Source of the DNA: Heptranchias perlo
Taxonomy: Eukaryota
NCBI RefSeq assembly: GCF_035084215.1
Contig: NC_090363.1
Location: 3,782,001-3,846,000, forward strand
Length of the DNA stretch: 64,000 nt
Reading direction: 5' to 3'
Shown: piece by piece, positions 1 to 64,000 of the stretch
Numbering within the stretch: the stretch's first letter is position 1
How the letters are laid out: every line of letters starts with the position of its first letter
Notes under the pieces: model-generated
Databases searched by the model: none
Told to the model about the DNA's origin: nothing
The model's input: the letters and a program-made list of their open reading frames with translations, nothing else
Translations under genes and position numbers: made by a program

Positions 1-1230
1 TAACTACCAACTCAGCTCCTGCAACCCCAGTGACTTACATTGAGAATACTGGAATTGAATTATTTTAATAAACTTCTGTTAAGCTTTTCCAGCACCTGTG
101 GTAGCAGGCTGTAGGAGAAGCAGCAGGGAGGAATCAACATTCAGTGCATTCATGCTGTTGCTACTTGTTTGTGGGATCATTTTAAAAAAAAACAATTTGA
201 CAAAAAAAAATTACCAAAGTTTATTTTTTTTGTTTGCTTTCCTTTGTAGCAGCCAATCATTTAGCTCCAGTGCCTATGTGTGACTCCATCCAGAACTGAG
301 ATCATGGAATGATACAGCACAGAAGGAGGCCATTGAGCCCATCACGCATGTGCTGAGATGTATCGCCGTGGCCTCTCAGTGGGCTGTGTGTTGGTGTAAA
401 TCTGGGCAGTGTCACAGAGCGATAGGCCAAAGGTTTGTTCCTCCACAAATGCAGGAAGGATGACAAGGGCAGGGAAGGTTTTTCTCAGAAGGGAGATAGA
501 GTGTTGCCCCTGGACGCTGTCTGCCAGTTGATTACAGAGTGATACAGGCAGAGAGGGGCCTGAGAGCAGGTTGCCTGCCTGCCTGCCTGCCTGCCACTTT
601 GGTCTCCGAACAGTATCTGTGTAGGGTTGAGGGAATCCAAAAGCAATGGGGAAGAAATAACTTAAATTAAAAATACATATAAATAAGTAGATAACATTTT
701 TTTAAAAACCCAAGGCAGGCTCACTATCTTATCCCCAACATTATCTGGGCAGTTAACATTTCTGGCAGATCTCCAGAAGAGAGCAAATCTTTTAATCCTT
801 GTATTTTCCTGGATGGAAGGTTGATGCTAAAAGATGTCATTAAGGGAACAGATTGCGCTATTTTCTAGAGTTCATTTTCATCCATAAAAGGTACTTAATA
901 AAGCCTGGCTTATATCCTGATATCTGGATCACAGGAGGTTTTATCTGATCAATATAAACCAGTCAGCTGTAATACATTCATATTATTTCATATGGAAAAT
1001 GGTTATTTTTATTTCAGTTTTACTTTTAATCTTGTTCGAATTATTAATCTGCCATATGCCAAATGCAAAATAAACCCCAAAATCAGTTTTTCAGGGTATG
1101 ATGGGAGATTGGAGCAAACATCCTTAATCCAAAAGACAAAAAGAATCCATTATGAAAACACAACACAGGTACCATTTTAAAATATCTACCGATCTCAAAG
1201 AAGTAGACCGAATAATCAGAAGGATCTTAC

Positions 1231-1312
1231 GTTTCCTGGCCTCGGCAACCTTCTCTGCAGCTCGTTTTTCAGCATGGAGAAGCTGCTGTATTCCTTGTGA
1301 CTGGCTGGCCAT
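1231..1312 (-). CDS. ATP6V1G: V-type proton ATPase subunit G, first coding exon (remaining exons not seen in this window)
   Basis: Translates [27 protein letters not shown](R), the conserved subunit G N-terminus. The 82-nt exon ends at a GTAAG donor (cttac at 1226-1230). Paralog (G1 or G2) not resolved from this exon; the NEU1 neighbourhood favours G2. Confidence 0.93.
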
Positions 1313-2137
1313 TTTTATTTTCTCTCTCTGTGTCTCTGCCTCTCCTCCCAGATCAGGTACCAGATGATGTTGAAAGGAAAGAAGGATTCCTCAGGGTCCT
1401 AATGCTGGCTGCCACTAATTTCAAATGCAGACCAGATTTTGCTGAGAAAAATAACAGCGTCTGAACGATGCAGGCTGTTAATAAAGTGCAAATTGGCCAG
1501 CAACTTGTAGTGAGGAAGAGATAACCCATGAATTGCCACAAGTTGCTGGCTGATTTGCTCTGCCGTTAGCGTCGTGAAAATGGTATCTCACGCTTAACCT
1601 CCCCGTGATTTTCATGAAGTTACTGCATTTGCACATTAATTGCCCATTAAGCTTGCCACAGAAAGTTAAGTCTGATGATTAACAGTGTAAGTACCCTTTT
1701 AACAATGTGATCATTGTTAATGACTGCCAATCAACCTCTCTTGCTCAGAAAGTAAACAATTATAAATGTGGAGTCTCATTCCTTCAGGTTGTGAATTGTT
1801 TTAGGAGATTTTAAAAATGTAAAAACATGTTCTTTTCCATTCTGTCTCATTTTTCTCTCTTAATCCAATCATTCTTTTTATTTCTTTCTGAACCTGATTC
1901 AACATTGAATTCACCCACTCTAATTCACCCTCCTCAGTCCTTCCTGTTTACTTCTCAATCCTTAAATCTCAATGGTTAAGGAGATACATCATTTGTTCCA
2001 TCGTTCACCAAGGTCCCAGATGCCCTGTTGCCCTCACTGCGCTGTTATCAGCTCGCACTTCCAGCAAGTTTGTGGGCAAAAAATTTTAACACCTATACGT
2101 GCAATTGTAAGTTTAACTATCGGCATGCTGTGTACAA

Positions 2138-2377
2138 TGTTCCCCTCCAAGTCACACACCATCCCGACTTGGAAATATATCGCCGTTCCTTCATCGTCGC
2201 TGGGTCAAAATCCTGGAACTCCCCTCCTAACAGCACTGTGGGAGAACCTTCACCACACCGACTGCAGCGGTTCAAGAAGTCGGCTCACCACCACCTTCTC
2301 AAGGGCAATTAGGGATGGGAAATAAATGCTGGCCTCGCCAGCGACGCCCACATCCCATGAACGAATAAAAAAAAAAA
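2138..2377 (+). mobile_element. 3' fragment of the LINE family seen near full length at 60763-63932
   Basis: Near-identical to about 63695-63932 (HHPDLEIYRRSFIVAGSKSWNS...), ends aataaaaaaa. Confidence 0.85.
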
Positions 2378-2378
2378 T

Positions 2379-2908
2379 TTTTGCTCTCCTTATCTAAGGA
2401 AGGATACACTTACCTTAGAGGTGGTGCAACAAAGGTTCACTAGATTGATTCCTGGGATGAGAGGGTTGTCCTATGAGGAGAGATTGAGTAGAATGGGCCT
2501 ATATTCTCTGGAGTTTAGAAGAATGAGAGGTGATCTCATTGAAATTAAATTTCTTAGAGGACTTGACAGGGTAGATGCTGAGAGGCTATTTCCCTTGACT
2601 GGAGAGTCTAGAATTGGGGGTCATTGTCTCAAGATAAGGGGTCGGCCATTTAGGACCAAGATGAGGAAATATTTCTTCACTCACGGGGCTATGAACCTTT
2701 GGAATTCTCTATCCCAGAGGGCTGTGGATACTCAGTCGTTGAATATATTCAAGACTGAGAGCAATAGATTTTTGGACACTTAAGGGAATCAAGGGGATTA
2801 GGCAGGAAAGTGGAGTTGAGATAGAAGATCAGCCGTGATCTTATTGAATGTGGAGCAGCCTCGAGGGGCCGTATGGCCTACTCCTGCTCCTGTTTCTCAA
2901 GTTCTTAG
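2379..2908 (+). mobile_element. CR1 LINE 3' fragment
   Basis: ORF VQQRFTRLIPGMRGLSYEERLSRMGLYSLEFRRMRGDLIE is the typical CR1 ORF2 C-terminus, followed by the ggcctactcctgctcc tail. Confidence 0.88.
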
Positions 2909-3375
2909 TTTACTGAGGTACAGACTTGGTTGTGGCTGCAATAGAGCGCTGAACACTATAACTTCCTCAGCCTTTTGCAACTCCTATTTCTTTGTGTTGT
3001 ATCCAATATTGTGAAATAGTTCTGGCATGGCTGTGTTTTCCACTTTGTGGGCGTAGTTATTTCTTACTTTTGTTGTTGGCTTATCAGTCTTACCTTATTT
3101 TTTAAAATTCATTCTGCGTTGCTAACACTTATTGCCCATCCCTGGTTACCCTTCAGAAGGTGGTGATGGGCCGTCTTCTTGAACCGCTGCAGTCCGTGTG
3201 GTGAAGGTACTCCCACAGTGCTGTTAGGTAGGAAGTTCCAGGATTTTGACCCAGTCCTCATTTATCCTCTCCATCAATAGCAAAATACTCTGAATGCTGG
3301 AAATCTGAAATAAAAATTAGAACAGAAAATGCTGGGAAAACTCAGCATGTGAGGCAGCATTTGTGAAGAAAGAAA

Positions 3376-3414
3376 CAGTTAACGTTTCAGGTCGAAGACC
3401 TTTCATCAGAACTG
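3376..3414 (-). ncRNA. Minimal type I hammerhead ribozyme motif (Penelope family A)
   Basis: Minus strand reads CAGUU-CUGAUGA-A-AGGUC(UUC)GACCU-GAAA-CGUU-AACUG: stem I, intact core, stem II and a palindromic AACGUU stem III. Confidence 0.8.
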
Positions 3415-5974
3415 GAAGATGTTAAGGAGCAAGTTTTTAAGCAAGTACAGAGCCAGAGAAAGGGGGGAGGGAGGGGAGGGAAGGAAAGAACAAAAGGGAA
3501 GGTCTGTGATAGGGTAGAGGGCAAGAGTGATTAAATGACAAAAGGGATGATGGTGCAAGGCAAGGAAGGTAGTGATAGGACAAGTTAAGAAACAAAAGAT
3601 TGGTCAGAAGTAGCTGTAAATGGCAACAGCAGAACCATAACAGCAGCTGCAGTCCGACAAATTTAAAAAGTATATATTTTTTTTAAAATGGGGGCAGTGG
3701 TTATGCTCTGAAGATATTGAAATCAGTGTTGAATGGAAGGTTATAAAATGCCTAATCGAAAGATGAGATGCTGTTCCTCGAGCTTACGCTGAGCTTCATT
3801 GGAACAGTGTAAGAAGCCGAGTCAGAGTGGGAGTGGGAGTGGGAGTGGGATGGGGAATTAAAATGGCAAGCGACCGGAGCGGAGGTGTTCAGCAAAGTGA
3901 TCACCCAGTCTGCATTTGGTCTCCCCAATGTAGGGGAGACCCCAGCGAATATAGTATACTAAATTGAAAGAAGTACAAGTAAATCGCTGTTTCAACTGGA
4001 AGGAGTGTTTAGGGACCTGGACAGTGGGAACGGAGGAGGTGAAAGGGCAGGTGTTGTATCTCCTGCGCTCGAACGGGAAGGTGCCTTGGGGAGGAGAGCG
4101 AGTGTTGGGGGGTGATGGAAGAGTGGACCAGGGTGTCGAGGAGGGAGCGGTCCCTCCTGAAAGGGGAGAGGAGGGGAAGATGTGTTTGGTGGTGGAATCG
4201 TGCTGGAGGTGGTGGAAATGGCGCAGAATGGTACGTTGAAAGTGGAGGCTGGTGGGGTGGAAGGTGAGGTCAAGGGGGACCCTATCATGGTTCTGGAAGG
4301 GAAGGGGTGAGGGCAGATGTGCGGGAAATAGGACAGGCACGGTCGAGAGCCCTCTACAGTGGAGGGGAATCCTCGGTTGAGGAAAAAGGAAGACATATCT
4401 GAAGCACTGGTATGGAAGGTGGCATCGTCGAACAGATGCGACGGAGATGGAAAAACTAGGAGAAGGGAACATAGTTCTTACAGGAAGCGGGGTGGGAAGA
4501 AGTGTAATCAAGGTAGCTGTGGGAGTCGGTGGACTTATAATAGATATTGGTTGACAGCCTATCCCCAGAAATGGAGATAGAGAAGTTGAGGAAGGGAAGG
4601 GAAGAGTCGGAGAATGGACCATGTGAAGACGAGAGAAGGGTGGAAATTGGAAGCAAAGCTGATGAAATTTTCCAGTTCAGGGCAAGAGCAGGAAACAGCA
4701 ACGATACAGTCATCAATGTACCAAGAAAAGAGGTGAGGGAGGGGACCTGAGTAGGATTGGAACAAGGAATGTTCCATGTATCCCACAAAAAGGCAGGCAT
4801 AGCTGGGACCCATAACGGGTTCCCATAGCGACACCTTTTATTTGGAGGAAGTGAGTGGAGTTAAAGGAGAAGTTGTTCAATGTAAGAACAAGTTCAGCCA
4901 GGCGGAAGAGGGTGGTGGTGGTGATGGGGACTGGTTGGGCCTCCGTTGAAGGAAGAAGCGGAGGACCAGCAGGCCGTCCTTGTGGGTGATGGAGGTGTAG
5001 AGGGACTGGACGTCCATGGTGAAAAAGAGACCGGGGAACTGGAAACTGTTAAAGTGGTGGAGGGTGTCAAAGAGTCGCAGATGTAGGTCGGAAGAGACTG
5101 GACAAGGAGAGAAAAAAGAGTCAAAATAGGAGGAAATAAGTTCCTGGGGCAAGAACAGGCTGAAACGATGGGTCTCCCAGGGCAGTCCTGTTTATGGATT
5201 TTGGGAAGGAGGTAGAAGCGGGTTGTGCGGGGTTGGAGGCCGTGGGGGGAAGATCTCCAGAGGAGATGAGGTCAGTGATGGTCTGGGAAACTATGACTTG
5301 ATGTTCGGCGTTGGGGTCATGGTCCAGAGGGAGGTAGAAGGAGGTGTTGGAGAGTTGGCGTTCAGTCTCCGGAAGGTAGAGGTCTGTTCACCACACAACA
5401 ACAGCGCCACCCTTGTCAGCGGGTTTAATGACAATGTCAGGGTTAGACCTGAGAGAACGGAGTGTTACGAGTTCAGAGGGAGGTAGGATACAGTGAGTGA
5501 GGGGAATGGAGATATTGAAACGGCAGTTCGCAATGAAAAGATTAAGAGACAGTAAGAGGCCAGAGGGAGGGTGCAGCTGGAATGAGAATTCTGAAGATGG
5601 GAGAAAGGGTCTGCTGTGCAGGGGAAGACTCCTGGCCAAAGAAGTGGGCACGGAGGCGAAGACGATGGAAGAAGAGCTCAGCATAGTGTCGAGCTCAAAA
5701 TTCATTGAGGTGGGGGCATAAGGGGATGAAGCCAAGGCCTTTGCTGAGGACTGATCGTTCGGGGTCAGAGAGGGGAAGGTCAGAGGGAATAGTGAAAACA
5801 CGACAAAGGGTGAGATTGGAGGGATATCTTCTATCATTTATCTTCTGTTCTGTATGGTCTTTGTCATCTCTATTTAAAATATGATGTCATCACACTCAAG
5901 GGGTAATATTGCAAAGCTTTGCTCCTGGTGTGGAGCCTCATTAGACGGGAATGCAGTCAGAGTGCACATCTTCC

Positions 5975-6011
5975 AGTTCTGACGAAAGGTCTTCGACCTG
6001 AATCGTTAACT
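5975..6011 (+). ncRNA. Hammerhead motif with mutated core (GAAU)
   Basis: AGUU-CUGACGA-A-AGGUC(UUC)GACCU-GAAU-CGUU-AACU. Confidence 0.6.
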
Positions 6012-6432
6012 CGGTTTCTTTCTCCACGGATGCTGCCTGACTTGCTGAGTTTTTCCAGCATTTTCTGTTTTTATTGCAGGTCACATAATTGGCCTTACAG
6101 TCTTACGACCCTATCTTTAACCCTTGCTCCTGCCTACTAGACTCCACATCAAGAGCTTTGCATTGCTGGATTACTTCTATAATGTAAAATCATTTCTTGC
6201 TTCATAGTTTTAAATGAATAGATTTTATATAAAAATATATTATAATTCTGATAATGCTGCAAGCATCTGTTTCCTTTCTTGAAAAGTTTATATTACCCAA
6301 CATCATCTTGAACCAAAAATATTTAAAATATCACTTAAAGAAGAAAGAACTTGTTTTTATATAGCACTTTTCACATCCCCGTGATGTGGGAGAGGGTTTT
6401 TGAAGTCACCAGTTTTGTCGGCAAACGCAGCT

Positions 6433-6743
6433 TCCAAATCATGCACAGTAAGGCCCCCCTAATAGTAATGAGGTAAATGACCAGTTAATCTGTTGTTGAA
6501 GGTGTTGGTCAAGGGTTAAGTGTTGCGCCGTGGGCTCCAAATCATGCACAGTAAGGCCCCCCTAATAGTAATGAGGTAAATGACCAGTTAATCTGTTGTT
6601 GAAGGTGTTGGTCAAGGGTTAAGTGTTGCGCCGTGGGCTCCAAATCATGCACAGTAAGGCCCCCCTAATAGTAATGAGGTAAATGACCAGTTAATCTGTT
6701 GTTGAAGGTGTTGGTCAAGGGTTAAGTGTTGCGCCGTGGGCTC
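6433..6743. repeat. 3 x 103 bp tandem repeat inside a degenerate minus-strand SINE
   Basis: Unit tccaaatcatgcacagtaagg...gcgccgtgggc starts at 6433, 6536 and 6639; units look identical. Confidence 0.93.
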
Positions 6744-8172
6744 ATTTATGTTGAATGTAACAGGCGAACAGAGCCACAGTTTAACGTCTAATCTGAAAGA
6801 CCGCACCTCAGGCAATGCAATGTCGTGGCTAGATTAATTGCTCAAAGCTCTGGAATGGGGCTTAAATCCAGAGCCTTCTGATTTGGAGGCAAGAATGCTG
6901 GCACTGGGCCAAGCTGCCACACTTAGGCCTCAATGTTGGAGAAGAAATTGGATGAATCTTAGGTCCCAGAGATGATTCCCAACCCTGATTAGCAGGGTTG
7001 CTCTGACATTAGTGATACAGAGGTTAGTGTGGTATAATCAGAGAAAAAATACAGAGCATTATGATGGCAAAGGTGCCAATTTTTTAGAATTTCAATGAAA
7101 ATTTCAACCAGGACGGTCCCAGCTTTGCCCTTGGTATGTTCTCATTCAGCTGATCGTAGCTGGACTGCATTAGGAGTATGGTAATTGGCCTCAGCATTGC
7201 TAGTTTAGGGAGGGTGGGAAAAATCCAACGTTCCTATTCCTGATCACCCAGGTACCTCTGCTGAAATTTGTGTGTGTGTATATACCTCAGTGGAAGTCGG
7301 GATTGGGCTTGGCTTTGATGTCCCCATGGTGAATCACCTCCTAATACTCACCATCAAGGCTCATGTATCAATAATGAATATGGTAGGGCACCTGTGGAAT
7401 GGAGGAGGGGGGGGGCGTCTTAGGATGTTAAAATTGGCAACGTAAAGATATGTATTAAAGAGAAAAAAGATTACTCATCTCCTTTAAAGGAACTTCAATA
7501 TATTTATTCATTTTCAACCTCCTGAAGACCTGCCATTTTGGATCTTTTCTTGATTATGAAGCCATGATAATGACAAAGGGGACATCTCGCAGTGAATCTT
7601 TTGATGACCCCAAAATCCCTTAAAACCGGCTATGGTGCCAATCCAGAGGTGCTCCACCGGGAGAAATTATTAACCGGTGCTGCTGCGTTCTCCACTGGAC
7701 TAATTGCCACCTCCTCGTCACTTCTGGATTGGCAACTCTCCAGCCTACAACCAACGGGTGAGCCAGTGGGAGGTGCTCAAAGTGACAACTACTTGCATTT
7801 ATATAGTGCCTTTAACATAGTAAAACATCCCCAGGGACTTCACAGGAGCGTAAACAGACAAATATTGACACCAAGCCAAAGGAGGAGATATTAGGGACAG
7901 GTAACCAAAAGTTTGGTCAAAGAGCTAGGTTTTAACAACAACAACTTGCATTTATATAGCACCTTTAAGTAGTAAAACTTCCCAAGGCACTTCAACAGGC
8001 ATGTAATCAGACAAAAAAAATTGGACACCGAGCCACATAGAGAGATTAGTCAAAGAGTTACAGTTGTACCCTTTGTCGTGATTAGCAACATTATCATCAG
8101 TAAACGTGAAGCTGTACAGAGAGCATGTTACAAACAAGAACAGGACGCAGTTCAGGAAAGTTCTTATAAAAT

Positions 8173-8178
8173 TTTATT
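8173..8178 (-). terminator. Candidate NEU1 polyadenylation signal
   Basis: AATAAA on the minus strand followed by a GU/U-rich tract (cctgttcttgtttgt). Implies a 3' UTR of about 1.9 kb; other AATAAA sites exist near 8260, 9175 and 9630. Confidence 0.45.
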
Positions 8179-10064
8179 GTACAAATAATTGGATTATTTG
8201 GCAAACAGCAAAAATCCATTAAGCACCAATTCACATTTGCTGTGGTCAGTCTCCTGCTTTATTTATTTACAGGTTTCAATACTCTTTTTAGTTGATCAGG
8301 AATAATCTACAGCATTTCCGGGCTACAGTAAAGTCAACAGAACGTACAAATAAAATCTCCATTGAAACTCAAATATTTATGTTTGGATCATTGAACAGGG
8401 GGGATCTGAGCCTAGATTTTGGCACGGATTTCAACATTTTCAGAGGGACCCATTCCCTTTCCCAGTATTGATATTAATTTAACGATGCTGTCCCTATGCT
8501 GGAGAGAATAATGGAGGTACCTTATACTCTGGACATGTTAAAAAATATTGCCCTCTGATTGAATATACAAATCAGAACTACCGAGTCAAATAAAACTTGT
8601 CGCTTTTTCTTCTAGGTTACAATTTTTTTCCTCTTGGCTCCCACCTAAAAAAATCTGACTTTTCCTGAATGCACTGACTGATACTGGGGTATGGTTCCGT
8701 GGGCTCTGGCAAAATTCTGATACCAAAATGGGCACTCATCACATGTAAGCCAAGACAGCAATGTCAGCGGGCTATTCGAAATGGAGGATGTTGGAGCAGA
8801 GGCTCATCCTGCTATTACATCCAGTCATGCACGCACTTTAGGGCAGGAGCCACTGGCTGACAGTTAGGAGCAGAAACCACAGCTGATTGTTTGGTCCCCT
8901 CTCTAGCCCGAGTGCGCTTCGGCCATTTATAGTACCCCCTAACCGTTGCCCAGGTGCTCGTTCCATTTAAATTTCCAAGTGTGCTGCAGCCAATTATAGA
9001 ATCCCTAACTGTTGCCCAGGTGCCAGTTTTATTTTAGGAAGGATTTTCTCTGTCACAAGGTTACAATTACATACATAAAATATCACGCACCCTGCCACCT
9101 TCCAAATGCCCCTCCCCACATTGAGATAAGAGGACAGTCACGAGCCAGAGTCTCAGATTTAAAATATACAAGACTTTATTCTGAAGAGTCAGTCTGCTCA
9201 GCAGACATCACTCGAGCACAGTCTGACATCTAAAGACCACAACAAAAAAGAAATGAGAAAAGGCCACCTAACCCACCCAGCTCAACTGGTTGTTTAAAAT
9301 AATGCAGCAGCTCCGAGTACTTTCATCTTTCTCCTTCAGAACTTGAAAGGATTGTTTTAAGGCTACATGGTCCAAACAGGGTTACCTTGTAGTCTTCCCA
9401 AAAGATCTCTCCTGCTGGGCCGCATCCTTCAGAAGACAGTGATGGTTTGACCTGGGCCCTCTGTCAATAGTAAGGACCTAGGACCAAGTAGGGAAACTCA
9501 TTCTCACCAAGCCAGAGACCCAATGGTTCTACCTCCTCTCAGATTTCAACATACTGACACAGTCACAGTGATAGTTCAACCAGCTAACACAAGACTTTTC
9601 AAATAAATTCTGACTCAATTTTGTTAAATTTTATTTTAAAATGTATGCAGATTTAGCAGCATTTTCAATATTGTCATGATGAAGTACAAAAATAATAGGG
9701 CAGGTTCTCAAATCAGATAAAGATGGGGCTGGCCACAGGCACAAACTTCTCATGTTGCACATCCATTGAAGTCAGGTGACAATTCCAGGTCTCTCACTCA
9801 CATTTAAGTTATTGGGAGGAATAAATACTGGCTGCAAAGTGAGAGGAGTATAATGAAATTTAGAGCTTTACTACACTGATTTAAAGCTAAATATAGAAAA
9901 ACCCATTTTTACCATCAAAGTAATGGAAAACTATGAATATGTGTAGCGGTGTAAAAAAATAGAGATTTTTCTTTTCCCGATAAACTGGAGCCTGTGGTTC
10001 TTTAAGACTCGGTTGGATCATACACCCATTGTCCATGGAGGTTCTAGAAGAGGTGTCAGGGCTC

Positions 10065-10270
10065 TCAATCAATACGAATCTTCACAAACGAAATGGATTC
10101 CGTTATGTCTACATGCCCTTTCTCATAAACCAAGTAGATGTATTGCTCGACGCTTGCGTTGCTGAAGGTAGCCATGGCAGAATAGCCACTTGGGCCACGC
10201 CAGATCACCATGTTGTCTTTTACCCATGATTTGCCATTATCATAACTCCATCTAAGGGTCAGGTTTACAC
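10065..10270 (-). CDS. NEU1: Sialidase-1 exon 6 (last coding exon)
   Basis: Not in the ORF track. After a TAG acceptor it reads (R)VNLTLRWSYDNGKSW...WRGPSGYSAM...YIYLVYEKGHVDITESISFVKIRID*, with an Asp-box, the catalytic Tyr (GYS) and YEKG. Confidence 0.9.
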
Positions 10271-11535
10271 CTAGGGATTAAAACAGGAAAAATATAAAAT
10301 GAATTGAAACGTTGTGTGTAATTATAACGGATGCACAGTCTAAGACACTATTTATGGACCAGACTTTCCTGGGGAGGGGCACCTCACGGCGTGCCTCGTT
10401 AGTTAGACTTTTTCCCTCATCCTTCAACTCGTAAAATGTTTTCCCTCTAAGTAGCTAGAAGTGAGAGAGCAACAGGGCAACTGGGACCTTGGTGAACGGC
10501 AGGACCAACAGTATAACTCCTTAACCAGTGAGAATTAAGGCTAGAGAAAGAAACCGGAATGATGGAGAAGGAAAAAGGATGAATGAGAGTCAAATCAGGT
10601 ACAGAAAGAGAAATAGACAGGGAAAGACCGACTGGATTAAGAGAGAGAGAAAAAGAGAAAGGAGTAAGAAAAAATTTAGATATTTTAAATTTTAATAATC
10701 TCTTACAACAATTTACTACCTGTAGGAATGAGACTCCAGTTTAAATTGTTCCCCCTCAACCAGCATCACTAAAAAATAGATTAGCTGGTCGTTATCTCAT
10801 TGTTGTTTGTGGGACCTTGCGGTGTGCGAATTGGCTGCTGCGTTTCCTATATTACAACAGTGATTACACTTCGTTGGCTGTAAAGCACTTTGGGATGTCC
10901 TGAGGTCATGAAAGGCGCTATATAAATGCAAGTCTTTTTCTTCCTTTCGCACTGATATAGAGAGGATTAGAATGGTCGTTATTTTGTATTGTTACGTGAC
11001 AACAAGTTGTACTGATTGAATCCGATTACAATTATGGCTCAGTACATTCACTTGCTGTGAAATGAAGCAGCCCAAGGATTCATATACGTAGCCTCATTTT
11101 ACCAGATCCGCTTTCGGAAAGATTGGAGAGGCACATGCGAAAGACATGTGCAGATCACAAGGGGACGAGTATTGTCTCCCCCCCCCCCCCCCCCCACCCA
11201 GTGTTGTACAATAGTTAGATATTGGGAAGTACAGACGCACTCTAATAAAAGATGCTCAGACCACTTACAAGAGTGACCAGTACCCCCACACTCAAGAGTA
11301 TCTAAGAGAAAGTCCTAGATTTGTAACACCTGCACTCACTAGAAACGGAATTGAAATTGCCCGAACTCAATTTAATTTCAGAGTCATCAGACATGGGGTC
11401 CATTCATCCCATCAGTCTGGACTGGATTCTGTACCCTTTGTGTGTATACTATGATGTACTCAACCCCGTGAGAATGTACTGATGGGATGGTATTCTCAAC
11501 GTCAACAGCCCCGGTGCCACAAGTAGGGAACTCAC

Positions 11536-11755
11536 GTTTGTACGGGTTTGCAGGATTGCTGAAGAAAACAACGTTGTCTTTGACCAAAGCTCCCGCTGCC
11601 ACGGCCGGGTCTATCAGAGTCTCGTCGAAGGTCACGGTTTCTATCGGCAGCGACTCGCACGCATCGTAGCTCTTCGTTATTATCCGGCAGTGACAGTGGT
11701 AGAAATTCTGGTTCCGTGCGTTAATCACTACAGAACCATCCAGTAATTCATAGGG
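11536..11755 (-). CDS. NEU1: Sialidase-1 exon 5
   Basis: [25 protein letters not shown]...[11 protein letters not shown]...VFFSNPA; AG/GT boundaries, 220 nt, phases fit neighbouring exons. Confidence 0.93.
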
Positions 11756-11923
11756 CTTAAAAAAAAAACACACATATGATATTTGATGGAAGTAAAAAGC
11801 ACCAACTGATCATCACCTTTGAAAGGGGAACAGTGCCCAATTAATCCCTGCTTTGAGGGACAGAGCAATTGTTGATCATGTATGTTAGATTCACATAAAT
11901 AAATACTAGTTTCTCCAGGCCAG

Positions 11924-12361
11924 TGTGAGCTGTGGCTCAGTGGGTCGCACTCTCGTCTGAGTCAGGAGGTCGTGGGTTCAAGCCCCACTCCAGAGACTTC
12001 AGCACAAAATCTAGGCTGACACTCCCAGCACTGAGGGAGTGCTGCACTGTCAGAAGTGCCGTCTTTCAGATGAGACGTTAAACCGAGGCCCCGTCAGCTC
12101 TCTCAGCTGGACGTAAAAGATCCCACGGCCACTATCCCCGGTGTTCTGGCCAATAATTATCCCTCAACCAACATCACTAAAAAAAAATAGAAATATCTGG
12201 TCATTATCATATTGCTGTCTGTGAGAGTTTGCTGTGTGCAAAGTGGCTGCCGCATTTCCTACATTATAACAGCGACTACACCTCAAAAGTACTTCATTGG
12301 CTTTAAAGCGCTTTGGGATGTCTTGAGGTCATGAAAGGCGCTATATAAATGCAAGTCTTTC
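11924..12361 (+). mobile_element. tRNA-derived DeuSINE (SacSINE1/AmnSINE-like), near full length
   Basis: A/B-box head (tggctcagtgg...ggttcaagccc), central gctgacactcccag..gagggagtgctgcactgtc domain, and L2-like tail aggcgctatataaatgcaagtc. Confidence 0.8.
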
Positions 12362-12645
12362 TTTTTTGTAGAATTGGTGGGGATTCAAACATTCCGTGCT
12401 GTGCTGAGATTGGCTCATAATGTACCTCCACTGGCTACATGAGGCTGCATCACCACCCTCTCCCCTCCCTCAAATGTTTGGGAATCTCTGCTCGAGAGCT
12501 CAAATATCAGCATTTTAAAGTTGAATTTGCCAGGGAAGGAACATACATTGACCTCTTCCCTCGCCTCAAAGTATGGGCCACAGTGCCTGTTCCCTTTTCA
12601 GAATCCCTCGCATGCCACTCAGGCCAACTGAAAGGAGGTCATTAC

Positions 12646-12828
12646 CTGGTTCTCATCTGGGTTGAAGTCTCTGGCTTTTTTTGGCTGATTGAAGGGAATT
12701 CCCTTCAGACTCCCTCCATTTTTCCAGGTCTTGCCGTGGTCGTCACTCAAAAGGCAGAATATCCCATCTTCCTCAATCGTTCCATGGCCACAGACAATCA
12801 AACGGCCTTTCTTTGGATTGTACTTTTT
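12646..12828 (-). CDS. NEU1: Sialidase-1 exon 4
   Basis: [35 protein letters not shown]...DFNPDENQ; 183 nt with AG/GT boundaries. Confidence 0.94.
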
Positions 12829-12894
12829 CTATGGAAAGGAGTTTTTCTATTGTGAGAAAATTACGAACTCCAGAGATGTGCAAACTTGACTTAT

Positions 12895-13072
12895 GGGGTA
12901 GAAATTCACCTTGGGGCAGCAGCGCAAAACAGGCGGTATTGGATCGGCCGCCTGTTATATGCCCTGCCCGAATTCCACTGACTGCAATGCAACCAAATAT
13001 CGAGCGGGCGTAAAACAGGCAGTCGATGCTAGAATACCCGTTTTGCGCTGCCGCCCCAAGACAAATTTCTAT
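12895..13072. mobile_element. Palindromic MITE-like element
   Basis: Ends gtagaaattcaccttggggcagcagcgcaaaac and gttttgcgctgccgccccaagacaaatttctat are imperfect inverted repeats. Confidence 0.65.
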
Positions 13073-13411
13073 CTCATAATTTGTAAGAACACAGCTGAGA
13101 AATTACTGCTGGCAATATTAGTGAATGAACAAGACACATTGATACATTTTTGTCTACTATTGTAACCGAGGTGTTTTATTATTTATTTCTTGGCTATTGT
13201 CGCATCTTAACTCGTTTTCCAGTTGAACGGTGGAACAGGCCCTTAAACTGCCCAAGGGAAGCATTGGGGCTGTACCAAGAATTACTTTTAATTGTTGAAT
13301 TTTTGTGCTCGTTAGTTGAGGGATGTCAGTAGTGTGAAAAGGATTGTTTTTAAAAATTTGGCACATAGTATTACTGTAAAAAAAACTCTTTGCTCTTCCC
13401 CAATATTTCTT

Positions 13412-13543
13412 GATGTGGAGATGCCGGTGATGGACTGGGGTTGACAATTGTAAACAATTTTACAACACCAAGTTATAGTCCAACAATTTTATTTGAAATT
13501 CACAAGCTTTCGGAGGCATCCGCCTTCCTCAGGTGAATGTGGA
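13412..13543 (-). mobile_element. Penelope family B terminal mini-element with hammerhead motif (13499-13537)
   Basis: Matches about 57853-57980. Flanked by the direct repeat aatatttctt (13402-13411, 13544-13553). Reads UUCAC-CUGAGGA-A-GGCGG(AUG)CCUCC-GAAA-GCUU-GUGAA. Confidence 0.82.
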
Positions 13544-14542
13544 AATATTTCTTAACAGTTGTTCACACTAAGGAGTAGCTAACTGAATATTTGCATTCTC
13601 AGCAATAATAATCTTGGGAGTGCGGTCGCTAATTTATTGCCAATTTGCACAAATGTGGGTTGACATTGCCCCAAATTTATTTTAGGGTCCTTATGGTTAG
13701 CAGACATGCGGTGTCAGATTCTAATCCAGTCATCACCGTTGAAGGACAGTCTGGTTGAGTTTCCGCTGGTTATATCAGGGCAATTAGGGCAGAATCGACC
13801 AAACCAGCGCAAAAGATCGGGGAATTTTAACCGCCGGTGAGTTACGCCCAAAACCATTTACATTCATGTTTTTCATGATCTTTTAAGCTGGTTCAAGATT
13901 AAATTCACCCGGATCTGGCCCCACCCACAAAACCGGCCACGTTCCCAGATCAAAATTGCGAGATTTCGCCAATTGCGCTAGCTCGGGAAGGCTCTTCAAA
14001 TTGCGTCATTTTCTTAGGCGCACAGGCACTAGTTGGCATGTTTGAAAAGTTTTTTCATATCAAAATTTACTAAGAAACTGACTAGTGTACACCAATGAAA
14101 CTATTAAATGGTTCAGAGTAGTTATTTTAAAGTAATTTTCAGTGATTTTAAATCAGGTCACTCACAGGTGGAGGACTGGACACCCTTATTACAAATGCTT
14201 ATTTTTGGTGATAAACCCATTTTCAGCTGTATTAATAAAACTGCTCCAGGTTATCACTCTTAAATACATCAAGGAATACTTTTTAATGGAAAGGAAAAGA
14301 AACAGCCTGATTGCACTGGTTCATGGAAGATTTTACATTTGTGATTGTGCAAATTAATTTGCACAGAACCTTGAATTGTAACCTGACCAGCGCAATTTCA
14401 AGCACATTGTGGGCGCAATTTCCCGATGGTGCCCGAAGCAGAAACTCTATCCTAGTGTGCTTATCCACTGCTTCAGCCAGTTTCCCTTCTAATTCAAGAT
14501 ATTCAAAAAGCTCTGCATTTCCCCTCCTCCCATTTAACTCAC

Positions 14543-14805
14543 CTGGATTCCAGATCCAGGGCCTGGTGCAAACATCTTGGTGCCAATCATTTCGGACAGG
14601 TTTCTTGGCTGACTCCAGGTTCTTCCATCGTCCTGACTCTCGATCAGGAGTGTGCTGGAAACATTACAATGATAGTGGTGGGCACACATTGTGTACATGA
14701 TAAAAATGAGATCCTTTTCTTCATCGACCACTATGACCCCCAAGTTTAGGCCATCGACCTTTGAACCATCGTTGTCAAGGAAGGTGGTGGGGCTCCAGGT
14801 TTCAC
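14543..14805 (-). CDS. NEU1: Sialidase-1 exon 3
   Basis: (G)ETWSPTTFLDNDGSKVDGLNLG...SQDDGRTWSQPRNLS...FAPGPGSGIQ; 263 nt, CAG acceptor, GTGAGT donor. Confidence 0.94.
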
Positions 14806-17800
14806 CTGAAGAAAGGCAATTATGAAGCAAGTTGGGAAATATCAGTGTTGGGGAATGAAATACTCTTCCACTCTACGCATACTGTTCTTCTACTCCCAGG
14901 CCATGACATAAGATATATCTTAACCTCAGACTTGTAGCAGCACCTTCTACACCAAGGTGACATTTCCACTTCTCACGTTACTAACTGTTTGAGTGATCTG
15001 GTAATTTGTGCCATGGTGCGGGTGATTTGTGCGTAAGCCTGTACCCACCGAGGTCTCGAGAAGGTCACTTAGGACCCGATAACTAACAATTTTCATCGGT
15101 CAGTATCAGCTGAATTCAAATCCAGGTCCTTGAGCACCTTTACTTACTGTGCCACTCAAATTCTTAACAACAGTTAACTTTATTTTGCAATTGCCCAGTC
15201 ACTGGCTATAACTACATATGGTATCTAACATGCTGAACCAACCCAGTAGGATGGGTATGAAAACGCTCTAGTCTATCATGCATCAAAACACCACTGTACC
15301 AAGATGACTTTAAAACCAATTATGGTAATGATAGCTCATCAATTTCTCTTATATGCCACTTTATATTTACTTACAAACATGGGAGATTAGAATAGTTTGA
15401 GGGACTGCATCTGAATAGATGATTGAGATGTTGCCTGTCCAACTGGGCACTCAATGGCAAAGAGGCAAAGTCTCCATCTATGAACCACATCTGGAATGTA
15501 TCGCCTGAACAGGTGGTGGAAGCAGATTAAACAATAACTTTCAAAGGGGAATTGGATAAATACTTAGGGAAACATTGCAGGGCTATGGGGAAAGGGCAGG
15601 GGAATGGGACTAATTGGATAGATCTTTCAAACAGCCGGTACAGGCACAGTGGGCCGAATGGCCTCCTTCTGTGCTGTAACATTCTATGATTGCCCTGCAA
15701 GATCTTAAGTTCCATGGTATCTGATTTCAGCCAGGGCTGCTGCAATTGCTCCTAGCTCCCCTTAGTTAGAGAAGGAAAAATCAACAGAGACCCAAGGTGC
15801 ATGCTCTGTGCTACAAGTGATTATGGTTTAACAGTAAATTACACAGATGTAGCATTAGGTGAGCGCAGGCTACAAGTCAGCAGAACAACGGAGGGACTCC
15901 AATGGTTAATAAATCACAAAGTTTTAACAATTAGTAAAGGTGGGGGAGGAGGGAGGAGATTCCCTCTAAGTGTCATTTGTAACAAAATTGTAAACAAGTC
16001 TTCGATTTTGCTCTACAAAGCACAGCAGAGAAAATCTTACGTCACAATGATCTCAACATTGAGATTGGATTGCTGCCTGCAATTGTCTCATGAATAACCA
16101 GTGCCAGGAAAGGGGGCGGGTATCACTGGATAGCGATCGGTAGCAGCTACCTCTCCGTAGCCCAAGAGCGTTAAAGCCAATTGTAGCACCCTTACTGCCG
16201 TTCCAGCACAAACCAGGGGGACTGAACCTGGGATCGTCCTGGTCTGCTTGGCTCAGTTCCACACTGGGCCATTTACCAACTGAACCATTGGATGCACCTG
16301 CCATTTTACTTACCGATTCTTTATACCATACTGAATTAATTTGAGAAAAGCATCTGACTTTTTCAAAGACAATTGGTTAGCAGACAAGAGATTTGAACTT
16401 TGGTACAAACCAGACTACAGACATGGATGGTGATAACTGTAGAATTATGTTCTACACAGCAGAGAAACCAACACTGAACAAAGGCAGGAGGTACACTCTA
16501 TTGCATACAAGCAGTGAGGCACGTGTGCAATTGTTCTTTGCAGCTTATGTAGCTCCTTTGAGACACGTTTACCCCGTCTGCCCTCTCAGGTGGATGTAAA
16601 AGATCCTGTGGCACTATTCAGAAGAAGAGCCAGGGGGCTTTGCCCTGTGTCCTGGCCCATATTTATCCCTCAACTAACATCACTAAAAAGATTATCTGGT
16701 CATTTGTCTCATTGTTGTTTATGGGACCTTGCAGTGTGCAAATTGGCTGCCGTGATTCCTACATTACAACAGTAACTATGCTTCAAAAATACTTCAATGA
16801 CTGTAAAGTGCTTTGGGACGTTCTGAGGTCACAAAAGGCACTATATAAATGCAGGGTCTTTCTTTCATTTAGGGCACCAGAAATTGCCAAAATTATGTAT
16901 CAATGAAAATTGTTAGGAATCTTCAAATCTGAAACTAGAAGACACTAGTTATTAGTTTTGCCTCACGAGTTTAAAAAAAACAATTTGACATTTCCCACCA
17001 GAGCATTGTGTATCTACTGTACGTAACCCAGAAAGCACCAACCGATTGTGTGTTGACAAGAGGTGCATGTGAACCACATCCAAGACATCCTTACGTGTAC
17101 GCTGTGAATGTAGAAATTGTAACTTCATGAATATCTTGTCGGGGGAGGAGAAGAGGTTAATCTAGTCATTTTTAAGTTTACAACTGGAACCCTACAGTGC
17201 AGAGGGTTAAGTGAAAATGTCCTTTTATCTTTGAAGCGTATCAAAGCTCAACCTGCACTATTGTTTGCATGGTCTTCTACCTGCTGTTTAAGGTCCTTAC
17301 TAAGCAAATCCCCCACAAGGCAGGAGAGCTTACAAAATCCAGTATTTACAATAGGTCGACCCTTGCACAGTGCAGTAAATGTCCGATTTGCACCTTGCAC
17401 AGTTCATTCGACCATCTACCACCACTGCTTTGCAATGCTGCAAACAGGAGGGATATGTGACCAGTTTCGAGGTTCTTGTGTTCCACCCTTCAGGGTGCAA
17501 AGTGCCACAAGTTCTCCGTGTGATCAGCAACTTGCATTTAAAAAAAATCAGATTCTATGGAGAGACTGATCCAGAGTTTTATCCCCTCTTCTGTTTTCCC
17601 TGTGCATGTGACCAATGGTTTGACTGTAAGGTCAAACATCTTACGTTAAATATAACAAATACATCACAAGAGTTAATATTTGTCAAGCTCAAAATGATTG
17701 CGAAAAGTATACCAAAGGCAAGAGTATTTGTTTCACCTTGTGTTACTGTGGAATATCATTCTGAAAAATACAGGACTGGAAATTTCACTCAGTTTGTTTC

Positions 17801-18004
17801 GTCGATTACATTTCCTATTTTAAATACGATTATGTGCCGATTCTTTCCAGCATTTGAATAGTTCAACTGTCAGAACAAAACAAAATTGACCGCCTGACTG
17901 TCGGGCGTTATTAAAGAGATGGAGCACACTTCACTAGGGTTCCAGAAATCCAAGATTTAAGGAGCTCTTTCATTCCTTACTGAAACGTAATGTTAATCAA
18001 TCAC

Positions 18005-18194
18005 CTTTATCACTAGACGTGCGGACAGCGATGAACTTAGCACCAATATCCGCCGACGAATGCTTTCTTGCCTCCGCCACGGCAATGAGGTTATTGTGGG
18101 GGGTGATCGCGATGAGGGGGACCCTGAAGGTGTCGACATGGCCAACAACGCCACTTATCCACAGCAACTGTTCACTTTCGATGAGTGGCTTGAT
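18005..18194 (-). CDS. NEU1: Sialidase-1 exon 2
   Basis: [12 protein letters not shown]...VDTFRVPLI...[24 protein letters not shown](G): FRIP-type motif and first Asp-box; 190 nt. Confidence 0.95.
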
Positions 18195-18270
18195 CTGGAA
18201 CAAAAACAGGGTGGAATGTATTATACAACACGTCAACTTGCAGTCACCCACATGGCCTCCTTCACTGGAC

Positions 18271-18730
18271 AAAGCACAAGGGTTAAATTATGAGGACAGG
18301 TTGCATAGACTAGGCTGGTATTCCCTCGAGTTTAGAAGATTAAGGGGTGATCTGATTGAGGTGTTTAGGATGATTAAAGGAGTTGATAGGGTGGATAGAG
18401 AGAAACTATTTCCTTTGGTGGGGGAGTCCAGAAGATGGGGACATAACCTTAAAGTTAGAGCTAGGCTGTTCAGGGGTGATGTCAGGAAGCACTTCTTCAC
18501 ACAAAGGGGAGTGGGATTCTCGAACTCTCTTCCCCCAAAAAGCTGTTGAGGCTGGGGGTCAATTGAAAATGTCAAAACTGAGATTGATAGATTTTTGTTA
18601 GGCAAAGGAATCAAGTGATAAGGAACCAAGGCGGGTAAATGAAGTTGAGATAGAGATCAGCCGTGATCTAACTGAATGGCATAACAGGCTCGAGGGGTTG
18701 AATGGCCTACTCCTGTTCCTAATCTTGATA
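18271..18730 (+). mobile_element. CR1 LINE 3' fragment
   Basis: [29 protein letters not shown]...KHFFTQR plus the CR1 tail. Confidence 0.85.
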
Positions 18731-19432
18731 ATTTCTAAGGAGCAATATTTCACCGTGAAATCATTTCACAAGGTACAGTGGACAGATTTGGCCAAGGATT
18801 GTTAAACTTCATTTTGATTGTAACTCCGTTTTAATCTTACAACGGTGGCTGATGCAGTAAATTTTTCTTCACCATCTGATCCTTTGAGTATAATATTTAG
18901 GTGTACTCTACATTAGCCTAAGATTTTACAAAATGGCTGGAATAATTGAATTGCGGTGGTAATCTACAAAGAGTTGAAACCTCAGTAGGTGTATGCCGTG
19001 GGGCAGTAGAAATCCACGGAAGATGGCAAATGTGATATTGTCAACGAATTACTTGATCAATTGTTTTCTCGCCTTCGGAATTAAATATCATTTCAAATCA
19101 AGCCTTTTTCTTAAAGTCATGAGCAATTGAAATAGATGACGACATTTAAAAACTCACTTGAAATTGTCTCGATATTTAAAAAAAAAATCTAATTCGCTCC
19201 CCAATGGGTCAGCAAGTTTATTTAGCGAATAGCTAGGCAGGAAGGCCCCGTGGTTAATCCCTGGTCTGTACTCAGTGGAGGTGACATTATGGAGCTCATT
19301 GGCCTTCGCCCCCCTGGGTTAGAGAACGGACAATGGGTAAGATTTCCTGCTTGCTATACAGTATTCCCACTGGAAGTGTGGACATCAGGTAAGGATGGAT
19401 TGGGCTTGGCTGTGACATTCCCTCCCAACCAT

Positions 19433-19761
19433 GCGTTTGGTCACCTGTCCTAATGTCTCCTTCTTTGGTTCAGTGTCAGTTTTTTGTCTGATTAAGCTCC
19501 TGTGAAGCGCCTGAGGACATTTTAATATGTTAAAGGCGCTATATAAATGTAAGTTGATGTGTTGTTCAGTTGTGTACTTTCGCAGGGATCAATTTCCATT
19601 AAGGAACATCTAACCACCTTTCAGAGTACTATGGCAGTAGGCACATCTATCTAGTTTTCCATTCACCACATCCTAGCAGGAAATTAGCTAAATTCTGAGC
19701 ACTGAAGAATGTTAAAGGTGCACAGCTTCACTCTGTAGTACTAGTTCAAGGAAGATACCAT
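19433..19761 (+). repeat. Inverted duplicate (about 330 bp) of 21630-21957
   Basis: Reverse-complement match with few mismatches, covering an L2 tail plus about 200 bp of adjacent sequence. Confidence 0.9.
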
Positions 19762-21829
19762 CGGTCTGTCAACTGGCAAAGCTTACACATGAATAATGAG
19801 GTGAGGCGCAGGAGGGATGACTGGCGAGTGTAGTTCTGTACCCTGGCAAGGAGTTAATGCCTTGAACAGAAGGTAGAAATTTGGTGAGCGAGGGAAAGAA
19901 ATAAACTATTCACGTGACTCCTGCTTCTCAGTAAATCCAAACATTGCCTCTGCTCAGATGTTAATCTCAACCTCACACAGAACAGTTTGATTCCAGTGTA
20001 GTGTGGTTAAATATTGAAGCATTGAGAAATAATTGCAGTCATATAGATGATCAACACATGTTAAATTCAGTTGTAGTGTAACCACATTTCCAAATAGAAA
20101 TATGCAACGGATACTTAATTATAGATTAATGATCTGCATCTCCAAGCTATGGAAATTAGCTCAAACACATGACTTGAGGTAATTTTCTAAACATGAGAAA
20201 GGATATGTTGGAGGTGCCACCTTTCGGATGAGACGTTAAACTGAGGCCGCATCTGCTCTCTCAGGGGAGATTTATTCGGTGTCCTAGACAATATTTATCC
20301 CTCAACCAACATCACTAACAACAGATTATCTGGTCATTATCAAATTGCTGTTTGTGGGACCGTGCTGTGCGCAAATTGGCTGCTGCATTTCCTACATTAC
20401 AACAGTGACTAGACTTCAAAAAAAGTACTTCATTGGTTGCAAATCACTATGGGATGTTCTGGGGTTGTGAAAGGTGCTGTATATATGCAAGTCTTTCTTT
20501 CTTTACTGTCCATGGCAATTTTTCCTGTACCACGGTAAGCAAATAGTCATTAAAATTCTTAAAATGTCAAGTCTGAAATCTGCAGGAATTATGTGACAAG
20601 TCTGATCGCAGTTTGGTTCAGAGGCAAAGCTGCTCCTGATCAAGGATTTGGGAGAGGACACCTTGCGTCACCCATTGCCTGTAATTAAGCCACTTTTTAC
20701 AGCTACTGAGCAACAGGATGTCACAAGACCAACATTAACTGATTTTTCTAGAGATTCTGTTATCGAAAACAATTTTTAAAAATGTCTCCTCTTCCTCAAC
20801 ATTAGAAGGAATGATTGATGCTCAAAAAAACGGAGTTGTTAACAAAAACGTGATTTTGTATAGCACCTTATCACATCTCGCAAATGTCACAAAGCATTTA
20901 AATACACAATTACTTTAAAATGCAGTGACCCGTTACGGAAAAATACAGTAGCCAATTTGCACAGCAAAATCCTACCGACAGTGAAATGAGCAAGCAATGT
21001 TGGCTGAAACACTGGGCCAACTCCCTTCACTTCTTCAAACAGTACCACGGGATCTTTAATGTCCATCTGAACTACTGCAGTAGGAGGTCAATTAAATGTC
21101 TCACCTAAATTCCAGCACATGCTATCAAAGGGCATTGATGGACCCTGGCTAATAATTGGTAAACTCTACACGCTCCATCCCAAACCAGCAAGCCACTTGC
21201 AAAAAGATTATATAATTACAAAATGATTCAACTGTGTGAAGTAGGTAGACAAGTACTAACTTGAACATGATACAGATGTGGAAATTGGTTGCATCTGTTT
21301 TACATCCGACTTATTAGTCAGTTGAAAATCACAACACTATTATTCTAAGCAAATTGAACGGTTTCCCCAAGGAAGTGGCAATAGTTAAATTATCATTCTT
21401 ATAGAGTCTTCTCAGTGGCGATAATCACACAAAAGTGGCACCAAAAATATCTAGGGGTTCACTAGGCACTCTTTGTAAATTTCCAGATATTATATCTCTT
21501 GCTATTTCAGGATCCCTGATTTTTTTTTTTAAGATTACCTCAGTAGTTTGTTGTGACTTCTGACATTTCACTACGGTTACAGGTAGAAGAAGAAAACGAA
21601 TATTTATAATGGTGGTGTACAACCTGCCTATGGTATCTTCCTTGAACTAGTACTACAGAGTGAAGCTGTGCACCTTTAACATTCTTCAGTGCTCAGAATT
21701 TAGCTAATTTCCTGCTAGAATGTGGTGAATGGAAAACTAGATAGATGTGCCTACTGCCATAGTACTCTGAAAGGTGGTTAGATGTTCCTTAATGGAAATG
21801 ATCCCTGCGAAAATGCACAACTGAACAAC

Positions 21830-22380
21830 ACAACAACTTACATTTATATAGCGCCTTTAACGTATTAAAATGTCCTCAGGCGCTTCACAGGAGCTTAATC
21901 AGACAAAAAACTGACACTGAACCAAAGAAGGAGACATTAAGATAGGTGACCAAACGCTTGGTCAAAGAGATAGGTTTTAAATAGTGTATTAAAGAAGGAG
22001 AGGTAGAAAAGCGGAGAGGTTTAGGGAGGGAATTCCAGAGCTTAGGGCCTGGACAGCTGAAGACAAGGTCGCCAGTGGTGGGGTGAAGGAAGTGGGGAAT
22101 GCACAAGATGCCAGAATTGGAGGAACGCAGAGATCTCGGAGGGTTGTAGGGCTGGAGGAGGTTACAGAGATAGGGAGCGGGGAGGCCACGGAGGTACTTA
22201 AACACAAGGAAGAGAATTTTAAATTCGAGGCTTGACCAGGAGCCAATGTAGGTCAGCGAGCATAGGGGTGATGGGTGAACAGGACTTGGTGCGAGTTAGG
22301 ATACGGGCAGCAGAGTTTGGATGAACTCAACTTTACGGAGGTTGGAAGCTGGGAGGTCGGCCAGGAGAGCATTGGAAAAC
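21830..22380 (-). mobile_element. L2 LINE 3' fragment
   Basis: FKYLRGLPAPYLCNLLQPYNPPRSLRSS...FSCPGPKLWNSLP and the tail aggcgctatataaatgtaagttgttg. Confidence 0.85.
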
Positions 22381-22988
22381 ATTAGTGAATGGAGGAAAAT
22401 TGAGTACAATGTGCTTAACCAGCTGGATGTTACACACCTACCCAAGGTCACTTCACCAGCAGAATCAACCTAATTATATGGAGTTAGGAATTCAAAATGC
22501 ACAAAAGCAGATTTTCTAACTAGTTATAATGCTTTAAGGTACAGCACTGCAGAACTACCCTAGTCTCCCAGTACTGCAGAATATGATGTTTATACAGCAG
22601 GGTAGATCTATAACAAAGGATCATCAACCTTGCACAGGCACAGTGGTTTCAGAGTTTGAGACTATTTTACAGCCGCTGGATTCTCTCCAGTGTTGGGAAA
22701 GGTAGACACAAACAAGTAACAAAAACAGAAAATACTGGAAACTCTCAGCAAGTCAGGCAGCATCTTTGGATATAACAGGGGAGTTAACGTTTCAGGGATC
22801 TGGACCCATCGTTGAAATGGGTCATGGGAGTAATTCCAGGAGGTTTGACAACATTTAAAAGCCCAGTCTCTGCCCCCCCAAGTAACCTATGCATAACAAG
22901 CTACAAGTTAGACATTGGCCTTGGTTCAATGGATAGCTCTCTCGCCTCTGAGTTAGAAGGTGGGTTCAAGACTCAATCCAGAGACTTA

Positions 22989-24710
22989 GGGCCCGATATT
23001 AGGAGGGAGGCGGGTTGGCAGCGGGGGGTCGACTGGGTGCGTGGGTAAAGCACCCAGTGAAATCGGTGGGTTCCCCACACGATCGTAAGTAAATTGAAGC
23101 CACTTACCTTGGCTTCCGGGTTTCGCCCTGGAAAGCTGCGCAGCGGGCGGACTGTGCACCCACATCATAGGCTGTCAGCTGGAGGAGCCCTATTTAAAGC
23201 GGCATTCATCCACTGACTGATGCTGCAGGAAATAGGAAAAATGACAGCATGGAGCAGCCCAGGGTTGCTCCCAGGTTTAATGATGCCTCACTCCAGATCT
23301 TACTGGATGGGGTGAGGAGGAGGAGGAGGAGGGACATCCTCCACCTGGCAGATGGGAGGAAGTGGCCTGCCTCTGCCACCATAAAGGCCTGGCTCGAGGT
23401 GGCAGAGGAGGTCACCTGCACCACCAACATATCACACACCTGCATACAATGCAGGAGGCGCTTCAATGCCCTAAGTAGGTCAGCCGAAGTGAGTACACTT
23501 ACTCGTTCCCCTACACTCCGTCTGCCACATCACTGCCCCCACCCTACATCTCCTTCTGCACTGCCAACACTACTCTATCACATCACTCCTCACACCCACT
23601 CAAACCTCATCCTCATCTTACCTGCACTTACTCACCTCGCCAGTACTCATCCCACCACTACCACTCAACCCAATCCTCAAACAATCCCATGGCTCTGTCT
23701 CATACTCACCCTCTGATGCATCTCTTTCACGGCCAGCCTCACCCAACCTGCCACTACCTGTGCTGCAGCCACAGGGCATGCATCACGTATGTGTAGTAGG
23801 AAGCGTAAGGCAAACGTGTCGTGAGCATGAAGGGAATGCACATGGATGTTTGAGGGTTTGTCATGATTTTTACTTATATTTGATTTCTGATCAACTCACA
23901 TTACATATTATATTGTCACCACTACTGCCACGTCTTGGCCATTCTTGACTGGCTTGTGCAATAATGCCCTTTCATGAGGTTCTCCGTGAACACCCTTGAT
24001 GCCACCCATTGGGTGTATGTGTAGTTGCACGACTACTTTGTGCACGTGCCTGTTGCGCAGCACTGTGTTGTGTAGCTCCACGTGGCGGAGGTGGACGGCA
24101 TACCTGGCAAGGCTGGTGATGTTGCTCGTCCTCCAATGGAGTGATGAATGGAGCCCCTACACCCCCCCCCCCCCCATCCTGACAGAGTGCGAGTGTCAGG
24201 GGGTCCACAAAGTAGGTGAACGTGTTTGGACAGCAAAGTTTAGGGTACGATTTAATAATTTGGAATGTGGAGACAACAGTGTGGCAGGTAAAACTTTGTC
24301 TGAGGTGACAAGAGTACCCTGCTGCAATGAATGAGGGTTTACCCCGCACCTGTTAAATGGATCTCTGCAGCTGCCACTGGCTGCTGGCTGCAACACATCT
24401 GTTTAAACAGGGAGTGTTTCCCCCAGCATGGGAAACATGCTCTGGATAGTCCAAAATCCAAATCCTCCTAAAATCTCCAACTAATGAGGTCTGTAAACGA
24501 CCTCAAGTACCCAGATAATGATCTTAAGTGGGATCCCGCCGGCTTTGATTGACAGTGGGAGTCCCGCATGAGGGGGCTGCGTGCGCACCGATTCGCGTCA
24601 TTGGGGAACCCGGAAGTTGGAGCTGGGCTCCGGACCCGCTCCGGCAATCCCCAATTTTAGGAGCCCCCCCGTCACAAACGCACCCGCTCAGCCATCTGAA
24701 AATTGACCCC
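22989..24710 (+). mobile_element. PIF/Harbinger-like DNA transposon derivative with Myb/SANT-like ORF remnant
   Basis: ORF at 23249 (APRFNDASLQILLDGVRRRR...AWLEVAEEV...CIQCRRRFNAL) is Myb/SANT-like. Imperfect GGG-starting TIRs, with TTA on both flanks (22986-22988, 24711-24713). Confidence 0.7.
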
Positions 24711-25866
24711 TTAGAATCATAGAAACGTTACAGCACAGAACGAGGCCATTCGGCCCATTGAGTCCGTGGCAGCTCTATGCAAGAGCAATCCAGTTAGCCC
24801 CACTCCTCCGCCCTATCCCCGTAGCCCTGCAAATTTATTCCTTTCAAGTACTTATCCAGTTCCCTTTTGAAAGCCATGATTGAATTTGCCTCCATCTCCC
24901 CCTCCGGCAGTGCATTCCGGATCCTAACCACACACTGCGTAAAACAGTTTTTCCTCGTGTCATCTTGGGTTCTTTAGCCAATCACCTTAAATTTATGTCC
25001 TCTGGTTCTTGACCCTTCCGCCAATGGGAACAGTTTCTCGCTATCTCGACCCTTCATGATTTTAAATACCTCTAAGTACAAGATCTAGGCTGACACTTCC
25101 AGTGCAGTACTGAGGGAGTGCTGCACTATCAGAGGTGCTGTTTTTCAGACGAGACATTAAACAGAGGTCCTGTCTGCCCTCTCAGGTGGACGTAAAAGAT
25201 CCCATGGCCACCATTTCAAAGAAGAGCAGAGGATTTCTCACTAGTGTCTTGGCCAATATTTACCCCTCAACCAACAATGTCATTCAAAAAAATTATCTGG
25301 TCATTATCTTGCTATTTGTGGGACATAACTACACTTCAAAAGTGCTTCATTGACTATAAAGCAGTTTGGGACAGCCAGAGGTCACGAAAGGCACTATAGT
25401 CGTTCTTTCCTACACCTGCTCAACTGAACCCACAGCCCTGCCCATCACCCCACTTCTACAGGCACTTCAATCGGCATTATTAATAAAAGACTTTTTAATC
25501 TGGTTAAAATAACATTGGGTTTATGGAATGGAACAACAGGTTACTTAACACGGAGATACTTAGGAGCAATGGCTCTGATCTGATAACATGGGGTAGGGTC
25601 GCAGTAGGTACGGACAGAATGTCCAGCTTGAGTTTAATTTGATTGATTAGTTTGTACTAAAACCATGATACTTCTTTGGGAAACCCATTTTCTCCCATTT
25701 GTAACATATCAACATTTCCCAGATCTTCCATTAGTATAAATATATAAAACTGGAGTTAAGAAGGGACCCGTATGTATGCGGTTGTCTCCCGAACTGCATG
25801 CGATCCCTAGCCATATTTCATTACTGGTTGCAATCCATGCTTACAGCACGAGCTCAACAAATATTA

Positions 25867-26546
25867 GGTCCAGATCTTGCCGGAGCGGGACATCTTCCAG
25901 CGCACACTGTTAGATAGACATTTTCCTGCAGCCTTCAGCTCAAAAACTTTTTGCGCCATAACTTGTTGGAAGTGCGAGCTGATAATGGCGCGGCAAGAAC
26001 AGAGCATCTGAAACCTTAGTGAATGGCTGGACCAACAATCTATCTCCTTAACCAAGTAAATTTAAGGATAGAGAAGGAAACAGAGCGAGCGACAAAGAAA
26101 GAAATCGGATGAATTACAGACAAATTAGATATAGAATGAGAAATAAAGAGAGGGAAAGAAAGACTGGATTAAGAGAGAGGGAAAAAGACAGAAAGAAAAG
26201 AATTGAAAATGTAAACGCCTCTATCTGCAGGAGTGAGACTCCATTGTTTCAATTGCTCCCCTTCTGGGCCTTCAAGGTTGAGTGGTATTTTGGGAACAGA
26301 AATCTAGTCATTAAAAGGGTCCTTATGTCATTAAATAGCAGCCCCAACTTTCTGCGGCAAGTTTCATTCGTAATGCAAATCCATGGGGAGGTTGACGGTG
26401 AGCTCCGGCTTTCACGAGGCTAACAACGGAGCAGCGCAAATCATCCAGCGACTTGCGCTGATTTGCAACGCATGGCGAATCTCTTCCTCACCACACACAG
26501 CGTGAGCCTTTAACTTGCTGTTAGTTTCCCAGCAAATTCTGGGCCA
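25867..26546. mobile_element. Non-autonomous TIR element, related to about 10356-10760 and 1428-2090
   Basis: Ends ggtccagatcttgc and gcaaattctgggcc are imperfect inverted repeats; the internal AG-rich segment resembles the other copies. Confidence 0.5.
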
Positions 26547-27316
26547 GTGGTCTTACCGTTTAACCCGTATAGCGGCCACATCACGTTAGCACGAACGCTA
26601 TATGTGTTCAATCGTGGCTTTCAAAAGGGAATTGAATAAGTACTTGGAGAAAAAATTTGCAGGGCTTCAGGGAAAGGGCAGGAGAGTGGGACTAGCTGGA
26701 CTGATCTTGCAGAGAGCCGGTACGAGCTCGACGGGCCGAATGGCCTCGTTCTGTGCTATAACTATTCTATGATTCTATGCACTGGAGACTGTATACATAA
26801 TTCAGGTTTAAAATTTCAATGAAGTTTCCAGAGCAAGTCCAACCCGCAAGTAACCTAATTTGGTGATTGAATACTTTGCTGATTGGCGAGGGCACCCATT
26901 CTGCAACTATCTAAGTGGCTGCGCCCATCACAGTGGTGTCAACTCAGCAAATTCCATCTCCCCGTTGATTTTAATGGGGCTGGTGGAGCTATGATCATGA
27001 TCACTTTTCCCATGAGGATCTCTGTGGAGCAGCTCAAAAGGCCCATCAAAATTATGGCGTAGGGGAACACAATAGTGCAAGTCACTCACGCCGAATTTCC
27101 ACGCCGTAATAATGGTGTATGCCGTGGATACGTTATTACCACAGTGCAACTTTTCAGCAAATTAAAAATGGGAAGACTCCATGTTCAAGCCATCTGAGGT
27201 TTCGCAACCCCCCCGGGCACGTAAATGGGTAGGTGGGGAGGTCCCGGGTGTAAACAGGACCCTGGACCGAGGAGCCTGCATCTCACCGACCCCCTTCCTC
27301 TACCCTTCTCTTAGAG

Positions 27317-27415
27317 TTGTAAACAATTTTACAACACCAAGTTATAGTCCAACGATTTTATTTGAAATTTACAAGCTTTCGGAGGCTTCCTCCTTCCTCA
27401 GGTAAATCTCCACAT
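27317..27415 (-). mobile_element. Penelope family B mini-element with hammerhead motif (27367-27407)
   Basis: 13-bp TSD ccttctcttagag (27304-27316, 27416-27428). Reads AUUUAC-CUGAGGA-A-GGAGG(AAG)CCUCC-GAAA-GCUU-GUAAAU. Confidence 0.85.
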
Positions 27416-27461
27416 CCTTCTCTTAGAGGGAGGTGCAGACCGAGGGGAACCCAGGGCACAG

Positions 27462-27652
27462 CCCCAGTGCCCTAGTCCCAGAGCCCCAGTTTCAGTGCCC
27501 TAGTCCCAGAGCCCTAGTTCCAGTGCCAGTGCCCTAGTGGCCGAGCCCCAGTTCCAGTGCCCTAGTGGCCGAGCCCCAGTTCCAGTGCCCTAGTGGCCGA
27601 GCCCCAGTTCCAGTGCCCTAGTGGCCGAGCCCCAGTGCCAGTGCCAGTGCCC
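27462..27652. repeat. Minisatellite of about 28 bp at the start of NEU1 intron 1
   Basis: Repeated ccccagttccagtgccctagtggccgag units, about 6 copies with variants. Confidence 0.85.
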
Positions 27653-27995
27653 AGCCGCCAGCCCCCCCCTTCCGTTTGGGTTTACCTGAGCCGACAGCGC
27701 GGTGCTGGAGACCAGGAGCAGGAGGAGCAGGAAAAGGCCGGCGACCAGCGGCTGTAGGGCGCCGGCCAGTCTCCGCGCTGACACGTCCCCGCGGAAGCCC
27801 GGCGGCCGCACCGAGGACATCCTCCTCCTTTTCCTCCTCCACTCCCTCACGACGCCGCCAAATCCATGGGCCGCTTGCAGGAGACTCCTCCCGACCGCTT
27901 GTCTCTCTGCTCCTGAGGCCCCGTCACTCACTCCACCCTGCATTGGGTGCGGGGCCGTATTATTACGTTGTATGACCGCTCTTCGAAGGGCGGGG
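27650..27995. promoter_or_regulatory. CpG-island-like NEU1 promoter and first exon
   Basis: Dense CpG/GC tract spanning exon 1, with a GC box (gggcgggg) near 27988. Confidence 0.55.
27686..27820 (-). CDS. NEU1: Sialidase-1 exon 1 (signal peptide)
   Basis: MSSVRPPG...LVAGLFLLLLLLVSSTALSAQ followed by a GTAAA donor. Hydrophobic signal peptide, phase 0 fits exon 2, lies in the CpG island. Assigned by context rather than strong homology. Confidence 0.72.
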
Positions 27996-27999
27996 AATG

Positions 28000-28650
28000 G
28001 TTCACTTTGCATTCAGCTCCTGCTCATTAAAAATCTCTTCACTGTCCTGCAATCTTGCTGTCCGGCGGAGGCGGGGTCCCCAGTGGAGAGCTCACTGCAC
28101 GGGGAGTCCTCCCCTGTGCCACTGAGGAACTGGGGTAGAGAGTGTTCCACAGAGCAGTCCCCACAAACAGCCATTTCACAGACTCCCAGGTAGCCTGCTA
28201 TTCCTATGGCCTGGATGAGTCCGTGTTCCATTTATTCACAGGGTGTGGGAGGCTGCAGCCCCTGTTCCGCTATTTGAAGGCGCTGCTCCTCAAGTTCTGG
28301 TTGCACTTCAGTCCCACGCTCCTAATCTTTGGCCACCCAGAGAGGAGGGGAGGGGGGGGGGGCGGGCAAGTCGGAGGACGTCCTTGAGGGTCTGCTCCTG
28401 GTCCTGTTCAAAGTGGCCAACTAGGCGTGGCCCACGGGAGCCGTCGCTTCGACTGTCCGCCTCTTTTCCGCGGCATTCTCCGCGCCCGGGTGGTCCTGGA
28501 GAGGGAGCACGCGGTGTCTGCCGGTATGCTTGAGGCTATCCGCGACCGGTGGGTGCCGCAGAGACTGGAGTGCATCCTCGATCAATATAATAAAATTATT
28601 ATTTGACATTGTTTATTATTTGGTTTTGATTTTGGTTTTTAAAAAATAAA
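28000..28650 (+). mobile_element. Tx1/L1-clade LINE 3' fragment; a second inverted 3' piece lies at about 28840-29010
   Basis: HFTDSQVAC..GLDESVFHLFTGCGRLQPLFRYLKALLLKFWLHFSPTLLIFG resembles the Cys/His C-terminus of Tx1-type ORF2. Confidence 0.6.
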
Positions 28651-29724
28651 GCACACCCTTACCCCCTCTTATAAAAGGGGGCCTAAACGCACACACACAC
28701 AAATCTTCATTGTCCTGCTTGGGAAGCCTTTTCTAACTAACGCATAAGGTTGCCCCAGTGCCACCCAGAAAAACCAAACTAAAGTGCCCCCTCCCCTTTT
28801 TAAACGGGCACAACTAATGAAGAAACTTAATCCCAAAACCAAAGGAAACTTATCAACTAAAATAATAATGTTATTCCCACTGCCAACTATGCACTCCAGT
28901 GCCCGCCGGTCACGGAAGGCCCCAGCATCCCGGCAGACATCCCGTGCTCCTTCTCCAGGGCCACCTGGGCGCAGACAAGGCTGCGGAAGGGAGGTAGGCA
29001 GCCAGAGGGACCACACTCCCCCCCCACCCTCCCCCCATCATGGACTGCGTCCAACCTGCAACTGCCTGCTCGGCATGTCAGTGCTTAAGTGTGGATGGGG
29101 TGCTTCTGTTGTTGTTGCCCCTTACTTTTTGATAAGATGAATAACCAGAGGACACAGATTTAAGATAATTGGCAAAAGAGCCAGAGGGGAGATGAGGAGA
29201 ATTTTATTTACCCAGTGAGTTATGGTCTGGAATGCACTGCCTGAAAGGGCGGTGGAAGCAGATTCAGTAGCAACTTTCAAAAGAGAATTGGATGTATACT
29301 CGAAGGGGACAAAATTACAGGAATATGGGGACAGAGCAGGGGAGTGGGACTAATTGGTTAGCTCTTTCAAAGAGCTGGCACAGACATGATGGGCCAAATG
29401 GCCTCCTTTTGTGCTGTACAATTCAATGATTATCTTTTAAATTGAGCACCAAATAGCGAGGTAAGAAATGTAGGCAAAGACAGCTATAATTAAAGATGCT
29501 ATCACTCCAACAATGTACAACGTTACATCGGTGGGTCTAAGAGCTGTTGTTGAACCCGCATAGTTTATGAGTCAGGACCATTGCAAAACACTGAGACGGA
29601 ACAAAAAAAAACAGCAGGACATGCAGCAAAGGCACACGTCTGCAGGTGAACTAAGAAGGACCTTTTAAATTTAGGATCTAAAGTTTAAAGGGAGAGGTTA
29701 GGAGATTTTTTTTCGAAGGAAAAA

Positions 29725-30182
29725 AAGATTTGCATTTATACAATGCCTTTCATGATCTCAGGATGTCCCAAAGCACTATACAGCCAATTAAGTACTTTTG
29801 AAGTGTAGTCACTGTTGTGATATAGGGAACGCAGCAGCCAATTTTCACATAGCAAGGTCCCACAAACAGCAATGAGATAATGACCCGATAATCTGTTGTT
29901 AGTGATGTTGGTTGAGGGATAAATACTGGCCAGGACACTGGGGAGAACTCCCCTGCTCTTTGAATTGGTGCCGTTGGATCTTTTACATCCACTTGAGAGG
30001 GCAGATAGGGCCTCAGTTTAATGTCTCATCCAAAAGACGGCATCTCCGACAGTGCAGCGCTCCCTCAGTACTGCACTTCGAGTGTCAGCCTGGATTATGT
30101 GGTCAAGTCTCTGGAGTGGGACTTCAACCCACAAACTGCTGACTCAGAGACAAGAATGCTACCCTCTGTGCCAACGCTGACA
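29725..30182 (-). mobile_element. DeuSINE, near full length
   Basis: Reverse complement of the 11924-12361 family. Confidence 0.8.
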
Positions 30183-30392
30183 CTATTCATAACACAGAAG
30201 GTCCATCCAGAAACTGTGGTGGAAGTAGAATCCAGAATAGCTTTGGAGGTGGGTAAATATTTGTAAAGGGAATAAAATGTAAAAGGGTATGGGGAAAGGT
30301 CAGGGGATTTGGGCTAACGTGGAGAGCTCTTACAGTAAACTGACCAGGTGCGCTGGGCCCGAATAACCTCCTTCTGCACTGTAAAATTCTAT

Positions 30393-30578
30393 GGGGGTGA
30401 AATGGGTCTTTGGTGAAAATGCAAAAATGGACGATAGCAAATCGACAGCCTGTTTTGTACCGGGCCCAATTTTCTTATCCGTTGACTTCGATGTGGAGTA
30501 AAATTGGGTGGGGTGTAAATCGGGCTCCCGATTCGTTATCGCCCTTTTGCCACTTTTGCTGAAGACCCATTTCACCCC
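30393..30578. mobile_element. Palindromic MITE-like element
   Basis: Terminal inverted repeats ggggtgaaatgggtctt and aagacccatttcacccc. Confidence 0.7.
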
Positions 30579-30949
30579 CAAGGATTCCATTCAACATTTC
30601 TGTAGTGTGGGTTGCAGGAAGCTGATGACCATACACTGGTTCCCTGCATTGACTTTGCTACAAGGCTGTGTTGGCAACATCGTGACCCCTAGTATACATC
30701 CGAACAAAAAATGCAGGATAGTGGGAGTGTAATTGCACACCATTCGCCCAGCATTCTGCCTGGGATGTGTAATTATGCTCTTAGTTTTGGCTACAGTTGA
30801 TACATAATCACATGAATGGCTTAAAATAGTTGATGATGAACATTATTGAATGATTGTTTGAATTTAGATACCATTTAAAAATCATTGGACTACTAACAAA
30901 TCTGAAGAGGCCCAAGGAAGATCAAGTGGGAAGTGAGACTAGACAATGG

Positions 30950-31413
30950 TGTCAGCTGCGGTTCAGCGGTGGCACTCCCGCCTCTGAGTCAGAAGGCCGT
31001 GGGTTCAAGTCCCAATCCAGAAACTCGAGCACATAATCTCAGCTGACACTCCCAGTGCAGTACTGAGGGAGTGCTGCACTGTCAGAGGTGCCGTCTTTCG
31101 GATGAGACTTTAAACCGAGGCCCCGTCTGCCCTCTTGTGGACATAAAAAATCCCATGGCACTATTTGAAGAAGAGCAGAGAAGTCTGTCTGGTGTCGTGG
31201 CCAGTATTTATCCCTCAACCACCATCACTAAAACAGATTACCTGGTCATTATCACATTGCTGTTTGTGGGAGCTTGCTGTGGACTGTATGCAAATTGGAT
31301 GCTGCGCTTCCCTGCATTGCAACAGTGACTACACTTCAAAAGTACTTCATTGGTTGTAAAGCACTTTGGGATGTCCTGAAGTGATGAAAGGCGCTATATA
31401 AATGCAAGTCTTT
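30950..31413 (+). mobile_element. DeuSINE, near full length
   Basis: tRNA-like head, Deu domain and aggcgctatataaatgcaagtc tail. Confidence 0.8.
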
Positions 31414-33016
31414 TTTTCTAACCTGCGCCCAGGTAATGATTAGTGCCTTTAAAAGGAGATACATTTGTAGGGAATTTTAAAAAAAATCAAATCAACCTGG
31501 TTGATTTAAAATGTTCTTCCGTGCACAATAAAACAACTAAAAGACTCACTAGCTAAATATATCTGTTTATTAAAGTACATCATCAAATCTGCTTGGGTTT
31601 GAGGCCCGTACTGCCTCTGGGAGGAAATGACACATTAAAAGCAGCAGCACCACCATCTGTTCAGATCATTTTACTACATGAGAAATCTTTGGGCCAATCT
31701 CATACAATGAAAACATGCAGAAAGTTGGTGCAAAATGTTCGGTGATTCCAGCTGCTCAGTAAAATAAGTACATTTTCACGAGTTAAATTAATTATGAAAT
31801 AAAAAGTAGATCTTGCCTGTTTACATGAAGCTACAAGAGAGCTGGCATTTTCAGAGGGGACATTGGGCTGGAGGCCCTAAGATCCGGGTGGAATGGACAT
31901 TGGTACGAAACATGAACTTTCCATCGTCATTGATCCGAGCAGGAATTTTTCACTTTTTATGATTCCAAAATGGGCCTCAGTTTCAATATTACAAACGAGT
32001 CTTATAGTGCGAGACAGACCTTCAATGAACTTTATAATAAAAAAGGACTTTCTGGCAGTTTATGCACTTTGCAGAAATAATAGACTTCACTGCACAGGTA
32101 CTTGCAAACAGAAGTAAAAAGGTTATTCAGTTGCGCTAATGGAATGTGTATTCATAGTATGAAAGAAAGAACTTGCATTTATACAGCACCTTTCATGACT
32201 TCAGGACACCTCAAAGATCTTTACCGCCAATGAAGTACTTTTGAAGTGTAGTCAATGTTGTAATGTAGGAAACACAGCAGCCAATTTGCACACAGCAAGG
32301 TCGCACAACAGCAATGAGATAAATGACCAGATAATCTGTGTTAGTGATGTAGGTTGAGCGATAAATATTGTCCAGGACACCGGGGAGAACTCCTCTGTTC
32401 TTTTTCTAAATAGTGCCACGGGATCCTTTATGTCAAGGGTCTCATACTCATTTCCTATGGTGGGCCTGATCCGATATCCTGGCACTTGGCCACATTCATC
32501 AAAAGTTATTAAAATAGAAATAGATGAAAGTAAACTGTATTGGTACTTACTTATATTTAGATTTTATTCACTGCTACTGCTGCTCCCTGATACTTGGCAC
32601 CTCTTAGCTTGAACCATTGCATCAACACTTAGAGCAAATGACTGGGCTGAGGCCTGCCTAGGATCAAAACATGAGGAGCACTTGTCACTACAGAACACTG
32701 TGCCTCAACCACTAACCCTGGAAGTGAATTCCACACCCTCATAACAGCCTGTGTGAAGAAGTTTCTCTTGATCACTGTTCTAAATCTCTTAAATTTAATC
32801 ATGTATCTATGGCTCCTCATCCAGACCTCTGAACCGCTGGAAACAGCCTACTTCGATCTACCTCTTCCCATCTTTCAGAATTTTAAACATTTCTATCATA
32901 TCGCCCAGGAATATGTGTTGAATATGAGAAGGACGAGTCCTAACAGAAAGGGCATAAAGTCAGAATGGGCCTGAGACTGAGCCACTACCTTTCCGGTCAG
33001 GAATGCACCTAAATCA

Positions 33017-33627
33017 AAAGCAAAATACTGCAGATGCTGGAAATCTGAAATAAAAACAGAAAATGCTGCAGAAGCTCAGCAAGTCAGGCAGCATCTGTGG
33101 AGAAAGAAACAGAGTTAATGTTTCGGGTCGAAGACTTTTCATCAGAACTGGAAGATGTTAAAGTTAAAATGGGCCGAATGGCCTCCTTCTGAGCTGTAAA
33201 TTTCTATGATTCTATAAGTTTTTAAGCAAGTGCAGAGCCAGGGAAAGGGTGGGGGGAGGGGAGGAAAGAACAAAAGGGAAGGTCTGTGATCGGGTAGAGG
33301 GCAGGAGTGATTAAATGATAAAAGGGATGATGGTGCAAGGCAAGGAGGGTGGGAATGGGACAAACTAAAGATGGGTCTAGAGGAACTGTAAATGGCAACA
33401 GCAGAACCATTACCGCAACTGCTGTCCGACAAAATAAAAGAAAAAAAATGGGAGCAGTGGTTATGATTTGAAGTTATTGAAATCAATGTTGAGTCTGGAA
33501 GGATGTAAAGTGCCTAATCGAAAGATGAGGTGCTGTTCCTCAAGCTTCCGTTGAGATTCGTTGGAACAGTGTAAGAGGCCGAGGACAAAGAGGTCAGAGT
33601 GGGAGTGGGACGGGGAATTAAAATGGG
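33017..33627 (-). mobile_element. Penelope family A 3' fragment with degenerate hammerhead (33113-33149)
   Basis: Similar to 3279-3865; encodes SQRKLEEQHLIFRLGTLHPSRLNIDF; CUGAUGA...GAAA core present. Confidence 0.75.
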
Positions 33628-33845
33628 AAACTCCTGTCTTGTTTGACTTCCTGTGCTCGTAATCTGTTATAAAACCACAACTGGCTGCCTCAGTGATTAT
33701 TAGCTCTAAGCCACAAGCAAATAACACTCTCTGCCACACATACCTTGTAAGCATTATCTCTGGGTCCTCCACAATAGGGCGGAAGACTGCAAGAAGAGGG
33801 GAAAAGAGGAGTCCTTCTTTCCCATGGCAATCTGCGTGCTTTACT

Positions 33846-34610
33846 GTCATATCATAGTATCATAATAGGTACAGCACAGAAGGAGGCCATTCGGCTCATC
33901 GAACCCGTGCTGGTTCTTTGTAAGAGCAAACCAGTTAGTCTCATTCCCCGCTCTTTCCCTGTAGCCCTGCAAATTTTTTCCCTTCAAGCATTTATTCAAT
34001 TCCTTTTTGAAAACCACGATTGAATCTGCTCCCACCACCCTTTCAGGCAGCGCATTCCAGATCATAACTATTCGCTGCGTAAAAAACTTTTCCTCATGTC
34101 GCCTTTGGTTCTTTTGCCAATCACCTTAAATCTGTGTCCCCTGGTTCTTGACTCTTCCGCCAATGGGAACAGTTTCTCTTTGTTTACTTTATCTAAACCC
34201 TTCATGATTTTGAACACTTCTATCAAATCTCCTCTCAACCTTCTCTGCTCTAAGAGAATAACCCCAGCTTCTCCAGCCTATCCACGTAACTGAAGTCCCT
34301 CATCCCTGGAACCATTCTAGCACATCTTTATACACCCTCTCTAAGGCCGTCACATCCTTCCTAAAATGCAGTGCCAAGAATTGAACACAATACTCCAGCT
34401 GAGGCCTAACCAGTGTTTTATAAAGGTTCATCATGACTTCCTTGCTTTTGTATTCTGTGCCTCTATTTATAAAGTCCAGGATCTCGTAAGCTTTTTTAAC
34501 TGCTTTCTCAAGCTGCCCTGCCACCTTTAAAGATTTGCGCTCATATATCCCCAGGCCTCTCTGTTCCTGCATCTCCTTTAGAATTGTACCTTTTTGTTTA
34601 TATTGACACC
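33846..34610 (-). mobile_element. CR1 LINE fragment
   Basis: LYKTLVRPQLEYCVQF and WNALPERVV motifs plus the CR1 tail. Confidence 0.85.
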
Positions 34611-37600
34611 ACAACACGGCCCTGCATCACGCTATTGACACTGCACGATTTAGGGTTAGTGGATATTTGTTAGACTGAGGGGTTAGGATTGAAACCACTA
34701 TTGACAACACCATTGTCACTCGCCGTGTATTTTTTATTTTCATGCTTTTATCTCACGTAGATGGGTTACAAAACAAGCTCATGAATTGTTCATTCAAGGA
34801 AACTTCTTCTGGTCCAAGCCCGATTTCCTCCCTTTCACATCTACATTTCTCACCGAAAAAGACATAAGAGACATTCGACTTTGGAATTTTGCCACAAGAA
34901 CAGACAGATCCAGGTGTTGTGCTGGTTACATTCAGTCATCGGTCTGCCTGAAAAGGTCTTCTGAAAATATCTTGTCACCAGGTCCCACCAGTTACCATCT
35001 GATTCCACTGTGATATCTTCACCCATCACCTGGAATCATCTCCAACACGGCGATGGAGGGTCACCATCACCTGTGGAGCAACATTACAGGCAGGAAGGTC
35101 ACCAGGTCCCTGCACTGCACACCTCATTCTACCCGGTAACTTCCTCCCTACAATTGACCATCTATTTGTTTTTTCTCTCCCCTCCTCCTTTCCCCCAGCC
35201 CCACAGAGGCCCTCACTGATCTTTCAGTTCCCAGTTCCGATGCAGGGTGTATACCCAAAATGTCAACCTGTCTTCTCTCTCCACATGTGATGACCGACCT
35301 GTGTATTTCCAGCTGTTTGTTTTTATTATTTTATTACTCCGGTCTTGGAAATGGTTATTAATTTCATGTTTACTGGTCTCCAGTTCACCAACAAAAACAA
35401 TTTTATCCAAAAAGAACATGAAAACCTTTTTAGTGAAGCAAATAAAGTGAGAAAATTAAATTACCAAGAGGCTGCTTTTCACAGGTGGAACTGTCCTCAG
35501 AATTTATCCCAGATCACTTCTTACTCTGTTTTATTTTTATTTCCCTCTGTGTAGATGTCCCAAGTATATTTATGTTTGGTCAGGTACATACTTTACTGGA
35601 AATTCAGGATGTCACCAGCGGTGTAAAGAGCCAGGGTGGAATTTTATGAGGCCATGTGTAACTGGCAGAGCCTCACATGGTCCGGGCAGCTTATCAGAAA
35701 ATTGCTCTTTCATTGCCCGCGGTTTTTCATCAAGTGATATGAGTGGGAGGGAAATCGTGGGCAGTCCGCCCGCAATGTTGTGATCAGCCGGGCGCAGCGT
35801 GTGAGGGACCTCCGCAAATTTCACCTCAAGTTGATATCGCTCCCGGGAAACCAGACTGAACGGGGGCGATATTGGTCTTGGACAGGAGCGTAAAACAGGT
35901 GATCGTGAATCAGCCGCCCGTTTTACACCCGCCCGATTTCCTTTTCCATTGAAGTCGATTTTACACTACCGCCCAAGACCAATTTCACCCCCAGAATTCC
36001 TTCATTGATTTTTATTTTGTTCTTAATGAATTTGCATCTAATGAGGGTCCATGTGGTTTTAGAGCAGTCTCACCACCTTTATTACTTCCATTAATTTAAC
36101 AATTCAAATAAAGCAAATGAAAAGAAAAAAGTCTCGTCAGACAAAAACTCCAAAGCAGGAAGTCCAAGTGCTGGTTACGAGTCTATCAATAACTTCACTA
36201 CTATTCACTGCAATATCACAGTGAACATTTAGAAGCACAAGCCCAACTAATGGGTTTCCTCTGGTCAAATTGCAGAACTGACTCGCAATGGATGCTTGTT
36301 TCTTTGTTCTATCAAGTGATCGAAGGCACGTTCTTTCCAAAGAAGGAGCGGTCCGATATACTTAAAAAAAATAGAAATTTCAGATGTGTTTGAACAGCCT
36401 GAACACGCCCCCTCCCTGCTAACGCACCTGCAGTGCACTGAACATTACAATATGCAGGACGTTAAACAATTACAACACAAAGGACTTTGCAGTGCACCAG
36501 AGGTTACTTCATTGGTGGTGTTCAGGCAGCTTCATAAAGCTAAACTGATGGCCCTCTTGGAGAAATGTAGACATATTTTTGAATATTTGGGATTTAAAGT
36601 TTTATTTCCCATGCTCTTACAAGGGGTAGACTAATGACAACATATAGTCATGGTCATCAACTTTATTAATATGACGTAGATGGCATTATAAAATGGGAAA
36701 ATAAATGTTTCAGTAAATTATTGAGCTGCATAAAACTTATGTAAAGAGCAGGCATTACCTCCTCCACTGATAAACTGCTTTCTAATCTAATAAACACAGA
36801 CCTTCGCTGACACTGAGAGTGTTCTGTGCTTAATAGATTGTCAGGCTAGTGGTAGCAAGATCAATCATATCAAGGTGATTGCAAAAGTATCAACTCTGCG
36901 ATATTCTTGCTGGGACAATGACAGAAACAAAATACATCTGGAAAGTTACATTTTATTATGGACAATGACATGAAATTAGTCCCACTGACATTTGGAAACA
37001 CACACGGGAACTAAAACAAGATTTCAAGATAATTACAGACGAGGAAGGCCATTCTGCCCCTCATGATCCATCCATCCAGAGAGATCTTAACATCCTCCCA
37101 TTGTAGCATTGAATTGTTTCTTAAATTATTCCAGGGTTTTTGTCTCCATTACACTATCTGGAACGTCACGTCACGTTTTGATGACACTTTGGAATGAATT
37201 TTCAGGCCTCCCGCTGGTGGAAACAAGGCGTTAGTGCCCCCAAAAATGGTGGGCAGTGACGTGCCGCCTCGTTGCTGTGGCCAAGGCAATATTTCCCCAG
37301 ACCGACCGTTGGATGGCCGGTGCAGCCCTGAGTCAGGTGGTAGGCCCATTTAAAATGCAAATCAGGGTCATATAGATAGAATCATACAGCGCAGGAGGCC
37401 ATTTGGTCCATCATGCCTGTGATGGCTCTTTGAAAGAGCCATCCAATTAGTCCCACTCTCCTGCTCTTTCCCCATTGCCCTGCAAAATTTTCCCCTTCAA
37501 GTACTTATCCAATTCCCTTTTGAAAGTTACTATCGAATCTGCTTCCACCACCCTGCCAGGCAGTGAATTCCAGATCATAACAACTTGCTGCGTAAAAAAA

Positions 37601-38522
37601 AATTCTCCCCATCTTGAAACTGGTTCTTTTGCCATTTATTTTAAATGTGTCCTCTGGTTTCTGACCCTTCTGCCACTGGAAACAGTTTCTCCTTATTTAC
37701 TCTATCAAAACCTTTCATGATTTTGAACACTTCTACGAAATTCCTCCGAAAGCTTCTCTACTCTAAGGAGAACACCCCCAGCTTCTCTAGATGTGCACAC
37801 AACCCCGATTGCCATTTTTGACTGAACTGAGCAGAGCGTGTACTGTGCACACTCCGAGCACTATCAGCTGCCACCCCGGCCAAAGAGGATCCCAAAGGAA
37901 AGTTCCCCTTCATTACTGTGGGACTGGGAGGAGCAGGAACGCTCCTCCAGACTCCACAAAACCAGCCTTTGCTACAGCCGCTCTGGTTGCCCCCTCTAGA
38001 CATCGGGTAGTTCAACATCCTATTAGCTTGTTGATTGATGCTCTGCATTGTTTGGCCATAATTACATTGCGTTTACTCTCCTGGGTCTCTTCCAGCTTTC
38101 TCCTCAGCTATTTCAGCACCATTCACAGAGTGTGCCTTGACTCACTGACAGCCTTCACTCAGTGGGAACACTCTTGCCTCTCTTCCACTCCACAGACTTG
38201 AGCACATAATCCAGGCTGACACTTCAGGGCAGTACTGAGGGAGCACTGCCCATGTTTTAATTCTCTGTCTCTGCGCCCCGATGATTCTCGATGTTCTTGA
38301 GGTTTTTTAATTTAATTTTACTGGAATCTCTGGACCAGTTGCCATGAGTTTGTTCCACTGCACCGATTAAACAAACAAATATCACCAACAAGACATTGTC
38401 ACTCGGTTGTACCCGTCCTGACCTCAGGTGACATTTGCACCATCCGCACCACTGGGGCCGACGGCCAGCAGTTTGCAGCTGGCAGGAGGCAGGAGGCGGT
38501 GTGGGATTATGGGATGGACCGG

Positions 38523-39073
38523 TCAGTGACCTTTAACCCCGAAGATTGTCAGCGGTGCTGAGTTTTTACCGTCATTATTCCATCCCGGACTGAAGATCGG
38601 AAAGAGTCTCTCGGTGAAAGTGTGGGTGAAAGTGTGGAGATGGGACATGTTGTCCGCATTGTAAAATGACACCTGTCCGCCCTCATAGTCCAGGTACACC
38701 CCGATCTTCCGGGGATCCACACTCGGGGTGAGGGGGGTCCGTGAGGGGGAGGTGGCGGCAAAATAGCGTCTTCCAGGTAACAGCCGTACAACCCAGTATC
38801 CGGACTGAGGATTCAGGCCGATTCCCCCTTTCCTCTCGGCAGACTCTCGGGCCACTCCCACACGCCACCAAGTCTTGTCCCCCACCTCCACCTCCCAGTA
38901 ATGTCTCCTTGATGTGAATCCCTCCGATCCCAGGACACAGGGCCAGAGATCAAACCTCTCCGGGGTGTCAGGGAGCCGCTGCTGTTTGTCTCCGAGTCTC
39001 ACACTGGTCCGGTCCTCAGACACGATGAGCCCGGGATGGTTTGTCTTCGGATCCAGAGTCAGAGAGGCTGGAG
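38523..39073 (-). CDS. TRIM copy 1 exon 6, PRY-SPRY (B30.2) domain
   Basis: (A)[24 protein letters not shown]...[27 protein letters not shown]...[17 protein letters not shown]...LFPIFSP; CAG acceptor at 39074-39076, stop at 38523. Confidence 0.95.
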
Positions 39074-39899
39074 CTGGGGGAGAGTGAAAATAACAGTCAG
39101 TGATTCAGTTTCTTGCTGTGATTTATTCAAACACTTTCCTGTTTAAAGTGCCCACTCGGGGGATTCCTGGGACCTCCGGTGTGTTTAAAGGGCTCCAGGT
39201 TCTGTTATTGGAATCTGCTCCCACCCGGGGGTTTACGCTCCTGGAACCGCTCTGACCTCAGGTGGACACTTCGATCATGACCCGCTGCAAGGAACCCCGT
39301 GGTCACCCAGTCCCCTGCGGCTCTCAGCCCCTGCACAGTGACCCAGGGGCCTTTAGAGATTCACAAGGAACCGGCGCCAAGAGGCTCCGACGTGGTTTGG
39401 AGGCACAATCTCGGCCTGAAGGCGTCACCCCTGATACCCCCACATCACCAATCAACGGGATCGCTGAGGGGAGAGGGGGAAGATACAGATACCAAGGGGA
39501 AAGAAAGAAGGGAAGGAAAAGAGTAAAAGAACAAAAGAGGGCAACTGCTGCAGAAAGGGAGAACGGAAAGAAACTAAACTCATCAGAGGGAATGGGAACA
39601 AGAACAGAACCCGCAGAGGGAGGGAGGAAAAGGGCCAATAATAAATAATTCAAGGGGGAAAAGTAGAAAAAGTAAGAGGGACAAAGAAGCTGCGGCCCAC
39701 AACTCGATCTGCCCAGGAACGCAAGCAAAACTGGAACAACCCCGCGTTCCCCACATCAGCATTCCTCACACTCGCCCCACGTATGGACAACACAGTAACC
39801 ATGAGTGGAGACCCGAACTGTGATCTTCACTCCCAACGGGTCAAGCTCCAAGCGGATACAGGGCATGAGGACAAGCAGTCGGAGTAATTTGGGGGCAAA

Positions 39900-40700
39900 G
39901 TAATGACCTGGTCCCACACCAGCTAATAACACCCCTACCGAGTTTTACAAAGCCCCAATCACAGAGTTTACTCCCCTCCGAGTGAAACACACTTAACTTA
40001 GTCACAAGCCTGTTAATACATATGAACAGAAAGGTCACCACGTTAAGTGCTCATGGTAGAAAACTAAATCCCTCCTCAATATTGACTAGAAAATATTAAC
40101 CAAGGTCTTAACCTCCACACACCTCCGGCCTGGTCCATGCAAACAAACAGGCTTCATAGGGAGCTGCATGTGGAGGTATAACACCAGAGGCTATTCAATG
40201 TGATGCCCCACTGTCATACCTCTCCCTTGATACTCTCCCTTGATGCATATTAAGGGTATTAAGGGATATGGGCCAAAGGCAGGTATATGGAGTTAGATCA
40301 CAGATCAGCCATGATCTTATCAAATGGCGGAGCAGGCACGAGGGGCTGAATGGCCTACTCCAGTTCCTATGTTCCTATAAAAGACATTTGTCTCGGGCAA
40401 GTGGAATGTTTTCTCAAGACAATTGAGAGAATAAGCCTTGGTGACACTTTCAGGAAGTGGGTTGCAATCCAGTGCTTGCTCCCCATGTCCGCAGTGAGCA
40501 CCAGTTGACTCCATACCCCTCGCCACTCCTCCTCCCTCAACGGCCAGGCAAAACCTCGTTCCCAGGTCTCCTCTTGCTTCGTGTCCCAATCTTGGTCATG
40601 GACATGAGCCTGGCACACAAGGTGGAGATACATCAGGAGGATGTCGTATTGTGGAGGAGGAAAGGGTTGTTGGGAATTGCCTCTTGCTGAAGTTTGCAAA
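39900..40700 (-). mobile_element. Degenerate L1-like ORF2 fragments interrupted by a CR1 tail
   Basis: ETWERGFAWPLREEEWRGVW resembles fish L1 ORF2 C-terminal segments; weak signal. Confidence 0.35.
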
Positions 40701-41016
40701 GTATTGCAGGTTTCTGGAGGCAGTGGTTCTCTTTAATTCCATTCAGTACCATTTTTAATCCGATCCTTTGCAACTACTTAGGTCCTAAAGATATTCTCTT
40801 TGTTATAATTTGACTTATTATCATCGTATCAAGGTATGTTTTGGCACAGAAGGAGGCCATTTGACCGAGTGTGTCTGTGCCGGCTCTTTCAAAGAGCTAT
40901 CAAATTAGAACCACTCCCCTGCTCTTTCCCATAGCCCTGTAAATTTTTTCCCTTCAAGTATATATCCAATACCGTTTCGAAATATACCATTGAATCTGCT
41001 TCCACCACCCTTTCAG

Positions 41017-41603
41017 GCTACAAGAGCGAGTGACTCACCTCCTGACTCCCCAAAGCCTTTCCACCATCTACAAGGCACAAGTCAGGAGTGTGATGGAATA
41101 CTCTTCACTTGCCTGGATGAGTGCAGCTCCAACAACACTCAGGAAGCTCGACACCATCCAAGACAAAGCAGCCCGCTTGATTGGCATCCCATTCACCACC
41201 CTAAACATTCACTCCCTCCACCACCGGTGCACTGTGGCTGCAGTGTGCACTATCCACAGGATGCACTGCCGCAACTCACCAAGGCTTCTTCGACAGCACC
41301 TCCCAAACCCACGACCTCTACCACCTAGAAGAGCAGCAGGTACATGGGAACAGCACCACCTGCACGTTCCCCTCCAAGTCACACACCATCCCAACTTGGA
41401 AATATATCGCCGTTCCTTCATCGTCGCTGCGTCAAAATCCTGGAACTCCCTTCCTAACAGCACTGTGGGAGAACCTTCACTACGCGGACTGCAGCGGTTC
41501 AAGAAGGCGGCTCACCACCACCTTCTCAAGGGCAATTAGGGATGGGCAATAAATGCCAGCCTCGCTAGCGATGCCCACATCCCATGAACGAATAAAAAAA
41601 AAA
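41017..41603 (+). mobile_element. 3' fragment of the 60763-63932 LINE family, inserted into a minus-strand CR1
   Basis: THLLTPQSLSTIYKAQVRSVMEYS...HHHLLKGN with a poly-A end; the CR1 sequence resumes afterwards. Confidence 0.88.
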
Positions 41604-42980
41604 ATTCCAGATCATAACAACTCCGTGCATAAAAAAATGTTTCCTCATGTCGCCTCTGGTTCTTTTGCCAATCACCTTAAATCTGTGTCCTCTGGTTACC
41701 GACCCTCCTGCCACTGGAAACAGTTTCTCCTTATTTACTCTGTCAAAACAGTTCATGATTTTGAACACCTCTATCAAATCTCCTCTTAACTTTGTCTGCT
41801 CTAAGGAGAACAACACTAAATCAGAAGCAAAACACTGCGGATGCAAGAAATCTGAAATAAAAACAGAAAATTCTGGAAATACTCAGCAAGTGAGGCAGCT
41901 TCTGTGGAGAAAGAAACAGAGTTAACGTTTCAGGTTGAAGACCTTTCGACAGTTTGATGCTGCCTGACTTGCTGGGTATTTCCTGCATTTTCTGTTTTTA
42001 TTACCAAGGAGAACAACCCCAGCTTCCCTAGATTATCCACGTGATTGAAGTCCCTCATCCCTGGTACCATTCTAGTAAATCTCCTCTGCACCATCTCTAA
42101 GGCCTTGACATCCTTCCTAAAGTGTGGTGGCCAGAATTGATCTCAATACTCCAGCTGAGGCCTAACCAGTGTTTTATAAAAGTTTAACTTCCTTGCTTTT
42201 GTACTGTATGTCTCTATTAATAAAGCTCTGGGTCCCATATGTTTTTGTAACAGTCTTCCCAACTTGTCCTGCCACCTTCAAAGATTTGTGTACATACACC
42301 CACCACTCCCCTGCCCCCGCCCCGGTTTCCCTGTTCCTGCACTCCCTTTAAAATTGTACTATTTAGTTTATATTGCCTCTTCTCATTCTTGCCACCAAAA
42401 TGTATCACTTCACACTTCTCCACATTAAATTCCATTTGCCCATTTCACCAGTATGTCATGTCCTCCTGAAATCTGTTGCTATCCTTCACATTGTTTGCTA
42501 CATTCCTGAGTTTCATGTCCTCTGCAAACTGTGAAATTATACCCTGTATACCCAAGTCCAGGTCTTTAATATATATCAAGAAGAGCAGTGGTCCTAATAC
42601 TGACCCCTGGGGAACACCACGGTATACTTCCCTCCAGTCTGAAAAACAACCGTTCACCACTACTCTCTGCTTTCTGTCCCTTAGCCAATTTTGTATCCAC
42701 ACTGCCACTGTCCCTTTTATCCCAAGGACTTCAATTTTGCTAACAAGTCTATTATGTGGTACTTTATCGAATGTCTTTTGAAAGTCCATGGAGACAACAT
42801 CAACCGCACTACCCTCATCAACACTCTCCGTTACTTCATCAAAGAACTCAATCAAGTTAATCAAACACAGTTTTCCTTTAACAAATCGGTGCTAACCTTC
42901 ATTTATTAGCCCGTACTTTTCCAAGTGCCAATTAATTTTGTCCCTGATTATTGTCTCTAAAACTTTCCCCACCACCGATT
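41604..42980 (-). mobile_element. CR1 LINE RT fragment
   Basis: NLIEFFDEVT..VDVVSMDFQKTFDKVPH..GVPQGSVLGPLLFLIYI..FAEDMKL. Confidence 0.9.
41815..42005 (-). mobile_element. Penelope family A mini-element nested in CR1
   Basis: 12-bp TSD aaggagaacaac (41803-41814, 42006-42017). Terminal segment with a degenerate hammerhead (CUGUCGA) plus a short inverted copy. Confidence 0.75.
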
Positions 42981-43033
42981 TAAACATAAAAATGAGTTAT
43001 AAATCAGGACAAAGGAACCTGTATGAATTTTAC

Positions 43034-43149
43034 CAGGATTAATGGCATCCAGCATTTCTCTCCACACTGTGTACTGTAAAGGGCCGGTGAATTTTTCGAT
43101 AGACAGGGCGGCATCTGCTAATGAAAGTACTTGATTGTCCTTGCTAATC
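43034..43149 (-). CDS. TRIM copy 1 exon 5 (116 nt)
   Basis: (R)ISKDNQVLSLADAALSIEKFTGPLQYTVWREMLDAINP; AG/GT boundaries and phases fit. Not in the ORF track. Confidence 0.88.
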
Positions 43150-43244
43150 CTGTAAATTTCAAACAGTTGGTTATAAATTGACCATAAACATATTTCTGAG
43201 TTATTTTGCCAAACTGTGCAGTTTCAGTAAAGAGCATTTCCTAC

Positions 43245-43267
43245 CTCCTCTTCCCACAAGTTTCCTC
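43245..43267 (-). CDS. TRIM copy 1 exon 4 (23-nt micro-exon)
   Basis: tttcag|GAGGAAACTTGTGGGAAGAGGAG|gtag; a 23-nt exon is typical of B30.2 TRIM genes and restores the frame. Confidence 0.85.
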
Positions 43268-44019
43268 CTGAAATAAATAAAACACAAATCTGAGCTGACA
43301 GAGACTGACTATATCCTGACAGCAGAAATTACACCCAATTTGTTAGAAGTTGCTGATAATTCTAAATTCTCACTGCTGCCGACACTGGGAAAGAAAGAGG
43401 GTATTATAAAAAAGGATATAGAAGCACTGGAGAATGTCACAAGAATTCCACCAGAACTGAGAGGGTAAAACAATCAGGAAAGACTGAACAAGAAGATTGA
43501 GAGGTGACCTGATAGAGGTCTTTAAAATTATGAAGGTGTTCGATAGGGTAGATGTAAAAAACATGTTTCCACTTGTGGGGGATTCCAATGCCAGGCGCCA
43601 TAAGAAAAAGATAGTCACTAATAAATCCACTAAGGAATTCAGCAGAAACTTCTTTACCCAGAGAATGGTGAGAATGTGGAACTCGCTAACACAAGGAGTG
43701 GTTGAGGCAAATAGCACCTATGCATTTAAGGGGAAGCTTGATAAGTACATGAGGGAGAAAGGAATGGAATGTTATGCTGATAGGGTGAGATGAAGTAGGG
43801 TGGAGGAGACTCGTGTGGATCATAAACACCGGCATAGACCAGTTGGGCTGAATGGCCTGTTTATGTACTGTAAAATTCTATGTAGGATATATTTGAAAAA
43901 CAGACAGCAGAACTTACACCAAAATTATTAAATCCATCTGATAGAAACAGGGATACAGTTGAAAATCTGATTTGTGGAACAGGTACTGGAAATCAACATC
44001 AGTCCCATTCAGACACAGT

Positions 44020-45470
44020 GGGCGCTAAATTGGGCCGTGTAGTGCCCGTTGTTATGGCGCAACGTGGCCCCACGAACAACCAAGATGGCATCTTGGCTGC
44101 GCACGCCCATTTCCAGCGTGACGTGCGCGAGACACCATCCTGGTATAGGCGTTGGAGCATGCACAAATACTGAACACCAGAAGCATGTAAAGTAAGGAGA
44201 AAATGGTTGCAATCAGTGTGCAACGCTGATTTAAAGCAATAGACACCATTTTGGCACTTAACGCTCAACTCAACGCAGAGTCTTAACCACGATCATCTGA
44301 ACGTGTCTGAGAGTACCTGGAGGACCCCCCCTATGGCTATTTAAAGGGACCATGCAGGATTTACAGTTAGTGGCTGGATTATTGCTTCTGGCTGCCAATA
44401 CATTTGTAACTGTTTTTGGAGGTCTCCTAGACTTCAATACTAGAACGTGGGGACATAGCCTAACATTTAGAGCCAGGACGTGCAGGAGTGAAGTCAGGAA
44501 ACGCTTCTACGCGCAAAGGGTGGGAGAAGTTTGGAACGCTATTCTGCCAACGGCAGTTGATGCGAGCTCAGTTGTGAATTCTAAATCTGAGATTGATAGA
44601 TTTCTGTGAACCAAGGGTAATGAGGGATATGGAGTTAGGTCACAGGTCCACCATTGAATGGCAGAACAGGCTCGAGGGGCTAAATGTCACTGCCACTTGC
44701 TGCCTCCTGTTATGTGCCACCTGCTTCTGCAAGAAAGCGGGACGTGTGTCTGGGTGATGTGCCTGCCATGGTTGAATAGCTGGCAGTGTGTGTGGCCTGT
44801 GAGTTGTGGGAGGGCGGCTTGCACCAGTGGTAATGTGTAAGGGTGAGAGGAAGTATCTGATTGGAAAAATTGAGTACTGATGGAAAGAGCTTGTCAGTAT
44901 GTGGGTGATGGGGGTGTAGTGCATGGAGCAGTGGGTGCAGCTAGTGGTGCAGTTGGTAGGAGACGCTGCTTGACAGTTGACCTCAATCACCTTGACCACT
45001 CGTGTCAAAGCATTGAACTTCTTCCTGCACTGCATCCATGTTCATGATGCTGTGTGCCTGGAATTGACTTCATCCCCTACTGCATCCCACTGCCTTTTGG
45101 GCATATGTCTGGAGGGCCTCTTGCACCCCCCCGCCCCCCCCAACCCTGTGGAGATAGGATGTCCCTCCTTCTGTCCACCTCTTGGACCAAGGTCTCTTGT
45201 GCATCATCAGAGAACCTTGGTGCATGCACTCTCGCAGGCCTGGTACCAACTCAGATCAGGAGATTGGTGAGGTCTGGTGTGCAGATTGGAGGATGTGGGA
45301 TTTAGTAGTGTGCAACCTTTCTTCAATGTTTTAACATAACTCATCAGTGTGTAAACATAGGGACAGGTCCTGCTTCTGTGTTTTATATTTGCGATTTCTG
45401 AACACTGTTCAGACTCCGTGCAGACTGCAGACTTTTATTTTTAGCAAATAGATACCGGCTACCTTTAAGA
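44020..45470 (-). mobile_element. Harbinger-like remnant with Myb/SANT-like fragment in TRIM intron 3 (mirror at about 58995-60443)
   Basis: APRFSDDALEALVQEVNRRRDIL...WEAVGDEVNS..MQCRKKFNAL in the mirror copy; similar to the ORF at 23249. Confidence 0.55.
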
Positions 45471-46055
45471 GATTTTAGGAGACATCCTCCCTTTAAGAGA
45501 TTGGGACTTACCCTGCTGGTGGAAAATGCAAGTTGCATTGAATCCTCCTGTCAAGGCTGATTTCCAAAGCTGCTTGAAGGTGAGTACTGAGGCCGGATGA
45601 AAGTCTTGTCCTGCCTGTGCAGGGGCCATTGGGTGCAGGTTAATAGCGGATCGCGCTGCCCATGCCTGAAAATAGACCTTATCCAATTTTTTTCCCCAGT
45701 GACTCTCACACCCACCATCCCAGACACACCCACACACTCACATCATGTGACTGGAACTGTGAATTCCAGGAAAATATTAAACTTGGGGAACACAGAAATA
45801 ATTACAAGCTAAGTGTGAAGATCAGGGCAACTCATTCCCGGGGGGGTTGTAGGTATTCCCGGGATTCTGTAGATATTGTGGGAGGCCGATTAGTTCGGTG
45901 ACAATAGCAGATCCAGCGCAGAATACACAAAACAATCGATCGGTTCAAATCAGTTTCGAATTATTTGGGAAATGTTACATTTATTTCAAAATTCTCGCCC
46001 ATCATTTTGTGACTGTGTGGACTTTCACTGAACTAAACTGAAATATAATCCTCAC

Positions 46056-46289
46056 CTTCAGAAATATCAGTCCGTCTTTTTGCTCCATCTGTTTTTGCAA
46101 CTTTGAGAGCTTCTCCTGAATTGAATTTAAATTCTCTTGAATTTCTCGCAGATTTTTCTTCATTGTTTCTAGAATCTTCCCCTCTTGTTTCCTGAGATCT
46201 CTGATTAAACGCTGCTCTTTCTCAGTGAGAATCTGGTGCATTTTAGCAAACTCGGATGTGATGCGGGTCTGCAGACAGTTCGACTGTTT
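46056..46289 (-). CDS. TRIM copy 1 exon 3 (coiled coil, 234 nt)
   Basis: KQSNCLQTRITSEFAKMHQILTEKEQRLI...DGLIFLK; TAG acceptor, GTGAG donor. Confidence 0.92.
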
Positions 46290-46374
46290 CTACAAAATGA
46301 AATGTGAAAAATAATAATGTATAAAGGGACAAAACTAACCGAAATCCAAGAAAATCAGCACTGGGAGACCTTAC

Positions 46375-46470
46375 CCTAACTTCGGAAATCTTCTGTTTTT
46401 GTTTCTGTTCCGTTTCGAGAACCGCCGTTTTCTTCCCTGTGAGAGAATCTAAGGAAGATTTCAGCTGATC
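46375..46470 (-). CDS. TRIM copy 1 exon 2 (96 nt)
   Basis: [32 protein letters not shown]; CAG acceptor, GTAAG donor. Confidence 0.92.
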
Positions 46471-46559
46471 CTGGGATTGGGATAGAAAATCACAGAATAA
46501 AGTGTTAGACCATGAAAATGTGATAAAATAATCAGCTGATCAAATCTGTTCCATTTTAC

Positions 46560-46967
46560 CTTGTACATTTCAACAGCTTCTTTAATCGGCATGAAGTTGT
46601 GAGATTTGTGTTCCCGCGAATCTCTACAAATAAGACAGATCAATTTCTTGTCAGTTTCACAAAACAGCTTCAGTTCTTCCTGATGTTCCTCACAGTGAAG
46701 TTTATTTTCCTTCTCTTTCCGATTCAGGTTTAATTTTCGAGCTTTCTCGGCCAGACTCGCTAAGGCCCGATTAACCCTGAGGTTTCTTTCCGGAAACTCC
46801 TCTCTACATTCCGGGCAGGAGTTTATCTCCTTTCCCCAACACTGTGTGATACAGGAGCGGCAGAAGTTGTGCCCACACTCCAGTATAACCGGATCGGTGA
46901 AGAAATCAAGACAAATGGGGCAAATTGCCTCCTCGGTCCAACTCTCAGCCTGCTGCCTGGAAGCCAT
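46560..46967 (-). CDS. TRIM copy 1 exon 1 (RING + B-box2), TRIM39/TRIM27(RFP)-like E3 ligase
   Basis: [45 protein letters not shown] (C3HC4) and [29 protein letters not shown] (B-box). The six exons join to an open 475-aa frame. Confidence 0.95.
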
Positions 46968-48129
46968 GTTCAGTCTCAGCACTTCCTCATTCAAACCCCT
47001 TTCATTTTCGATGTTACTGAGCTGCCGAACACCTTCAGACCAGCGATTTCCTGATGAAGTTCACTGCAATACTCAGGAAATTCTTATAAACTAATCCATG
47101 TCCCATCGACTTTTACACAGGGAGACAAAATCTAGAACAGTATAAAGGACAAACAGTGTTAGAGGACGGAGGGGGAGATAATTGAAAGAGGCAGGGAGGG
47201 GCAGGGTACATGGAAGGTGGGCAGTGGGAGGAGGCAGAGAGGGGGAGAGTAATTGGAGAGAGGGAGGGAGGAGGCGGAGATGGGCGGGGATCGAGATTCC
47301 ATTGCACTTCGCCCCGGACTGAATTCACTGCCGTCTGTAAACCCTCTGGTGAAACACGGTGTAAGATATAGATCAATAAACTGAATTGAGTTAATGATTG
47401 TAGCCGCTCACACTAAAACACAAAGTTCCATAAATGGTAAGGAGCTGTCTGGAAGTTATGATCAGTTTCAGTACTTCCTGATTCAAACTGCTGGTGTCTT
47501 GTTTCTGTGGGTGGATTGAGACCCGGTTCCCAGTCAGAGATCTCTCTCTCTCTCTCTCTCGTCCCTGGAAGTGCTGTTCACATCAGGATGAAATAATATC
47601 GCATTTACAAAGTGACGTTTCGGGCTGCTCCCATCATCAGACTGAGAGACAAACGGGCATTTTACTCAGGCTGGGAAAACTGAGAGGGAAAAGGAGGAGG
47701 GGAGAGGAGAGGTCAATGCCGATTTGACAGAAATCGTTCTATTCCATAAATTTTGTGTGATGAGCTATCATGTTCCAATCCTGTCTTCGTATCCAATATC
47801 AGGTAGATTTTTTCTTTGAAATCAACAGAAAGAAGAACTTGCATCTATGAAGTGCTTTTGATGACCTCAGGATGTCCCAAAGCTCTTTACAGCCAATTAA
47901 GTACTTTTAAAAAAAGTGTAATCACTGTTGTAATGTAGGAAATGCAGCAACCAATTTGCGCACAGCAAGATCCCACAAACAGCAATGAGATAATGACCAG
48001 ATCATCTGTTTTTTTTAGTGAATGTTGGTTGAGGGATAAATATTGGGCCAGGACACCTTGAGATCGTGCCTTGGGATTTTTTACATCCACCTGAGAGAGG
48101 CACTTAAACCCACAACCTTCTTCCTCAGA

Positions 48130-48237
48130 TGTGGAGATTCCACATCGTTCACCTGAGGAAGGAGGTAGCCTCCGAAAGCTTGTGAATTTAAAATAAAATT
48201 GCTGGACTATAACTTGGTGTTGTAAAATTGTTTACAA
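48130..48237 (+). mobile_element. Penelope family B mini-element with hammerhead motif (48148-48186), left arm only
   Basis: TSD ttcttcctcaga (48118-48129, 48238-48249); empty site in the right arm near 54512-54523. Reads UUCAC-CUGAGGA-A-GGAGG(UAG)CCUCC-GAAA-GCUU-GUGAA. Confidence 0.88.
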
Positions 48238-49396
48238 TTCTTCCTCAGAGGCGTGGAGTGCTCCGACTGAGCTAAGGGTGACACCTTGGCGGAATCAGTG
48301 TGCAGAACTTTCAACTTAAGCAGGAATGTAAAACTGGCATTATCGGGTCATCTGCCCATTATACACCCCGCCAGATTCTCCCTCCCGTTGAAGTTGAAAG
48401 TTCCGCCTGTTGATTTCAATGGCAATGAAAATCGCCCAGTTTTGTGCCCAGACAGTAAGTTGAATTTCAAGCCCCCCAGTTTCTGGTGGGACATTCTGTG
48501 TTCTAACAACCCTCTATGCAAAACAAAGTTCTGCTCGCCTCTCCCTCCTTCAGGATTAAGGTAGGAGTGGGTGCAAAGGGGAATGAAAGAAATGGAACAA
48601 GAGCAGATTCAAAGGTGGTGCAATGAGTTCCGTGCCTGATTTCATTCGTTTTTTTGATGGTGTTTTCTCAGGGTAATAGCTTGCACTCGCAGAAAACTCT
48701 AAGGAGTGAAGGACGTGTAAAAATAATTCCGTTTCTGATTAATGCGGTTGGGTCAGGGACCAGCAAACTTGGAGTGAACGACCAGGAGGAGCAAATCAGA
48801 GGTTTGATTCCTGTACTTCTGCTTTCTGGTCACACGATGGCGCTGCTGCTCTGGGTTTGTGAAGTTTCACCATTTACATCGTCCAATGCCACCCTCTGCT
48901 GGAGACATGCCGCCACTACAGAATCAGCGTGGGTTTTTCCCCATTCTCCGGAACAAGGGGCTTTTAACCACCTGGATTGCCCTTGCATAGAGCCAGCATG
49001 GACTCGATGGGCCGAATGGCCTCCTTCAGTGCTGTAACCTTTCTGTTTTTAAATACAGTCACAGGATGTGTACAGCCAGAGTCCACAAGCACTGGGGTTT
49101 TGACACCAACATTGCCCAACTCTGTAAATTTCTATCAGATTTGTTTGTTGTGGATTTAATTTTGTGCCTGACTGAGACTTTACATTCTGCCCACTTTCAC
49201 GACTCGTGTTAATAGTGCGGTGCAGACGGCGGGGTGTGTTATCACAGACACCTAGGGGGTAGAAACAGGCGGAATCGCATCAGCCGCCTGTTCTACGCCT
49301 CGCCCGTTTCGATTGAAGTCACTGGAAGGGAAAAAATGGCGTAAATGGATGGATAATTCAATATCGCCCATTTTACACCATCGCCCAAAGATTAAA

Positions 49397-52300
49397 CGAG
49401 CACCCGACGGACCTGAATATCACACGGGGTGTATAACGGGCGAGCACCCGACGGACCTGAATATCACACGGGGTGTATAACGGGCGAGCACTCGACGGAC
49501 CTGAATATCACACGGGGTGTATAACGGGCGAGCACTCGACGGACCTGAATATCACACGGGGTGTATAACGGGCGAGCACCCGACGGACCTGAATATCACA
49601 CGGGGTGTATAACGGGCGAGCACTCGACGGACCTGAATATCACACGGGGTGTATAACGGGCGAGCACCCGACGGACCTGAATATCGCACGGGGTGTATAA
49701 CGGGCGAGCACTCGACGGACCTGAATATCGCACGGGGTGTATAACGGGCGAGCACCCGACGGACCTGAATATCACACGGGGTGTATAACGGGCGAGCACC
49801 CGATGGACCTGAATATCGCACGGGGTGTATAACGGGCGAGCACCCGACGGACCTGAATATCACACGGGGTGTATAACGGGCGAGCACCCGACGGACCTGA
49901 ATATCACACGGGGTGTATAACGGGCGAGCACTCGACGGACCTGAATATCGCACGGGGTGTATAACGGGCGAGCACCCGACGGACCTGAATATCGCACGGG
50001 GTGTATAACGGGCGAGCACCCGACGGACCTGAATATCGCACGGGGTGTATAACGGGCGAGCACCCGACGGACCTGAATATCGCACGGGGTGTATAACGGG
50101 CGAGCACCCGACGGACCTGAATATCGCACGGGGTGTATAACGGGCGAGCACCCGACGGACCTGAATATCACACGGGGTGTATAACGGGCGAGCACCCGAC
50201 GGACCTGAATATCGCACGGGGTGTATAACGGGCGAGCACCCGACGGACCTGAATATCACACGGGGTGTATAACGGGCGAGCACCCGACAGACCTGAATAT
50301 CGCACGGGGTGTATAACGGGCGAGCACCCGACGGACCTGAATATCACACGGGGTGTATAACGGGCGAGCACCCGACGGACCTGAATATCGCACGGGGTGT
50401 ATAACGGGCGAGCACCCGACGGACCTGAATATCACACGGGGTGTATAACGGGCGAGCACCCGACGGACCTGAATATCACACGGGGTGTATAACGGGCGAG
50501 CACCCGACGGACCTGAATATCGCACGGGGTGTATAACGGGCGAGCACCCGACGGACCTGAATATCACACGGGGTGTATAACGGGCGAGCACCCGACGGAC
50601 CTGAATATCGCACGGGGTGTATAACGGGCGAGCACCCGACGGACCTGAATATCGCACGGGGTGTATAACGGGCGAGCACCCGACGGACCTGAATATCGCA
50701 CGGGGTGTATAACGGGCGAGCACCCGACGGACCTGAATATCACACGGGGTGTATAACGGGCGAGCACCCGACGGACCTGAATATCACACGGGGTGTATAA
50801 CGGGCGAGCACCCGACGGACCTGAATATCACACGGGGTGTATAACGGGCGAGCACTCGACGGACCTGAATATCGCACGGGGTGTATAACGGGCGAGCACC
50901 CGACGGACCTGAATATCACACGGGGTGTATAACGGGCGAGCACCCGACGGACCTGAATATCACACGGGGTGTATAACGGGCGAGCACCCGACGGACCTGA
51001 ATATCACACGGGGTGTATAACGGGCGAGCACCCGACGGACCTGAATATCACACGGGGTGTATAACGGGCGAGCACCCGACGGACCTGAATATCGCACGGG
51101 GTGTATAACGGGCGAGCACCCGACGGACCTGAATATCGCACGGGGTGTATAACGGGCGAGCACCCGACGGACCTGAATATCACACGGGGTGTATAACGGG
51201 CGAGCACCCGACGGACCTGAATATCACACGGGGTGTATAACGGGCGAACACCCGACGGACCTGAATATCGCACGGGGTGTATAACGGGCGAGCACCCGAC
51301 GGACCTGAATATCACACGGGGTGTATAACGGGCGAGCACCCGACGGACCTGAATATCACACGGGGTGTATAACGGGCGAGCACCCGACGGACCTGAATAT
51401 CACACGGGGTGTATAACGGGCGAGCACCCGACGGACCTGAATATCACACGGGGTGTATAACGGGCGAGCACCCGACGGACCTGAATATCACACGGGGTGT
51501 ATAACGGGCGAGCACTCGACGGACCTGAATATCGCACGGGGTGTATAACGGGCGAGCACCCGACGGACCTGAATATCACACGGGGTGTATAACGGGCGAG
51601 CACCCGACGGGCCTGAATATCACACGGGGTGTATAACGGGCGAGCACCCGACGGACCTGAATATCACACGGGGTGTATAACGGGCGAGCACCCGACGGAC
51701 CTGAATATCACACGGGGTGTATAACGGGCGAGCACCCGACGGACCTGAATATCGCACGGGGTGTATAACGGGCGAGCACCCGACGGACCTGAATATCGCA
51801 CGGGGTGTATAACGGGCGAGCACCCGACGGACCTGAATATCGCACGGGGTGTATAACGGGCGAGCACCCGACGGACCTGAATATCACACGGGGTGTATAA
51901 CGGGCGAACACCCGACGGACCTGAATATCGCACGGGGTGTATAACGGGCGAGCACCCGACGGACCTGAATATCACACGGGGTGTATAACGGGCGAGCACC
52001 CGACGGACCTGAATATCACACGGGGTGTATAACGGGCGAGCACCCGACGGACCTGAATATCACACGGGGTGTATAACGGGCGAGCACCCGACGGACCTGA
52101 ATATCACACGGGGTGTATAACGGGCGAGCACCCGACGGACCTGAATATCACACGGGGTGTATAACGGGCGAGCACCCGACGGACCTGAATATCGCACGGG
52201 GTGTATAACGGGCGAGCACCCGACGGACCTGAATATCGCACGGGGTGTATAACGGGCGAGCACCCGACGGACCTGAATATCACACGGGGTGTATAACGGG

Positions 52301-52655
52301 CGAGCACCCGACGGACCTGAATATCACACGGGGTGTATAACGGGCGAGCACCCGACGGACCTGAATATCACACGGGGTGTATAACGGGCGAGCACCCGAC
52401 GGACCTGAATATCGCACGGGGTGTATAATGGGCGAGCACCCGACGGACCTGAATATCACACGGGGTGTATAACGGGCGAGCACCCGACGGACCTGAATAT
52501 CGCACGGGGTGTATAACGGGCGAGCACCCGACGGACCTGAATATCACACGGGGTGTATAACGGGCGAGCACCCGACGGACCTGAATATCACACGGGGTGT
52601 ATAACGGGCGAGCACCCGACGGACCTGAATATCACACGGGGTGTATAACGGGCGA
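49397..52655. repeat. 44-bp tandem satellite, about 74 units
   Basis: Unit cgggcgagcacccgacggacctgaatatc(a/g)cacggggtgtataa, nearly invariant, with no spacers. Confidence 0.98.
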
Positions 52656-52797
52656 ACGATGCGATGACTAATTGATATTTGGAAACCATAATCGGTGCTC
52701 CAGGATCAGATTTGCTTTCGCGTGGGGTGCGAGTGAGGCACAGCCTGGATCATCAGCCCAAGCAGTCGGGGTCTGCCTCTGCTGTACCTGTATTACT

Positions 52798-53113
52798 TAT
52801 AAGAATATAAGAAATAGGAGCAGGAGTCGGCCATCCGGCCCCTCGAGCCTGCTCCATCATTCAATCAAATCACGGCTGATCTTCTACCTCAAAGCCATTT
52901 TCCTGCACTATCCCCATATCCCTTGATGCCTTTAATATCTAGAAATCCATTGATCTCTGTTTTGAATGCACTCAATGACTGAGCATCCACAGCCCTCTGG
53001 GGTGGAGAATTCCAAAGATTCACCACCCTCTGAGTGAAGAAATTTCTCCTCATCTCAGTCCTAAATGGCCGACCCCTTAGTCTGAGACTGTGACCCCTGG
53101 TTCTCGACTCCCC
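52798..53113 (-). mobile_element. CR1 LINE 3' fragment
   Basis: Reverse complement of the CR1 tail family seen at about 2600-2908. Confidence 0.8.
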
Positions 53114-55653
53114 TAGATTTAATTAATCACCGCATCCTGGACGCGCCTGGCTCTCGTTCTCCCTCCTGTCACAGGCTGGACCAGTTCCCAATGAAGATTC
53201 AACCATGCTGGTCGCTGCCAGTGATAGCATTCTGCAATATATAAGGTCACAGATTAATGGTAAAGTGATTAGTGACATCCCCTTATTTTTGTTAAACTGA
53301 GACTATCTCTACCTCCCTTTTTGCTCTTTAATGCTTCATTGCTCATCCTACTTCCCAATTCAATTCTCCTCACCATATCCCAGCTGGGGTCACTATATTC
53401 TTTTGGTTTGCACCCGAGAAGCATCACTCGGTATAAGTCTGTATCTTATATTTTGGGGAATCTGCCATAATACTTTATCGCCAAATATCAAGATCGGCGA
53501 GATTCAGTCCTTTCATCCCGATCGAAACAAGGCCTCAATTAGAAACATAGAAAGGTTACAGCACTGAAGGAGGCCATTCGGCCCATCGAGTCCATGCCAG
53601 CTCTGTGCAAGGGCAATCCAGCTGGTCCCACACCCCCGCCCTATCCCTGTCGCCCTGCAATTTTTTTCCTTTCAAGTACTTATCCAGTTCCCTTTTGAAA
53701 GCCATGATTGAATCTGCCTCCACCTGCATTCCAGATCCTAACCGCTTGCCAACATCCCTTCTCTCCTCTTCCCCTGCAGATGGCAAAGGTGGTTAAAAGC
53801 CCCTTGTTCCGGAGAATGGGGAAAAACCCACGCTGATTCTGTAGTGGCGGCATGTCTCCAGCAGAGGGTGGCATTGGACGATGTAAATGGTGAAACTTCA
53901 CAAACCCAGAGCAGCAGCGCCATCGTGTGACCAGAAAGCAGAAGTACAGGAATCAAACCTCTGATTTGCTCCTCCTGGTCGTTCACTCCAAGTTTGCTGG
54001 TCCCTGACCCAACCGCATTAATCAGAAACGGAATAATTTTTACACGTCCTTCACTCCTTAGAGTTTTCTGCGAGTGCAAGCTATTACCCTGAGAAAACAC
54101 CATCAAAAAAACGAATGAAATCAGGCACGGAACTCATTGCACCACCTTTGAATCTGCTCTTGTTCCATTTCTTTCATTCCCCTTTGCACCCACTCCTACC
54201 TTAATCCTGAAGGAGGGAGAGGCGAGCAGAACTTTGTTTTGCATAGAGGGTTGTTAGAACACAGAATGTCCCACCAGAAACTGGGGGGCTTGAAATTCAA
54301 CTTACTGTCTGGGCACAAAACTGGGCGATTTTCATTGCCATTGAAATCAACAGGCGGAACTTTCAACTTCAACGGGAGGGAGAATCTGGCGGGGTGTATA
54401 ATGGGCAGATGACCCGATAATGCCAGTTTTACATTCCTGCTTAAGTTGAAAGTTCTGCACACTGATTCCGCCAAGGTGTCACCCTTAGCTCAGTCGGAGC
54501 ACTCCACGCCTCTGAGGAAGAAGGTTGTGGGTTTAAGTGCCTCTCTCAGGTGGATGTAAAAAATCCCAAGGCACGATCTCAAAGAACAGCAGGGCAGTTC
54601 ACCCCGGTGTCCTGGCCCAATATTTATCCCTCAACCAACATTCACTAAAAAAAACAGATGATCTGGTCATTATCTCATTGCTGTTTGTGGGATCTTGCTG
54701 TGCGCAAATTGGTTGCTGCATTTCCTACATTACAACAGTGACTACACTTTTTTTAAAAGTACTTAATTGGCTGTAAAGAGCTTTGGGACATCCTGAGGTC
54801 ATCAAAGGCACTTCATAGATGCAAGTTCTTCTTTCTATTGATTTCAAAGAAAAAATCTACCTGATGTTGGATACGAAGACTGGATTGGAACATGATAGCT
54901 CATCACACAAAAATTATGGAATAGAACGATTTCTGTCAAATCGGCATTGACCTCTCCTCTCCCCTCCTCCTTTTCCCTCTCAGTTTTCCCAGCCTGAGTA
55001 AAATGCCCGTTTGTCTCTCAGTCTGATGATGGGAGCAGCCCGAAACGTCACTTTGTAAATGCGATATTATTTCATCCTGATGTGAACAGCACTTCCAGGG
55101 ACGAGAGAGAGAGAGAGAGAGATCTCTGACTGGGAACCGGGTCTCAATCCACCCACAGAAACAAGACACCAGCAGTTTGAATCAGGAAGTACTGAAACTG
55201 ATCATAACTTCCAGACAGCTCCTTACCATTTATGGAACTTTGTGTTTTAGTGTGAGCGGCTACAATCATTAACTCAATTCAGTTTATTGATCTATATCTT
55301 ACACCGTGTTTCACCAGAGGGTTTACAGACGGCAGTGAATTCAGTCCGGGGCGAAGTGCAATGGAATCTCGATCCCCGCCCATCTCCGCCTCCTCCCTCC
55401 CTCTCTCCAATTACTCTCCCCCTCTCTGCCTCCTCCCACTGCCCACCTTCCATGTACCCTGCCCCTCCCCGCCTCTTTCAATTATCTCCCCCTCCGTCCT
55501 CTAACACTGTTTGTCCTTTATACTGTTCTAGATTTTGTCTCCCTGTGTAAAAGTCGATGGGACATGGATTAGTTTATAAGAATTTCCTGAGTATTGCAGT
55601 GAACTTCATCAGGAAATCGCTGATCTGAAGGTGTTCGGCAGCTCAGTAACATC

Positions 55654-55682
55654 GAAACTGAAAGGGGTTTGAATGAGGAAGT
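55654..55682 (+). promoter_or_regulatory. IRF/ISRE-like GAAACTGAAAG plus ETS-like GAGGAAGT just upstream of the TRIM ATG
   Basis: GAAANNGAAA match at 55654-55663 (GAAAATGAAA in copy 1 at 47000-47009). Motif match only. Confidence 0.35.
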
Positions 55683-55695
55683 GCTGAGACTGAAC

Positions 55696-56106
55696 ATGGC
55701 TTCCAGGCAGCAGGCTGAGAGTTGGACCGAGGAGGCAATTTGCCCCATTTGTCTTGATTTCTTCACCGATCCGGTTATACTGGAGTGTGGACACAACTTC
55801 TGCCGCTCCTGTATCACACAGTGTTGGGGAAAGAAGGAGATAAACTCCTGCCCGGAATGTAGAGAGGAGTTTCCGGAAAGAAACCTTAGGGTTAATCGGG
55901 CCTTAGCGAGTCTGGCCGAGAAAGCTCGAAAATTAAACCTGAATCGGAAAGAGAAGGAAAGTAAACTTCACTGTGAGGAACATCAGGAAGAACTGAAGCT
56001 GTTTTGTGAAACTGACAAGAAATTGATCTGTTCCATTTGTAGAGATTCGCGGGAACACAAATCTCACAACTTCATGCCGATTAAAGAAGCTGTTGAAATG
56101 TACAAG
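55696..56106 (+). CDS. TRIM copy 2 exon 1 (RING + B-box2)
   Basis: Same protein as copy 1 with one extra Lys; GTAAA donor at 56107. Confidence 0.94.
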
Positions 56107-56192
56107 GTAAAATGGAACAGATTTGATCACCTGATTATTTTATTGTAAACAATTTTACAACACCAAGTTATAGTCCAGCAATTTTATTTTAA

Positions 56193-56233
56193 ATTCACAA
56201 GCTTTCGGAGACTTCCTCCTTCCTCAGGTAAAT
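56193..56233 (-). ncRNA. Hammerhead ribozyme motif (inverted arm)
   Basis: AUUUAC-CUGAGGA-A-GGAGG(AAG)UCUCC-GAAA-GCUU-GUGAAU. Confidence 0.78.
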
Positions 56234-57852
56234 GTTCAGGAGCTCCTCGAAGCCTACGCATTTATACATATAGAACAATACATGGTGTTTACAGAATGCC
56301 CCTGCAACTGCCCGTTGCCAAGGCAATCACCGTGTTCAGACAGAGAGGTGTCACCTGCAGAACCCCCGAATACACATTCAACAAAAAAACAAACAGGGAA
56401 AAAAAACAGAGAGAGGCAGAAACATCCGGAAGGCATAGAAAGCCAGCAAATGACCCATTATATTAAAAACAGATAACATTTGTTCGCTGGTGGGGTAACG
56501 TGTAGCGTGACATGAACCCAAGATCCCGGTTGAGGCCGTCCTCATGGGTGCGGAACTTGGCTATCAATTTCTGCTCGACGATTTTGCGTTGTCGTGTGTC
56601 TCGAAGGCCGCCTTGGAGTACGCTTACCCGAAGGTCGGTGGATGAATGTCCATGACTGCTGAAGTGTTCCCCGACTGGGAGGGAACCCTCCTGTTTGGCG
56701 ATTGTTGCGCGGTGTCCGTTCATCCGTTGTCGCAGCGTCTGCATGGTCAAAGAGGCCATCCCCTATGGACAGGCCCTGCGAATACACAGGGTCTGCTCAG
56801 ACGAGGAGGAACGCGATGGACACCTACAGACGCTGAAAGACGCCCTAGTAAGAACGGGATATGACGCTCGACTCATCGATCGACAGTTCCGACGGGCCAC
56901 AGCAAAAAATCGCATAGACCTCCTCAGGAGACTAACACAGGATGCAACCAACAGAGTACCCTTTGTCGTCCAGTACTTCCCCGGAGCGGAGAAACTATGC
57001 CATGTTCTCCGCAGCCTTCAACATGTCATCAATGAGGACAAACACCTCGCTATGGCCATCCCCACACCTCCACTACTCGCCTTTAAACAGCCACCCAACC
57101 TCAAACAGACCATCGTTCGCAGCAAATTACCTAGCTTTCAAGAGAACAGCGTCCACGACACCACACAACCCTGCCACGGTAACCTCTGCAAGACATGCCA
57201 GATCATCGACACAGATACCACCATCACACGAGAGGACACCACCCACCAGGTGCATGGTTCATACTCCTGTGACTCGGCCAACGTTGTCTACCTCATACGT
57301 TGCAGGAAAGGATGCCCCAGAGCATGGTACATTGGCGAGACCATGCAGACGCTGCGACAACGGATGAACGGACACCGCGCAACAATCGCCAAACAGGAGG
57401 GTTCCCTCCCAGTCGGGGAACACTTCAGCAGTCATGGACATTCATCCACCGACCTTCGGGTAAGCGTACTCCAAGGCGGCCTTCGAGACACACGACAACG
57501 CAAAATCGTCGAGCAGAAATTGATAGCCAAGTTCCGCACCCATGAGGACGGCCTCAACCGGGATCTTGGGTTCATGTCACGCTACACGTTACCCCACCAG
57601 CGAACAAATGTTATCTGTTTTTAATATAATGGGTCATTTGCTGGCTTTCTATGCCTTCCGGATGTTTCTGCCTCTCTCTGTTTTTTTTCCTGTTTGTTTT
57701 TTTGTTGAATGTGTATTCGGGGGTTCTGCAGGTGACACCTCTCTGTCTGAACACGGTGATTGCCTTGGCAACGGGCAGTTGCAGGGGCATTCTGTAAACA
57801 CCATGTATTGTTCTATATGTATAAATGCGTAGGCTTCGAGGAGCTCCTGAAC

Positions 57853-57893
57853 ATTTACCTGAGGAAGGAGGAAGTCTCCGAAAGCTTGTGAAT
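57853..57893 (+). ncRNA. Hammerhead ribozyme motif (Penelope 3' terminus)
   Basis: AUUUAC-CUGAGGA-A-GGAGG(AAG)UCUCC-GAAA-GCUU-GUGAAU. Confidence 0.78.
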
Positions 57894-58044
57894 TTAAAAT
57901 AAAATTGCTGGACTATAACTTGGTGTTGTAAAATTGTTTACAATTGTCAACCCCAGTCCATCACCGGCATCTCCACATCATGATTATTTTATCACATTTT
58001 CATGGTCTAACACTTTATTCTGTGATTTTCTATCCCAATCCCAG

Positions 58045-58140
58045 GATCAGCTGAAATCTTCCTTAGATTCTCTCACAGGGAAGAAAACAGCGGTTCTCGA
58101 AACGAAACAGAAACAAAAACAGAAGATTTCCGAAGTTAGG
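58045..58140 (+). CDS. TRIM copy 2 exon 2 (96 nt)
   Basis: [32 protein letters not shown]; CAG acceptor, GTAAG donor. Confidence 0.92.
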
Positions 58141-58225
58141 GTAAGGTCTCCCAGTGCTGATTTTCTTGGATTTCGGTTAGTTTTGTCCCTTTATACATTA
58201 TTATTTTTCACATTTCATTTTGTAG

Positions 58226-58459
58226 AAACAGTCGAACTGTCTGCAGACCCGCATCACATCCGAGTTCGCTAAAATGCACCAGATTCTCACTGAGAAAGAG
58301 CAGCGTTTAATCAGAGATCTCAGGAAACAAGAGGGGAAGATTCTAGAAACAATGGAGGAAAATCTTCGAGAAATTCAAGAGAATTTAAATTCAATTCAGG
58401 AGAAGCTCTCAAAGTTTCAAAAACAGATGGAGCGAAAAGACGGACTGATATTTCTGAAG
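58226..58459 (+). CDS. TRIM copy 2 exon 3 (234 nt); later exons expected beyond the window
   Basis: KQSNCLQTRITSEFAKMHQILTEKEQ...DGLIFLK; TAG acceptor, GTGAG donor. Confidence 0.92.
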
Positions 58460-60762
58460 GTGAGGATTATATTTCAGTTTAGTTCAGTGAAAGTCCACAC
58501 AGTCACAAAATGATGGGCGAGAATTTTGAAATAAATGTAACATTTCCCAAATAATTCGAAACTGATTTGAACCGATCGATTGTTTTGTGTATTCTGCGCT
58601 GGATCTGCTATTGTCACCGAACTAATCGGCCTCCCACAATATCTACAGAATCCCGGGAATACCTACAACCCCCCCGGGAATGAGTTGCCCTGATCTTCAC
58701 ACTTAGCTTGTAATTATTTCTGTGTTCCCCAAGTTTAATATTTTCCTGGAATTCACAGTTCCAGTCACATGATGTGAGTGTGTGGGTGTGTCTGGGATGG
58801 TGGGTGTGAGAGTCACTGGGGAAAAAAATTGGATAAGGCCTATTTTCAGGCATGGGCAGGACGAGACTTTCATCCGGCCTCAGTACTCACCTTCAAGCAG
58901 CTTTGGAAATCAGCCTTGACAGGAGGATTCAATGCAACTTGCATTTTCCACCAGCAGGGTAAGTCCCAATCTCTTAAAGGAAGGATGTCTCCTAAAATCT
59001 CTTAAAGGTAGCTGGTATCTATTTGCTAAAAATAAAAGTCTGCTGTCTGCACGGAGTCTGAACAGTGTTCAGAAATCGCAAATATAAAACACAGAAGCAG
59101 GACCTGTCCCTATGTTTACACACTGATGAGTTATGTTAAAACATTGAAGAAAGGTTGCACACTACTAAATCCCACATCCTCCAATCTGCACACCAGACCT
59201 CACCAATCTGCCGATCTGAGTTGGTACCAGGCCTGCGAGAGTGCATGCACCAAGGTTCTCTGATGATGCACTAGAGGCCTTGGTCCAAGAGGTGAACAGA
59301 AGGAGGGACATCCTGTATCTGTTCGGGGAGGGGAAGGGGTGCAAGAGGCCCTCCAGACATATGCCCAAAAGGCAGTGGGAGGCAGTAGGGGATGAAGTCA
59401 ATTCCAGGCACACAGCATCATGAACATGGATGCAGTGCAGGAAGAAGTTCAATGCTTTGACACGAGTGGTCAAGGTGATTGAGGTCAACTGTCAAGCAGC
59501 GTCTCCTACCAACTGCACCACTAGCTGCACCCACTGCTCCACGCATTACACACCCCATCACCCACATACTGACAAGCTCTTTCCATCAGTACTCAATTTT
59601 TCCAATCAGATACTTCCTCTCACCCTTAAACATTACCACTGTTGCAAGCCGCCCTCCCACAACTCACAGGCCACACACACTGCCAGCTATTCAACCATGG
59701 CAGGCACATCACCCAGACACACGTCCCGCTTTCTTGCAGAAGGTGGCACATAACAGGAGGCAGCAAGTGGCAGTGGCATTTAGCCCCTCGAGCCTGTTCT
59801 GCCATTCAATGGTGGACCTGTGACCTAACTCCATATCCCTCATTACCCTTGGTTCACAGAAATCTATCAATCTCAGATTTAGAATTCACAACTGAGCTCG
59901 CATCAACTGCCGTTGGCAGAATAGCGTTCCAAACTTCTCCCACCCTTTGCGTGTAGAAGCGTTTCCTGACTTCACTCCTGCACGTCCTGGCTCTAAATGT
60001 TAGGCTATGTCCCCACGTTCTAGTATTGAAGTCTAGGAGACCTCCAAAAACAGTTCCAAATGTATTGGCAGCCAGAAGCAATAATCCAGCCACTAACTGT
60101 AAATCCTGCATGGTCCCTTTAAATAGCCATAGGGGGGGTCCTCCAGGTACTCTAAGACACATCCAGATGATCGTGGTTAAGACTCTGCGTTGAGATGAGC
60201 GTTAAGTGCCAAAATGGTGTCTATTGCTTTAAATCAGCATTGCGCACTGATTGCAACCATTTTCTCCTTACTTTACATGCTTCTGGTGTTCAGTATTTGT
60301 GCATGCTCCAACGCCTATACCAGGATGGTGTCCGGCGCACGTCACGCTGGAAATGGGCGTGCGCAGCCAAGATGCCATCTTGGTTGTTCGTGGGGCCACG
60401 TTGCGCCATAACAACGGGCACTACACGGCCCAATTTAGCGCCCACTGTGTCTGAATGGGACTGATGTTGATTTCCAGTACCTGTTCCACAAATCAGATTT
60501 TCAACTGTATCCCTGTTTCTATCAGATGGATTTAATAATTTTGGTGTAAGTTCTGCTTTCTATTTTTCAAATATATCCTACACAGAATTTTACAGTACAT
60601 AAACAGGCCATTCAGCCCAACTGGTCTATGCCGGTGTTTATGATCCACATGAGTCTCCTCCACCCTACTTCATCTCACCCTATCAGCATAACATTCCATT
60701 CCTTTCTCCCTCATGTACTTATCAAGCTTCCCCTTAAATGCATAAGTGCTATTTGCCTCAAC

Positions 60763-63700
60763 TAGTATCAGTAATGATGGCCATGAAACTACCGGATTGT
60801 CGTAAAAACCCATCTGGTTCACTAATGTCCTTTAGGGAAGGAAACCTGCCGTCCTTACCCGGTCTGGCCTATATGTGACTCCAGACCCACAGCAATGTGG
60901 TTGATTCTTAATTGCCCTCTGAAATGGCCTAGCAAGCCACTCAGTTGTAAAATCTCACTACGAAAAGTCATAATAAGAATAAAACCGGACGGACCACCCG
61001 GCATCGGACCACTAGGCACCGGACACGACAACGGCAAAACACCAAGCCCAGTTGACCCTGCAAGGTCCTCCTGACTAACATCTGGGGACTTGTGCCAAAA
61101 TTGGGAGAGCTGTCCCACAGACTAGTCAAGCAACAGCCTGACATAGCCATACTCACAGAATCATACCTTTCAGCCAACGTCCCAGACTCTTCCATCACCA
61201 TCCCTGGGTATGTCCTGTCCCACCGGCAGGACAGACCCACCAGAGGTGGCGGTACAGTGATATACAGTCAAGAGGGAGTAGCCCTGGGAGTCCTCAACAT
61301 TGACTCTGGACCCCATGAAATCTCATGGCATCAGGTCAAACATGGGCAAGGAAACCTCCTGCTGATTACCACCTACCGTCCTCCCTCAGCTGATGAATCA
61401 GTCCTCCTCCATGTTGAGCACCACTTGGAGGAAGCACTGAGGGTAGCAAGGGCACAAAATGTACTCTGGGTGGGGGACTTCAATGTCCATCACCAAGAGT
61501 GGCTCGGTAGCACCACTACTGACCGAGCTGGCCGAGTCCTGAAGGACATAGCTGCTAGACTGGGCCTGCGGCAGGTGGTGAGGTGGTGAGCGAACCAACA
61601 CGAGGGAAAAACTTACTTGACCTCGTCCTCACCAATCTACCTGTCGCAAATGCATCTGTCCATAACAGTGACCACCGCACAGTCCTCGTGGAGATGAAGT
61701 CCCGTCTTCGCACTGAGGACACCATCCAACGTGTTGTGTGGCACTACCACCGTGCTAAATGGGATAGATTCAGAACAGATCTAGCAGCTCAAAATTGGGC
61801 ATCCATGAGGCGCCTTGGGCCATCAGCAGCAGCAGAATTGTATTCCACCACAATCTGTAACCTCATGGCCCGGCATATTCCTCACTCTACCATTACCAAC
61901 AAGCCAGGGGATCAACCCTGGTTCAATGAGGAGTGTAGAAGAGCATGCCAGGAGCAGCACCAGGCGTACCTAAAAATGAGGTGCCAACCTGGTGCAGCTA
62001 CAACTCAGGACTACATGCATGCTAAACAGCGGAAGCAACATGCTATAGACAGAGCTAAGCGATTCCACAACCAACGGATCAGATCAAAGCTCTGCAGTCC
62101 TGCCACATCCAGTCATGAATGGTGGCGGACAATTAAACAACTAACGGGAGGAGGAGGCTCTGCAAACATCCTCATCTTCAATGATGGCGGAGTCCAGCAC
62201 ATGAGTGCAAAAGACAAGGCTGAAGCGTTTGCAACCATCTTCAGCCAGAAGTGCCGAGTGGATGATCCATCTCGGCCTCCTCCCGATATCCCCACCATCA
62301 CAGAAGCCAGTCTTCGGCCAATTCGATTCACTCCACGTGATATCAAGAAACGGCTGAGTGCACTGGATACAGCAACGGCTATGGGCCCCGACAACATCCC
62401 AGCTCTAGTGCTGAAGACTTGTGCTCCAGAACTAGCTGCGCCTCTAGCCAAGCTGTTCCAGTACAGCTACAACACTGGCATCTACCCGACAATGTGGAAA
62501 ATTGCCCAGGTATGTCCTGTCCACAAAAAGCAGGACAAATCCAATCCGGCCAATTACCGCCCCATCAGTCTACTCTCAATCATCAGCAAAGTGATGGAAG
62601 GTGTCATCGACAGTGCTATCAAGTGGCACTTACTCACCAATAACCTGCTCACCGATGCTCAGTTTGGGTTCCGCCAGGACCACTCGGCTCCAGACCTCAT
62701 TACAGCGTTGGTCCAAACATGGACAAAAGAGCTGAATTCCAGAGGTGAGGTGAGAGTGACTGCCCTTGACATCAAGGCAGCATTTGACCGAGTGTGGCAC
62801 CAAGGAGCCCTAGTCAAATTGAAGTCAATGGGAATCAGGGGGAAAACTCTCCAGTGGCTGGAGTCATACCTAGGACAAAGGAAGATGGTAGTGGTTGTTG
62901 GAGGCCAATCATCTCAGCCCCAGGACATTGCTGCAGGAGTTCCTCAGGGCAGTGTCCTAGGCCCAACCATCTTCAGCTGCTTCATCAATGACCTTCCCTC
63001 CATCATAAGGTCAGAAATGGGGATGTTCGCTGATGACTGCACAGTGTTCAGTTCCATTCGCAACCCCTCAAATAATGAAGCAGTCCGAGCCCGCATGCAG
63101 CAAGACCTGGACAACATCCAGGCTTGGGCTCATAAGTGGCAAGTAACATTCGCACCAGATAAGTGCCAGGCAATGACCATCTCCAACAAGAGAGAGTCTA
63201 ACCACCTCCTCCTGACATTCAACGGCATTACCATCACCGAATCCCCCACCATCAACATCCTGGGGGTCACCATTGACCAGAAACTTAACTGGACCAGCCA
63301 TATAAATACTGTGGCTACGAGAGCAGGTCAGAGGCTGGGTATTCTGCGGCGAGTAACTCACCTCCTGACTCCCCAAAGCCTTTCCACCATCTACAAGGCA
63401 CAAGTCAGGAGTGTGATGGAATACTCTCCACTTGCTTGGATGAGTGCAGCTCCAACAACACTCAAGAAGCTCGACACCATCCAAGATAAAGCAGCCCGCT
63501 TGATTGGCACCCCATCCACCACACTAAACATTCACTCCCTTCACCACCGGTGCACTGTGGCTGCAGTGTGTACCATCCACAGGATGCACTGCAGCAACTC
63601 GCCAAGGCTTCTTCGACAGCACCTCCCAAACCCGCGACCTCTACCACCTAGAAGGACAAGAGCAGCAGGCACATGGGAACAACACCACCTGCACGTTCCC

Positions 63701-63932
63701 CTCCAAGTCACACACCATCCCGACTTGGAAATATATCGCCGTTCCTTCATTGTCGCTGGGTCAAAATCCTGGAACTCCCTTCCTAACAGCACTGTGGGAG
63801 AACCGTCACCACACGGACTGCAGCGGTTCAAGAAGGCGGCTCACCACCACCTTCTCGAGGGCAATTAGGGATGGGCAATAAATGCCGGCCTCGCCAGCGA
63901 CGCCCACATCCCGTAAACGAATAAAAAAAAAA
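60763..63932 (+). mobile_element. Young CR1/L2-group LINE with APE endonuclease and RT, one frameshift
   Basis: EN motifs DIAILTESYL, VGDFN, LLDL and SDH; RT motifs NYRPISLL, QFGFR, DIKAAFD, GVPQGSVLGP and FADD; poly-A end. Absent from the left arm. Confidence 0.93.
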
Positions 63933-64000
63933 CCACTCCTTGTGTTAGTGAGTTCCACATTCTCACCATTCTCTGGTAAAGAAGTTTCTCCTGAATTCCT

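Follow-up and report, generated by a model that had tools for sequence, protein, structure and literature searches.

A minimal hammerhead motif in the pseudo-LTR of a young, Neptune-like Penelope element of the shark Heptranchias perlo

Hammerhead motifs and insertions in the window

The window (the whole 64,000-nucleotide stretch of Heptranchias perlo DNA analysed here) contains five copies of a short hammerhead motif, with the core residue C3 at positions 13532 (-), 27401 (-), 48153 (+), 56227 (-) and 57859 (+). All five had been reported in a sequence-only reading, which gave the low ends of the motifs as coordinates; however, the motifs at 56193 and 57853 are identical: they form the two arms of a single insertion, which has an inverted 5' copy and is flanked by one 12-bp TSD. 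Only four insertions are therefore present. From 5' to 3', each motif comprises stem I (6 bp), CUGAGGA, one additional A, stem II (5 bp, closed by a loop of 3 nt), GAAA, GC, UU and the 3' strand of stem I. The insertions and their parts are as follows (pLTR, pseudo-LTR).

13412..13543, minus strand: short solo copy comprising the predicted start region, the hammerhead, the end of the pLTR and a tail of 37 nt; 10-bp TSD at 13402-13411 and 13544-13553
13498..13538, minus strand: minimal type I hammerhead with 6-bp stem I and a rare C.U in stem II pair 3; predicted cut 13504/13503
27317..27415, minus strand: short solo copy that lacks the tail but has a few tail bases, inverted, at the 5' end; 13-bp TSD at 27304-27316 and 27416-27428
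27367..27407, minus strand: hammerhead belonging to the subfamily with U-A at stem I pair 3, which has 3,070 genome-wide matches; predicted cut 27373/27372
48130..48237, plus strand: short solo copy of subfamily B, flanked by a 12-bp TSD (48118-48129 and 48238-48249); the empty site is the paralogous arm near 54511-54522
48147..48187, plus strand: hammerhead with loop II UAG; predicted cut 48181/48182
56144..57980, plus strand: 5'-truncated Penelope-like insertion with inverted 5' arm; 12-bp TSD at 56132-56143 and 57981-57992; the paralogous site near 46523-46534 is empty
56193..56233, minus strand: hammerhead of the inverted arm, identical to 57853-57893
56746..57624, plus strand: remaining 3' part of the ORF, covering the RT thumb region, the CX4CX2C linker and the GIY-YIG endonuclease; identity to intact copies elsewhere 99%
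57625..57943, plus strand: 3' UTR / pseudo-LTR of the Penelope-like insertion, subfamily A
57820..57827, plus strand: TATA-like box, conserved across subfamilies; inferred transcription start near 57849-57850
57853..57893, plus strand: hammerhead with a U.G wobble in stem I and a G.U pair closing stem II; predicted cut 57887/57888
57944..57980, plus strand: optional tail between the two preferred 3' ends, finishing at the first base of the element's ATG

The arms of the insertion at 56144-57980 (56142-56748 and 57339-57944) are 99.8% identical over 607 nt. For this insertion and for that at 48130-48237, the empty site is displayed by the paralogous arm of a local inverted duplication. The stem I states UUCAC/GUGAA, UUUAC/GUAAA and UUUAC/GUGAA described in the sequence-only reading are borne out in the window, with the pairing extended to 6 bp, as are the stem II loops AUG, AAG and UAG and the invariant core of the five copies. 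Since the arms at 56193 and 57853 share one insertion, the window holds three stem I states in four events. The motifs sit inside a repeat of 91-133 nt that is 92-97% alike among copies; the invariance of the core in these five copies is thus mostly a matter of common descent.

Stem II is closed by a G.U pair in copies 56227 and 57859, and is not intact in copy 13532, where pair 3 is a C.U mismatch. Because of this mismatch, copy 13532 was missed by a strict descriptor, which returned five sites in the window (four of the five copies and one motif of another family) as against a mean of 0.04 and a maximum of 1 in 100 dinucleotide-matched resamples. The covariance-model search proposed as a check on the motif came back empty, with no hammerhead match at E<=1 in an Rfam scan of the window. 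Single-copy folding z-scores are weak (-0.66 to -2.05) and not diagnostic.

Hammerhead-like motifs of other families, with a CUGAUGA core and CG or CA before UC/UU, lie at 55023(+), 47640(-), 3409(-) and 33145(-); those at 55023 and 47640 are one duplicated site, and only the motif at 3409 passes the strict descriptor. A large inverted duplication (43701-48973 and 53787-60762, 96-100% identical) carries paired TRIM-type RING/B-box exons (46461-47060, minus strand, and 55624-56148, plus strand), and in one of its copies the insertion 56144-57980 is located about 36 nt after a splice-donor-like site. The arms of the duplication are separated by a 44-bp tandem array (49397-52655, 74 copies, 98% matches). 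The window also includes a LINE at 61056-63868 (+), with APE endonuclease and RT in separate frames, and a PRY-SPRY exon at 38523-39104 (-), probably of a TRIM gene.

The parent element and its subfamilies

The proposed Penelope origin is confirmed by the presence of the motif in both pLTRs of intact RT/GIY-YIG elements: the hammerheads of the window are the pLTR hammerhead of a young, very abundant, 3.08-kb Neptune-like Penelope element, encoding a 902-aa RT with a C-terminal GIY-YIG domain. When the ORF remnant of 56144-57980 was searched against the genome, open frames of 918 aa with 99% identity were listed at many places. The unit measures about 3.08 kb in the 20 loci retrieved and is often tandem or accompanied by an inverted truncated copy; the 3.08-kb tandem units have a hammerhead about 120 nt upstream of the ATG and a second one after the stop, and the loci contain 16 intact 902-codon ORFs. 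The RT (RVT_1, E=2e-10) and the C-terminal endonuclease are combined in a single ORF, the GIY-YIG match being weak (score 19.2, where the Pfam cut-off is 22.6; for the complete protein no such match was reported). A CX4CX2C linker, which fits the CX2-5CxxC of Neptune and is also found in a turtle homologue, precedes the endonuclease. The nearest named homologues are shark proteins (93-94%, 86% and 80%), followed by turtle proteins at about 44-46%. The traits of endonuclease-bearing Penelope-like elements (EN+ PLEs) are present, namely pLTRs from tandems, an inverted 5' copy, an optional tail of the 30-40-bp class and a TSD.

Comparisons with published systems, here and below, refer to excerpts of the cited papers. 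The shark element shares with Neptune (Craig 2021, PMC8557442) the order of RT, linker zinc-finger motif and C-terminal GIY-YIG, as well as the partial tandems, the inverted 5'-truncated copy, the 30-40-bp tail and the pLTR hammerhead; Poseidon, in contrast, is without the CX2-5CxxC linker. The arrangement of RT, linker and C-terminal endonuclease is given in PMC8557442 for both Neptune and Nematis, and the Neptune-like placement suggested here rests on the linker motif, which Nematis shares.

The hammerhead itself belongs to a class known since 2014, to which the shark family adds a further member and two modest leads on mechanism. Minimal hammerheads (min-HHRs) in the pLTRs of metazoan PLEs, including Xena, Poseidon and Neptune of fish, were described by Cervera and De la Pena (2014, PMC4209133). 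The shark copies share with these the type I topology, the short stem I, the extra base between A9 and G10.1, the G10.1-C11.1 pair and the palindromic 15.2-16.2, together with the pLTR location, the prevalence of solo or inverted copies and the covarying subfamilies. They differ in stem II, which has 5 bp compared to 7-8 in Schistosoma, and in copy number, which is at least 80,325 exact matches as against about 9,000 in Xenopus and about 4,000 in the coelacanth. No shark family is named in the excerpts of PMC4209133, and the papers listed in literature searches include none on this shark family.

The exact matches in the 3.25-Gb genome comprise 43,818 motifs with G7 and 36,507 with C7, counts in which inverted pairs appear twice and gapped or mutated copies are missed; the reversed-pattern control gave 0 matches genome-wide, compared with 43,818. 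Two subfamilies, A and B, have ORFs that differ at about 28 of 2,706 nt (~1%), with the diagnostic sites mostly in the first 1,425 nt, whereas in the first ten copies per class their identity is 75% in the UTR, 57% in the stretch from the TATA box to the core and 91% in the hammerhead. The hammerhead is thus conserved against a strongly divergent background. Such near-identical ORFs with divergent UTRs (loci L091-L107 and L031-L060) point either to promoter/UTR swapping by recombination or to a very fast turnover of the UTR. Other subfamilies include the U-A (stem I pair 3) group already listed, one of 2,523 matches in which stem II pair 3 is G-C and, in 19/19 motifs read, stem I pair 4 is C-G, and a CCGC/GUGG group, in which stem I is only 4 bp long. 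An older sister family, with 19,808 exact matches (e.g. L241-L270), is distinguished by a variant tail and has the same hammerhead core with C7; its ORF end is about 95% identical.

Conservation of the core and covariation of the stems

Conservation was assessed in 360 tail-anchored copies, of which 291 are ungapped with at most three core mismatches and 261, at 158 places, have an intact 5' side. The core CUGANGA...GAAA...UH is satisfied by all five window copies and at the 158 places. Across these places, C3, U4, G5, A6, G8, A9, A13, A14, A15.1, U16.1 and U17 each vary in at most one place per alternative base, and no catalytic base has an amplified variant, while N7 (C in 38), loop II and the stems differ by subfamily. 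G12A occurs at 7 places and C11.1U at 8, on unrelated backgrounds, as would be given by CpG decay after insertion.

Four stem pairs switch between Watson-Crick states in the 158 places and in targeted listings, mostly with the G-U state amplified as well. At stem I pair 3 the states are C-G at 99 places, U.G at 47, U-A at 22 (enriched by the targeted search) and C.A at 3, and an A at the 3' position of this pair has U opposite in 94 of the first 100 copies listed out of 3,070. Stem II pair 5 occurs as G-C, G.U and A-U in the 158 places, with C-G in 6 of 100 listed copies and a G.G mismatch in 7 of 100. Two amplified mismatches lie at outer pairs, C.U at stem I pair 5 and A.C at stem II pair 5, each at 14 places. 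The amplified stem states are paired in 8/10 cases and the rare ones in 12/40 (Fisher p=0.009, with the CpG wobble moved to 'rare'), and for the inner pairs only the figures are 5/5 and 12/27 (p=0.046); these p-values are only indicative, because each amplified state may be one event, and the counts ignore phylogeny and mix states with places in the 2x2 tests.

Compensatory change had been claimed from the window itself. It is found genome-wide, but the five window copies alone display one compensatory path in one pair. The cross-species evidence for covariation consists of the differences listed for contigs of runs labelled as other organisms, in which the alignment starts at the hammerhead and continues, with the listed indels only in stem-loop II. 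All of these runs are contigs of guessed type, and none recorded as RNA was found. The region immediately 3' of the hammerhead is also highly conserved, so the invariance of the core may in part reflect linkage. Overall, the absence of amplified variants at the catalytic bases and the covariation of the stem pairs support, genome-wide, the earlier suggestion that selection acts on both the structure and the catalytic core of the motif.

Predicted cleavage, ends of the copies and the template for insertion

The anatomy of the motif is consistent with the proposed pairing of palindromic stems III in a dimer. A15.1 and U16.1 are separated by only 2 nt, so a monomer cannot close stem III, and in cofolding the palindromes pair between two molecules. 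The cofold favours a 6-bp palindrome duplex (-4.3 kcal/mol) over the active 4-bp one (-2.5 kcal/mol), and in the 6-bp duplex A14 is predicted to pair with the scissile U17, an over-pairing from which low basal activity is predicted. Self-cleavage after CUU is itself a prediction; the genomic copies bear no sign of a cut at this site, and no usable data on CUU/U17 cleavage rates were found in the literature. Low dimer activity was reported for the min-HHRs of PMC4209133, in line with the low activity predicted here, as are the protein-assisted cleavage in PMC11167929 and the inactivity of eight of nine retrozyme dimers in bioRxiv 2026.07.22.740005.

The ends of the copies bear on how they were made. 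The 3' ends are grouped around two positions separated by about 37 nt, of which the second is at the ATG. In 66 long copies a TATA-like box is conserved 37-47 nt before C3, with a diversity of 0.008 as against 0.31 just downstream. Transcription typically starts about 30 nt after a TATA box. Short copies are found at 67 of 134 places, and 31 of these 67 end at TATA+28..33; the mode of the 5' ends lies 10-11 nt before C3 for A (9 vs 4) and 15-17 nt before it for B (1 vs 11; p=0.004). Because this modal end shifts with the TATA box between A and B, the main 5' end follows the box and not the stem, suggesting that transcription starts about 30 nt downstream of the pLTR TATA box, 10-17 nt before the core. 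Fourteen of the 67 short places end 0-6 nt from C3, inside stem I, and several copies extend far upstream of TATA+30. A promoter in the pLTR is shared with other PLEs, and a TATA box plus an Inr-like site has been proposed for Pen2a of Adineta (PMC3846280); the internal promoter of D. virilis Penelope is TATA-less (Schostak 2008, PMC2377424), unlike the shark pLTR. The use of short-copy ends to map the start is not a feature of the excerpted promoter work (PMC2377424, PMC3846280).

Since the cDNAs of short copies that end near TATA+30 extend across the cut site, they were made from uncut RNA. A clean start at the predicted cut is seen in 76+52 = 128 copies, compared with 60,846 tail matches, under a filter in which both preceding U are replaced and which passes perhaps half of the true cases; RNA that is linear and cleaved would therefore have served only rarely, if at all, as the template. 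A control three-letter filter placed 3 nt downstream gave 299 cases, including some indel variants, as against 76 at the cut. The idea that copies begin at the cleavage site was rejected, as there is no excess over this control. Fold-backs account for 13 of 30 C-class cut-start cases read; in these the other arm holds a whole hammerhead and the junction is explained by the self-complementarity of stem I.

We consider it probable that the motif is a minimal hammerhead in the pLTR of a young Neptune-like PLE, kept under selection and predicted to be slow, cutting after CUU only as a dimer or with the help of a protein, and that most insertions derive from uncut RNA. A transcript initiated some 30 nt after the TATA box, just before the hammerhead core, would be reverse transcribed from either of two sites flanking the 37-nt tail. 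From the upstream pLTR, reverse transcription would proceed across the uncut hammerhead as far as the 5' end of the RNA, yielding the 90-135-nt solo copies, to which three of the four insertions here would correspond; from the downstream pLTR it would yield longer, 5'-truncated copies such as 56144-57980. The two pLTR hammerheads of one tandem transcript could supply the partners of a dimer via the AGCU palindrome. Similar behaviour is described for the Poseidon element PAc of Anolis (Frangieh 2024, PMC11167929), in which uncut RNA is the dominant substrate, the ribozyme is protein-assisted and the tail signature is tied to two internal RT start sites; PAc shares with the shark element the two start sites flanking the tail, the dominant uncut template and, in the excerpts, the lack of cut-site reads. 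In PAc, however, the hammerhead and tail overlap the ORF start, whereas both are upstream of the ATG in the shark element.

Purifying selection on the catalytic bases, taken together with the absence of insertions from cleaved templates, narrows the models to gated cleavage or religated circles. In the model of Cervera and De la Pena (2014), the hammerheads efficiently cut tandem transcripts to unit-length RNAs, which are religated into circles, and from these circles the long and the tandem insertions are copied. Tandems of the 3.08-kb unit in which every junction carries a hammerhead do exist, the catalytic core is strictly kept, and the low cut-start counts are compatible with such a route, because reverse transcription across a religated junction leaves no cut-start copy. 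Nevertheless we regard it as unlikely, in that the short copies stopping near TATA+30 require a linear, uncut 5' end, metazoan min-HHRs showed low activity in vitro (PMC4209133) and eight of nine Xenopus retrozyme dimers failed to cleave (bioRxiv 2026.07.22.740005). More doubtful still is that the motif is kept as a non-cleaving fold, binding protein or pausing RT in the 5' leader, with short copies ending where RT stalls. The genome without a trace of cleavage, the predicted A14-U17 over-pairing, the 14 of 67 short places that end inside stem I and the unimpaired in vitro insertion of the Anolis element with hammerhead mutants (PMC11167929) would all agree with it, but the invariant bases are exactly the catalytic ones, with N7 free, and the main 5' end tracks the TATA box and not the stem.

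Building on selection and an uncut template, a bolder and tentative reading is that the copies, in their tens of thousands, form a fossil 5'-end map of the Penelope life cycle, with a TATA-driven start before the hammerhead and an uncut template; the selected, gated ribozyme would cut the 5' leader off its own mRNA once the A14-U17 over-pairing is relieved by the element's protein, and near-identical ORFs would swap or rapidly renew the promoter and UTR around a frozen core. The function of hammerheads in endonuclease-bearing PLEs is called unclear in PMC8557442, and if this reading is true their role becomes testable in an intact vertebrate element. The shark family provides young, intact elements, naturally occurring stem variants and a very large number of copies.

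That the short copies are an independently replicating non-autonomous family, of retrozyme or SINE-like type, and not dead-end products of the full element, appears highly improbable. Many of them share a sharp 5' end and carry their own TSDs; against this, in 5' flank and hammerhead they agree with the pLTR subfamilies of the long copies, their junctions vary from copy to copy and the TATA box is absent from them. They share with non-LTR retrozymes (bioRxiv 10.64898/2026.07.22.740005) the character of PLE-derived, short, non-coding units with a type I hammerhead, but retrozymes are defined by tandem arrays of the short unit, and no such arrays were seen among the loci read, where the short shark copies occur singly or head-to-head and have the look of dead-end products. 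That the short copies are a circularly permuted mini-unit running from tail to head was also considered and rejected, as the bases at their 5' end correspond to the pLTR of subfamily B. Among the short insertions, many are hairpins in which two hammerhead arms meet head-to-head close to the predicted 5' end of the RNA (L002-L028, L181, L210); if transcribed, these would give double-stranded RNA in which the ribozyme is masked.

Follow-up and report, generated by a model that had tools for sequence, protein, structure and literature searches.

The short insertions analyzed here are by-products of a known kind of element and not a new kind. Sequence likeness assigns them to a Neptune-type Penelope-like family of Heptranchias perlo (the linker of which is also common to Nematis), and the peak of their breakpoints tracks the TATA box in the family's pseudo-LTR (pLTR). 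We consider it about 70% probable that these stubs are complete copies of a short RNA that would start ~30 nt behind the TATA box, with RT primed at both ends of the tail and running off the RNA 5' end. What the copies display directly are TSDs, family membership, the lack of a clade of their own, a pair of sharp outer ends separated by 35 nt, a TATA-tracking peak, and near-identical paired arms.

Short insertions in the window

A preliminary description, made from sequence alone, had reported three short elements in the window (the whole 64,000-nt stretch of DNA analyzed). All three are present at the positions given there, each with an exact TSD (13, 12, and 10 bp). As described, 27317-27415 and 48130-48237 (minis 1 and 2) consist of a tail-less terminus head-to-head with the last 10 nt of the tail, and 13412-13543 is a single terminus with the full tail (a solo). 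Mini 1 comprises a left TSD (27304..27316, +), a tail-less arm with predicted minimal hammerhead and terminus (27317..27407, -), the last 10 nt of the tail in opposite orientation (27406..27415, +; the junction overlaps the other arm by 2 nt), and the right TSD (27416..27428, +). In mini 2, the left TSD (48118..48129, +) shares a base with the last 10 nt of the tail (48129..48138, -), which is followed by the tail-less arm with hammerhead and terminus (48138..48237, +) and the right TSD (48238..48249, +). The solo arm, with hammerhead, terminus, and full tail (13412..13543, -), lies between TSDs at 13402..13411 (+) and 13544..13553 (+).

The inner ends are close to the hammerhead, as had been claimed. 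Measured upstream from the 5' strand of stem I, they lie 0, 9, and 5 nt away in mini 1, mini 2, and the solo; from the C of the CUGA core, the distances are 6, 15, and 11 nt (by the TSD in the solo). The copies match three subfamilies in which the spacer between TATA box and core measures 38, 46, and 41 or 44 nt, respectively, and counted within their own subfamilies they end at TATA+32, TATA+31, and about TATA+27 to +30. A 7-mer at the inner ends 48138 and 13543 was considered as the product of a template jump from tail to ribozyme; this was rejected because the 7-mer is native upstream sequence of other subfamilies.

All three copies share 94.5–96.7% identity with the 3' end of a long element in the window (56144-57980; E 1e-36 to 1e-56). 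The target of mini 2 also occurs empty, with a single copy of the 12-mer (54511..54522, -), in an inverted duplication within the window, where the flanks of the filled and empty sites are 99.9% and 97.4% identical; 48130-48237 is thus a real, recent insertion. The long element likewise has an empty paralogous site (46523-46534), so both insertions are recent and their TSDs real. For the 27317 and 13412 copies, no empty site was found in the window or in retrieved loci.

Parent family

The long element has a 5'-truncated sense arm (56745..57980, +) with the ORF end (CX4CxxC linker, GIY-YIG), 3' UTR, promoter, hammerhead, terminus, and tail, and an inverted tail-less arm (56144..56745, -) that is 99.8% identical to it, flanked by a 12-bp TSD (56132-56143 and 57981-57992). 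The sense arm is 97.5% identical to an intact unit in L143 (G000:C1:4460500-4470400), a partial tandem of one truncated and two intact 902-aa ORFs (intact units 3081 bp) that is likely an active source locus. Units run TATA box, minimal hammerhead, terminus, 35-nt tail, ATG. In the long element, the TATA box lies at 57820..57826 (+) and is kept in all subfamilies, 36–47 nt ahead of the ribozyme core. The putative transcription start, at the breakpoint peak (TATA+29 to +31), corresponds to 57849..57851 (+). The candidate minimal type I hammerhead spans 57853..57893 (+; core C at 57859, palindromic AAGCTT replacing helix III, predicted cut after 57887), and the 35-nt tail spans 57944..57978 (+), with the ORF ATG directly next in tandem copies. 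The motifs TCATTTC and CCACACT at TATA+27..30 are ones that we take to be initiator-like.

The family carries the features of EN+ Penelope-like elements: a single ORF with RT and C-terminal GIY-YIG endonuclease; a pLTR with an optional 30–40 nt tail, inverted 5' copy, and TSD; and a minimal hammerhead, as judged by sequence, in the pLTR. Its CX4CxxC linker between RT and endonuclease agrees with the CX2-5CxxC linker of Neptune, which marks Nematis too. The 902-aa ORF matched Pfam RVT_1 (E 3e-10); its GIY-YIG motif was read by eye, and the Pfam search of the ORF gave no GIY-YIG match. The hammerhead was recognized by eye and by comparison with PMC4209133, with no hammerhead match in an Rfam search at E ≤ 1. 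It is supported by the core boxes, stems I and II with covariation among subfamilies, and the palindromic helix III; cleavage is predicted. RNAfold produced stems I and II in three of four folded copies and stem I alone in the remaining one. Genome-wide, a tail 21-mer had 49 201 exact matches, a lower bound on tails in the genome, and a terminus 22-mer had 59 705. Outer ends were sharply bimodal, with either 0–9 or 34–45 nt of tail (3/469 intermediate).

Breakpoint map

We determined the break of each arm by extension against 128 long reference arms. The hypothesis set comprised loci L031-L180 (C1, first 6.5 Mb; L091-L120 were chosen with slight bias). The held-out set comprised 180 new loci picked by the three flanking bases outside the element (60/60 returned plus 120/140 others listed). 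After five duplicates and two unassignable arms were dropped, 474 arms remained (171 hypothesis and 303 held-out), the few arms present in both sets being counted as held-out.

Truncation points, which the preliminary description had proposed to plot relative to the hammerhead, are non-random: 210/474 arms break within 25 nt around the front edge of the ribozyme. The break rate peaks at 0.080/nt at TATA+29..31 (62 breaks in 474 arms), with 0.044/nt and 0.038/nt in the flanking 3-nt bins (TATA+26..28 and +32..34), 0.019/nt at TATA+35..44, 0.004–0.006/nt across ribozyme and terminus (0.004 at TATA+55..90), and 0.0014/nt upstream (TATA -100..-1). The held-out arms alone gave 0.092/nt at the peak vs 0.0014. 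A permutation test of the window share (62 vs a shuffled maximum of 55) has some circularity and is given no weight. Shoulders flank the peak (37 arms at TATA+10..25, 69 arms at +35..44), and these require heterogeneous starts, trimming, or a second cause. A minor cluster at core -31 coincides with a duplicated ATTTC, a repeat of the initiator-like motif.

The predicted cut site showed no peak (one arm at core+29; 15 in +27..33 vs 66 over +12..50), and truncation by ribozyme cleavage was therefore rejected. Between TATA box and core, no conserved hairpin was found (-0.1 to -9.9 kcal/mol); an upstream hairpin as RT stop was rejected for this lack of conservation. In a genome-wide count for one subfamily, 6389 arms reached the start motif, 3417 of them also with the TATA box, and 1102 were counted at a control 10-mer further upstream. 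Nothing is drawn from these counts, since the control 10-mer is polymorphic (3/8 arms match, 8/8 continue natively) and the control void.

TATA box or ribozyme

The TATA-core spacer differs among subfamilies (36 to 47 nt), which makes a peak that follows the TATA box separable from one that follows the ribozyme. The peak tracks the TATA box. Among held-out arms reaching core -13, 24/40 with a long spacer broke at -13..-19, vs 4/68 with a short spacer (p 9e-10); among all arms the fractions were 42/73 vs 11/125. For breaks within core -8..-19, the ratio of -8..-12 to -13..-19 was 14:24 with long and 28:4 with short spacers (p 2e-5). The main peak accordingly lies at about core -8..-10 with a short spacer and -15..-18 with a long one. 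When subfamilies were called from downstream sequence only, a weaker test because 88/215 arms were ambiguous, the shift gave Mann-Whitney p 0.005 (held-out) and 0.048 (all), with Fisher p 0.45 and 0.07. The share of breaks at core -8..-12 is similar in both classes (short-spacer 34/159, long-spacer 17/90), so a trimmed or ribozyme-linked share is possible.

The preliminary description had offered, as one of two readings, a preferred RT stop or template switch at the ribozyme fold. In every subfamily, breaks do cluster immediately 5' of stem I, the 69 arms at TATA+35..44 overlap the 5' strand of stem I, and the break share at core -8..-12 is alike in both spacer classes. However, RT approaches the fold from the 3' side, and the rate there is just 0.004–0.006/nt; at the peak the fold has been fully copied, the rate inside it is ~20-fold lower, and the main peak moves with the spacer. 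A stop or switch on leaving the fold is thus unlikely. A sequence-specific stop or join at the initiator-like motif, which shifts along with the TATA box, may also produce such a peak. We think it quite improbable that the peak arises by joining or later loss, whether an AT-rich initiator-like motif favors microhomology or long palindromes collapse there by deletion. Junction microhomology (with an identical 6-nt overlap in L003, L008, and L015) and the minor cluster at the duplicated ATTTC speak for it, but AT-rich patches at or above the TATA box break at only 0.0014–0.004/nt, solos lacking an inverted partner peak in the same zone (9/29 at TATA+28..33), and mini 2 is very young according to its empty paralog. 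It is more doubtful still that the RNA 5' end results from processing (a splice acceptor or other cut) and not from initiation. The D. virilis Penelope intron is described as ending at the 5' end of helix I in the accessible text of PMC4209133, but the short arms share no common upstream exon (shared upstream sequence is native to the subfamily, inverted arms, or flanking repeats), and the peak lies at TATA distance, away from the hammerhead cut site. Solos ending at TATA+28..32 gave no cap signature: 1/8 has extra bases ending in G. One assembled contig (four runs, one sample; presumed RNA) joins the tail end to the ribozyme front, a structure that genomic tandems can explain.

Paired arms and proposed mechanism

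Short inverted pairs are the most frequent type of insertion (148 pairs with a median of 232 bp; 108/148 ≤300 bp), and 138/148 have a TSD (mode 12 bp). In the 96 pairs with both arms spanning the ribozyme, the arms differ by a median of 1 nt, vs 7 for random pairs. Over the pairs as a whole, the two arms tend either both to pass the start zone or both to stop by it (39:8 vs 7:94). This joint stopping fits a mixture of short and long RNA templates; simultaneous synthesis would give the same pattern.

Under the start-and-run-off reading, the pseudo-LTR promoter would fire ~6–17 nt before the ribozyme core, giving an RNA in which start, ribozyme, terminus, and tail take up ~130–145 nt. The endonuclease would make a staggered cut of ~12 nt, and both DNA ends would prime RT, one at the tail end and the other at the terminus (cf. 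the anole element in vitro). RT would read through the uncleaved ribozyme and run off the RNA 5' end, and the two cDNAs would be joined head-to-head via short microhomology. Usually both arms would reach the start region, leaving a palindromic insertion of ~230 bp; a tail-primed arm halting after 10–45 nt would yield a ~100-bp mini, and use of a single end a solo. Since the stubs carry no TATA box, they would be dead on arrival and hence form no clade.

In L1 twin priming, two target ends prime one insertion and microhomology joins the products, and in retroviral minus-strand strong-stop DNA, a cDNA primed close to the RNA 5' end runs off after a short distance. Unlike in either, the internal sites of priming here would be two and fixed, and both arms usually copy one and the same part of the template, for which two RNA copies or two passes over one are required. 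More tentatively, Penelope-like elements could prime RT ~100–140 nt from the RNA 5' end, with strong-stop-like cDNA made from each of the cut ends. The majority of this family's insertions would then be run-off products, and long copies would depend on a template jump or on tandem read-through RNA. Retrozyme arrays such as the one on C13 described below could arise when jumps are repeated or when the unit forms a circle.

Minis and the lineage question

The other reading offered in the preliminary description was a non-autonomous retrozyme-like mini-family. We searched for a strict pattern (tail end head-to-head with the ribozyme front), which had 127 matches genome-wide. The first 30 of these loci held 26 true minis and four ordinary inverted pairs (L012, L020, L024, L026). 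True minis kept 10–25 nt of tail (exactly 10 nt in nine) and had a TSD of 11–15 bp in 23/26; their junctions varied, the few recurrent ones occurring where longer microhomology is present. In unselected samples, a tail arm ≤50 nt was found in 4/474 arms (nine flagged, five false).

A tree from 93 columns compared 29 mini-labelled rows (the 26 true minis, two window copies, and the mislabelled L012) with 94 long copies. The tree comes from a short alignment and leaves many forks open; rejection of a mini clade is independent of those forks. The AU test rejected that clade (p-AU 1.7e-63), six sets of identical rows include both mini and long copies, and minis are interspersed among long copies, so the suggestion that short copies might form their own clade fails. 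The scattered placement, the frequency of 4/474, and only 24 direct head-to-tail junctions genome-wide together indicate that minis are not a lineage; they are the rare end of a continuum.

A mini-family spreading via its own small circular RNA is, for these copies, largely refuted, and we give it hardly any credence. In its favor are a mild clustering of the mini label on the tree (20 changes vs a shuffled mean of 26) and one insertion on C13 in which four head-to-tail 143-bp units share the same junction. Yet the label clustering stems from a search pattern that omits one large clade, and the 24 head-to-tail junctions stand against 49 201 tails. Apart from the rejected clade, the window copies fall into three subfamilies, and minis are single and inverted, with one ribozyme each, varied junctions, and no promoter. 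Non-LTR retrozymes are arranged in tandem, carry two or more ribozymes, and form their own lineage of copies; the window minis and solo are single, and the AU test rejects such a lineage.

In the C13 array (L371-L373, G000:C13, ~53,555,500-53,556,100), an inverted tail-less arm accompanies four 143-bp units arranged head-to-tail, which run from the start region to the ORF start with one common junction; the whole lies inside an apparent 11-bp TSD. It alone shows the tandem organization of retrozymes and is a retrozyme-like array born from the pLTR of this Penelope-like family.

Comparison with known systems

The following comparisons draw on the accessible portions of the cited papers. Canonical EN+ Penelope-like insertions consist of a pLTR, an inverted 5'-truncated copy, a 30–40 bp tail, and a TSD (PMC8557442, PMC3846280). 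Our family shares the head-to-head layout, one-ended tail, TSD (9–15 bp), partial tandems, and TATA box plus initiator-like motif in the pLTR; unlike in those descriptions, its usual product is tiny, and its breakpoints are mapped and track the TATA box. A putative TATA plus initiator was noted in rotifer pLTRs (PMC3846280), the D. virilis start was located in the pLTR (PMC8557442), and PMC4209133 describes the minimal hammerhead and opposite-strand ribozyme pairs 100–700 bp apart. Layout, tail, TSD, minimal hammerhead, and putative TATA and initiator in the pLTR are thus already described in what these three sources report; the TATA-tracking test of breakpoints is new here. A literature search, with most subscription papers and supplements outside its coverage, found no publication mapping genomic breakpoints to the promoter.

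In Poseidon of Anolis carolinensis (PAc), cutting and extension take place on both strands, synthesis starts from two sites bounding the tail, and insertion does not need ribozyme cleavage (PMC11167929). Our bimodal tails (0–9 or 34–45 nt) match those two start sites, and the genomic copies likewise point to two initiation sites bounding the tail and to cutting and extension of both strands. In PAc, ribozyme and tail lie inside the ORF start, whereas here both lie in the 5' UTR with the ATG after the tail, and the family here has the Neptune/Nematis zinc-finger linker. Inverted junctions were attributed to self-priming in PMC3846280; as sole cause, fold-back self-priming was rejected because a 10-nt arm cannot yield a 95-nt arm. 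Two priming events would better account for a tail arm of 10 nt next to a tail-less arm of ~95 nt.

A pLTR-retrozyme link has been drawn before (bioRxiv 10.64898/2026.07.22.740005, PMC7229834). Like non-LTR retrozymes, the short copies would have a type I hammerhead, derive from a pLTR, and lack protein; unlike retrozymes, which are tandem, have two or more ribozymes, and form circular RNAs, minis here are single and inverted. The 'monomers' of the preprint (bioRxiv 10.64898/2026.07.22.740005), as defined in its available text, would include copies such as 13412-13543.

The copying mode of Penelope-like elements and the purpose of their ribozyme are still to be settled according to PMC11167929 and PMC8557442. 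Young insertions of this family number in the tens of thousands, and its subfamilies, alike except for the distance between promoter and ribozyme, amount to a natural experiment. The outcome speaks for uncleaved RNA, copied as far as its start, as the template, for priming by both target ends, and against a role of the ribozyme in setting insertion length; the findings also suggest a route from pLTR to retrozyme. Nucleotide-level predictions follow for CAGE and an in vitro assay. If the strong-stop-like reading is true, the promoter of any such family could be located from genomic breakpoints, with no need for RNA data.

Other features of the window

Two strict-pattern minis lie <21 kb apart in the window, with only 127 matches genome-wide. 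About 0.16 windows with two such minis are expected genome-wide by chance; the pair is a coincidence for which we have no explanation, and the two are the only rows from the window's contig (C42) among the 67 listed. A GC-rich 14/28-bp tandem array (27464-27652) lies 35 bp from mini 1. The inverted duplication (43701-48973 vs 53787-60762) is recent (97–99.9% identical) and covers a TRIM gene region. Two TRIM first exons (RING, B-box) are present in it, one at 46461-47060 (-) and one at 55624-56148 (+). For an insertion in either arm, the opposite arm has the empty site, and the center of the duplication is a 44-bp unit repeated 74 times (98% matches; 49397-52655). A PRY-SPRY exon of a TRIM-type gene lies at 38523-39104 (-), and a long LINE-type RT ORF at 61056-63868 (RVT_1 E 2e-39), with a 94% identical 3' fragment at 40994-41603. 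A decayed fragment at 3858-4676 (-) shows weak likeness to the family's endonuclease end (28% over 146 aa, E 1e-5) and probably represents a second, distant Penelope-like family.
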